From: Lingula anatina
Taxonomy: Eukaryota > Animalia > Brachiopoda
Length of the DNA: 64,000 nt
Reading direction: 5' to 3'
Assembly: GCA_051362555.1 (NCBI GenBank)
Contig: CM120648.1
Coordinates: 2,395,721-2,459,720, forward strand
Under the pieces are notes generated by a model. That model ran no database searches, had not been told where the DNA came from, and saw nothing but the letters and a program-made list of their open reading frames with translations. Shown here one piece after another: positions 1 through 64,000 of the stretch; the stretch's first letter is position 1, and each line of letters opens with the position of its first letter. The translations under genes were made by a program, and so were the position numbers.

Positions 1-88
1 TAAACTGAGCATCTGTATATAATTGTTCAAAAATTCAAAAATATTTTTTAAATGTTTGGCATTCAAAAATGTTCAATAGTTACCATAC

Positions 89-1059
89 CTGATGATAACG
101 CAGTCCAGGTATTCTGTCAATGTCCCTGACCTGTTTATATAGGTGAAGTCAGGAAACCTTCTCTGGATGATTAAAAGAAAATAGCAAGTTCAGAAGAAAT
201 GTTGTCTTTGAAACATGAAAACAGGTTTTGTAATAGATAAGCTTTCTCTTTCCACATGATTTCAATATGAAAAATTGATTTAGAGTCAAACAAGCATCAA
301 AATATGAAGCACACATGGAGGCTGAAATCACCTCTGCTTACATCATCATTGTATCCCATATGCATTCCACAATCCAGCATGACATTCTTGCCACCAAGGG
401 AAACTATAATACAGCTTCTGCCAACATCTGAAATTATTGTATTTTTATAACTTTTATAAACCAATCTCTCTGAAGAATCCAGAAAAAAAATTAATAACTT
501 TTTTGTGCTATCCTTATAGTGCATGAATAATTACTACTGAATTTTTATTACTTTTAAATGTCTGAATAAATCAGATCAAATCAAACCTCTCTCTTATTCT
601 TTCTTTCTCTCTCCCTCTCTCATGTTGATAACATGGGAGAAGTTCAGTTAACATTAATCAAAGATGCTTGATTTTACGCATTATCAGGATATAAGGAGGG
701 CCTTTAAATGTACTGACTGCCATTCACATTTCTACTTACCCTGCCCGGCTCCTGAAACAAACAAGAAAAGGGAAATATATAATGTATATCATTTTTGTAA
801 AAATGCATTTTAATTTTTGTTTTAAAAAAATCTAAGATAAATTATTCTTTCTGCATAACAGTGTGCAAACATAAGATATGCATAAAAACTTGAATTATTT
901 CGCAAACTAATCTCTGCCGTCATTTGTTTAACTTTTAGTTTCAAAACAACTTGAAACTTTCAAGGTTCAGTCTCATGCTATTATTGCAGATTCCAAACCA
1001 TGTTGTAATAAGTGAATCAATTCACATTTACCCAGTGGGACCACTTTGATTTCAGCCAT
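89..1059 (-). CDS. INTS11: Integrator complex subunit 11 (CPSF3L), first four coding exons: 1059-1032, 751-740, 427-342, 162-89; gene continues off the left edge
   Basis: Spliced translation [67 protein letters not shown] matches the INTS11 metallo-beta-lactamase N-terminus. All introns are GT-AG and the phases are compatible. Confidence 0.95.
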
Positions 1060-1242
1060 GGTTTCAGAAGATATATGATGTAATTCTTTACTATGAAATT
1101 ATAATTATCCAGTGATAAAAACAAGGATAACATCAACTTCACATCTCCTCGTCTCTCGTGTGTACAGTTTTCTAAGGACCGCGGCAAATGATATTTTCTA
1201 CCAATCAAATTTCTGCGATCCATCAGCGTCGAACACACGGAA
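1060..1242. promoter_or_regulatory. Compact bidirectional promoter and 5' UTRs shared by INTS11 and CPTP
   Basis: Only 183 nt lie between the two divergent ATGs (1059 and 1243). The stretch is locally CpG-richer and has a CCAATCA box at 1201. Confidence 0.75.
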
Positions 1243-2762
1243 ATGGCTGAGGCGGAGAAGAAATTTAACTTGGATCTTATGTGTGAGGCGTTTTGTAAAT
1301 GCAAAACCGACGATGGAGAGCTTTTGATGGATGAATACATCAAGGCATACCACCAGCTAATAAAGTAAGTAGATGTGAAGCTTAAAGCGCCATAGTTAAA
1401 GTAGTCGGCATGGGTCGATTTAGTGCCTTCTCTGCTTCCCTAGACAGTGATTCCGACTGGACTGGTGATCAATAAAACCGCTGAGATATGTTAACATACA
1501 CTGTGGTTTCAAAGAATTCGAGCACGACTGCAAAAATGCAAGGCATGGGGAAGACCAGAAAAATACGTTGCAGGCAACAAGGATCTAGCGTTTTCCATGC
1601 TGTCAATGAGGAATGGTTTGCTTACACTTTCATTTTTTAATTATTGGCATATTTTTAAAGAGATGTTTATCGTTTATGGCGAACTTAACCTCTTCATTTG
1701 CATGTGCTTAGAATTTCTCCCAAATGTACATTATTCCTGCTGTCTCATGCAAGTTTCGCTTTCAAAGATATTTTTTTAAAATTAATTTTGCTTTGTTTTT
1801 AATTGCAGCTTTAACAGCCTCCTTGGTACAGTGTTCAATTTCGTAAACTGTGATATCAGAGATAAAGTTCACATACTGGAACATCACCTCAAGTCTGAGC
1901 AGGGTATGTCTTGCAGGGACTGCTGTGATGTTTGCGTCATTGTGTGATGTCAATGCTGAAAGTGTCCTCAGCTATGTTAAAAGAGAGAGTGATGGTGTTA
2001 GCAAATTTCCATGTTATTTTGTTATTTTTATTTATATTTTATATGGTATCATAAGCCTTAATGTTGACATTGAGAATTGCAGCTTAAATGGCAAGAAAAG
2101 TTATAGCCCTTATTTTCACAAAACTTGGTATGCCTTAATGAGTTAAAACACCTGTGGCCTAAATACACAGTGGAACATTTCACAATATACTGATATAGCT
2201 GTAGCATTTAGATACATTATATGATGTGAAAGGCCTTATTTTGCATCTGTTATCTTAATAAATAACTATAAACAGCAGCAAGTGTAGACAAGTGGTCAGT
2301 AATTTGTCGAACATGATCATTTTTTTTTTTTTACTATTCTCAGGTGAAAACTATGCCACAGTTCAGAAAATGATCCTCTACGAAGTCGAAAAAGGAACAA
2401 CAGCAAAAACAAGCAAGGTTGCCTCAGGTTCACGAACATTCCTTCGCCTCCACCGAGCTCTTGAATTCCTGGCAAGTTTTCTGGATAAACTGGTCCAGGC
2501 CCAGGAGGGGGATAAGGTGTCATGGCTGGCAGTGGACGCCTACAGAACAACACTGAGTAAGTTTCATCCTTGGTTGATTAGAAAAGGTGCCGAACTCGCG
2601 ATGCACACCTTGCCCACACAACAACAGCTGATGGAGAAGATAGGAATGAGCGACGTGGAAGTGACGAAAACGACGTTACGAAAGACCATAGTTGCAGCTC
2701 AAGAGGTCTATGCCAGTGCACAGGACTTGTATACCAAGCATAATTTGCTGGACTTGCCTTAA
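1243..2762 (+). CDS. CPTP: Ceramide-1-phosphate transfer protein (GLTP domain); exons 1243-1364, 1809-1903, 2344-2762
   Basis: Translation MAEAEKKFNLDLMCEAF...LLGTVFNFVNCDIRDKV...SGSRTFLRLHRALEFL...FHPWLIRKGA...LPT...LYTKHNLLDLP* has GLTP-fold/CPTP motifs and the typical LLDLP C-terminus. Splice sites are canonical. Confidence 0.92.
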
Positions 2763-4260
2763 GACAGGTGCTTCAGTTAAGTGGATTCTCTTGCATAGAT
2801 GGGTAAAAAGACAGAACTAGAGTGATTCATCATAATACTGATATTGTATGACTTAATGCTGAGCTCACATTCAGATGAAAGTTGGATCGTTTCTAACTTA
2901 CATGAAACACAAGTCATGACCTATATTGTTACTAAATTTGGCTAAAATTGAATTTGTATTCACTTAGTAGAGAAATCCCTATGTTTTTAGCACCTGGATA
3001 AAGTATACCAGTACTTAGTAGGGAAAGCCCTAATCCAATATAGCTTGTTTCATACTGTACTGGTATCTCACAAAGATACCCGGAGGACAAGATCAGGTAT
3101 GTTTAATGTGTAAATTAGTAATTAACTTAATTGACCATGATGACATTATATTTTTTAATGCGATAATGCTGTGGCTTTGTACAGTAGATCTGCTTTAGAT
3201 GAAATGGACCTCTGGATACCTCTACGCCGTCTACGGTAACCATAGAAATACTTGAATAACCATACAAATGTTATGATAATTACTCAGTTGATTTCAACAA
3301 CAATAATTGATACCCCCCACCCTTCCCCATCATAAAAAGTTTGAACAGTAATACTTTAAAGTGATGATTCAGAAGTTTTGACATGCGAGATGGCTTCATG
3401 TCAGTACTGTAAGTACATTTTTGTCTATTTAAGATATTAGGAAAGTGAGACAATCTAATTTTAAGTAGTAGTAGTAATTATCATTACTAGAGGGTAAATC
3501 TTGTTATAACACTTAGTTAAACCTTTCAGTATGGGATCCCGGTGTAATAATCCTGTTTCTGTTTCTGCTTAGAATTTTGGTCAGCTACTGTGCAAGTCAT
3601 ATTTCTCAACGAATTTAAAGGGCTCTTACCTCATATTTCAGGAATTTATGAGAGCCTTAGAACGAATTGGTGATAGTTTGTGTTCTTTCTAGAAACGGTA
3701 GCCCATTTAAGCATTTCAACTTGTAAGAGACAATTTTTTAAAAAGCTCTGAACAGTATTGCAAAGTTGATTATTGACACTTAGTAGTTTAAAAGAAGGCC
3801 CCAATACTTGTACAATTTTTGCCAGTACACGCCGAATGGCATGTAAGGTCAAGCAAAATTGATACTTTGTTTAATGAGTGAGGACCCTCTGGAAAGAGGG
3901 CCAGTATTTTATTATTTTTTTTAACATAACAATGTTAATGCAAGAACTGTTACAGATTTTTTCAAAATTTATTTTAAGGGTAGAAAATGTCAAATTCACT
4001 ATGTAGGGGGTATAAGTGTCTAAGATGACTCAAGACATAGATGTTTGATTTCTTCCATTTACCAAAAAAAAAAAAAAAAATTACTAGTCTGACGACAAAT
4101 GTGCAATTTTTTAAACATTTGAAACCCATATTTTGAATCTCACTCTCATTTTAATTTTATGGGTTTTTGTATTTTTCATGATCAAATGAATCCAATTTTG
4201 ATTGAAATTGTTAAGCGTTGTGGTATATAAAAACAATTGGTGCTTTTGTTATTTTATCCA

Positions 4261-7155
4261 TTTTTATGTACAGACACAGATGTGTCTGTACATATTGCCA
4301 TCACCTGCGTCTGTCGTCGCCGTCGTCGCCGATGCCGATGCCGATGCCGATGCCGATGGCGATGCCGTCGCCGTGCACTTTCACTGTAAACACGATAAGT
4401 GGAACACAGTTTTATTTTTTGGTTTTATATTTACAGAGCTGATGAATATTCATAAAACGCAGGTCAAGTTCGAAAATCAGCATGATCGGGCCATTATTGT
4501 AGAAGTTATGCTGTTTTTTCACTTTTCAGCATATATGCAACCCTGTAAACACATTTTAAGGAAAACCGTTAGGCCTGTTGTCATGAAACTCAGAGAAGTA
4601 ATCAATCTTTTTAAAACGCAGGTCAAGTCCGAAAATGGGCATGATCGGGCCACTATTTTAGTAGTTATGCTGTTTTTTCCTTTTTTCAGCATATGTGCAA
4701 CACTGTAAACACAATTTAAGAAAAACAGATGGGCCAATTGTCATTAAACTCACAGGAGTGGTCAATCTTACTAAAACGCAGGTTGAGTTCGAAAATCAGC
4801 ATAATCGGGCCATTATTTTAGAAGTTATGCTGTTTTTTCACATTTCCTCAGATTCAATTCTTAGGCATGTTAACAGTCTTATTATTTTACTAATAAGATA
4901 CATTAAAGTGTTTGTTTGACATTTCCTGCATCTTTACAACATTGTTAGTAGATTATGTAAAAATGATGGTAAACTTGTTATCGTGTATTGTGTAATAAAG
5001 TGTCAAAAATGGAAATAAACTCATATCATTGCAGTTTGTCAGATTCAATCATTCACTATGTTCAGAATCTCAGAATGGAGGAAATTGGACATTTAACACT
5101 ATTCTATTGATATTTTCCCATCTCATCAATTATCTTAGTTGATGCTATAAAAATGGCAGTAAACTGTTTATTTTGTTTTATGTTAAAAAAAGTGTTAAAA
5201 ATGGAAATAAACCCATGTCAGAACAGTGCTGTCTTGTTTCACATTTCCTCAGATTCAATTCTTAGGCATGTTAACAGTCTTATTATTTAACTAATAAGAC
5301 ATGTAAAAGTGTTTGGTTGACATTTCCTGCATCTTTACAACATTATTAGTTGATTATGTAAAAATGATGGTAAACTTGTTATCTTGTATTGTGTAATAAA
5401 GTTTCAAAAATGGAAACAAACTCATATCATTGCAGTTTGTCAGATTTAATCATTCACTATGTTCAGAATCTCAGAATGGAGGAAATTGGACATTTAACAC
5501 TGTTGTATTGATATTTTTCCCATCTCATCAATTTTCTTAGTTGATCGTATAAAAATGGCAGTAACCTGTTAATTTTGTTTTATGTTTAAAAAATTGTTAA
5601 AAATGGAAAAAAAAAAACATTTCAGAACAGTGCTGTCTTGTTTACATTTTGGCATTTTCAAGTTGTGACTTTGAAGTTCCATGGGCCTGAAGACCTTTGC
5701 TAGTCACATTTTCTGAATATCCATGATACTAATATTTTATTATTAGAAATTGATGGTCATTATGCTGTTAAACATTATGTAATATTGCATCAAAATTTGA
5801 AAAAAATCTATTTTGGGCACTGCTCCCATGATGAGCATTTAAGAAAAACCATGTCACTTACTGTTCTCAAACAGTACAGTAAATATGTACAGATGTGTCT
5901 GTACATATTGCCATCACCTGCGTCTGTCGTCGCCGTCGTCACTGTCGCTGGTGCCGTGCACTTTCATTGTAAACACGATAAGTGGAAGGCAATTTTACTT
6001 TTTGACTGTATATTTACAGAGCTGATGAATATTCATAAAATGCAGATCAAGTTCGAAAATCAGCATGATCGGGCCACTATTTTAGTAGTTATGCTGTTTT
6101 TTCATTTTTCAGCATATATGCAACACTGTAAACACAATATAAGAAAAACAGGCCAATTGTCATTAAACTCACAGGAGTGGTCATTCCTGCTAAAACGCAG
6201 GTTGAGTTAAAAAAAACAGCATAATCGGGCCATTATTTTAAAAAAATGCCGTTTTTTTCACATTTCCTCAGATTCAATTCTTAGGCATGTTAACAGTTTC
6301 ATTATTTAATTAATAAGATACGTAAAAGTGTTTGTTTGGCATTTCCTGCATCTTTACAACATTATTAGTTGATTATGTAAAAATGATGGTAAACTTGTTA
6401 TCATGTATTGTGTAATAAAGTTTCAAAAATGGAAATAAACTCATATCATTGCAGTTTGTCAGATTCAATCATTCACTATGTTCAGAATCTCAGAATGGAA
6501 GAAATTGGACATTTAACACTGCTCTATTGATATTTTCCCCATCTCATCAATTTTCTTAGTTGATCATATAAAAACGGCAGTAAACTGTTAATTTTGTGTT
6601 ATGTTAAAAATTATAAAAAATAAAAAAAAAAAACATTTCAGAACAGTGCTGTCTTGTTTACATTTTGGCATTTTCAAGTTGTGACTTGAAGTTCCATGGG
6701 CCTGAAGACCTTTGCTAGTCACATTTTCTGAATATCCATAATACTAATATTTTATTATTAAAATTGATGGTCATTATGCTGTTAAACATTATGTAATATT
6801 GCATCAAAATTTGAAAAAAAGTATTTTGGGCACTGCTGCCATGAGGACCATTATGGGAAAATCATGTTACTTATGATTGCCTTACTTTCAATAAAAGAAA
6901 TACAGGACTTAAATGCAGCCTGAGTTGGAAAAGCAGTCTAATTGGCTTCTTTTTCTGGAAGTTATACATATACAAAGTGTGAACTTGTTACACATTTTAC
7001 TTACATTGGTATTACCTGTTGAGCATAATTAAAATTTGATGTTGAATTTGCAGTTTAACATAATGTACTTTTGCATCAGAATTGACAGTAGCCTATTTTG
7101 TGCATAGTTATTTCCTGTTTTTTGTCTGTACATTTGACAGCTTTGCTGCCTTGTT
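4261..7155 (+). mobile_element. Composite Helentron-associated interspersed element (HINE/DINE-1-like) with two heads (about 4261 and 5886) and internal tandem duplications
   Basis: Starts in a T-run with the 11-bp hairpin gtacagacaca-ga-tgtgtctgtac, followed by a (GTC/GCC/GAT)n microsatellite and ~160-bp repeated blocks. The 3' end tgtctgtacatttgacagctttgctgccttgtt has a subterminal IR plus a small stem-loop. The same family occurs at 24030 and 43638. Confidence 0.75.
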
Positions 7156-8118
7156 CTTAAATATTACCGTGGCATATTTAAATATTATCTCAGCATAATT
7201 TTGAGCTTGAACAATATTTTATAATGCTGGACATATTGAGCTTTTTCAATTTCTAGTTAGTGTAAAGAACAGATCAAGTTTTCTCTTAATTCTGTGTTCA
7301 CATTTTAAGTCCTTATTCCATGACAAAGTGAATTCCAAGTGTTGTGTGGTTCAATATTAATGTGTATCAAAGGGTAATAAAATTATCATTTTGAAAGATA
7401 ATTGTGGTTGTTGACCAGAAATTTAGGTCAATTTTCAAATTAACTGGCTGGATTTCTTTTCTTTTTATTTGAAAACATGTTTGGTACTATCTCTTCCTGC
7501 TTAATTTCTAACACCCCAAGATTATGTCCGACTTTATCTGCAAATTGATCCTAACAGAAATGTTGAGGTTGAAGTGAAAACCTTTTTTTTCTTTTGTGTT
7601 CAAAGCCAAAGTGCTCAAACCTGACTGGTACCACTATTTATTTTTGAACAAACAAATTTAAAATTAGTCAACATATGTAATCTAATAGAATAAGTTGTTG
7701 CATATCAATATTCTATGAACAGAACTTTAAAAGGAAATCACAATTCAATAACAGTTAAGAGTATGGAAATTCCATAAAACTTTTTGTAATAACTTAAAAT
7801 TTATATGAACTTTGAACTTTGAATGACATCTATATTATATATATTATATATATTATTATATTCACTATAGTGATAAGAAAATCCAAAACACTGAAAATAT
7901 TTTCTTAACAATATATACATCCGAGACTACTTGTACAACTATAATAAAAGTCAACACTAAAAAGGTCTTAATTTAATAACTTACTTTTGGCAAATTAAAA
8001 ATTTTTATAAAGTCAACAAAATATTAAAAATCCACACAGTAAACAATGGCTTTTTACCACTGAAACAACTCAATTCATAAACATATTCACTTCCCATAGT
8101 ACTTTAAAAAATACAGAG

Positions 8119-11100
8119 TTAATCCTCTATTTCAAATGGGTCAGACTCCTCTCCTTCATCGCCCTCGCTCTGACCTTGAGATGTCAAGGTCACAAGTTTA
8201 TCACCGACATCTGACACTTGACCATAGAGGCCCTCAACATGGATATCTGACATCCTCATATCCTCAATCCTGGGGTCAAGGTCATCATTATCTAGGTCAA
8301 GGTCAATACTATACTCATTATCCTGTGTATTTTTACATGATTTATTTTCTTTTTTTGGATTATTTAATACACTTGACTCTTTTGATCCCTCTTGTGAATT
8401 GGTATCTTCAGGCAACTGAGTTGGATTCTCATCAGGGCTGGCAGGTAGCTTTATACACTCTCCATTTGGTTCTTTGTCAAACGCATCAAAGACTGTGGCT
8501 TCTGGTTCAACTTTTACTCTCTGGTCTACTTTCCCATGGTGTTTAGAGCTTTTCTCTTCTGATTCAGACTTGGCAGCAGCATTTGTTGGCCACTTGGCTC
8601 CTGAGGGTGCTACAAACTTGTGTTTCTTTTTCTTCCTTCCCTTCACAATTTTCTCTTCCCTATGTTCTTCTGTTTCTTCAGTGGAGGCCATGGTTGGATT
8701 TGGAACTAGAACAGCATCATTTTCTACCTGTCTTCGAAGAGTAGGTTTCAGGAATGGCCTTTTTGTTTTGTGTGCAATTTTCTTTTTAGTTTTAGTCCAG
8801 GCTTTCTGGTTGGAAGTGTTTAAAGGCACTTCAGTCATGATATTTTTCACAGGTCTAGCTTCAGCATGGGAAGTTTTCTCAAGTGAGGAAGAGTCATCAT
8901 TTTCAACCTTGGATGTGTTTTCCTCAGACATCTTAGTTTTGGCATCACAATCTAAGTCATCACTACTGGTTTCAGTCGCCTCATCTTCCTCTGTCTTCCT
9001 ATATTTATCACTTGCACCAGTTGTTTTGCAGATTTGGCTGTCATCACCATCATCTTGTGTCTCAACCTTCTCCATACATGCCTCAGTTGAGCTTTCCTCC
9101 ATTTCTTCCTCCTGGGAGGCCTCCATGGTGAACACATCAGGGTCAAACTCTGGCTTCTTTGCAGGAACCTTCTTGGAGGAGGCTTTCTTTCCTGAATCCT
9201 TCCTGCTGAATTCTGGAGCAGTTTTCTTGTTTGGAAAGGCGGTGGCAGCTTTGCAAGGTTTGGGAGCCTTGAAAGATGGTTTAACCTTGGTCTCCTTGAC
9301 CTGAGACTTTGCTGTGTCAGCCACTGATCCCAGCTGTGTATTGACGGACTGTTCATTCTTCTTCTTTCTCTTTTTCTGTTGCTTAACTGTTGTTGCAGAA
9401 TCTGCAAAATAACAGTAATAATAGTAACGACACAATTCACAGATACCATAGATTTTGTACTTCAAATTTAAGACTGTGGAGCCTCAAGGAATTCCACTCT
9501 ATTTAAAAAAAGGGGCAATTCTACAAACAAGTTGCAAAACAAATCCACTTAGGGGATGCTGAGTCTGAAAAACATCACAAAGTAAATAAGTTTTAGCTTT
9601 TTGTTTTGAGATTGGATTCTGAATTGCAATCCTGTACATGTGTTGTCATTTCTTGAAGTGTTTTCTTATGGGTGTTTAATTGTAGCGTGATAAAGAGTAG
9701 CTTTATGTGTGTCGTGTTATACATGTATAATGTTGGCTATGCATGCCCAAAATGAAGAGAGCATTTTCTTCATTTAAATCCCACCTTGGTGAGACCTCTT
9801 CCTGTCAGGATTTTTGCTCTTCACACTGCTGGATTTTGATTTCTTCTTTTTCTTTGGTGACACAGGGAATGGTTCGTACTGGTCTGATGATCAAAATAAA
9901 TACATATAACTAGACAGCAAATCTGGCAAATGTACAGACATCAAATAGAAAAAAACTTTCGAGCATTTGCAGAAACAGGGATCAGAATATATACAAAACT
10001 AATGTATTTGCTTGACTTCAATGAAAGGGTTCTGTAATTGGCCCAGTGACAATGTATGTACCTGTGAAGCTCTCTTGACTGCACATCAATTCATCCAGCA
10101 CCTGTTCCACATTGTCTAGTACATCTTGTGCTCCCTCCAACATCTCATCAAACTCCGAGTCCTCCAACCTGGGCACATCACCATGTCGCTTCTTAGAGCT
10201 TTTCCTTTTCATAGTTTCACTAGAATCTATAAGAGATAATATGAATTTAAAAGCTTTTTAGATATTATATCTGAGAATTAGAGTCATTGTTTTTATAAAT
10301 TCAATTTTAATTCTTTACATCACATCGATCCCTAGTGTTAATGGCATTTACAGCCAGAATTGTGCATTTGATTGTTTACTAATTTAACCATTAATTTCCA
10401 ATTCATAATATCCACCTTGTTTTTTCGTTTTATTAAGATTCACTGGTTAAAAAACTTAAAAATATTAACTCAGTATAAATCACTTGTTTCCACCAGTGTG
10501 TAGTAACTTAATTTAAATAAACTTTTAAAATATTTTGATCATGAGTTGATAAAACCACACCTTGACTACAGGTGACAGATTCTGTACCCCAGTGACCAAC
10601 AAACCTCCCAGCAAAGCCGTAGTCGGCCAGCCTCTCCTGTTGATATATAATTATATAATATATTTAATATCAAAATAAGTAAATGAAAAAGGGGATTAAA
10701 GCCTCCTTGTAAATCATGCAATAATATGAATATATTTATCCTGACACATGTTAATGGGATCAATCATACTAATACAATTCACAACTACACACACTACAAA
10801 CACTATGCAGTAAATGACTGGAAGCAGCTATAGGCAACTGCCATCCAGAGCTGATAAAAGACTGTTATGAAATTGAACCTTAAAAAATTCTGAAAAGGAC
10901 AGCGCCAAAGTCACACAGCTCTATATGAAGACCATATATACTAGTATGTTGTACAATGACCACACATCGGGAAGACTTTCATGCCCAGACTTATTACCTT
11001 AATAGACTTCCCCAAAGCCTGAAGTGCCATCTCCTTGGCTCTGTTCACCTCCTTGGTGTAGTCATGACCCTTTATCCTGGGCTGATGGTGAACAATTGAG

Positions 11101-14100
11101 TATCAAAGATATTTATATATGAATGAATTATATTGAAAAATAAATAAATAATATTTAATATTAATAAATTATGGCATGAGTTTGTTATCAATTAATCAGT
11201 AATAATAATAATAAACAATTACGAAATATTAACATTCTAAACCTTGGAAGGTAAGAGAAACAACAGTTTTTTTTTTTTTACTATCAAAATTTTTTTTTAA
11301 GGTTCTATTTCCAGGCAAGTGCACATGTCCAATTTACATGAAGCCATTGTACATGTATTTCACCTACCAGCCCAATTTCTGCCACACCCTCTTTCCCAGT
11401 GAAAGGCAACATTCTGGCAGCTTTTATCCAGGCTCTGGAGACCCTGGTGTCAAAGAATACCACGTGATAGTGGCTCTGGAATTAGAAATAAGTCACCTAT
11501 TACTGTTACAGTATCAGGTTTGTATAAAAGGTTCTATTTTATGCATTTTGACTATGGTAAATCTTAAATTATTATCAAGTGTAACTGAAATCAGGTAAAT
11601 AAAGATGTAAAATCAATTGAATTAATGGATAGAAAAAAATACAGATTTTTAGCTAAAATAAAGTTTCTATGAAATTACTCACTGGCATCACTGAATTCTC
11701 CTCAACCTCGTAGAAATCTTCATAATCTGGGTCCATTTCCACCATTCCTGGCCACCTAAAATATTAATATATTAGTTTTTGAAGTGATTTTGAAATTGAA
11801 AATCAACAATCATAAACTCTTTTAACTTGATCATTCCAGTAATTTCCTAGAGAAATTATGAATACCCAGCTAGAATGGGAGCCCCGGCTGCCCACGGGAG
11901 CCCAGGCTGCCAAAGAGACTGCTAGGGAGACTGCCCTTTTGCAGCCTGGGGCTCCAGTGTGCAGTCTCCTTGAGCAGGCAGACTGCAAAGGGGGCTGCAA
12001 TAACTTAAACATGTTTGCAGGAGACTGCAAAGGGGGCTGCAATAACTTAAATATTTTGCAGGGGACTGCAAAGCCCAGATAGCAAGCATACGTTGGGCCA
12101 ACGTAGGGGAATCGTTGGTTTGTTGGCACATAGTTGGCGTTGGTAGTAATACGTTGGCCCAACGTTGGCCCAACCACATCATAATATGCACAACATAACT
12201 GCAATATGCTCACGTTGGCCCAACGTTGGGCCAACGTATGCATATTTATTGCATACGTTGGCCTAACGTTGGGCCAACGTATCCAAATAACAACTCAATA
12301 GAAATGAATAATGTTTCTGTTATAATAAAAATGTTTCTGTTCACAACTGAGAATCACATGTGCTTATAAATATCTATTGATCAGTAACATACAGTTTTTA
12401 GGATTAAAAAAAATGTATTTTTTTTTTAATGAAGAGTTTGTCAAATTCCTTGGGTTAAAAAAAAACAGTTTTCTGCTTTTATTTGTCTTCCAAGCTATAT
12501 ACTCTCATATATAGTACATAGACTTCACCTGTAAAAAAATAACTGAGTGAACAGATTTATATTTTTAAATAATGCTGTGAAACATATTTATTATTATTGC
12601 TATTATTATTATTGTTATTGAAATCAGAAAAATGATTGAAATCTTATTATAATGTACAATTGCACAATATATAAATTTTAAACTTTATAGTTAGCATCAA
12701 TTGACTTTTGATTAAAGTAAACCAGTAACTTTCACTGGACCAGATTCATTACAAGCCAGGTGTTTATCTTAACTGTCAGTTTGATATAAACAGTTTGCCT
12801 ACTGCCTGCTCAAACAGGTCAAATAACTATGCATAGCACAGTCTTAAGCGCGCTGTCCGTTGAGCCAATTCAAAAATCTAAGCCAGAAGGTCAGAAATGT
12901 TCTAAGGAAGAGGCAAGAATTAAGACTGAAAGCATTGATTTCTGGATATAAAAAGAAGACATCTTTTTGGAAATTAGAAAATGAAGAGATAAAGAGACAG
13001 GATAAGAAGTGAGCATGAAATGGTAAGTGACTTTTTAATTGTGTATTTTCCCATTATTTACTGATGCACCATGGCAGGATCCATACAGCCTTGAAAAGTG
13101 TTCAAATTTAGTCCAGCACTTTGGACTAGTTTAAATGTAACTAGTTTAAATGGCTCTAGTTTAAATGTAACTTTGAAAAGTACTTGAAAATGCTATTAGG
13201 CTTGAAAAAGGTTTGCATTTCAGCATTTTGTCTTTGTAAAAATTTTATTTAAAACTTTGTAGTTTATTGACATGAATACAGACAATAATTCACAGATGGG
13301 GGGTATACCTTAAGTTTTAATACATCATTACTTGTACTTTTATTTTCAACTTTTCATCATCAATGTGTTACAAAGACAAAGTTAAAATGAAATGAGTCCT
13401 TTTTCCTTTGGTATGTACACTTTAAAATAACTGTATTAATGTATAACTTGCCCTCATTAGTTAAAAATCATTGAAAATGATTTGAATTAGAGCCTTAAAA
13501 GTCCTTGGAAACCAATTGTTCTTATGTGTCTGTATGAATCCTGGCCAGTAAATACTGTGATAGAGTTGCTGGAATGATTAAATGATGTGGAATTTAGTGG
13601 TACATTACTGTTGTCTAAAAACTGAATTCATGGTCAAGAGTACACGTAAGAACTAAATAAATCACTATAAATTACTGCACACAAGACACACTTTTATAGT
13701 TAAGATATTGGCTGTTGCCTAACTTACATGTAGAAAAGGTGGGGAGATTATCATATAATACACACCTACTAGTATTAGTTTGTATATGAAAACAGTGATG
13801 GGGGAAGAGGTACAGTCATGTTATGCACCATACCAATTCTAGCATTATATTTCAAGTGTTTTTAATATTTAAATTTGTAGGTGCAGCACACTCTTCTGTG
13901 ACTGGTTAGACAAATATATTGAGGATACATCCAACTAATTGTGCTTTGCCAAAGATCACACAGGTGCCTGCAGGGCAGGAAAGAGAGAAAAACACAAAGA
14001 ATGAACTCATATGACCACTGACTTGATTTTTAAAGAGACAATGTCTGAGATTTTGCCTGAAGGAAGAGACTGTGATTTTATAGACTTGACATATAACTTA

Positions 14101-15575
14101 TGAAAAGCATCTTACCTGACATTGACAAGGGTTTCTGGTTTAAATTTTGATTTAATGAAAATATTTTTAAAAATTGAAATGAGGCAAAAAAAGACTACTA
14201 GTAGAAAAATGCCTTGACTCCACGAATAAGGTGATAAGTCATAGGACTGTAATATTTTTTCTTGATGTGAATCATGTAACAATTGATATAAGACACACTT
14301 ATTAATGTTTAAATTTAATATTATAGTATCTTATAAAATTTTTCTTTGTTGTCTTTTTGTATTATATTTCAATTCACATATCATTATTTAATTGGTATAA
14401 GGTATTTGTTTTATGTTATGTTACATGTATGAATTAATTAAACAGTTCAAAACATATCACTAATCTTTTTGTTTCAACCACTATTATTAATTGACAATTT
14501 TCCAGGTGTAGTGTAAATGATCACAGGCAGATCAAGTCCTCTGAAGGATTCATCCCTTAGAAAGCTTTCTAATTTTTCAGTCATATCTTGCAGTTTGCAG
14601 ATTTCAGATGCTCAAGATATTTCATCAGGACATTGATCTGCCTGTGCATCAGACGTGTAATTACAGTGCCCTACTACCTAAGTGATTCCAAAAAAGTTAT
14701 TTTGCCTTCAGTTCAATGTTGGGTCACTGTAAATCACCATGCCCCTGGTTTTAGGTTGGGTCATAATTTGTTGTGCAAATTGCAGATAACTTGGTGACCA
14801 GTTGGCCTACCGTTGGGCCAACGCGGATGCATTGTTGGTTTGAGGTTGGGTAATTGTTGGACTGATGTTGGTTATTAGTAGAACCAACGTAAATGCACTG
14901 TTGGTTACAGGTTGGGGAATTGTTGGACTAATGTTGGTTATTAGTTGGCCCAATGTAGGGCCAACGCAGTTTGGTTGGGTAATTGTTGGACTGATGTTGG
15001 TTACAGGTTGGGAAATTGTTGGACCAATGTTGGTTATTAGTTGGCCCAATGTAGGGCCAACGCAGTTTGGTTGGGAATACGTTGGCAATGCGTTGGCATT
15101 CAAAAGACGTTCAGCCAACCGTTGGCCAAAGTGAGCACTTAGATGGAAACCCAACGTTGGGCCAACGTTGCACGGTCAACCAAGGCAACGTTGGGCCAAC
15201 GTTGGGCCAACGTATGCTTGCTATCTGGGAGGAGGCTGCAATAACTTCAACATTTTGCAGGAGACTGCAAAGGGGGCTGCAATAACTTAGAAATTTTCAC
15301 AGGGGACTGCAAACTAAACTGAAATAATTATCTAGCTGTTGTCAGTTTAGAGTTAATCAAATTAACAAGAAAGTATCTGTATTGATATAGTAACAACGAA
15401 GAATCTGGCCAATTAAATAATGAGTTGAAGCAAACTGAATTATTAGTTCCAGTTTTTGTTTGCACTATAGATATTTTCCCAAAAACTAATAAATCCAGAA
15501 GGCACTTTTTATTATAATTGTATACAGTGCTGAGGTATTCTGTTTTAAAGATATTATTAAGAACTTATTATTAAC

Positions 15576-15613
<38 letters not shown>

Positions 15614-17453
15614 ACCCTGTGTCTTGTTAGATCATCCCCTACCAAGGATATCCATCCATCTTACTCCAGACTAAGGAACCCTCTGTGTACTGAGTGAACT
15701 CGTAAGCAGCATCATCTTCATCATAATCTTCTTCCACCTTGTCACAGGAATTGTGCTCAGTATCTAAAATGAGGAAATATCAATAATACTTTTAATAAAT
15801 AAATTCCTTTTATTACTGTTACTTTAATTATTCTGCTAGCCAATAAATAATTTTTTTATTGATACCAAATAAATTGTCAGAAATGACTATTCTACCCTGT
15901 CAATTTTATTATTACTACTGAAGTAGGTATAACAACTTACAGGAATGATTTCTTGGACTAAAATACAACTCCAGTTGAAAAGCATTTTAATTTTTCTTGC
16001 AATAATTTAATTACCTGTATTCAAGAAACAGAACCACTGGTCTGGTATCTGAGAGGGGTCAGTAATGTGGTGTAAATATCTCCACTTCATACAGCTGCTG
16101 GAACCACACTGCACCCACACACCTGAGACAATGTACATCATAAAATATCCTGATATTATTTCTAATACGTACCCATGCAGATTACTTAAAGAGATAAAGA
16201 AAAGATCATCTGTATTCTCTGTAGACAGGCTGAATCTTCAAGAAGGAGAAGCAACTTCATAAACTACAGAAAAATTTAAGTCCAGTATTGGATTTTAAAA
16301 AAATCCCCACAAAAGTTTATTTTTTAAAATCCATTTATTTTGGTACAATTTTTTTATTTTTACAATGTATACTGATGTCAACAATTTTTAGTATAAATTC
16401 AAATCTTAAATGTCATATAATACCTCTCTCTTCTATCTCCCTGCATCTCATCTTATCTTTCAAAGAAACTTTTTGGACTTTTTTCCTTTTATGCTTTTTC
16501 TGTGACGCTTTGCTTCCTTCATCTGAAAAAAAAAAAAAAATAAGTGGAAAAGTAAAAAAGAAAAAAAAAACTAGTTTCAGATAAATGCATACTTGTCAAC
16601 AGTTTAACTCCAAATAATTTTGCTGACACCCCAGAGCTTATTTAACAGTTCAAAGAAGTATGGTAGAGACAGTCTATGCATCTATAGTGACAGACATGCA
16701 CCTTTTCTCTTTACGGAAAAAAATTCAATTATAAATCAGAAAATGTGACGCAAAATTTAAACCTTGCACTGGTTATCAAAGAATTTCAACTAACACAAAT
16801 ATTTATATCTACCATTCTTAAATTTGGCCTTGGGGCTAACTAATCCATTTGGACTGTACTCTAGCTGCTTGGGCTGCAGGGTTTTCTTCTTCCCTTTTGA
16901 AGTAAGTTTTCCAGTTTTCTTCTTTTTTCTCTCTGGCACGTTAACAAAGGCCGTCTTTTGTTCGCTGTCACTACAGTCAGGAGTGATTTCATTGACTTCT
17001 TGCATTACTGCAGCTCTGATTAATGTTCAGTAGGGATTGGGGTGATTTTGATTAATGAGGTTTTCCTATTAATAGGGTTTAATAGGGTTTTCCTATTTAG
17101 ATGTTTTGCCACTTAAAGGACAAATTAATTTTTTGAAGAATAATTAACTTATTAAAATATATATAGTATCGTAATTTTCCGATATTGTTAAAACAAATGA
17201 TTAAGAATATATTTCACTACCTTTCTGTTTCATTAATAATTTACATAATTTATGTGTAAAAATTCTTTAAAAGTTACTTTAAAAGCCTGTTGACTGGCAA
17301 TGATAATAAAAATTTTATTTACATTAACATATATTATTCTGATTGATATATTGAGATACTGAATTTTTTATCAGTTCAATATATATCTCATAAACAATCT
17401 AATAGATACTATTACTGGCACAACATAGACTAGTTCTTGTTAAAAATCAGCAA

Positions 17454-17505
<52 letters not shown>

Positions 17506-17510
17506 ACAAA

Positions 17511-17549
<39 letters not shown>

Positions 17550-17624
17550 AAGATCATCTCATGAACAATTTAATAGATACTATTACTGGCACAACATAGA
17601 CTAGTTCTTGTTAAAAATTAGCAA

Positions 17625-17665
<41 letters not shown>

Positions 17666-18706
17666 AAAAGATCACCTGAGCTGATGTTCTAAGTTAAAGT
17701 CATCCAGCCCCTCTCCCTGATGTTCCAGTAGTTCATCCTCCCCTACAGGATCAATATGTATCAGGTCCTCCCTCACCCCCATGGTGGCCACACCATTACT
17801 GTCCTCACCAGGGTCCAGTATGGGGGCTGGGACGTCCATCTGGGGCTGACCACTCCCTCCTCCACTGGTCAGTATGGGGGAAGGGGTGACTTTGGCAGGG
17901 TGGCCAGTCTGTTTGTTGGAGGTGTCAAATGATTCACTCATGTCTTCATCTGAAATTATGTTCAATTTATTTAATTCTATTTTACTTTTATATCATTTAT
18001 TTTATTTTATTATTTTATTTTTTTCATTTTATTTTAAAATCAATAATAATAATAAGTAATAAAAAAAAGCTGGTCATAAAAAAATTATTATGGAGAGAAG
18101 ATGTATCAGATAAAATAATTATGAGAATTAAACCTTTATATATACTTTGCACTTCTTAACCAAGTTATCTTTTATTCTACAAAATCCTAAGTATAATTTA
18201 CAAGACATCTTTGAATACAGAAGTATCATAACCTCTGAACAATTTAAACACGACATTTATATAGGACTAGTGCTGTACCTGCCATCTCCAGAAGTGCATC
18301 AAAATCATCCAGTTCAACTTTCATTACTTTCTCCACTTCTGAAAATAATACAGAATTCTACTCAATTATTTCTTAAATAGATCAATATATTCACAAAATT
18401 GATTAGTACCAGTAGAGTATTTGAAAACACCAGCTCATATTCTGCTCATGTTTCTCAAACTATCACCCACTTTTATGTTCATCCAGAGCTACCCCAATCC
18501 CATTCTTTAAGCTGCATGTTTTTTACCCCCTTTTATTGTAAGTGTATCTGTCCCACATTGTTTGAGCTTCATAGTATAATATATGTACCTGCTTTCTTTT
18601 GGTCTTCTCCATCGTTATCTAGAACTCTGGTGAGAACTGCTTCAAACACCTCCTCCCATTCTTGGTCTGTATAACTACGGCTAGGCACCGCAGGGGGACC
18701 CTGCAT

Positions 18707-18771
<65 letters not shown>

Positions 18772-20361
18772 CAATATATGCCATACTAAGCACCTAGGAG
18801 CCAACATACTTTGTAGAAAATCAAAAGTATTCATCAATTTTTCAAAACGAACCAAGCCTTTTTTTTTTTTTTTTTTTTGCAGTGTATCTGTCCCACACGT
18901 TTAGCTTTTTGGTCACTGATCTTTTTTTTTTTAAATTTCTAAAAGCAATCAAATATCACATTACACCTGTACCTGAGCCTTTTTGGCTTTTTTAGGTCCA
19001 TTACAGTCTGAAGATATTGGTTTTGTTTCATCAGCATTGGCCTTTTTCAATTTATCTGCATTTTTCTGAAAAAAAAGCAAGACTTTCAATATGAAGCAAT
19101 GAGGAGGTGAAAAAGATAAAAAGATGTTGACTGAACATTCAAAAAACTTACCAGAGCCTGAAAAGAGGACGAATTTCTTATTAAAAGACTTACCCCTAAA
19201 TAAAAAAGCATCTGGGTCACAAAAAGAAAAATAAAAATAATGATAAATAAATAAAATTCCCATACCTTTCGTTTCTTTTTATGGGTCAGTTTGTCTTCAT
19301 GCTGTGCATGGTTTTCCTTTCCCTTGTCCTGCAAAAAACACCACCAAAATTATTAGCTTACTTGTTATTAGTTGTTATCATTCCTTTATTATTTATCTGT
19401 TACATTTTTTAAAAAAATTATAAAAACAAACAGACATTTTATATATATATTAATAACAGCAACAAGAACAAAACATTTTAAACTTTACAAGCAATATTAA
19501 TTACCATTGGAGCTGGAAATTTTGGTTTCATTTTCTTGGGAACTTTCGGAATTTTGGGTTTCAATGGCACAGCTTGTGTCTTCAGGACTTTGTGCTCCTG
19601 TTCATCCATTTTAATTAATTCTTTCTAAAAATATAAACCAAATTAATCTCTAACTTACATTGCTAAAACATCAAACATCAAATACACAACACAAAAAGGA
19701 GCATATATACTTTAAATAAATCAAGAAGAGCTATAAATTTCTAAAAAAAAAAAAAAAAAAATACATCCAATTTTGCCTGACTCTTTGTAAATCATAATAA
19801 CATTGCTGATGATGTACGATTATTATTGATTGGTTGAAATCTAGTGGAATTTTTCCTCAGCATAACTAGAATTATTAACTGTACAATTTTAATTCTCTTT
19901 TACATTTTTTTTATTTATAATATTTATTATTATATTATTTTTATTTTATTTATTAATCAATTCATTTTATATATTTTATATTTTTTCTTTGCTTACCATT
20001 TCATTTCCAGTGTCATTGTGAGAACTTTGATTGCTGTGTGCCTCCTTTGCAATTTTGGGCTCTAAAATCCATTTCATGATTTGTTAATTTTAGAAGTTTT
20101 TATGCAAATTTTTTAAAAAAATAAATACTTTTTTAAACATTCAAATATTGTTTTTGGTAATGTAAAGATGTGCTTACACCAACAGTTGCATATTATGACT
20201 TACTGATATTCAATAATCTAAATTTTCTCAGTTTACAATTTTTGCATCACTGCACAGCATTTTAATTGGAATTTTATTTGGAATAAAATAAATGAATGAA
20301 TAAAAAAATAATAATATTGTACTTGTTTCTTACCTGTTTCTGAACTGGAGAAAGACGGCAT
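8119..20361 (-). CDS. ZCWPW1: Zinc finger CW-type and PWWP domain protein (ZCWPW1-like), about 18 coding exons: approx. 20361-20334, 20061-19997, 19624-19505, 19328-19266, 19065-18973, 18700-18588, 18338-18279, 17949-17676, 17014-16813, 16522-16424, then 16122-16015 (CW), 15763-15643, 11755-11683, 11475-11368 (PWWP), 11081-10998, 10636-10588, 10226-10062, 9883-9785, 9401-8119
   Basis: CW finger VWVQCGSSSCMKWRYL...DPSQIPDQWFCFLNT-DTEHNSCD is followed by PWWP [23 protein letters not shown]...HYHVVFFDTRVSRAWI. Long K/E-rich low-complexity N- and C-termini. Divergent to MEPCE, as human ZCWPW1 is. The N-terminal exon edges and start codon are less certain. Confidence 0.85.
11977..12073. repeat. 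~39-bp minisatellite (gactgcaaagggggctgcaataactt...) split by a transposon; continues at 15230-15312
   Basis: The same unit appears on both sides of the 12074-15229 element. Confidence 0.75.
12074..15229. mobile_element. Non-autonomous CMC/EnSpm (CACTA)-type DNA transposon in a ZCWPW1 intron
   Basis: TIRs CCCAGATAGCAAGCATACGTTGG...CCAACGTATGCTTGCTATCTGGG, a 2-bp TSD (AG), and arrays of subterminal cgttgg(g/c)ccaacg palindromes at both ends. No long ORF. Confidence 0.8.
13075..13543. mobile_element. Nested hAT-like MITE remnant
   Basis: Imperfect TIRs caggatccatacag / ctgtatgaatcctg with internal cttgaaaa repeats. No clear TSD. Confidence 0.45.
17385..17670. repeat. Local tandem duplication with (TAAA)n microsatellites
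   Basis: Two copies of tctcat..aacaat..taatagatactattactggcacaacatagactagttcttg, each followed by (TAAA)n. Confidence 0.8.
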
Positions 20362-20599
20362 GGTTTCTAGCCAGAACTTTATTTTCAACAATATCTGAAA
20401 GAGAAATTTTCATATAAAATGTGGAGTGTAGATCAAACGTTTCTGAACACTGTCGTCTGCATCGGTATTTTCTTTTTCCCGCCATCACAGAAAAACAACT
20501 GCAGATTGATGCAGACATTTTGGAAACCTTGTTAAAAGAAAAATACAATGGCTTTTTCTGTTATTAATGCTTCTTCGATAACAAAACTCAAAAGCAAAT

Positions 20600-21010
20600 A
20601 TTTTAAATAAAACAAACACTTTAATTCACCAAACCCGTTCATTCCAAAACTAGGTCAATAAAATATCCCACAATTCCACGGTGTGCGCGTGCGCACATCA
20701 CAACGTGCTCTGTACGTCGAGGTGTGCTGATCGAAGCGAGTCGAAGAGTAAAAAATCTCCAAAATTTTTATAATCTGACGGCGATTGAAGCTTTGTCAGG
20801 ACAGTTCTCTTTAGGATCGTGCTACATGCTCATAGTTGGACAATTACCTTCGCTGATTGTAGAGAAAACTGACTCGAAACTTTCATTGCTGAAAGTGGAC
20901 CAAGGTTATTCACTGTACGGTGCCTGGCCGCCAGGGGTCGCTAGTAGCGATGTAAACAACGTGGTTGGAAAACGATTCTAGAAAACTTTTTCCTCGGTTA
21001 AAAAGCAGCG
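20600..21010. promoter_or_regulatory. Bidirectional promoter region ZCWPW1/MEPCE with an NRF1-like site
   Basis: CpG-rich region between divergent genes. TGCGCGTGCGCA at 20684-20695 has one mismatch to the NRF1 palindrome TGCGCATGCGCA. Confidence 0.6.
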
Positions 21011-24000
21011 ATGAGCGTCGAAGTAAAGACGCCAACAAGGACACAATATGAGCACAGGGAGTTCCCCTGCGGAGAAGGATCGCCTGCGTCGAAACCGAAG
21101 CCGTCGCCGACGATCTCGAGTAAGGAAAAGGGGTCGGAGCACCCGTCGTTGAGCAACAACAGTACTCACGGATCAGTGGCTTCCTCGGCAGCGCAGCAAA
21201 GACCTTATAACAGGCAGCACTCACAGGGCGCTAGAAAACGTCTGGTATGTTAAACTCTTTGTTTTTCTTTCTGATTGCTAAAGTTACAAGTTGCACGTTT
21301 TAAACAAAGTTTGTTTGCCTATGGATTTGCTCTCTGAGACTCTGTGAGTGTGATATTTTTGAACTGCAGCAAATCACTCCCGCAAATAAGTTTCAAGGTC
21401 ATGGTGACCTGAGTTGAGAGTAGACGGGGGAGGGGGGGGCAGTCATTGCTCTGATATATGCAAGTTAAAAAAGAAAAGATTTTTGTAGAATTATTATTGC
21501 TCTATGTAATCATATGTCTTAATTGACATCTTGCTGAATTTGTCTAACAATTAAAAAAAAATTGTTATTTGCATATTCATTCATAATTTTATGTTGTTTG
21601 TCAATGCCAGGGGAGTCAGAAGGAGTGGCAGAGCCGTCACACTTCCAAAAAAAGTCGTCTTGGTGGTAAGCAGCATGCACCTGGTCAGTTTCCACTGCCG
21701 ACAAAATTCCTGTTGGGAGGGAACATCAGGGACCCTTTGAATCTGAACAGCCTCTGTGATGACGAGGAAGTCAACAAAGCACTGAATCAAGACACTCCAG
21801 TCTCGTCACCAATCCCCACGCCAGCACATCGCAAGGAACAAGTTGAAGTTATCATTCCACCGAATATTACTGACCCTCTGAACTTGAACGAGCAAAATGA
21901 CGGGGAGATGAAATCAAATAGTGCAAAGAAAAAGAAGAGAAATCATCATGTTAAAAATAAAAAGAATAAGACAGATGAAGGAAGGAAGAAAGAAGAGGAT
22001 AAAAGCAGCAGTAGCAGTGTTGCTACCACACCTTTGACAATAGATACCAGTGAAGAAATGATAACTGCGATGCGCAAGGTTAACGATGAAATTGTTTCTC
22101 CAGTGATTCCACAACATAGCCGGCAACACAGTCGGAAACCATCAGCCAGTGCGACAGTTACACGAAGTATTCTAACCTCAGAAACAATGCCCAGTGAAAA
22201 ACAACAGACCGATCCACTCTCCAGCAGTGGAGGAAGTGGGAAGATACACAAAAGCAAACCCAAGAAACAGGATGGCAAGCAGGGGACACATTTTCACAAG
22301 AAAAACCCCAAATTTATTCATGGGAATTACAACAGGTACTATGGGTATAGAAACCCGAACATGGAGGAAGATTTCCGTCTGAAAGTTTTTATAAAGGAGT
22401 GGTTTGAGGGGAAAGATGTCCTAGATATTGGCTGCAACGTAGGACTGGTGACGTTGCAAATTGCCAAAGAATTTGAACCAAGGAGGATTGTGGGATTGGA
22501 CATTGATTCTAAACTGATTGCAGCAGCGAGGAGAAACATTAAGAATTTTATTCTGGAGGAGGAGCTGGATGCTAGCAGGTGAGGCCTCTTGTATAGAGGT
22601 TATTTTCTCTCGGATTACTATTTATAAATTGATATTTGCAGCCTGTTAGTCAGTTGACCATGGTAGTTGACCAAAAAAAAAGTATTGATATATCATGTAA
22701 TAAAGCATTATGTGCAAATACTTCCATTTTAACAAGCAACAAAAAATTGGTCATGAAAAAATTAATGTAAGAAGCATTTTGTTGTAATGATATTGTGTGA
22801 TTTGCTGCCTTTGTATAAAGACCTGTTGGGCCACAATGTGTGTAGGAGTGTTGGAAGGGCATCTTTTATAAAATATTTTTGTTATACTTAAACTTTAAAA
22901 TTAATTCCTTTTTTCTCCAAATTTTTAATCCTATATTTCCTTTTTTTTCTAAATGTCTGTATTAACATCCTGCTGTAAAGATGGGAGTTGTCAAGTTCAA
23001 TATTTATTGTTCCTGGTAGAATTAATAATAATGAGAGACTGTCATGAAATGTTAGAAATGCCCATTGTCTGTGTCTACTACTGAGCAGGACCCGATGTGT
23101 GCTGGCATGTGAACTCTAAACTAGGCATTGTTTTTCAAAATCATTGATGCCTGTTATATTAAAAAATATATATATTGGTCATTATGCTGTCCCTTCAGTT
23201 CACCCATATAAACTTACTCCATGATCTGACTTTTTTACAGTAGGTTCAAACATGGACTAGATCACATATGGGCAAAAGGAATTTTCAAAGCGCTTGGCAG
23301 TGCATTGGCTTCTTGCCTGGTGTATTTAACTAAAGCCATCCCTTGACTCTAACAGTTTTCTCTCCATTCACAGTTATCCCTTGACTCTAACAGTTTTCTC
23401 TCCATTCACAGTTATCCCTTGACTCTAACAGTTTTCTCTCCATTCACAGTTATCCCTTGACTCTAACAGTTTTCTCTCCATTCACAGTTATCCCTTGACT
23501 CTGACAGTTTTCTCTCCATTCACAGTTATCCCTTGACTCTAACAGTTTTCTCTCCATTCACAGTTATCCCTTGACTCTAACAGTTTTCTCTCTATTCAAA
23601 GTTATCCCTTGACTCTAACAGTTTTCTCTCCATTCACAGTTATCCCGTCTCAATGCCTAGGTGTTATGGTCCGCTGACAGCACCACCCTTACCTGAAGAA
23701 GAGGCTCCGAGGTTTCCTCAAAATATCATGTTTAAACAGGTCAGTTATCGTGGATAATTGTTTCATTATTGACTATTTAGTTTTATTCATTTATACTCAG
23801 TGCACAAACTACCTGCGAAAATTGACTTAGGCAATTATTAATGGATACAACTATTACATGAACTAACCTTGACCCTAGCTACCTCATCAGAAAACAAAGA
23901 CAAAAAACTTCATCTCATATAAACATTGTGTGTATTATGCGACTTAGCACTGAATTGCAAATTCTTCACATTTGCCAGCATTTGTGTTGAATCTGAAGTT

Positions 24001-26741
24001 TTAAACTTTGATGTCCAAGTTCATTGAACTTTTTATGTACAGACACAGATGTGTCTGTACATATAGCCATCATCTGCGTCTGTCGTCGTCGTCGCTGTCG
24101 TCGCCGTCGCCGTCGCCGTCGCCGTGCACTTTTACCGATAACACAATAAGTGGAAAACCATTTTACCTTTTGACTTGAAACTTGCAGAACTGATGAATAT
24201 TCATAATACGCAGGTCAAGTTCGAAAATCAGCATGATCGGGTGACTTTTAGGGAATTTATGCTGTTTTTTCACTTTTTTCAGCATATATACAGCACCGAT
24301 AACACGATAAGTGGAAAACCATTTTACCTTTTGACTTGAAACTTTCAGAACTGATGAATATTCATAATACGCAGGTCAAGTTCGAAAATCAGCATGATTG
24401 GGTCACTTATAGGGAATTTATGCTGTTTTTTCACTTTTTTCAGCATATATGCAGCACCGATAACACCATAAGTGGAAAACCATTTTACTTTTTGGCTTGA
24501 AACTTACAGAACTGATGAATATACTTAATACGCAGGTCAAGTTCGAAAATCAGCGTGATTGGGTCATTTTTAGTGAATTTAGGCTATTTTTTCTATTTTT
24601 TCAGCATATATGCAGCACCGATAACACGATAAGTGGAAAACCATTTTACCTTTTGGCTTGAAACTTACAGAACTGATAAATATTCATAATACGCAGGTCA
24701 AGTTCGAAAATCAGCACGATCGGGTCACATATAGGGAATTTATGCTGTTTTTTTACTTTTTTCAGTATATATGCAACACCTTTAACACAATATAAGAAAA
24801 ACAGATTGGCCAATTGTCATTATACTCACAGGAGGGGCCAATCTTACTAAAACGCAGGTTGAGTTTGAAAATCAGCATAATCAGTCCATTATTTTAGAAG
24901 TTATGCTGTTTTTTCACATTTCCTCACATTCAATTCTTAGGCATGTTAACAGTCTCATTATTGAACTAATAAGATACGTAAAAGTGTTTGTTTGACATTT
25001 CCTGCATCTTTACAACATTGTTAGTTGATTTTGTAAAAATGATGGTAAACTTGTTATCATGTATTGTGTAATAAAGTGTCAAAAATGGAAATAAACTCAT
25101 ATCATTGCAGTTTGTCAGATGCATTCATCCACTATGTTCAGAATCTCAGAATGGAGGAAGTTGGACATTTAACACTGTTCTATTGATACTTTTCCCATCT
25201 CATCAATTTTCTTCATTGGTCATATAAAAATGGCAGTAAACTGTTTATTTTGTTTTATGTTAAAAAAGTGTTAAAAATGGAAATAAACCCATTTCAGAAC
25301 AGTGCTGTCTTGTTTACATTTTGGCATTTTCAATATGTGACTTTGAAGTTCCATGGGCCTGAAGACTTTTGCTAGTTACATTTTCTGAATAACCATGATA
25401 CTAATATTTTATGATTAAAAATTGATGGTCATTATGCTGTAAAACATTATGTAATATTGCATCAAAATTTGAAGAAACCCCTATTTTGGGCAGTGCTCCC
25501 ATGATGACCATTTAAGGAAAATCATGTCACTTACTGTTCTCAAAATTACAGGAAAGAAACATGGGACTAAAATACAGCTTCAGTAGGCAATGCAGTCTGT
25601 TTGGTAAATTTTTCTGGCAATTAAACAGTTTTTTGTGAAAATTTAATTTTTCACATATTGGCATTTCCAAGGTGTGACTTAGAACCTCCACGGGCTTGAA
25701 GACCCATGCTAGTCACATTTTGTGAAAATCCATGACACTTATATTTTATTATTAAAAATCGATGGTCAGTATGCTGTTAAGCATTATGTAATGTTGCATC
25801 AAAATAGAAGAAAACACAATTTTTGGTGCTGCTGCCTTGATGACCATTATGGGAAAACCGTGTTACTTATGACTGTCAAACTTTCAAAAAAGAAACACAG
25901 GACTAAAATGCAGCCTGAGTTAGAAAAGCAGTCTAATTGGCTTCTTTTTCTGGAAGTTATACATTTTAGTGTAATATTCAATATCTTTTTGGCATATTCA
26001 TTGTGGGACTCGGAGCTCCCATGGACATGAAGCCAAACGGTAATCATATTTTCTACATGTCCATCCTATTTATAGTCAATAAACAAAAATTGGTGATAAT
26101 TATTCTCTAATTTATTATGTAATGTTACATCAAAATTGACAACAATCTTTTTGCACTGCTACTGCAAACATTATGAAAAGAAAACTGTGCTACTTATTAT
26201 AATTTTAAACTTACAAGTACGATTTTTAGGATTGGCCTTCAGCTCATGAGAAAACCAGCTCTATTGGATTATCATGTTTATTGTATTTATGCATTTTTTG
26301 TGAAATTTTCATTTTTCTCATTCTGGCACTTTCTAAGTATAAACTTGAACTCTGATGGGCCTGGAGCATTATGCTTTTACTTTCGTCTGTGTTACCTGTT
26401 GTGCATAAGTTGATGTTACTGTGCAGTTAAACATAATGTTTTATTGCTTCAGGATTGGTAGTCTCCTATTTTGGGCATTATGGTTTTGTGCTTTTCTTAA
26501 GGTGTGACTTATGGGCCTAAAGACCTTTGAGTGGGTCAGTCTGTAAATTACCCTTGGGTATCACTAGATTAATTTCAGAGTTATAAAGTCATTTGCTTTA
26601 ATAGGCCATTAAATGAGATTACGTAAAGCACACTTGTTGATATTTCCCTGTAAACTCCCAAAGGTAAAGCTCTCTGCTAGATTAATAATAAGGAAGCAGT
26701 GATAATTATGCAGGTAAATTTTGTTTAATATTGCAAATAAG

Positions 26742-26795
<54 letters not shown>

Positions 26796-29495
26796 AACTG
26801 GAAGATTAAAAGTTTGAATAGCATCTTCATTGGAATTATATTTACCTCAAGCTCTGCCAAGGGGGTTATATTTTCACCCCTGTTTGTCTGTCATCCACAT
26901 AACACAAAAAGTTATGGACCAATTTTGCAGAAATTTTCAGGAACTGTCGGAAGTGGGCCAAAGAGGACAATGATTAATTTTTGGTGGTGGTCTGGATCAA
27001 TAATCAATCAATTATCAATAATAATCAACAATTGCTGCCTTGGCAGAGGTCTGCACTCTCAAAGTGCTTTTCTAGTTTTGTTGTTTTCCTTTATAATTTT
27101 TTCTCAAACACTTGCATTTGTGACTTTTAACTCTCATCTGCCTGGGGCTCTGCACATTTTCTGTATTTCTACATAAGCAGTTGTATTGTTTTTTATGTCT
27201 TTAAACATTATGTAATATTATTTTATGCACTGTCATCATTTTTCAAATATTGAGACTTTCATAATGTGAATTTGAACTCTCATGGTCCTGAAACTGTAAT
27301 CTTATTGAAGGGGTGGATTGAGACCATCTTCTGGGTCTTCCGGAAGACAGTCAGGTTATTAAGTTTATATTGACTGGTATCTATTTTTTTCTGTTGGAAG
27401 ACCATCAAAATGGAGGATGGATCAACATAGATACTTTGGAATACTGTCAGAAAATATCTCTGGGTCTGCTCCTGTTATTGACTATGTTACCCGTTGTACA
27501 AGATTAAAATTCAGTGTTGACTGACAGTGCTATTATAAGCATTATTTATTATTGCATCAAAATTGACAAAATGACCTTTTTTGCATCTTTATTTTCTGTT
27601 TTTTGTCTGTACATTTGACAGCTTTGCTGCCTTGTTCAAATATTGAGACTTACATCATGTGAATTTGAACTCTCATGGTCCTGAAACTGTAATCTTATTG
27701 AAAGGGTAGATTGAGACCATCTTCTGGGACTTCCGGAAGACAGTCAGGTTATTAAGTTTATATTGCCTGGTATCTATTTTTTCTTCTGTTGGAAGACCAT
27801 CAAAATGGAGGATGGATCAAAATAGATACTTTGGAATACTGTCAGAGAATATCTCTGGGTCCGCTCATGTTATTGACCATTTTACCTGTTGTGCATGATT
27901 ATAAAATTCAGTGTTGACTGATAGTGCTATTATAAGCATTATTTATTATTGCATCAAAATTAACAAAATGACCTTTTTTGCATCTTTATTTTCTGTTTTT
28001 TGTCTGTACATTTGACAGCTTTGCTGCCTTGTTATATTTCCAGGGTAACTACGTACTCGAGAACGACGCCCTACTAGATCTACAGCGGGAAGAATACGAC
28101 GTCATCCTCGGCCTCAGTCTCACCAAGTGGATGCATCTGAACAGTGGCGATGACGGGTTAAAACGTGCATTCAAACGCATGTTCCGTCAGCTGCGTCCCG
28201 GTGGAATCCTAATCTTAGAGCCGCAGTCCTGGGCCTCTTATAAAAAGAAGAAGAAATTAACAGTGAGTAACCTTTGACCCCAGTAGTGACCTTTGACCAG
28301 AAGTGACCTGTTACTTAATATTCGCTTCCATTCAAGAACATTGTAAAATCTGAACAGTCCTTATTAATTAATATCATACACTTTGCCAGGCATTGTCAGA
28401 GGTGAAATCTGAAACATAATACATGATGAAAAAAGCAGTAATTTTTTTTCAATCAAGTGCTAGATAATGTTAAAGATGTTGACCTCCAAGAATTCAATTT
28501 CTGTCTAGAAATCTTCAGAAGGGAATGAGACAATCCAGATGAAAAGCCTTTATCCAGGAAATATATTCAGGCATGTAGCCAGCAAATTCTAAAGGGGAGT
28601 TCTTTTACTGAAAAAGTGGACCTTCTATAATGAAACTTTTGTGTACCTAGATCAAATTGTACCTAGAATGGACCTTTTTCTGACAAAAAGGGCAGTTCTT
28701 TCGAACCCCCCCTGGCTACGGGCCTGATATTTCTCCACGTCCCTTTTTAATTTGTGATATAAGATGAGTGATTTTGCTACTTATGAACTTTTGATTTTAA
28801 ATGACGTTTCAATATTATTTTCCAATGCTGTTTTCCGTACCTTCAGGAGGAGATCTACCAGGCGTTCTGCAGTATTCAGTTCAGGCCAGACCAGTTCACA
28901 GAGTATCTGCTGTCCAAGGAGGTGGGCTTCTCCAAGTGTGAACTCATCGCAGTCCCTTTTAACAAGTCTAAAGGTACATCAAGTCAGCGGAGTTCAGCTA
29001 AATTCATGATAGTCCATACATAGCTCATGACATCAAAGTCGGTTTCATGTTCATCACAGTAAATACGTATAATGCATAGTAAATACGTTGTTCATTCAAA
29101 GTTCATAGGGTGATGGCTATTGCATTGTCTTGTTTTCCAAAATATTTCATGTTCTTTGTCTCTTTATTGTTTGTGAAAAGTACATTTTATGGTATCATTT
29201 CTATTATATTTTTAAAGGGTTCAGAAGGCCACTCCAAATGTTCACCAAACCTTTACCGCCAACATCTAGTCGCCAGGTGTCAGCAGTATCTACTCCAACT
29301 CAGTTATCAGCAGTTTCCTCTCCTGCTCACCAGATGTCAGCAGTGTCTACTCCAACTCGGTTATCAGCAGTTTCCTCTCCTGCTCACCAGATGTTAGCAG
29401 TGTCTACTTCTACCAGCTCCCAGCCAAGAGGATCCCCACCGGCAGCTGATGTAGGCACAGGTGTCCCCTCTGCTGCTGCTTCTTCCAGTCAGTAA
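21011..29495 (+). CDS. MEPCE: 7SK snRNA methylphosphate capping enzyme (Bin3 family); exons 21011-21244, 21611-22578, 23640-23739, 28044-28262, 28847-28973, 29218-29495
   Basis: Motifs [37 protein letters not shown]-binding [42 protein letters not shown]...[34 protein letters not shown] and KGFRRP. GT-AG introns with compatible phases. Confidence 0.95.
23338..23646 (+). repeat. 8 x 38-bp tandem repeat that overlaps the MEPCE exon-3 splice acceptor
   Basis: Unit atcccttgactctaacagttttctctccattcacagtt starts at 23338, 23376 ... 23604. The last cag (23637-23639) is the in-frame acceptor. Confidence 0.95.
26743..26792. repeat. (TA)n microsatellite
   Basis: Direct reading. Confidence 0.95.
26842..27077 (+). 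mobile_element. Short non-autonomous Helitron/Helentron-type element nested in the larger HINE
   Basis: Subterminal IR ctctgccaagg...ccttggcagag, a short tgtttgtctgtc tract, a 3' hairpin gcact-ctcaa-agtgc and a CTAG-TT end. Confidence 0.65.
28568..28726. mobile_element. MITE with CAGG...CCTG termini and a 5-bp TSD (ATATT); related copy at 45442-45598
   Basis: TIR caggcatgtagccag / ctggctacgggcctg; atatt flanks both sides. Confidence 0.7.
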
Positions 29496-31818
29496 CTAGG
29501 GCAATTTGAGCTTGGAATAATGCTGCTAGTCTTAGACAGAACAATGCCAGTAAGATTTTAAATTTGAATAGTTTCTGGTTATAATATTTTATTTTCATAA
29601 TGACAGCAGCTCATTGATTTTGAAGGTGCTATCTGCTGTGGTATAGAATTTCAATACTTTGTGGATTTTATATGACAGAACACATAAAAAAAGGCAGTAA
29701 TATACTCAAATGTAAGAACAAGATTTTTTTTTTCACTAGAGTTAACTCCAGTGACAAACTGAATTCACCTGAAATGCAAATTTGAGAATTGTTTTAAGAG
29801 ATGTTCAAGGTACAAGCACTATGTAGCAGGGACAGCAGCTTACAGTTAATGGTATCGCATTGTCTTGACAATTGCTCCAAATACTTGAATTCAGCTGAAG
29901 AAATGGAGAGTATCAAATAGTTGTTTTGTCTGAAAATTTGCAATGATTTTTTCTAATGCAGGTGCAAGATTACACTTAATGATCAATGAGGCAGAGTATG
30001 CATTTTGTTATAATACTAGTAATTTGTAGATTTTTGTAGATTTTTTTTCTTTTAAGTCAACCAAAACCACAGTCCATTGATCTCAAAGCAAAAAGGTGGA
30101 AGCAGATTTAAAAATGAAAAGTCTTCTTTTCATTTTTATCTTTTGGAAAAGAGCATTCACATTTGTAATGAAACAGATGCTTTAAAACATTTTTATGGTT
30201 ATGTTAAGATTATATCATTGTTGTATAATCTTTTTTATTTTTGATAAAAAAAAATAAAAGAAAGAGAAGAAAAAGATTAAAATGCAAAGATCAACACCTT
30301 GGTGCTTATAAAGCATAGATTTCTGGCCAGTGGTTTCTGTGGAGTGTTTGTCTTCAGGCGAACATGTCCAGATTATTTGGTACAATAAACTACGTTTGTA
30401 CTGAATTTTGGACAAAATACCTTAAACTATATTTGCAGTTCACTCATAGATGCAAACATATGGTCTTTCTGAAAATGCATTTTTCTCTTTGAAGAATGGT
30501 ATTTCTATCATGTTGAAAGTATTACAATTTCTGATTCTGTATTTCTGGTCAACCATTTCCTCAGTGGAAGTTCACAGTGGCATTATTGGAAGTGATGACT
30601 ATATGATCTAGGCAGGATTTTACTGCATGTATATTTTCATTGTACATATTTTCATTGTTTCTGGATGAACGAGCAACTCCACATGTTACAGAAAATAAAA
30701 ATATTCAAAAATACCTCACTTTTCTGGTTATTTCTCAAACAAGCACTATGCATTGTAGATTAGCCAAAAAGCATTATAGGCAACGTATCAGCGCATTGTG
30801 TTAGCTGTGCCACACCTGAATCCATGATATCACACAGGTCACACCTAACACAATCTTCACTAACCTCTGCTGTGAACAAAATTAACGCGAAATACATAAC
30901 AATCTGTCTGAGCAAACACTTATAAAAATCTTAGACGACTACACTGTGTTTTCAAAGATTTAGAATTCTCCAAGTTTTGCAGTCTAAGTTAGCTCAAAAA
31001 CTAAAGAACGTAACATGAAAAAATTCCTTGCAGAAATGAACTAAGCTTGTTTCTTTTTTTATATATACAGTAACGGCATCAGGGCGGTCTCCCACGGGCT
31101 ATGACAAATAGGTGGAAAAATATATAAAGAATTAAAACAACGCACGAATAATGTTGCTGTCATCCTTCTTCCGATAATTATAAATTCGTCATTAAGATTT
31201 AAAAAGGCTGTTTCATTTTATTTCGTAAAATTAATATTTTTGTGCGTATTTTAATGTGTTAATGAAACAATAAACAAAATGAAGTTCATTGAGAAGATTT
31301 ATACATACTAGCACAATGAAAGAAAAGTTTGATCTGGGATCGAACAATCAGCAAAATCATTATTGCAATACGTTAGAGAGACCAAACTATGACGTCGACT
31401 GCAACTTTGTGACGTCGGTATACTGTGACGTAAGCCGCATTGTGACATGAACCAATCAGTGACCAGAACAGGAGAGTAGCAACCAGCGTAACTCAGAATT
31501 GCGCAATTTGCGAATCGGTGAGTAGGACACAATTTTTACTCTTATAATCGAAAAGACAAAAGGTTGTTTAAAAACTATACTTTGCCATTTTCCATGCTTT
31601 TGTTAAACTTGATTTGCTGTGTTTGGTTTGTCTTTGATTCAAAAGAAGAAAATAAACGGAAAATTCTTAATTCCAACAAATGTACGTCTGTCAGCTTCAT
31701 TTCGACCACTTATCCTAGATAGGTAATTACTTTTTAACCAATATTTCTTTTAGTAACGTAGGTATATTCTTTTTTTCAGATTTCGTATCGAGATATTTCA
31801 CAATTGTTTTCTATAATA

Positions 31819-32950
31819 ATGTTCAGTGAAAGTGGAAAAGCTGTAGTAGAAGTAGAAAGTGGTGGTAAGTATCTGTTCTGAGCCTATCCACTACACTGTC
31901 CAGAGTGAAATGCATTCCCTCATCCTTTCATTATTGCATTTATTTTTTCATCGCTCTTGTTCAAAATATTCTTGATGAGGCTTGTTGACAATAACATTTT
32001 TTCTCATTTAGACTACGGAATCATTTAAAGAAACTATATCAAATGTATTAGATTCATTCTGTCCATCATTTGGTAACCAAAATGACAGATATCTATCAAT
32101 TGGTGTGAAACATTTAGAATAAAACATCTTTTACACCCCCCATTCTTATATATTATCTTCTCTTGTTTTCCATTTTAGGGTATAATCACAGCGAGGAGGC
32201 GATGTGGGCGTGTTCTCAGTGGGCGTGTCCTCTAGACCGTCCAAGACACGCCTTCGCCCGTGTGATTGATGTGACATCTGGAACGGCGTGTGCCGGGATG
32301 TTTTGGGTCCCTATGATTGGCAGGCCGGTGTTGTGGCGCTTGGAGGATCTGCCCGGCCCTGAGGTGGCCACCAAGGTCCTCTTCCTCAACAAACTACCCC
32401 CTCATATGGCCAGGTAGGGTAAAGAATCTTCCACACATTTTCTGTCTTTTTTTCTTCTTCTTCTTTTTCCGTCAATCTACTTATCCAATTTTCAAAGGCA
32501 ATAGATAGGGTCTAATTTTAAATGTCATCTTAGTCATACAAATCACATATTGGCCAGTGGTTTCTGTGGAGGCAGAACAGCATATTTTCAAAATTTGGTA
32601 TAATTTAATTTCATGGTTTATGAGCATGAAGAGACAATAAACTTGAAAACAATTATTCGTTCTAGATGATTACGCTCATAAAGACAACTTGGAGGGCGTC
32701 AACATCGGCAAGAAAAGAAAATCCTTTTTGAAAAGATTCAAGAAAAGGATCGTTAAAGCATTGCCAAGATGCTTTAAGCAGGTAAGAATATTAAGTATTG
32801 AAACATTGACAGTTTTTATCTTATGGTAAATGAAAACAATCTTCTTATTCACTTCCTCTAATTTTCATGAAAATATTCCAATCTTTATTAATATATCAAA
32901 TGATTTATTTTATTTATTTATTTTGTTCACAGTGCTTCACCAGATCGTAA
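31819..32950 (+). CDS. Putative small multi-exon orphan gene (candidate exons 31819-31864, 32179-32413, 32666-32781, 32933 onward)
   Basis: GC-richer blocks bounded by polypyrimidine-AG acceptors and GT donors (gtaagt, gtaggg, gtaaga), with a downstream AATAATAAA near 33355. No recognisable domain. Confidence 0.35.
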
Positions 32951-33447
32951 AAACGAACTCAGGCCATCTCCTTTCGTGATCAACGGTGAAAGTGCAATAT
33001 GAGCTATTGGTCTTCCAAGACCTTGACCAGTTCAAAGGTGATGGCTGATCCAACAGCTCCGTGTCGGGGAAGTCGGTTGATGTCGGGGAAGTGAAACATG
33101 TTTTGCCAGCCGAGTCCGTGACGAGCTCTAAGACTGCAGCAAGTCACGTGAATACTTTGCTATTTTGAGTGTCATTGTCACAATGAAGACGTTCTCTAGT
33201 TCAGCGGTGCTGGCAATTGTAAATATGTATATATTAATTATAGGCCCTATTGCTCCCTGTATAAAGAAACGGACAGAACTGTTCAACTCCCAAGCAAAGT
33301 TATCATGGCTGTACATGTGTATTGTAAAAAGTGTAAATACTCTTGTTCATTGAAAATAATAAAGGGGTGTATCAAATCTTCAAATGACCTTTTTCTGATT
33401 TGTCCTCGGATAGAACACCAAGCACCGGACCCCATCGTACTAACTGT

Positions 33448-33641
33448 GGGTCGATCTATCTCCGAGGGGATTCTCCCTAAATTGCAATCAATTCAAACGG
33501 CTGAGATGGCTGTCACGCCTACTGAAGCTGCAAGGGGTAATTTTAAATTATCGTTTAGCAGGTTCAGTAGGCGTGCCAGACATCTAAGCTGCTTAAGCTG
33601 AAAGCAATTTAGTGAGAAACCCCTCGGAGATGGATTGATCC
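33448..33641. mobile_element. ~190-bp fold-back palindrome (MITE-like)
   Basis: Left arm tcgatctatctccgaggggattctccctaaattgc...cacgcctactgaa pairs with right arm ttcagtaggcgtg...gcaatttagtgagaaacccctcggagatggattga, with almost no loop. Confidence 0.7.
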
Positions 33642-34080
33642 TGTTAGATTGGTCTAGGTATGGACACCCAGTCTTAACGTCTAACGCAAGTTTCGAGCCT
33701 CACATATTTGCTTTATTTGTTTATTTTTAACGTATTTAACAGTGTTCGAAATTAAAGCAATAATATACTAGTGACCCAAGTCCGACAGCTTTTCGAACAG
33801 GTTGAAGTTAAAGCAAGCGTCACTGGAATCTTGTTATATTCAGCCAAAATGAAATAAGAAACGAAAATGTTTCCTTATGATTTAATTTAACCTCTCGGCA
33901 AACCGTGTAAGCGTGCGTCAACGCCCACGTGATCTGATGCCAACGCATTATCTCGCCACTGTGAGCTTCCATGTGCAATCCTATTAATAGTTCAATGCTT
34001 TTCTCCGTTTTTGAGTGTTTTTGTTCTAAATATTTAAAATTAAGACATTTCAGTAGGTTATATATTTACATGTTATGAAG

Positions 34081-35603
34081 TTAGCACTGAATGTTAAAAT
34101 ATTCAATATAATCTCGAAATTTCTCAAATATTTCCTCCTCATTCAACCCGTACGTCTCCAAGTCGTAATGGTGACGACCATATTTGTTTTGGGAATTTTC
34201 TTTTAAGTACTCCTTCATCTTCGCTTCAGCTTGCTCGCTGAGATCGAGCCCAAACTTATCATAAATCTGCCTCACTGTATCTATGGGCGCTCTCACAAGA
34301 TGTTCGTAGTCTATATCGACGAATCTGTGTTCTTGATCAGGGTGGTTCTTTCTGAATTCTAGGATTTCGTTCCCCGCGTGAAATACGGGGTTGTCTAGTG
34401 CGTCTCTTCCTAAAATATGAAAACAGATAACTAAAACCCAATCAGAAATCGTTGACAAGACAAGCATACGTTATTTACATTAACAGGCTCATGAAACAAA
34501 CAAACAACAAAAACTAAAACAATTTTATAATTTTAAAGGTCGGAAAAGAATCTCATCAGATTATTATTGCAAAGGTTAGCATATATCAAAAGTTAGCGTA
34601 TTTCAGAAGTAAAGAAGAGGCTTAAGAACAAGCCCCTACCTATATCTTTGGGGTCGTAGGCACAAAAGGTGAAGTGTTGCACCACTGAGCACACGGAGGC
34701 AAGCGATTTGCATGGATTGCGGTAGGTGTGGATAAACATTGCGTCCGGATACACCGCCAGGATTGCGTCCAGGTACACCCCGTGAATGGAATCTTTCAGA
34801 ATGACGTGTTGCTCATGGTCTGCTGAGTCTAATAAAAGATGTGGATGTTGAAATGCGTTTCAATGCGATTCTACCGAAAATCAAAATAACATTAAATATA
34901 TGAATATTAATTTAAATATTAATATAAATAGAATTTCTTTATGATAATACGACAAAGAGCGCATTCAGAACAGCGGACTAACAGATCCGCGGATCAGGTA
35001 TGACTAATTAATACCAGAATTTTAATGTTTGTTGAAGAATCCCATGGGGAATCTATTCAATGTCTAATCGGGAATTAAGCGGCAAGCTTTTTTAGTGGTA
35101 GCCATATTTAATCAGCGGATCTGTTAGATCTGTTTTGAATGCGATCAAAAACAACCAAAGGAAAAGGAAACAATTTGAAACGATTAAATTCTATTATGTT
35201 CTGACTCTAAATTTTGAAATGGAGAGGCGATAAAGGTGAATCCTTTTATCATGTCTATAACGACCACATTCCTACACCTACCTCTTGCTAAAAGAATAAG
35301 CTGAAGTTGCAAACGATGGAAACGATAGGCTTCCACCATCTCTTCCTTGGTTCGAGCGCGCACCCAGTCTCTGTATGGTCCAGCGTTACCGCTTATCCCC
35401 TGGTAAAACTTAAATATCCCCATATTGTCGAGCAAAGGGTGACACGCATGAGGACTCATGGCCTGGACGAAGTGAATGTTTTTAAGCAGTGGATTACCTT
35501 TGTACGTGGCATCTGAAATATTTATATATATACATGTATATATATATAATAATAAATTGAAGAACCCTCTCTTACTTCCCCCTCTCTCTCCCTCTCCCTC
35601 TCG

Positions 35604-35650
<47 letters not shown>

Positions 35651-35651
35651 G

Positions 35652-35694
<43 letters not shown>

Positions 35695-36630
35695 GGGGAA
35701 AGAGCATGAGAGATTGTTTTCAAAAACATAAAACTGGTAATCCAATTAATCCATTGCCTCGGCAAAGTCTTATTACGGTCCATACGGTCCACTGAACGCC
35801 CATAAAATAAATACATCAATTATATTACCTAGAAAGAAACTGGACATGAGAACACGCGGATCTTTCCCAGCGTTCATGGCGTCCGCGTTCTCCTCCACGG
35901 GGCACATCAACTCGTAGAAGAGTGGCGAAGTGTTCCGCGGGTCCTGGTACAGCAAGTTCTGCAGAAACGTTGTCCCCGTCCGCGCTGGCCCAATGATGAA
36001 AATAGGCTCCTTGATAGGGCACTTTAAAAACGACAATATACATGTTGAACTCCTAAGTGGTTGAAATGCTATTAATTGCGGATTCAAGTTATTGTGATTG
36101 TGTCTTGTCAAAATTGCTTTTACTGTTTAAGTGTCAGAAAAATATTGCATTTCAATAAGCAACGCGAGAATAAAGTGCATGGTTTACATAAAAACAATGA
36201 GCCATGAAAAAACATTTATGTAGCATCGTGCAGACTAAGTTCTGGGTTAATTTTAAAGCTTCGTATAGTGGTAGGTGTGGTAGCTCTAAACACTCACCTT
36301 GGTCAAATCCACAGTCGGTAGTCGTCTTGATATAGCAAGTCTGTTCTTCATTACCTCCTTCAATCTTCTTTCTATTCCCAGCCTTCCAGCCACCGAGCAG
36401 GTGTCATCTTCACGGTAGCATTTCAACAGTTGAATGCACCCCTGGTACCACCAGCGCCCAGTAAGACTGTCGGACAACAGCAGACGCCGGTCGTTAAGAG
36501 ACAGATCTCGGAGCAGGCTGTCCTCTGTGAGCGGCGTAAAGCGACGCCCCAGGACGACATGGAGTAACCAGTCGCGAAGAACGATGGCACAGTAGCGACA
36601 GAAGATTAGAATATCGCTCAGTAGAGCCAT
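34081..36630 (-). CDS. Sulfotransferase (Sulfotransfer_3-like, bacterial type), copy 1; exons 36630-36298, 36021-35829, 35512-35282, 34828-34640, 34409-34081 (424 aa)
   Basis: 5'-PSB loop PIFIIGPARTGTTFLQNLL, LKDSIHG.YLDAILAVYPDAMFIHTYRNP...S (3'-PB), YEHLVRAP, and C-terminal KYGRHHYDLETYGL. Four GT-AG introns with phases 0,1,1,1. Confidence 0.88.
34957..35146. mobile_element. Harbinger-like MITE in sulfotransferase intron 3; also at 42311-42489, ~47084-47358, ~50846-51124 and 55778-55931
   Basis: Long TIR gcgcattcagaac...aacagatccgcggat / atccgcggatctgttag...gttctgaatgcg with an AAA flank on both sides. Empty site in copy 2 (~38302). Confidence 0.7.
35580..35692. repeat. (CT)n/(GT)n compound microsatellite in sulfotransferase intron 2; homologous tracts in the other copies
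   Basis: Direct reading; similar tracts at about 38710, 42915, 47765, 51525 and 56340. Confidence 0.9.
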
Positions 36631-37552
36631 GGTTTACACTCACTATGGTCATATATACCTCTTATATATTTTTGCTGTTACTGAAGGTAAAAACTCAGGT
36701 AACCGCCCTTACAAGTGGGAACGCGATGACTGAGTGAACTGTTGAACTATCATTTTAGCAACTGAAAGCTTCTTACCTCACACGCCTTATTTAATATTTA
36801 TAAACTCTCGCCTCCGTTTTCTTACATAGTTGTATGGACTACTTTTTTTCAGTGAACCGGTTTTTCAATAGTGTCTACCAGGCCATACTGCGACTTGTAT
36901 TTCATACATTTACGTAATAGATCTGCATAGTGTTCTTTCATAAATGTGCATTCACCCGTGTGTATAGGTGGATGGAGGTGGAGGGTTGTTAAAATATACT
37001 GGAAGGAGTAGTACGAGAATTTGTTCAGATTGAAAACACCAGGCTGGGACAGAGGCGAGGGGGGCGGGGTGCTCGGTTTTTGAAATCTAAAATATCTTAA
37101 CGTGCCTACACTGATAACACACCTTACGACTGCCACATACAGGGTCGGATCTAGGATTGTTTAAAACAGAACCTTGTCTCCTTGGTGTGGGGACAATTTC
37201 ACATCGTACAACGTACTTATTTTGAATTTGCTTTGAAATCAGTGGCGTTACATTTTGAAGTCAAGAAATATGAAGAAGAAAATCTGCCAAATCACGTTAC
37301 AGGCCGCATGCGCGAGGCTCGAGTTGTGTTTGATAGCCGTGAAAGTTTTTCAGGAGTTTCGAAATCATGAATGACGGTGACACCCTGCACTTTTGAGGTT
37401 AAAACTTGTCTCTTTGCTGATTCAATTAATGTATATTGAAAGAAGTACCCATAAGAAATGTAAAGTGGGCCCAAACGCTGCAAAATCTAATTCCTCGCGT
37501 ACAATGTTTCTAATTAAGACATATCAGTAGTTTATATTATTCTGTTATGAAG

Positions 37553-38748
37553 TTAGCACTGAATGTTAAAATATTCAATATAATCTCGAAATTTCTCAAA
37601 TATTTCCTCCTCCTTCAACCCGTACGTCTCCAAGTCGTAATGGTGACGGCCATATTTATTTTGGGGATTTTCTTTTATATACTCCTTCATCTTCGCTTCA
37701 GCTTGCTCGCTGAGATCGAGCCCAAACTTATCATAAATCTGTCGCACCGTATCCATGGGCGATCTAACTAGAAGTTCGTAGTCAATATCGACGAATCTGT
37801 GTTCTTGATGAGGGTGGTTCTTTCTGAATTCTAGGATTTCGTTCCCCGCGTGAAACAGGGGATTGTCTAGGACGTCTCTTCCTAAAATATGAACACAGAC
37901 AACTAAAACGCAATCAGAAATCATTAACAGATTATTAAAGTTAGCATATTTTAGAAGTAAAGATCAGGCTTAAGGACACGCCCCTACCTATATCTTTGAG
38001 GGCGTAGGCACAAGATGTGAGTTGCTGGAGTATTGAGCACACAGAGGCGAGCGATTTGCATGGATTGCGGTAGGTGTGAATGAACATTGCGTCCGGATAC
38101 ACCGCCAGGATTGCGTCCAGGTACAGCCCATGCATGGAATCTTTTAGAATGACGTGTTGGTCATGGCTTGCTGAGTCTAATAAAAGATGCTGAAGTTGAA
38201 ATTATTTTCAAAGCGATTTTGCTCAAAAATCAAAGTAATTTTAAATATTAATATAAAGTTAAATATAAATATGCATAGAATTTCTTTATATCAATACGAC
38301 AAAAGAAATCCAAGGAAAATTAGTTCATTAAATTCTATAATGTTCTGAAACTAAAATTTGAAAAGTAAATCCTTCATATTTTCATTTATTTGTTTATTTA
38401 TTTTTGTCTATAACGACCACATTCCTACACCTACTTCTCGCTAAAAGAATGAGCTGAAGTTGCAAACGATGGAAACGATAGGCTTCCACCATCTCTTCCT
38501 TGGTTCGAGCGCGCACCCAGTCTCTATATGGCCCAGTGTTACTGCTTACCCCTTGGTAAAACTTAAATATTCCCATATTGTTGAACAAATGGAGACACTC
38601 GTGAGGACTCTTGGCCTGGACGTAGTGATGGTTTTTAAGCAGTCGCTTACGTCTGTATGCGGGATCTGAATTTTAAAGAAATAAATAATTTGAGCAGTGT
38701 CTTTCCCCTCCTCCTCTCTCTCCCTCTCTGTCTGTCTCTCTTTCTCTC

Positions 38749-38782
<34 letters not shown>

Positions 38783-40140
38783 TGCGTGTGTGCGTGCGTG
38801 TGAGTGTGAGAAAGAGAAAGGGTCTAAGGGATGGTTCTAAAAAAACATACAACTGGTGATCCATTGCCAACAGAACAGAACAACATTAGAATGGAATGAG
38901 AACCGTAAGGGAACGTTAAATGAGACACTTTTTCACTGGGGAAAGTTTTGTAATACCAAAAAAAATGTTGGGTTTTTGTAGTTTCAACTAATAAAAATAA
39001 ATCCATCAATTATATACCTAGTAAGGAACTGAGCATGAGAACACGCGGATCTTTCCCAGCCTTCACAGCGTCTGTGTTCTCCTCCACGGGGCACATCAAC
39101 TCGTAAAAGAGTGGCGTAGTGTTCCGCGGGTCCTGGTACAGCAAGTTCTGCAGAAACGTTGTTCCCGTCCGCATTGGCCCAATGATGAAAATAGGCTCCT
39201 TGACAGGGCACTTAAAAACGGCAATGTACATGTTGAAATCTTAAGCGGTTGAATTGCTATTAATTGCGGATTTAAGTTATTGTGATTGTGTCTTGTCAAA
39301 ATTGCATTTACTGTTTAAATGACAGAAAAAAGGTTGCATTTCAAAAATTGACATGAATATCAAGTGCATGGTTTACATAAAAAACAATGGGACCATTCAG
39401 ATCGAGAAGAGCCGAGTGCTAGCTAGACCGCGACCAAAATATGGCGGACCTACATGAAAGGAAGACCGCTTAGTCCTGTAATGTTTACTCCGCCTCTCAC
39501 ACGTCTTCCACGCGTTGAATCTCGGCCGGTTGAATTGAGCCAAGATTTATTTACTGTGCTCCTCAGAGACGACGCGTGGGAAGGCGTGTGAGAGGCGGAG
39601 AGACCATTACAGGATTAAGCAGTCCTCCTTTCATGTAGGTCCGCCATATTAAGATCGCTGCCTAGCTAGCACTCATCTCTTCTCAATCTGAATGGGTCCA
39701 ATGATTAATGAAACACCTTTATGTAGCATCGTGCAGACTAAGTTCTGGGTCAATTTTAAAGCTTCGTATAGTGGTACGAGTGGTAGTATCAGACTCTAAA
39801 CACTCACCTTGGTCAAATCCACAGTGGGAAGTCGTCTTGATATAGCAAGTCTGTTTTTTATTACCTCCTTCAATCTCCTTTCTATTCCAAGCCTCCCAGC
39901 CACCGAGCAGGTGTCATCTTCACGGTAACATTTCAACATTTGAGTGAACCCCTGGTACCACCAGCGCCCAGTGAGACTGTCGGACAACAGAAGACGTCGG
40001 TCGTTAAGAGACAGATCTTGGAGCAGGCTGTCCTCTGTGAGCGGCGTAAAGCGACGCCCCAGGCCGACACGGAGTAACCAGTCGAGAAGAACGATGGCAC
40101 AGTAGCGGCAGAAGATAAGAATATCACTCAGTAGTGGCAT
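37553..40140 (-). CDS. Sulfotransferase copy 2 (same 5-exon structure)
   Basis: GPMRTGTT PSB loop, SPHECLHLFNNMG and HTYRNP; splice sites conserved; no stop seen. Confidence 0.86.
39389..39699. mobile_element. PIF/Harbinger-like MITE with ~140-bp TIRs in intron 1 of copy 2
   Basis: gggaccattcagat... / ...atctgaatgggtcc with a 3-bp TSD AAT; absent at the homologous site (aaacaatgag) in the other copies. Confidence 0.8.
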
Positions 40141-41424
40141 AGTTAACACTCACTATGGTCACAAACCTTGGTGTAATTCACCTGTTATACATTTTTTTGC
40201 TGTCACTGAGGAAAAAAAACACAGGTAACCGCCCTTATTATAGTGAATGAGTGCACTATGAACTAGCAAAGCAACTGAAAGCAACGGAAAATAGCGCTGC
40301 CTCACCTGGCTTCTCACCTAAAACGCCCCACATGACATTGATAGGCTCTCGCCTCTGATGCCCTACATACTGTGTAGACTTTTTTTTTTTTTCAGTGAAC
40401 CGGTTTTTCAATACGTGTCCACCAGGCCATACTGCGACTTGTATTTTATATATGTACGTAATAGATCTGTATATGCTTAGGGTTCTTTTATAAATGTGTC
40501 TGCGTGCGTGCACCCGTGTGTATAGGTGGATGGCGGTGGAGGGCTGTTATAATATATTGGAAGGAGTAGTTAGAGAATTGGTTCAGTTTGTAAACACCAG
40601 GGTGGGACAGAGGCTAGGGGGGCGGGGTGCTCGGTTTTTGAAATCTAAAATATCTTAACATGCCTACACTGATAACACACCTTACAACTGCCATATACAG
40701 GGGCGGATCTAGGATTATTTGAAGGGGGAGGGGGTCAGTTTTTCAAGAATACGGCCCCTTTGGTGTGGGGTTCGGTGTTTTGCAGGGCAAACAGTGCCAA
40801 TTTGGTGCCGTTTAGAACTATGATTCAGCTCTTGAAAATTCTAATATCAAGAGTGGAATATTGGTGTGATTTTCTTCCAGAAACCGAAAGGGGGGGGGGG
40901 GGGGGGGAGGGGGTCAGGACTCCCCTGACGATTTAGTCCTTTATTCAATTGTTCAACCGTTATATGCCTTTTAAAAGCTTTTAGCTTTGACAACAAGATT
41001 GGTCTAGGTATGGGCACCCAGTTTTCACGTCTAACGCAAGTTTCGAGCCTCACATATTTCCTTTATTTGTCCATTTTTTACGTATTTAACAGTGTTCCAA
41101 ATTAACGCTATACTAGTGACCCAAGTCCGACAGCTTTTCGAAAAGGTTGAAGCTAAAGCAAGCGTCATTGGAATCTTGTTTTATTCAATCAAAATGATAT
41201 AAGAAACGAAAATGTTTCCTTATGATTTAAAGTTAACCTCTCGGCAAGCCGTGTAAGCATGCGTCAACTTTATCTCGTGCCAACGCATTATCACGCCATT
41301 GTGAGCTGCTATGTGCAATCCTATTAATAGTTTGTTGCTTTTCGCAGTTTTTTTTTCGGTGTTATTGTTCTAAATATTTCTAATTAAGGCATTTCAGTAG
41401 GTTATATATTTTCATGTTATGAAA

Positions 41425-44400
41425 TTAGCACTGAATGTTAAAATATTCAATATAATCTCGAAATTTCTCAAATATTTCCTCCTCCTTCAACCCGTACGTC
41501 CCCAAGTCGTAATGATGACGACCATATTTAATTTGGGGATTTTCTTTTATATACTTTTTCATCTTCGCTTCAGCTTGCTCGCTGAGATCGAGACCAAACT
41601 TATTATAAATCTGTCGCACTGAATCCATGGGCGATCTAACTAGATGTTCGTAGTCAATATCGACGAATCTGTGTTCTTGATCAGGGTGGTTCTTTCTGAA
41701 TTCTAGGATTTCGTTCCCAGCATGAAACAGGGGGTTGTCTAGGATGTCTCTTCCTAAAACATGAGCACAGACAAATAAAACGCTATCAGAAATCATTGAC
41801 AATACAACTTAGCCAAACTTAACCAAACTCAACCAAACATTGACAGGATCATGAAACAAACAAACAACAAAAACTAAAACGATTTTATAATTATACAGGT
41901 CAGAAAAATATCTCATCAGATTATTATTTCAAAGGTTAGTATATTTCAAAAGATAGTATATTTCAAAAGTTAAGATGCGGTTTAAGGACACGCCCCTACC
42001 TATATCTTTGAGGCCGTAGGCACAAGGAGTAAAGTGCTGCACCAATGAGCAAAAGGAGGCGATCGATTTGCATGGATTGCGGTAGGTGTGGATGAACATT
42101 GCGTCCGGATACACCGCCAGGATTGCGTCCAGGTACACCCCGTGAATGGAATCTTTCAGAATGACTTGTTGGCCATGGCTTGCTGAGTCTAATAAAAGAT
42201 GTTGATCTTGAAATTCATTTTCAGTACGACTTTGCTAAAAAAAAAATCATAATTATTTTAAATATATAAATATAACTACGTACAAAAGTTATTTATAATA
42301 ATACGACAAAGGGCGCATTCAGAACAACGGAATAACGTATCCTTGGATCAATTGTGGCTACCCACTAGAATGTTTGTTAAGTAATCCTCACGGGGAATCT
42401 ATTCAGTGTCTAATCGGGAATTAAGTTTTTTAGTGGGTCGCCATATATTTAATCCGCGGATCTGTTAGTCAGGTGTTCTGAATGCGCCTAAAAACAACCA
42501 AAGGAAAAGGAAACATTTTGAGATGTTTAATTCTATTATGTTCTGACTATAATTTTTGAAATGGAGGGCGGAAAAGGTGAATCCTTTAATCATGTCTATA
42601 ACGACCACATTCCTAAACCTACTTCTTGCTAAAAGAATAAGCTGAAGTTGCAATCGATGGAAACGATAGGCTTCCACCATCTCTTCCTTGGTTCGAGCGC
42701 GCACCCAGTCTCTGAATGGCCCAGTATTACCGATCACCCCTTGGTACAACTTAAATATTCCCATATTGTCGAACAAATGGAAACACTCGTGAGGACTCTT
42801 GGCCTGGATGTTGTGAATGTTTTTACGCAGTCGCTTAACTCGGTACGCGGCATCTGAAATATACGTATATTTATTACAAAATATTTTGAGAACTCTCTTT
42901 CGTTTTCCTCTCCCCCTCTCTCTCTTTTTCACTCTCTCTGCGTGTGTGTGTGTGTGCGCGCGCGTGCACACGCACGCGTGAGTGTGTGTGTGTGTGAGAG
43001 CCAGAGATATGGTTCTCAAAAACATAAATCTGGTAATCCCATGAATCCATTGCCTCGGCAAAGTCAGCAAATGACTCACTTTTTATTACCGTCCGTAGGG
43101 TCCACTGAACGCTCATAAAAGAACAATCCTCAAAGATTTGAAATAACCGAAAACAACTGTTGGGTTGTTGTAGTTTCTACTTACAAAAATAAGTACATCA
43201 ATTAAATACCTAGTAAGGAACTGTAAAAGAGAACATGCAGATCTTTCCCAGCGTTCACAGTCTTATTACGGTCCATACGGTCCACTGAACGCCCATAAAA
43301 TAAATACATCAATTATATTACCTAGAAAGAAACTGGACATGAGAACACGCGGATCTTTCCCAGCGTTCATGGCGTCCGCGTTCTCCTCCACGGGGCACAT
43401 CAACTCGTAAAAGAGTGGCGAAGTGTTATGCGGGTCCTGGTACAGCAAATTCTGAAGAAAGGTTGTCCCCGTCCGCGCTGGCCCAATGATGAAAATAGGC
43501 TCCTTGATAGGGCACTTAAAAACGGCAATGTACATGTTGAACTCTAAGCGGTTGAATTGCTATTAATTGCTGTTTAACTGACAGAAAAAGATTGCATTTC
43601 AATAAGCGACAAGAGCATAAAGTGCATGGTTTACATAAACAAGGCGGCAAAGCTGTCAAATGTACAGACAAAACCCAGAAAATAAAGATGCAGAAAATAG
43701 ATAATTTAGTCAATTTTGATACAATAATAAATAATGCTTATAACAGCACAGTCAATCAACAATACATTTTAATCATACACAGGTAACATGGTCAGTACTG
43801 GATCGACCAAACTCCCTGGGGGTTCACGCTAAATAGCTGTCAGCCGAGCGGGCACGAAAGTTAATTACCCCCTTACAGCTTGTAGTAGGCGGGACGGACA
43901 TTTAAGCCGGATTATCTGACAGTAATCTAGTGAGACTCCCCACGGTGATAGATCGATCTAAAATCTATGGGAAAACGCCCTAAGATTACAGTTTCAGGAC
44001 CATGAGTGCTCAAATTCACATAATGGAAATCCCAACATGTGAAAAATGATGACAGTGCATAAAATAATATTACATAATGTTTGCAGACATAAAAACCAAT
44101 ACAATTGCTCATGTGGAAATGCAGAAAATGCACAGAGCTTCTGGTAGATGGGAGTTAAAAGTTACATCTTGAAGATGCCAGTGTTTGGAAATAATTTAAG
44201 AAATAAAAATAAAACTAATAAAAAATCCCAATAAAGATCATATTAAAACTTTAAATCTAGCTGCATAATCATATGTTTAACCCCACTGAGTTGGGAATAA
44301 CTGAATTGGGAATAATAAGACACTGGTTTTCACTTATTGTGTTATGGGTGTTGCTTATATGCTGAAAGAAGTGAAAAAAACAGCATAACTCCCATACAAA

Positions 44401-45036
44401 TGGCCCGATCATGCTGATTTTCGAACTTGACCTGCATATTATGAATATTTATCAGTTCTGTAATTTTCAAGCCAAAAGAATAGACGATTTTCCACTTATC
44501 GTGTTATCAGTAAAAGTGCATGGCGACGGCGACGACAGACGCAGGTGACAGCTATATGTACAGACACATTTGTGTCTGTACATAAAAACAATGAGTAACG
44601 AAAAACCTTTATGCAGCATCGGGCTGACTAAGTTCTGGGTCAATTTTGAAGCTTCATATTATGGTACGAGTAGGAGCTTCCTGAACATACCTTATACACT
44701 TACCTTGGTCAAATCCACATTCGGAAGTCGTCTTGATATAGCAAGTCTGTTCTTTAATATCTCCTTCCATCTCCTTTCTATCCCCATCCTCCCATCCACC
44801 GAGCAGGTGTCATCTTCACGGTAACATTTCAACAGTTGAGTGAACCCCTGGTACCACCAGCGCCCAGTAAGATTGTCGGACAGCAGGAGACGCCGTTCGT
44901 TTAAAGACAGATCTTGGAGCAGGCTGTCCTCTGTGAGCGGCGTAAAGCGACGCCCCAGGACGACACGAAGTAACCAGTCGAGAAGAACGATGGTGCAGTA
45001 GCGACAGAAGATTAGAATATCGCTCAGTAGTGGCAT
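41425..45036 (-). CDS. Sulfotransferase copy 3
   Basis: GPARTGTT, SPHECFHLFDNMG and HTYRNP. Exon 2 is at about 43514-43322, with an extra partial exon-2 remnant at about 43210-43260. Confidence 0.84.
43638..44585 (-). mobile_element. HINE (same family as 4261 and 24030) inserted in intron 1 of copy 3
   Basis: Reverse-complement head (...gtacagacacatttgtgtctgtac) and tail (aacaaggcggcaaagctgtcaaatgtacagaca). The paralogous empty site gtttacataaaaacaatgag shows insertion into an A/T run with no evident TSD. Confidence 0.8.
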
Positions 45037-45441
45037 AATTAACACTCACTATGGTCACAAACCTGGGTGTAATATACCTGTTATATATTTTTGCTTTCAC
45101 TGAAGAAAAAACTCAGGTAACTGTCCTTACTAGTTGGAACTCGACAACTGAGTGAACTATGAACTATGAAGGCAACCGAACGCAACGGAAAATAGCGCTG
45201 CCTAACCTGGCTTCCTACCTCAGACGCCCTATTTAACATTTATAATCTCTCGTGTCTGTTTTCCTACAAACTTGTATAGACTACAGTTTTTTCAGTGACC
45301 CGGTTTTTCAATACGTGTCTACTATACTGCGGGTTGTATTTTATATCTTACGTAATAGATCTGCATATGGTTATAAGGGTTCTTTTATAAATGCGTCTGC
45401 GTGCGTGCACCCGTGTGTATAGGTGTATGGAGGTGGAGGGT

Positions 45442-45598
45442 CAGGCCCGTAGCCAGCAATTTCAAAAGGGGGTTCTTTTTCTGAAAAAGTGGACCTTTTT
45501 CAATAAAAACTTCATGATCCTAGATCAAATTTTACCCAGAGTGGACCTTTTCCCACCAAAAGGGGCGGTTCTTTCGAACACTCCGAACTCCCACCCTG
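45442..45598. mobile_element. CAGG...CCTG MITE with a 5-bp TSD (AGGGT)
   Basis: The empty site ggtggagggttgttaaaata is present in paralogous spacers; internal sequence matches 28568-28726. Confidence 0.7.
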
Positions 45599-46230
45599 AG
45601 GGTTGTTAAAATATATTGGAAGGAGCAGTATGTCGACATGCCTACTCTGATAAAACACCTTACAAGTGCCATATACACTGGTGGATCTAGGATTATTTGA
45701 ACGGGGGGGGTGGGGGGGCAGTTTTTTAAGAACGAAATGGGCTGGGATGCGAATCCGACCCTTGCCCCTTTGGTGTGGGGTTCGGTGTTTTGCAGGGCAA
45801 ACAGTGCCATTTGGTGCCGTTTAGAACTATGATTCAGCTCTTGAAAATTATAATATCTAGAGTGGAATATTGGTGTGATTTATTTTCCAGAAACCGAAGG
45901 TGGGGTGGGTCAGGACTCCCCCTGACAATTTAGTATTTTAATCAATTTTTCAACCGTAATATGTCTTTTAAAAAGACTTTAGCTTTGACAATAATTCTGG
46001 TAATACTAAAATTTTTCCGAACATCTTTATATAGCTGGTATAGGTACATACTGGATCAGGTATGCCTATGGTACAAATGTAGGTCGTATAGGCACCATGA
46101 CTCGACATTGTGAACTATTATGTGCAATCTTATAGTTCGATGCTTTTCTCAGTTTTTTGGAATTCAGTGTTATTTTTCTAAATTTTTCTAATTAAGACAT
46201 ATCAATAGTTTATATTATTCCGTTATGAAG

Positions 46231-47804
46231 TTAGCACTGAATGTTAAAATTTTCAATATAATCTCGAAATTTCTCAAATATTTCCTCCTCCTTCAATCCG
46301 TACGGCTCCAGGTCGTAATGGTGACGACCATATTTATTTTGGGGATTTTCTTTTATATACTCCTTCATCTTCGCTTCAGCTTGCTCGCTGAGATCGAGCC
46401 CAAACTTATCATAAATCTGTCTCACTGTATCTATGGGCGCTCTCACAAGATGTTCGTAGTCTATATCGACGAATCTGTGTTCTTGATGAGGGTGGTTCTT
46501 TCTGAATTCTAGGATTTCGTTCCCCGCGTGTAACAGGGGGTCGTCTAGGACGTCTCTTCCTAAAATTTGAACATGGACAACTAAAAAACAATCAGAAATC
46601 ATTAACAATACAACTTAACCAAACGTTATTTACGGATAGGATCATGAAACAAATAAACAAAAATTTTACAACTTTCAAAAAAAATCTCATCAGATTATTA
46701 TTTCAAAGGTTAGTATATTTCAAAAAGTTAAGAAGAGGTTTAAGGACACACCCCTACCTATATCTTTGGGGTCGTAGGCACAAGTGGTGTGGTGCTGAAA
46801 CAACGAGCAAACGGATGCGAGTGATTTGCATGGATTGCGGTAGGTGTGAATGAACATTGCGTCCGGATACACCGCCAGGATTGCGTCCAGGTACAGCCCA
46901 TGCATGGAATCTTTCAGAATGACGTGCTGGTCATGGCTTGCTGAATCTAATAAAAGATGATGATGTTAAAATTCGTTTTCAATGCGATTTTCCTAAAAAT
47001 CAAAAGAAATAATAAATAAATATATAAATATAAAGTAATATAAATATAAATATGCATAAAATTTCTTTATAATAAAGCGACGAAGAGCACAATCAGAACA
47101 GAAAACTAACAGATCCGCGGACCAATTATGGCCGACCCATTTAAATGTTTGTTGAGAAATCCCATGGGGAATCTATTCAGTGTCTAACCAGGAATCAAGC
47201 GGCAAGCTTTTTAGAATCTATTCAGTGTCTTATCAGGAATCAAGCGGGAAGCTTTTTAGAATCTATTCAGTGTCTAATCAGGAATCAAGCGGGAGGCTTT
47301 TTAGTGGGTCGCCATATTTGATCCGCGGATCTGTTAGTTCGCTGTTCTGAATGCCATCAAAAACAACCAAAGGAAAGATAACATTTTGAGATGATTAAGT
47401 TCTGATCTTAAATTTTGAATGGATAGGCGAAAAAGGTGAATCCTTTTATTATGTCTATAGCGACCACATTCCTACACCTACTTCTTGCTAAAAGAATAAG
47501 CTGAAGTTGCAATCGATGGAAACGATAGGCTTCCACCATCTCTTCCTTGGTTCGAGCGCGCACCCAGTCTCTATATGGCCCAGTGTTACCGATCACCCCT
47601 TGGTAAAACTTAAATATCCCCATATTGTTGAACAAATGGAAACACTCGTGAGGACTCTTGGCCTGGACGTTGTGAATGTTTTTAAACATTCGTTTACCTC
47701 GTAATGCGACATCTGAAATATGTATATAATATAATACAGTATGTATATAAAAAAAATTTGAGAACTCTCTCTCTTTACTCTCTCTTTCTTACTCTGCGCC
47801 TGTT

Positions 47805-47849
<45 letters not shown>

Positions 47850-48887
47850 GTGAGAGAGAGAGAGCCTGAGAGATGGTTCTCAAAAACATAAAACTGGTAA
47901 TCCCATGAATCTATTGCCTCGGCAAAGTCAGCAAATGACTCAAAGGTTATTACGGTCCATACGGTCCTCGGAACGCCCATAAAAGAACAATCCTCAAGTA
48001 CTGTATTTGAAATACCAAAAACAAAGGTTGGGTTTTTAAAGTTATAATCATTTAAATAAATACAACAATTATATACCTAAAAAGAAACTAAACATGAGAA
48101 CACGCGGATCTTTCCCAGCGTTCACTGCATCTGTGTTCTCCTCCACGGGGCACATCAACTCGTAGAAGAGTGGCGAAGTGTTTCGCGGGTCCTGGTACAG
48201 CAAGTTCTGCAGGTACGTTGTCCCCGTCCGCATTGGCCCAATGATGAAAATAGGCTCCTTGATAGGGCACTTAAAACAGCAATGTACATGTTGACCTCTT
48301 AAGCGGTTGAATTGCTATTAATTGCGGATTTAAGTTATTGTGCTTGTGTCTTGTCAATATTCCTTTTACTGTTTAAGTGACAGAATTTATTGCATTTCAA
48401 TAAGCGACACGAGTATAAAGTGCATGGTTTACATAAAAAACAATGAGTCATGAAAAACTTTTTTGCAGCATCGTGCTAAGTTTTGGGTCAATTTTGAAAC
48501 TTCGTATAATGGTACGAGTGGCAGCATCAGACTCTATACACTCACCTTGGTCAAATCCACATTCGGTAGTCGTCTTGATATAGCAAGTCTGTTATTTAAT
48601 ATTTCTTTCAATCTCCTTTCTATTCCCATCCTCCCGTCCACCGAGCAGGTGGCATCTTCACGGTAACATTTCAACAGTTGAGTGAACCCCTGGTACCACC
48701 AGCGCCCAGTAAGATTGTCAGAGAACAGCAGACGTCGGTCGTTAAGAGACAGATCACGGAGCAGGCTGTCTTCTGTGAGCGGCGTAAAGCGACGCCCAAG
48801 TGCGACACGAAGTAAACAGTCGAGAAGAACAATGGCGCAGTAGCAGCAGTTGTAGCAGAAGATAGAAATATCGCTCAGTAGTGACAT
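46231..48887 (-). CDS. Sulfotransferase copy 4
   Basis: GPMRTGTTYL, SPHECFHLFNNMG and HTYRNP; conserved exon structure. Confidence 0.86.
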
Positions 48888-49969
48888 AGTCAACACTCAC
48901 TATGGTCACAAACCTGGGTGTCATATACCTGTTATATATTTTTGCTGTCACTGAAGAAAAAAACTCAGGTAACCGCCCTTACTAGTTGGAACACGTCGAC
49001 TGAGTGAACTATGAACTATCAAAGCAACTGAAAGGAACGGAAAATAGCGCTGTGTCACCTGGCTTCTTACCTCAAACGCCCTATTTAATATTATAAGCTC
49101 TCGCCACTGTTGTCCTACAAACTTGTATAGACTACTGTTTTTTCAGTGAACCGGTTTTTCAATACGTGCCTCCCATACTACGGCATGTATTTTATATCTT
49201 ACGTAATTGATTTGCATATGCTTAGGGATCTTTTATAGATGTGTCTGCGTGCGTGCACCCGTTTGTATAGGTGGATGGAGGTGGAGGGTTGTTAAAATAT
49301 AGTGGAAGGAGTAGTATTTTGACATTCCTACACTGATAACACACCTTACAACTGCCATATACAGGGGCGGATCCAGGATTATTTGAACGGGGGGTGGGGT
49401 GGGGGGGGGGCAGTTTTTTAAGAATGAAAGGGCTGGGATGCGAATCCGACCCTTGCCCCTTTGGTGTGGGGTTCGGTGTTTTGCAGGGCAAACAGTGCCA
49501 TTTGGTGCCATTTAGAACTGTGATTCAGCTCTTGAAAATTTTAATATCAAGAGTGGAATATTGGTGTGATTTTTTTCCAGAAACCGAAAAGAGGGGGGGG
49601 GGGGGGGTCAGGGGGGGGGGGGGGGTCAGGACTCCCCTGACAATTTAGTCTTTTAATCAATTGTTCAACCGTTATATGTCTTTTAAAAAGACTTAAGCTT
49701 TGACAATAATTCTGGTAATATTAGAATTTTTAAGAAACATCTTTAAATATCTGGTACAGGCACATACTGGGTCAGTTATGCCTATGGTAGGTCGTACGGG
49801 CACCCTATTCCAGGACTTGATCTAATGTCAACGCATTTTCTCGCCATTGTGAACTATTATGTGCAATCTTATAGTTCGATGCTTTTCTCAGTTTTTTGGA
49901 ATTCAGTGTTATTTTTCTAAATGTTTCTAATTAAGACATATCAATAGTTTATATTATTCCGTTATGAAG

Positions 49970-52539
49970 TTAGCACTGAATGTTAAAATATTCAATATAA
50001 TCTCGAAATTTTTCAAATATTTCCTCCTCCTTCAACCCGTACGGCTCCAAGTCGTAATGGTGACGACCATATTTATTTTGGGGATTTTCTTTTATATACT
50101 CCTTTATCATTGCTTCAGCTTCTTCGCTGAGATCGAGCCCAAATTTATCATAAATCTGTCTCACTGTATCTATGGGCGCTCTAACAAGATGTTCGTAGTC
50201 TATATCGACGAATCTGTGTTCTTGATCAGGGTGGTTCTTTCTGAATTCTAGGATTTCGTTCCCCGCGTGAAATAGGGGGTCGTCTAGGACGTCTCTTCCT
50301 AAAATATGAACACAGACAACTAAAACGCAATCAGAAATCATTGACAATACAACTTAACCAAAAGTTATTTACATTGACAGGATCATGAAATAAATTAACA
50401 ACAAAAATTTTAACATTTTTTTTATTTTACAGGTCAGAAAAACCTCATCAGATTATTATTTCAAAGGTTAGTATATTTCAAAAAGTTAAGAAGAGGTTTA
50501 AGGACAAGCCCCTACCTATATCTTTGGGGTCGTAGACACAAGTGGTGAGGTGCTGAAACAATGAGCACACGGAGGCGAGCGATTTGCATGGATTGCGGCA
50601 GGTGTGGATGAACATTGCGTCCGGATACACCGCCAGGATTGCGTCCAGGTACACCCCGTGCATGGAATCTTTCAGAATGACGTGTTGGCCATGGCTTGCT
50701 GAGTCTAATAAAAGATGTTGATGTTAAAATTCGTTTTCAATGCAATTTTCCTAAAAATCAAAATAAATTTTAATATATAAATATATAGTAATATAAATAT
50801 AAATATAAATAGCCATAAAATTTCTTTATAATAAAGCGACAAAAAGAGCAATCAGAACAGCGAACTAACAGATCCGCGGATCAAATATGGCTGACCCACT
50901 TGGATGTTTGTTGAGTTATTCCCATGTAACGGGGAATCTATTCAGAGTCTAATCAGGAATCAAGTGGCAAGCTTTTTAGAATCTATTCAGTGTCTAACCA
51001 GGAATCAAGCGGCAAGCTTTTTAGAATCTATTCAGTGTCTAACCAGGAATCAAGCGGCAAGCTTTTTAGTGGGTCGCCATATTTGATCCGCGGATCTGTT
51101 AGTTCGCTGTTCTGAATGCCATCATAAACAACCAAAGGAAAGGAAACATTTTGAGATGATTAAGTTCTGACCCTTAATTTTGAAATGGAGAGGCGAAAAA
51201 GGCAAATCCTTTTATTATATCTATAACGACCACATTCCTACACTTACTTCTTGCTAAAAGAATAAGCTGAAGTTGCAAACGATGGAAACGATAGGCTTCC
51301 ACCATCTCTTCCTTGGTTCGAGCGCGCACCCAGTCTCTGTATGGACCAGTGTTACCGATCACCCCTTGGTAAAACTTAAATATCCCCATATTGTCGAACA
51401 AATGGAAACACTCGTGAGGACTCTTGGCCTGGACATTGTGAATGTTTCTAAACATTCGTTTACCTCGTAATGCGACATCTGAAATATGTATATACAGTAT
51501 GTATATAAAATATAATTGAGAACTCTCTCTTTACTCTCTCTCTCTCTCTCTCTCTCACTTTCTATCTTTTACCTCGGCAAAATCAGCAAATGACTCACAA
51601 GTTATTACGGTCCATACGGTCCACGGAACGCCCATAAAAGAACAATCCTCAAGTACTGTATTTGAAATACCAAAAACATATGTTGGTTTTTGAGGTTATA
51701 ATTATTTAAATAAATACAACAATTATATACCTAAAAAGAAACTAAACATGAGAACACGCGGATCTTTCCCAGCGTTCACTGCGTCTGTGTTCTCCTCTAC
51801 GGGGCACATCAACTCGTAGAAGAGTGGCGAAGTGTTCCGAGGGTCCTGGTACAACAAGTTCTGCAGGTACGTTGTCCCCGTCCGCATTGGCCCAATGATG
51901 AAAATAGGCTCCTTGATAGGGCACTTAAAACGGCAATGTACATGTTGACCTCTTAAGCGGTTGAATTGCTATTAATTGCGGATTTAAGTTATTGTGCTTG
52001 TGTCTTGTCAATATTCCTTTTACTGTTTAAGTGACAGAATTTATTGCATTTCAATAAGCGACACGAGTATAAAGTGCATGGTTTACATAAAAAACAACGA
52101 GTCATGAAAAACTTTTATGCAGCATCGTGCTACGTTTTGGGTCAATTTTGAAACTTCGTATAGTGGTACGAGTGGCAGTGTCAGACTATACACTCACCTT
52201 GGTCAAATCCACAGTCGGTAGTCGTCTAGATATAGCAAGTCTGTTATTTAATATCTCCTTCAATCTCCTTTCTATTCCCATCCTCCCGTCCACCGAGCAG
52301 GTGTCATCTTCACGGTAACATTTCAACAGTTGAGTGAACCCCTGGTACCACCAGCGCCCAGTAAGACTGTCGGACAGCAGGAGACGCCGGTCGTTAAGAG
52401 ACAGATCTCGGAGCAGACTGTCCTCTGTGAGCGGCGTAAAGCGACGTCCCAGGACGACATGGAGTAACCAGTCGAGAAGAATGATGGCACAGTAGCAGCA
52501 GTAGTAGCAGAAGATAAGAAAATCGCTCAGTAGTGACAT
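49970..52539 (-). CDS. Sulfotransferase copy 5
   Basis: GPMRTGTTYL, SPHECFHLFDNMG and HTCRNP; conserved exon structure; close to copy 4. Confidence 0.86.
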
Positions 52540-52885
52540 AGTCAACACTCACTATGGTCACAGACCTGGGTGTAATATACCTGTTATATATTTTGTTGTC
52601 ACTGAAAAAAAGAAAATTCAGGTAACCGCCCTTGCTAGTTGGAACACGACGACTGAGTAAACTATGAACTATCAAAGCAACTGAAAACAAAGGAAAATAG
52701 CGCTGCCTCACCTGGCTTCTTACCTCAAACGCCCTATTTAATATAAATAGGCTTTCGCCTCAGTTGCCCTATTGTAGATTCACTGTATAGACTTCTTTTT
52801 TCAAGTTTAGTGGATTTTCAATACGTGTATACCAAACCTTACTGCAGCTCGTAATTCATATAGATTCTGACCATAATTGTGTTCG

Positions 52886-52919
<34 letters not shown>

Positions 52920-53369
52920 ACCCGTGTGTAAACATGTAGGTGGAGGGTTGCTATAATATATTGGAAGGAGTACTTCAAGAATTGGTTTAGTTTGAATGCA
53001 CCAGGGATGACACCAAGGCGACCAGGGGGGGGGGGGGGCACTTTTTTTGAAAACCGAACAGAATTTATCTAAAATGTCTTGACATGCCTCCACTGATGAC
53101 ACACCGTACATCTGCCATATATTTTTCTTATGGGTGTAATGTGTGACGTGTTTCCGTTAAGGTTTCTCAGCGCTACCAAATCTAATAAGTGTCATTAACT
53201 TGGATACGCTCGTGATCAGGCCATGACAGCGTCGACTTGCTCTGTCAACAGGTGTATTAGTGAGGACATTTCCACAATGTAAGCCGTACTGTGTCAAATT
53301 TAAATGTGCTTTGAAATCAATGGCGTTACATTTTGAAGTCAAGAACTAAGAAGAAGAAAATCTAGTAGG

Positions 53370-54070
53370 CTTGTTAAGGGGTCAAACGCTGCATTTTATA
53401 GTACAATGAATATTCCTTGGGGCAAATTAATTTTTTCATCCGCATAAATTATGCAAATTGGTTACCAAACTATGATATAACATAAATTTCCATCCTTTTT
53501 TTGCCTATAAACATGTATAGAATATCAAACCTTACTAAATTAGGGGCAAGGAACCCATTTTTTGACATTTTGGAAACAACTGGCGGCCATTTTGCACCTC
53601 AAATCCAAGATGGCCGCCATCCACCATTTTGAAAGTGCTTTTGCTTTTTTATGTTGATTTTTGAAGCGTTTGACTTACATATACGTGTAATATATCCATT
53701 CTTACTATTTTAGTAGTGAAAAAGTCTTTTGATATTGCTTTGGTGATAGAAATGATTTGAAGGGAGGTGTTTTGAGTAATTTTCAAGATATTTGTTCGTG
53801 AAAGCTTCAAAACCATGGATATTGACAATTCTCTTTCGAATATGTCTCAATCCATTTCTTTTCATATTAACCATCGATACTGGACTAAATTATGAAGAAG
53901 AAACTCACTTTTGGCATTATGGCCACCAAATCCAAGATGGCCGCTATAATTCCATTAGTGCCATTTTGAAAATCATCATTTAACCAACCTCAATGGCTGT
54001 TGTGAAAAAAAAAATGCACATGTGTATTTAACATAATTTTCTGCCATAGAAAACACTTACTTATCAAATT
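53370..54070. mobile_element. Probable DNA-transposon remnant between copies 5 and 6
   Basis: Block absent from the other spacers, with repeated ggcggccattttg / aaatccaagatggccgc motifs typical of TIR-element subterminal regions. Ends not resolved. Confidence 0.4.
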
Positions 54071-54894
54071 TGTGCTTCACCTAACCCTATTCAATACGGG
54101 TATGTACATGCATATAGCTACTACAGTTACTGTATATATACTACACATGCTTTGTATGCGTTTCCAAATATAGTAGTGTAATTACCGACCTAAAGAATGC
54201 CCCTAGCTCAAATATCTCACCAGAAATCAACTTTTTGGCCCATTTCGCCTCTAAAGGCACCTGTTCCTTGAGATATACCCTCCCCCCCCCCAAAAAAAAA
54301 AAAAAAAATAAATAAATAAATAAATAAATAAATAAAAAGTTATTATTTACCCTACCCTACACTGATCGGTTGAAAAAAACAAAAGATTATATCTGGCGAC
54401 TCTGCACAGAGAGTAGGCCCCCTTCTTGTAAATGTTTGTCCCAACTAACACAGCCCATGTCGTGTTTTTCGACTTAGAGCATGTTGTACCTTTTCTTTGC
54501 TATTTCAGCCTAGGGGATAAATAATAGTACACCACAGAGGGATTTTTTACCGACATTTAGTCTTTATATAAATTTTTCAACTGTTATGTGCCTTTTAAGA
54601 ATTTATAGCTTTGACAATAGTTCTGGTAATACTAGAATTTTTAGGAAACATCTTTAAATAGCTGGTATAGGTACATACTGGGTCAGTTATGCCTATGGTA
54701 GGTCGTATAGGCACCCTACTCCAGGACTTGATCTAATGACTTGATCTAATGCCAACGCATAATCTCGCCATTGTGAACTATTATGTGCAATCTTATAGTT
54801 CGATGCTTTTCTCAGTTTTTTCGAATTCAGTGTTATTTTTTTGAAATGTTTCTAATAAAGACATTTCAGAAGTTTATATTACTTTGTTATGAAG

Positions 54895-56394
54895 TTAGCA
54901 CTGAATGTTAAAATATTCAATATAATCTCGAAATTTCTCAAATATTTCCTCCTCCTTCAACCCGTACGTCTCCAAGTCGTAATGGTGACGACCATATTTA
55001 TTTTGGGGATTTTCTTTTATATACGCCTTCATCTTCGCTTCAGCTTGCTCGCTGAGATCGAGCCCAAACTTATTATAAATCTGTCTCACTGTATCTATGG
55101 GCGCTCTAACAAGATGTTCGTAGTCTATATCGACGAATCTGTGTTCTTGATGAGGGTGGTTCTTTCTGAATTCTAGGATTTCGTTCCCCGCGTGAAACAG
55201 GGGGTCGTCTAGGACGTCTCTTCCTAAAATATGAACACAGACAACTAAAACGCAATCAGAAATCTTTGACAATACAACTTAACCATACGTTATTTACATT
55301 GACAGGATCATGAAACAAATTAACAACAAAAACTTAAACAATTTTTTAATTTTACAGGTCAGAAAAAGTCTCAACAGATTATTATTTTAAAGGTTAGTAT
55401 ACTGTATTTCAAAAGTTAGTGTATTTAAAAAAGGTAAGATGAGGTTTAAGGACAAGCCCCTACCTATATCTTTGAGGTCGTAGGCACAAGTAGTGAAGTG
55501 CTGCACCAATGAGCACACGGAGGCGATCGATTTGCATGGATTGCGGTAGGTGTGAATGAACATTGCGTCCGGATACACCGCCAGGATTGCGTCCAGGTAC
55601 ACCCCGTGCATGGAATCTTTCAGAATGACGTGCTGGTCACTGCTTGCTGAGTCTAATAAAAGATGTTGATGTTGAAATTCGTTTTCAGTACGATTTAACT
55701 AAAAAATTCATAATCACATTAAATATATGAATATAAATATAAATATGCAAAAAAGTTATTTATAATTATACGACAAAGGGCGCATTCAGAACAACAGAAT
55801 AACAGATCCTTGGGTGTTTGTTAAGTAATCCTCACGGGGAATCTATTCAGTGTCTAATCGGGAATTAAGTTTTTTAGTGGGTCGCCATATTTGATCCACG
55901 GATCTTTTACTCAGGTGTTCTGAATCCGATCAAAAACATCCAAAAGAAAAGGGAGCAATTTGAGATTACTAAGTTCTATTATGTTCTGATCCTAAGTTTT
56001 GAAATAGAGAGTCGAAAAAGGTTAATCTTTTTATCATGTCTATAACGACCACATGCCTACACCTACTTCTTGCTAAAAGAATAAGCTGAAGTTGCAATCG
56101 ATGGAAACGATAGGCTTCCACCATCTCTTCCTTGGTTCGAGCGCGCACCCAGTCTCTGTATGGTCCACTGTTACCGCTTATCCCTTGGTAAGCCTTAGAT
56201 ATCCCCATATTTTCGAACAAAGGGACACACTCGTGAGGACTCTTGGCCTGGATGTTGTGAATGTTTCTAAACAGTCGCTTACCTCGGTATGCGGCTTCTG
56301 AAATATACGTATATATATGACAAAATAATTTGAGAACTCTCTTTCTTTCCAATCCCCTCTGTCTCTGTCTCTCTCTGTCTCTCTCTCTCTCTGC

Positions 56395-56451
<57 letters not shown>

Positions 56452-57270
56452 CCTGAGAGATGGTTCTCAAAAACATAAAAATGGTAATCCCATTAATCCA
56501 TTGCCTCGGCAATTGCAAAGTCAGCAAATGACGGTCAATACGGTCCACTGAATGCCCATAAAAGAACAATCCTCAAAGATTTGAAATACCAGAATCAATT
56601 GTTGGGTTTTTGTAGTTAACATGCATTAAAATAAATTCATCAATCATATTATACCTAGAAAGAAACTGAACATGAGAACACGTGGATCTTTCCCAGCGTT
56701 CACAGCGTCTGTGTTCTCCTCCACGGGGCACATCAACTCGTAGAAGAGTGGTGTAGTGTTCCGCGGGTCCTGGTACAGCAAGCTCTGCAGAAAGGTTGTC
56801 CCCGTACGCGTTGGCCCAATGATGAAAATAGGCTCCTTGATATGGCACTAAAAACGGCAATTACATGTTGAAGTTATTGTGATTGTGTCTTGTCAAAATT
56901 GCATTTACTGTTTAAGTGACAGAAAAATATTGCATTTCAATAAGCAACGCGAGTATAAAGTGCATGGTTTACATTTAAAAAAAAGAAAAAAAAAAAACAA
57001 TTGAGTAATGAAAAACCTTTATGCAGCATCATGCAATCTAAATTCTGGGTCAATTTTGAAGCTTCGTATAGTGGTACAAATGATAGCTTGCTGATCAGAC
57101 TCTATAGGGGAGACCGGGGCTAGTTGGCCCAGTTAGACACTTTTGGCCTTGTAGAGCCAACTAGGAATGAGTTAGAGTAACAAAACCGGTTTCAAAGTAA
57201 GTCCCATGAACTAAGCTACGTACGCAACGTCATTATATTTCAAATATAATGTCAGATGGCTCACAATTTG

Positions 57271-57323
<53 letters not shown>

Positions 57324-60248
57324 GCAGTTGACGTCGGGGGGCTTCAAGATCGCAAGTTGGCCCCAGAGATGGGGCAAGTTGGCCCCTATACAAAAATAAA
57401 GTAAATATTCCATGTAAACGCCTCGAAGTACATTTTTATACATTTCTGATTAATTAAATTGATTGTTGACAGTCTTTGATGAATAACTTTGAGGCCTATA
57501 AGGCTTCCTCGAAACTTCTCACATATATTTTGGGGGCAATCTACCATCCATCAGGGTCTGAAAATAAACCTATGATCCAGCAAATCATATCCTCTTCTGA
57601 TGCAATCCTGAGGGCACACCCATTTTCTGCACTGTTCTTGATCGGAGATTTTAACACACTGCCAGACCAACAGATCAAACGAACTTTCAGTCTGAGACAA
57701 ATAGTGAGAAGGGGGACACGAAAAAACACCATACTGGATAAAATATTCACCAACATAGACCAATTCTTCAAAGAGCCCGAAATTTTACCATCCATAGGCT
57801 CCTCTGACCACAATGCAGTTCTGTCCTTACCAGAAAATTACAACCGTATCCCCCGAGGTAGAGTGGAAAAGACCTACTCTCGTACATCAGGGAAAAATGA
57901 GAAAATTCTTTTTGCCGGAGAACTTACAAAAATTGACTGGACACCACTCTTTAAACTGAAGTCATGTTCCTAGCAGTTTCAATACTTTGAAAAGACAATG
58001 AATGAGCTCCTTGATACGTACCTCCCAATAAAAGAATCCGCAAAACACACTACCGACAAACCCTGGATAACCACTGACTTCAAGGATCTTACCAAACAGC
58101 GCCAGAAAGCCTTCAGAGAGGGAGACACCCAACTCTCACATAGCATCAAAAACAAACTTAACAGAACCAATAAGAAACTGAAATCATCGTTTTACAAAAA
58201 CAAAATAGAATCACTAAAACAGTCTGACTCTCCCACTTGGTAAAAGAAATCGAAAGAGCTAGCAGGTTTGAATAACAAGAAATGTTCATTAGAGTCACTT
58301 GCTGATAGCACATCAAATGGTAATTACCAGGTTCTAGTAAAAAAGATCGATGAATTTTTTCAAAGTGTTAGTAGCAATTTGACACCTCTTATACCGGCTG
58401 AAAATGTCCACCAGAACTATGTAGTACCAGATGAATTTACTATTAGTGTAAATGATGTCGAAAAACTTCTTTCTGATGTTAAGCTCTCAAAAGCTATAGG
58501 TCCTGACCAAATTCCGAATTGGGTCATCAGATATTTTACAGGCTTCCTGTCCAAGCCCTTGTGCGCAATTTTAATAGCTCTATCAGAGAGATATATGTAC
58601 CTTACACTTGGAAATCTGCAGAGGTAATCCCTGCCCCAAAAGTTAACCAACCAAAAGTGTTCCAGGCTGAACTTAGACCAATATTGCTTACACCAGTGTT
58701 GAGTCATTTGTGGCAAAATGGGTAATAGATGGCCTGAAAATCGATAGGTCCCAATTTGGAGTAGTCAAAAATAGCTCTATATATAGTACCCGCGCTCTAG
58801 TAGAGCTGACTCACAAAATACTAGAAGTTCTTGAACCATCTGCTAAAACCGAACAATGTGAATGCTTAGAATCTGTTCAAAGGAGAGCTCTTAGAATTAT
58901 TTACCCATTTTATACTTACAAGGATGCCCTACAGGCTAGTAATCTCACCTCTCTGAGAGAGAGAAGAGACGTTTTATTTAAGAACTTTTTTACAAAAATC
59001 GAGAATTTCAATAAGTTAGACTATCTGTTTAAAGAAAAGAATCCAAGAAATCTCAGGGTCAGCTTGTTTTAAAGCTTTGGTCTTTTAGTTTATAATTTTA
59101 TTTACTATTAAATACCTTATAATTTTATTTATGATACATTGTAAAACTTCAACCTTTGGGTTGCGGTTTTAGCAAAGAAATTATTATTACTAGTATCATT
59201 AATATTAAATAGTTCAAATGAGGCAGATTTATTGAGGTTTCCGTACGTCATGTTGTAGGGGAGGCCTATGTGTTGCAAGAACCAAAATATCTATCAATAA
59301 AATCTGTTTTGTTTTAATAAATAAAAAATTAATAATGGTATAAAGCAGGTTTTTAATGTATGAAAACGAATAATAATTTTCCGATTTAAAAGAAAGTAAC
59401 AAATTCAGTTTTTAACCATTGAGTTACAGCTGTAGTTTCAACAATGGTCTCTAGCTCTGTTGCGCGCAAAGGTTTGTGGCTAATATGAGGATCCAACTTG
59501 CCCCGAGTCAAGGGGGCCAACTAGCCCCGGGTGCACACTTTTTTATTTAAAGGATGGCAGCCATTTGTGGAGCTAGAATGAGCAACGATGATACATGTCT
59601 GTGAAACTTGAAACAATGAGCTTCAGTTTGATGCTCTATACATATATTACATTCGATCAAAAGCCTATGAAAATAGATTTTTAAATCTCTTAAACAAAAT
59701 TACTTTTAGGTGCAAAAATTATTTATTTCAACTCCCCGCATACGTAAAACATTTTAACGTCCGACACTTCCTCAGCATTGTAGGCTACGGTCACTTTACA
59801 AGAGTACGTGGCCATTTTTTTTTTACCTCGTAGTTACTTTTTAATAAATTGACGAGGGGCAAACTTACTCCGGGGTCCAACTAGCCCGGGTCTCCCCTAC
59901 ACTCACCTTGGTCAAGTCCACAGTCGGTAGTCGCCTAGATATAGCAAGTCTGTTCTTTATTATTTCCTTCCATCTGATTTCTATCCTCATCCTCCCAGCC
60001 ACCGAGCAGGTGTCATCTTCACGGTAACATTTCAACAGTTGAGTGAACCCCTGGTACCACCAGCGCCCAGTAAGATTGTCGGACAGCAGCAAACGGCGGT
60101 CGTTAAGAGACAGATCTCGGAGCAGGCTGTCCTCTGTGAGCGGAGTAAAGCGACGCCCCAGGACGACATGGAGTAACCAGTCTAGAAGAACGATTGCGCA
60201 GTAGCAGCAGTAGTAGCTGAAGATAAGAATATCGTTGAGTAGAGGCAT
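54895..60248 (-). CDS. Sulfotransferase copy 6 (intron 1 enlarged by a 2.8-kb nested insertion)
   Basis: GPTRTGTTFLQSLL, SPHECVPLFENMG and HTYRNP. The donor gtgagtgta and acceptor tttttag are retained. Confidence 0.82.
57107..59897. mobile_element. Tc1/mariner-pogo-type non-autonomous DNA element with a TA TSD
   Basis: TIRs GGGGAGACCGGGGCTAGTTGG / CCAACTAGCCCGGGTCTCCCC flanked by TA. The empty site cagactctatacactcacc is seen in copy 4. A related end lies at about 60771. Confidence 0.85.
57476..59190 (+). mobile_element. Decayed non-LTR retrotransposon (CR1/L2-group, APE endonuclease + RT) nested in the TA element
   Basis: APE motifs IYHP, LIGDFN, LDKIFTN and SSDHNAV; RT-proximal motifs KPWIT, KAIGPDQIP, WKSAEVIPAPK, LRPILLTPVLS and QFG; C-terminal LESVQRRALRIIYP. 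Carries stops, frameshifts and loss of the RT core, and ends in an (ATT)n tail. Confidence 0.85.
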
Positions 60249-60410
60249 GGTCAACACTCACAACCTGGGTGTAATATATATACCTGTTATATATTTTTGC
60301 TGTCACTGAAGAAAAAAACTCAGGTAACCACCCTTAGTAGTTGGAACACAATGACTGAGTGAACTATGAACTATCAAAGCAACTGAAAACAACGGAAAGT
60401 GGCGTTGCCT

Positions 60411-60640
60411 GCAGGGGCGAATCCAGTATTATTTGAAGGGGGTGTCCCCCCTACTTGGCGTGGAGTTCGGGGTCTTCTGAAGGGCCCCGAAAATGTTTGG
60501 TAACTTAGAGGGCGAACGGTGCCATTTTGTATGGTTTAGAACTACGATTCACCTAGTCAAAATTCTAATTTCAAAAGAGGGCCAGGAATCTAAGGGGGGT
60601 CAGGGTCCCCCTGACCCCCTCCCTCTAAATCCGTCACTCA
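60411..60640. mobile_element. caggggcg(g/a)atc-type MITE upstream of copy 6; related heads at about 37140, 40698, 45677 and 49361
   Basis: Interrupts gcgctgcct|cacctgg, which is uninterrupted in the other copies; degenerate TIR aatccgtcact. Confidence 0.55.
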
Positions 60641-61876
60641 CCTGGTCCTCAACTCAAACGCCTTATTAAATATAAATAGGTTCTCGCCTCAGTTGCCCTA
60701 TTGTAGATTCAATGTAGGCCTATAGACTGCTTTTTTTCAAGTTAACTGGATTTTCAGTAGGCCTATATGTAGGGGAGACCGGGGCAAGTTCGGCCCCTTT
60801 TCCTTTGATCGGTTGTAGTACAGCTGCTTGACGACGAATCTCAATGATGTGTTTTGAATAGATAGACTGCTAAATTTCCTTTTTTAATACATTGTTTTAA
60901 TGTAAAGAAAACCTTGCGTTTTAAAGAAATTTAACATGAAATAAATTTCCAACACGTGGCCGAACGTGCCCCTGCCACGTTAAGAAAATATTTATAAAAA
61001 AACAACTAGATAACAACTCCAGTGATCTTTAAACAATGTTAATATTTCCGGATAGATGCCTTAGTGTTTCACTAGAAAATGTAAGTTAATGATATGTACA
61101 TGTATTAAATATTTGAATTATAGGCTTCGTGCGTGGTTGAAAAAACGCGACAATTAAAAAGTGAAGATACAAGGCCGAACGTTCCAACCCAGGGGCCTAG
61201 AAGTAGGCCTAGAGAAACAGAAAGGATATGTAAATATGAGTTTTCTCTAGCCTACAGCGCTAGCCTTTCATCTACGTTTCTTTCATTTTTTAATTACATC
61301 TCCTAGCTTATACTGCCGTTTTAAATAACGAAACTGATATGGTCCGTGTATCAATATATTAAGTCCGCCCTACAGTTACGATGGTTAAGGTTATAGCCTG
61401 TCCTATTAGAAAATCAATATCTAGGGCGAGGCTAACCTGTACAAATGAATGGGAAGCGGATTCTATCATGGCCGGGGGATTCTGTCACATTACACCGGTA
61501 GGCCTATAGGCCTACTGGTCGTACAGTAGGCCTACATGTCATGCTGCAAATACTGAGTAGGCCTACCTCATGAATTACATGAACACCAAGAGATATAGCA
61601 AAAAAAGAGCAGACAAGGCACTCCAGTTTGTTTACCTCAAATTCAGATGCTATTTACTAGAGTTGAAGATCACTTTCTCATTTTTAATTTTCCTTTCCTT
61701 TGCATTATTTTGATGACCTTTGATCTCATGAAAAAACTCGCATCACCAGGTCACGTGGGTAGGGAATCCCTCGTCAGCCATATTGACTCATTTCACTTCC
61801 GCGAGGAAGACGCGCGTTCACGTAGCCGGTGATCAGTCCCAGTTTTACCGCTGAATGTATCAGTGATTACTTCAAA

Positions 61877-62040
61877 ATGGCATCAAATGAATTAGCAAAG
61901 AAGCTTGAAAGGCGAATGAACATAAATGAAGGCGAAGAAGAGCCGGCAGTAGCCTCCCAGTCGAAAGTTTTCAACCCGTACACGGAGTTCAAGGAATTCA
62001 CCCGCAAGCAAATACAGAATTATCAGAAAATGTTTAATGA
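61877..62040 (+). CDS. EFHD2: EF-hand domain-containing protein D1/D2 (swiprosin) homolog, exon 1; gene continues to the right
   Basis: MASNELAKKLERRMNINEG...KVFNPYTEFKEFTRKQIQNYQKMF matches the swiprosin N-terminus and FNPYTEFKEF motif; donor gtaagt at 62041. The D1 versus D2 assignment is nominal. Confidence 0.88.
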
Positions 62041-62467
62041 GTAAGTACGCACACTTCGCATACTTGAACTTAACCTTGTATCTCTAGGCTTATTCAGTGG
62101 CTTATTCGGTCAACGAAAGAAATGTAAACGTACGTTGCCTGTTGCATGATATCAACAGGGCAGCTTCACTTCTAAACTTTACAGAATATATTGTCTGGAC
62201 AGCAAATAAAAAGAGATTCTTAGATTTAGAAAAAGGCCGTTTCAAGTCTAATAGTTTAATACTTGAGATGGGAATATTCCATCTGTAATGGCTTATGTGT
62301 ATTAAGAAGATATGGCATTTAAACATTAAATATTATAGCCGAAGTGAGCAAGTAAACTTGGTAGACGCTTTCCAAAAAAGCCTGTCGAATTTGTGCTTAG
62401 AGGGGGTGTGGCAGGTTTTAGAGAGATGCATTTCAGGTTGCATCAAAGACAACGTATGTCATCCTTT

Positions 62468-62468
<1 letters not shown>

Positions 62469-62545
<77 letters not shown>
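62469..62545. repeat. (GT)n(GA)n microsatellite
   Basis: Direct reading. Confidence 0.95.
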
Positions 62546-62550
<5 letters not shown>

Positions 62551-64000
62551 GTGTAGTGGGGGGCACACACACAATACCAATAACCAACTATTAATACAGT
62601 AAATCTTTTGTTAATACATGTTTGCTGATACCATAAGGTTGAGTCAAGGGAGTATATTATTTTTGGTTTGCAAAGACCAATGATGAAGGCAGAGAAGAAT
62701 GTCTTTGTCACATGGATGATTATTGCATGATTATGAGTCTTCAATGAGAGAATTCTTGTCTCATTATCTGCCAGATCTAGCCACATGTCAAGGTGATGAA
62801 TTATATCACCCACTGTATAAATAAGTAAAGGAATGAATGGACATGCTTTCATTTTCTGTAATCTTAATCTAGATCTGTTGCCATTTTGTCTGCACAGTAC
62901 CTGCCTCAGTCATATAACATGGAAGCAAGTGAAGTTGATAGAAGTAGACATGCAAGTGAAATATATATATATAGAGGCCTGTTTCTTGTTACTCTATATA
63001 AAGGCATCTTGAATAAGTCCTTAGATAATCTTGTACAAGATGTAGTAAAGTGGTGCTACTGTCTTAACTTACTCAGAGTATTTATCATCATACAGAGGGT
63101 AAATGTTTTTTCTTTTTTTTTTTTCCTTTTTTAATTTGGAAAAAAAATTGAATAGAACTGGAAATCTGTGGTACCCATTTTCTCTCTCTCCACACCTGGA
63201 GAGTCAAATTTATTACTGAATGTAGGGTAAATCTGATATTTTTCATTCAGAAAATCACACACAGACAAAGAAACAGATTAGAAGGAGAAAACAGCTGTAT
63301 AGACCTAAATGTTTTTCCAGTCCATTTATTTATATAAGTGCTATTCCTGTGTGGAGTTGAAATGAGTCACAGGCCTCACATATCAGTAGAGTTTGAATCA
63401 GAGCAGCAGTAATAAATATCTGACACCACGCTCATGAACCCATCTTATTTGCTCACTACTCAAACACATACAACTCTTGTTTATGTTGGGACATATTGCA
63501 CCAGTTGACTAAGAGTTTACATGCTTTTTCTCTGGTAAGTAGATAGAAAACATGCCACAGTGTTTCGAACCCCCATGAATCTGTGAATGTTTGAACCCTG
63601 GTGATTGAGTTACAGGGTTGTTCTACTGAAATGTATTATACCAGTTGACTTTCAACAAGAAAGATGTACAAGTTGTCAGGTAATTGTCAACCAAGAAAAA
63701 TGTACAAGACTAGTTATCAAGTATAGTAACTTTCAGCCAAGAAAAATGTAGTTATCAGGTGTTCTGTAACAGAGTGACATTTTTTCTCCCATTTCTTCCA
63801 GTGGGTTGTATACTCAGTGGGCTATACATACTAGTATATAAGGGACTGTTTAACTCAGCAACATGGAATACACACAATTGTTTCCTGTATTTGCATCCTC
63901 ATTGCATTGCTGGTAAAGTGCATGTTTTTCAAACACACTTCCTGCTTCTCACATCACATGTTTACTGTTAGAACTGCTGTTTAAAGTTGGTAAGCCAAGT

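What the first reader, a model, noticed from the sequence alone, without database searches (positions are those of the whole stretch)
34081..60248. Six-gene tandem array of intron-bearing, bacterial-type sulfotransferases
Seen: six ~424-aa paralogs with identical 4-intron structure and no stops found. Known: the motif set (PIFIIGPxRTGTT; LKxxxH..LDA.LAVYPDA.FIHT.R.P; YExLVxxP; C-terminal K.GRH.Y.L..YGL) resembles bacterial/mycobacterial Stf-type Sulfotransfer_3 enzymes more than the canonical animal cytosolic SULTs or Golgi carbohydrate sulfotransferases. Inference: an uncharacterised animal sulfation system, possibly of horizontal or patchy ancient origin, that was then intronised and amplified. 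Candidate roles are detoxification of dietary or environmental compounds, or synthesis of sulfated metabolites.
Basis: partly seen in the sequence, partly recalled or inferred. Interest (0 to 1): 0.8.

Follow-up and report, generated by a model that had tools for sequence, protein, structure and literature searches.

The report
Bacterial-type sulfotransferase array in a brachiopod
A lamp-shell (brachiopod) genome carries six side-by-side, intron-containing copies of a gene whose closest solved relatives are mycobacterial sulfate-transferring enzymes; relatives also occur in an annelid worm and a rotifer, so this is likely an old, overlooked animal enzyme branch, predicted to attach sulfate to small fat-soluble molecules.

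Summary
Confirmed: six minus-strand genes (34081-60248), each with five exons, four GT-AG introns at identical positions and an open frame (424 or 427 aa); 86-94% identical, dS 0.16-0.22, dN/dS 0.15-0.42. Copy 3 equals a Lingula anatina RefSeq protein. They are PF13469 proteins with the whole fold of mycobacterial STF9/STF1 (Z 39; other sulfotransferases 15 or less) and intact PAPS-binding motifs. Low-level, correct-strand RNA covers exons; splicing was not seen. The family is not confined to this locus: about 15 more Lingula genes, four Owenia (annelid) proteins, a rotifer protein and unnamed, partly transcript-like sequences form one branch that excludes all 26 named bacteria (SH-aLRT 94). 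So recent transfer into Lingula is unlikely; an old, patchily kept eukaryotic branch, re-amplified by tandem duplication, fits best. Likely job: PAPS-dependent sulfation of small lipophilic alcohols, with copies diverging in acceptor-side segments (inferred). No paper on animal members turned up in six searches aimed at them.

The parts
54895..60248 (-). Copy 1, 427 aa; exons 60248-59907, 56847-56655, 56297-56067, 55652-55464, 55223-54895; intron 1 (3059 nt) holds a LINE-like fragment
   Evidence: first 259 aa match RefSeq LOC106176680 at 255/259
49970..52539 (-). Copy 2, 427 aa; exons 52539-52198, 51923-51731, 51478-51248, 50704-50516, 50298-49970
   Evidence: XP_013414631.1 426/427
46231..48887 (-). 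Copy 3, 427 aa; exons 48887-48546, 48269-48077, 47712-47482, 46946-46758, 46559-46231; the reference for residue numbers (P0004)
   Evidence: XP_013414629.1 427/427; RNA over exons 3-5; model pLDDT 92
41425..45036 (-). Copy 4, 424 aa; exons 45036-44704, 43514-43322, 42853-42623, 42188-42000, 41753-41425
   Evidence: low RNA depth over exon 1; no RefSeq protein above 91% among those returned
37553..40140 (-). Copy 5, 424 aa; exons 40140-39808, 39210-39018, 38665-38435, 38176-37988, 37881-37553
   Evidence: XP_013414628.1 418/424
34081..36630 (-). Copy 6, 424 aa; exons 36630-36298, 36021-35829, 35512-35282, 34828-34640, 34409-34081; open frame, but Ala at the predicted catalytic Glu
35446..35448 (-). 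Codon GCG (Ala) in copy 6 exon 3 at the position of Glu201 of copy 3
45037..45200 (-). Conserved non-coding block upstream of the ATG, present before all six copies (copy 4 given as example), with a pyrimidine-rich AG about 60 nt before the ATG; probable 5' UTR or splice acceptor (inferred)
   Evidence: (D11, D13)

Best explanation
The six genes are tandem duplicates within a Lingula family of STF1/STF9-like proteins that likely descends from an old, patchily kept eukaryotic branch and is predicted to transfer sulfate from PAPS to the hydroxyl of small lipophilic acceptors. Shown: gene structure, open frames, dN/dS below 1, family and fold, the branch shared with Owenia and a rotifer, low-level RNA. 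Inferred mechanism (copy 3 numbering): Arg128 in the G-P-x-R-T-G-T-T loop holds the 5'-phosphosulfate, Arg292 and Ser300 hold the 3'-phosphate, Glu201 deprotonates the acceptor, which attacks sulfur in one in-line step. The acceptor would lie in a deep cleft walled by segments 174-225 and 301-315, where the copies differ most, so the array likely widens the acceptor range (sterol-, lipid- or phenol-type compounds from sediment and food, or own metabolites). Copy 6, lacking the Glu, is likely inactive or weak. The hydrophobic N-terminal helix likely attaches the enzyme to a membrane.
For: Pfam PF13469 119.8 bits, cut-off 27. Only 2zq5 (STF1, E 3e-31) and 2z6v (STF9, E 2e-29) match in PDB sequences at E<=0.01; fold TM 0.73 and 0.76 against 0.36 or less for other listed chains, Z 39.1 and 38.8 over 374 and 359 residues against 15.3 or less. 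G125, R128, R292, S300 invariant and E201 at least 90% conserved in 58 rows; these are the features that define PAPS-dependent sulfotransferases in PMC11625862 (passages). R128 and E201 align with chain positions 116 and 190 of 2z6v; that these are STF9's catalytic Arg96 and Glu170 and that a fatty acid sat in its cleft is recalled (the STF9 cloning paper is not held). dN/dS 0.15-0.42 in 15 of 15 pairs. Hand count's conservation line: 39 of 67 columns vary in 174-225 plus 301-315, against 72 of the other 360 (windows chosen after seeing the data). 15 of 31 bacterial loci have a lipid or small-molecule redox enzyme, acyl-CoA ligase or alkylsulfatase within two ORFs, 1 of 31 a glycosyltransferase. 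Tree: 26-row branch of Lingula, Owenia, rotifer and 10 unnamed rows, SH-aLRT 94, with all 26 named bacteria outside; FastTree on 228 rows gives a matching 40-row branch at 97. The contig of unnamed P0126 has about 1.1 kb of AT-rich non-coding tail, as a eukaryotic mRNA would. Lingula, Owenia and P0196 share K-D-x-x-H where the bacterial rows mostly have K-x-P-x-H.
Against: No activity or substrate was tested. The neighbour count has no background control, several loci are related, and the bacteria are only about 30% identical, so the acceptor class is a weak transfer. The tree has no bootstrap, no AU test and no root, long end branches (median 0.76), and Owenia, rotifer and two unnamed rows have odd composition, so the eukaryotic branch could be partly an attraction artefact; 10 of its 26 rows are unnamed. 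RNA depth on exons is only about 0-9, no intron-skipping joint is among the 15 shown (65 hidden), and reads differ from the window letters, so no copy is shown to be expressed as assembled. dN/dS up to 0.42 is also what relaxed selection would give. The best non-STF folds are heparan-sulfate 3-O-sulfotransferases (Z 15.3), which act on sugars.
Confidence: 0.55

Rival explanations
1. The animal genes came from bacteria by an old horizontal transfer into an early spiralian (or by more than one transfer, the rotifer and protist members being separate), then gained introns and expanded in Lingula and Owenia. Same chemistry, different origin.
For: The family is overwhelmingly non-animal in what was named: 6,613 representatives at E<=0.001; the three Atlas clusters shown for copy 3 are 98-100% bacterial; named animals are only a brachiopod, an annelid and a bdelloid among 20 look-ups. 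Lingula plus Owenia plus P0196 form their own branch (93) and the rotifer lies on another.
Against: No named bacterium is sister to the animal rows. A cluster that is 70% eukaryotic, mostly diatoms, is the first Atlas hit of the rotifer protein (a lead only), which points to wider eukaryotic presence and so to loss as much as transfer. No root; only 20 of the 150 representatives were looked up by name.
Confidence: 0.3
2. They are membrane-anchored secretory-pathway enzymes that sulfate glycans or glycolipids of the shell, pedicle or mucus matrix, in parallel with the expanded CHST3-like family of Lingula.
For: Hydrophobic N-terminal helix 2-30; Glu-type base and next-best folds shared with heparan-sulfate and tyrosylprotein sulfotransferases; the Lingula genome paper reports 30 carbohydrate sulfotransferases expressed in larvae and mantle.
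Against: The paper's family is named after CHST3, a different family; many bacterial relatives carry a comparable N-terminal helix in the same place and there is no stem between it and the folded domain; bacterial neighbours are rarely glycosyltransferases (1 of 31). No signal-peptide or transmembrane predictor was run.
Confidence: 0.2
3. The array is birth-and-death turnover with little gain of function: extra copies drift, some towards pseudo-enzymes or pure lipid binders.
For: Copy 6 lacks the Glu; the distant paralog P0137 has lost both the PSB Arg and the Glu; two RefSeq relatives stop after exon 3 (P0011, P0012); low RNA depth; mobile-element pieces in introns.
Against: 6 of 6 frames are open after dS about 0.2, with dN/dS below 0.45 in all pairs; columns 226-255 are invariant while 174-225 vary.
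Confidence: 0.2
4. Assembly artefact (uncollapsed haplotypes) or bacterial contamination.
For: The genome is heterozygous (1.6%); further near-copies lie on other RefSeq scaffolds.
Against: dS 0.16-0.22 between copies; different intron lengths and inserts; spliceosomal introns; animal neighbours INTS11, Bin3 methyltransferase and EFHD; RefSeq holds related models on one 243,670-bp scaffold with small sequence differences from the window.
Confidence: 0.02

Closest known systems
Mycobacterium avium STF9 (PDB 2Z6V) and Mycobacterium tuberculosis STF1 (PDB 2ZQ5)
   Same: Whole fold, including the N-terminal helical part (model range 32-427; Z 39.1 and 38.8; rmsd about 3 A); Arg-type PSB loop, R-x7-S motif, aligned Glu, C-terminal helix motif.
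   Different: Only 22-28% identical; intron-bearing animal genes; K-D-S-x-H in place of K-[NM]-P-S-H; a longer hydrophobic N-terminal helix; natural acceptor unknown here and, as far as recalled, for these two enzymes.
Pfam PF13469 Sulfotransfer_3 (includes NodH, polyketide sulfotransferase domains, TPST-like enzymes)
   Same: Full profile matched, 1-215 of 216 positions.
   Different: The Pfam family is broad; CurM, olefin-synthase and TPST structures match only the core (TM 0.36 or less).
Animal sulfotransferase classes SULT, TPST and CHST (the three groups named in PMC12506393, passage), including the CHST3-like expansion of Lingula (PMC4595640)
   Same: PAPS-binding core and, by inference, the same in-line transfer chemistry.
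   Different: Z 15.3 or less and 10-17% identity for the listed animal chains; these genes fit none of the three groups.
Uncharacterised Owenia fusiformis proteins (CAH1776477.1, CAH1800078.1, CAH1783977.1, CAH1774912.1) and Didymodactylos carnosus CAF1093859.1
   Same: Same branch; CAH1776477.1 is 35% identical over 368 aa; Owenia rows share K-D-x-x-H.
   Different: The four Owenia rows form their own group (96), so the expansions look independent; whether they are arrayed or share introns could not be seen.

Membership tests
PAPS-dependent sulfotransferases (PF13469) | Pfam score above the curated cut-off | tested here: met
   119.8 and 119.9 bits for P0004 and P0003, cut-off 27
PAPS-dependent sulfotransferases (PF13469) | 5'-PSB loop with Lys or Arg | tested here: met
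   G-P-x-R128-T-G-T-T in 6 of 6 copies; R128 invariant in 58 rows; feature from PMC11625862
PAPS-dependent sulfotransferases (PF13469) | 3'-phosphate motif R-x7-S | tested here: met
   R292 and S300 in 6 of 6 copies, invariant
PAPS-dependent sulfotransferases (PF13469) | Catalytic base (His or Glu), copies 1-5 | tested here: met
   E201 present in 5 of 6 copies, at least 90% conserved; its role as the base rests on alignment to STF9 and on recall
PAPS-dependent sulfotransferases (PF13469) | Catalytic base, copy 6 | tested here: not met
   Ala at that position; another residue such as H192 or H271 could substitute, untested
PAPS-dependent sulfotransferases (PF13469) | Sulfate transfer from PAPS to an acceptor | not testable with these tools
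   needs an assay
STF1/STF9-like subfamily | Whole-chain fold with the N-terminal helical part | tested here: met
   TM 0.73-0.76, Z about 39, far above the next rows
STF1/STF9-like subfamily | Closest solved sequences | tested here: met
   2 of 2 hits at E<=0.01 for the single protein; E 1e-67 or better against 1e-7 for the next, with the profile
Stf0 trehalose sulfotransferase (PF09037) | Stf0 profile and fold | tested here: not met
   PF09037 not reached by the full protein at E<=0.001; 1tex TM 0.28, rank 35
Stf3 menaquinone sulfotransferase | Closer to Stf3 than to STF1/STF9 | not tested
   no Stf3 sequence or structure was on hand
Animal cytosolic SULT (PF00685) | PF00685 as best profile and SULT fold | tested here: not met
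   27.4 bits against 119.8; best SULT Z 12.5
Golgi carbohydrate or tyrosylprotein sulfotransferases | Sequence and fold closest to CHST, HS-ST or TPST | tested here: not met
   core-only matches, Z 15.3 or less, identity 17% or less
Golgi carbohydrate or tyrosylprotein sulfotransferases | Type II membrane anchor and stem | tested here: inconclusive
   hydrophobic helix 2-30 in the model, comparable helix in bacterial rows; no predictor run
Recent bacterium-to-Lingula transfer | Nesting inside one bacterial group, no other eukaryote in between | tested here: not met
   Lingula paralogs, Owenia and unnamed rows lie between the array and any named bacterium; no AU test

The most novel reading that the evidence does not exclude
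Animals have a fourth, undescribed class of PAPS-dependent sulfotransferase, of bacterial STF1/STF9 type, acquired once early in spiralian or eukaryote history, kept in sediment-dwelling brachiopods and annelids, and expanded to about 20 genes in Lingula as a diversifying battery that sulfates lipophilic compounds; identical intron phases may even let exons of different copies be spliced together, as one RefSeq isoform (copy 2 exons 1-3 with copy 6-like exons 4-5) suggests.
Probability: 0.3. Interest if true: 0.7.

Novelty: new variant of a known kind. Interest (0 to 1): 0.46.

Why it matters
Animal sulfotransferases are usually sorted into SULT, TPST and CHST groups (PMC12506393). These genes fit none; they extend a family known structurally only from mycobacteria into at least three animal phyla. 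Five near-identical, probably active paralogs that differ mostly in predicted acceptor-side segments, plus one natural Glu-to-Ala copy, make a ready-made set for finding the acceptor class, which would also inform the thousands of unassigned bacterial relatives. The limits: the genes are already in RefSeq as uncharacterised PF13469 proteins, tandem arrays of metabolic enzymes are common in Lingula, and neither transfer nor function is shown.

Tried and rejected
No whole genome is held for this window, so other loci were seen only as RefSeq proteins and intron positions could not be compared with Owenia or older paralogs. No RNA holder was listed by the run index; four raw-read runs with the same species label were laid on 43100-47740 only, which leaves copies 1, 2, 5, 6 and every intron 2 untested. 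The careful tree with bootstrap, the AU test, regional dN/dS and a hydropathy scan did not run because the script machine was lost. NCBIfam gave only sub-threshold NoeE matches (about 19 bits, cut-off 500): rejected. The profile word search added no named eukaryote and missed several rows of its own query, so it says nothing about absence. Locus scans with the broad alignments A1 and A2 had no usable conserved stretch. The Lingula CHST3 expansion was considered as the same family and rejected. The primary STF9 paper and Mougous 2002 are not held. Earlier scan notes: nothing by sequence or genome; six word hits concern other families. The Atlas had no structure for either query. Paper searches were read as listings; none showed a study of animal members. 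Most subscription papers and all but one supplement were not seen.
Full report
Observation. The window holds six head-to-tail genes on the minus strand between 34081 and 60248. Each exon occurs exactly six times. Chains of five exons with four GT-AG introns in phases 0, 1, 1, 1 give open frames of 427, 427, 427, 424, 424 and 424 aa with no internal stop. The proteins are 86-94% identical; in 15 of 15 pairs dS is 0.158-0.222 and dN/dS 0.15-0.42 (Nei-Gojobori). Copy 3 is letter for letter the Lingula anatina RefSeq protein XP_013414629.1; copy 2 matches XP_013414631.1 at 426/427, copy 5 XP_013414628.1 at 418/424, and the first 259 residues of copy 1 LOC106176680 at 255/259. The neighbours are ordinary animal genes: an INTS11 exon, a GLTP-domain gene and a Bin3 methyltransferase, and an EFHD exon. 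With 1.6% heterozygosity reported for the genome (PMC4595640, passage), the copies are too divergent to be alleles.

Expression. The run index listed no RNA holder. Four raw-read runs with the same species label (about 6% of three runs, 25% of one) were laid at 90% likeness on 43100-47740, which holds exons 1-2 of copy 4 and exons 3-5 of copy 3. Exon bins have depth of about 0-9. In 46200-46974 all depth in X1 (2.9-8.9) and X3 (0.3-5.6) has the first mate on the + strand, which in most stranded libraries means minus-strand RNA, the genes' strand; X7 has both directions. Repeat pieces in intron 1 and between genes reach hundreds to over a thousand and fill the joint table; no intron-skipping joint is among the 15 rows shown, 65 are hidden. 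At 46816, 10 of 13 X1 reads carry the letter that only copy 3 has among the six, yet at 46822 13 of 13 carry the letter of the other copies, so the reads come from alleles or paralogs that differ from the window. The family is transcribed at a low level; expression of each copy and splicing are not shown here, though RefSeq's models use the same junctions.

Family. Copy 3 scores 119.8 bits on PF13469 and 27.4 on PF00685. Among solved sequences only STF1 (2zq5) and STF9 (2z6v) match at E<=0.01. An AlphaFold2 model from a 58-row alignment (pLDDT 92) matches them over nearly the whole chain (TM 0.73 and 0.76; Z 38.8 and 39.1); heparan-sulfate, tyrosylprotein, polyketide and cytosolic sulfotransferases follow at Z 15.3 or less. 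The PSB arginine (R128), the 3'-phosphate pair (R292, S300) and a glutamate (E201) are invariant or nearly so; these are the defining features given in PMC11625862 (passages). R128 and E201 align with chain positions 116 and 190 of 2z6v; I recall these as STF9's catalytic Arg96 and Glu170 and recall a fatty acid in its cleft, but did not see the papers (the cloning paper is not held). Copy 6 has Ala at the Glu position.

Distribution and origin. The word search returned 74 proteins of 3,590 candidates: 11 from Lingula (the query included) and 63 unnamed or bacterial, at 24-34%. The full HMMER search found 6,613 representatives at E<=0.001 and 534 at E<=1e-30, and listed 150. Of 20 looked up by name (the 10 best after P0005, then 10 picked from the tree), 5 were further Lingula paralogs, 4 Owenia fusiformis, 1 the bdelloid Didymodactylos carnosus and 10 without organism. 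In all about 21 Lingula genes were seen: 6 here, 4 close ones on two other scaffolds, 7 at about 50%, 4 at about 30-34%. FastTree on 228 rows puts these with 13 unnamed rows in a 40-row branch (97). IQ-TREE (quick search, LG+C20, 79 rows I chose: 3 of 6 window copies, 8 Lingula, 4 Owenia, 1 rotifer, 37 unnamed, 4 named bacterial proteins, 22 of 33 bacterial loci) gives: array plus the 50% paralogs 100; Lingula, Owenia and P0196 93; with four more unnamed rows 97; with the rotifer group 94; all 26 named bacteria outside. The contig behind unnamed P0126 ends in about 1.1 kb of AT-rich non-coding sequence like a 3' UTR, and the first Atlas hit of the rotifer protein is a cluster 70% eukaryotic, mostly diatoms (lead only). 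This argues against a recent transfer into Lingula and for an old eukaryotic branch kept patchily. It cannot tell inheritance with loss from an old transfer: the tree is unrooted, has no bootstrap or AU test, branches are long, several rows have odd composition, and 130 of 150 representatives were not looked up by name.

Mechanism. Shown: motifs and fold. Inferred: PAPS binds at R128 and R292/S300, E201 deprotonates an acceptor hydroxyl, sulfate moves in one in-line step. For the acceptor class, 79 neighbour ORFs (75 of 103 listed, plus 4) from 31 of 33 bacterial loci were scanned: 15 loci have short-chain or zinc dehydrogenases, P450s, PhyH dioxygenases, an acyl-CoA ligase, a ketosteroid hydroxylase, polyketide domains or alkylsulfatases within two ORFs, 1 has a glycosyltransferase and 1 a PAPS-reductase-domain gene (no background control, some loci related). 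This and the recalled fatty-acid ligand point to lipophilic small molecules. Among the six copies, 39 of 67 columns vary in 174-225 and 301-315 against 72 of the other 360 (hand count; windows chosen afterwards), while 226-255 is invariant; by homology these segments would line the acceptor side. Diversification of acceptor range is therefore the favoured reading, with relaxed selection as a live rival.

Literature. Ten searches were seen as listings; six of them aimed at animal members and showed none. Passages were read in PMC4595640 (main text and two supplement passages: its expanded family is CHST3-like), PMC12403961, PMC3141025, PMC12506393 and PMC11625862; PMC6072979 and PMC11576661 mention STF9 only in their reference lists. 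Subscription papers and other supplements were not seen, so a mention in a gene-family or transfer table could have been missed.

Verdict. The array is the young tip of an overlooked animal branch of STF1/STF9-type enzymes rather than a one-off acquisition. New variant of a known kind; interest 0.46.

Noticed in passing
RefSeq protein P0007 (XP_013414630.1), against window copies 2 and 6: This isoform joins copy 2 exons 1-3 to copy 6-like exons 4-5. Equal intron phases keep such joins in frame; it may be a read-mapping artefact or real read-through splicing that skips copy 6's Glu-less exon 3.
   Followed up: partly
window 57470-59072 (+): Broken LINE-like endonuclease and reverse-transcriptase fragment inside intron 1 of copy 1; weak Pfam Exo_endo_phos_2 match, E 0.041.
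   Followed up: no
window 43150-43270: A second partial copy of the 3' end of exon 2 with its donor site lies in intron 2 of copy 4 (D15).
   Followed up: no
window 43565-44030, 44340-44590, 45441-45579: Interspersed repeat pieces in copy 4 intron 1 and upstream of it draw hundreds to over a thousand RNA reads from elsewhere in the genome.
   Followed up: no
window 300-530 (-) and 2262-2762 (+): An INTS11 exon lies head to head with a GLTP-domain gene; the human CPTP and INTS11 genes are neighbours too (recalled, not checked).
   Followed up: no
window 21587-29009 (+): Bin3-type (MEPCE-like) methyltransferase exons.
   Followed up: no
window 61826-62041 (+): First exon of an EFHD1/2-like EF-hand gene.
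   Followed up: no
window 8122-9483 (-): A 454-codon lysine- and glutamate-rich open frame with no Pfam match, probably a large exon of an unidentified gene.
   Followed up: no
window 47169-47340 and 50934-51105: A 45-nt unit, three times in intron 3 of copies 2 and 3 and once in copy 6, marks copies 2 and 3 as the youngest pair (D14; 94% identical proteins).
   Followed up: no
L016:4488-5729, L022:4471-5715 and protein P0088: Bacterial relatives sit next to alkylsulfatase-like genes, and one is fused to a metallo-beta-lactamase-fold domain, hinting at paired sulfation and desulfation in bacteria.
   Followed up: no
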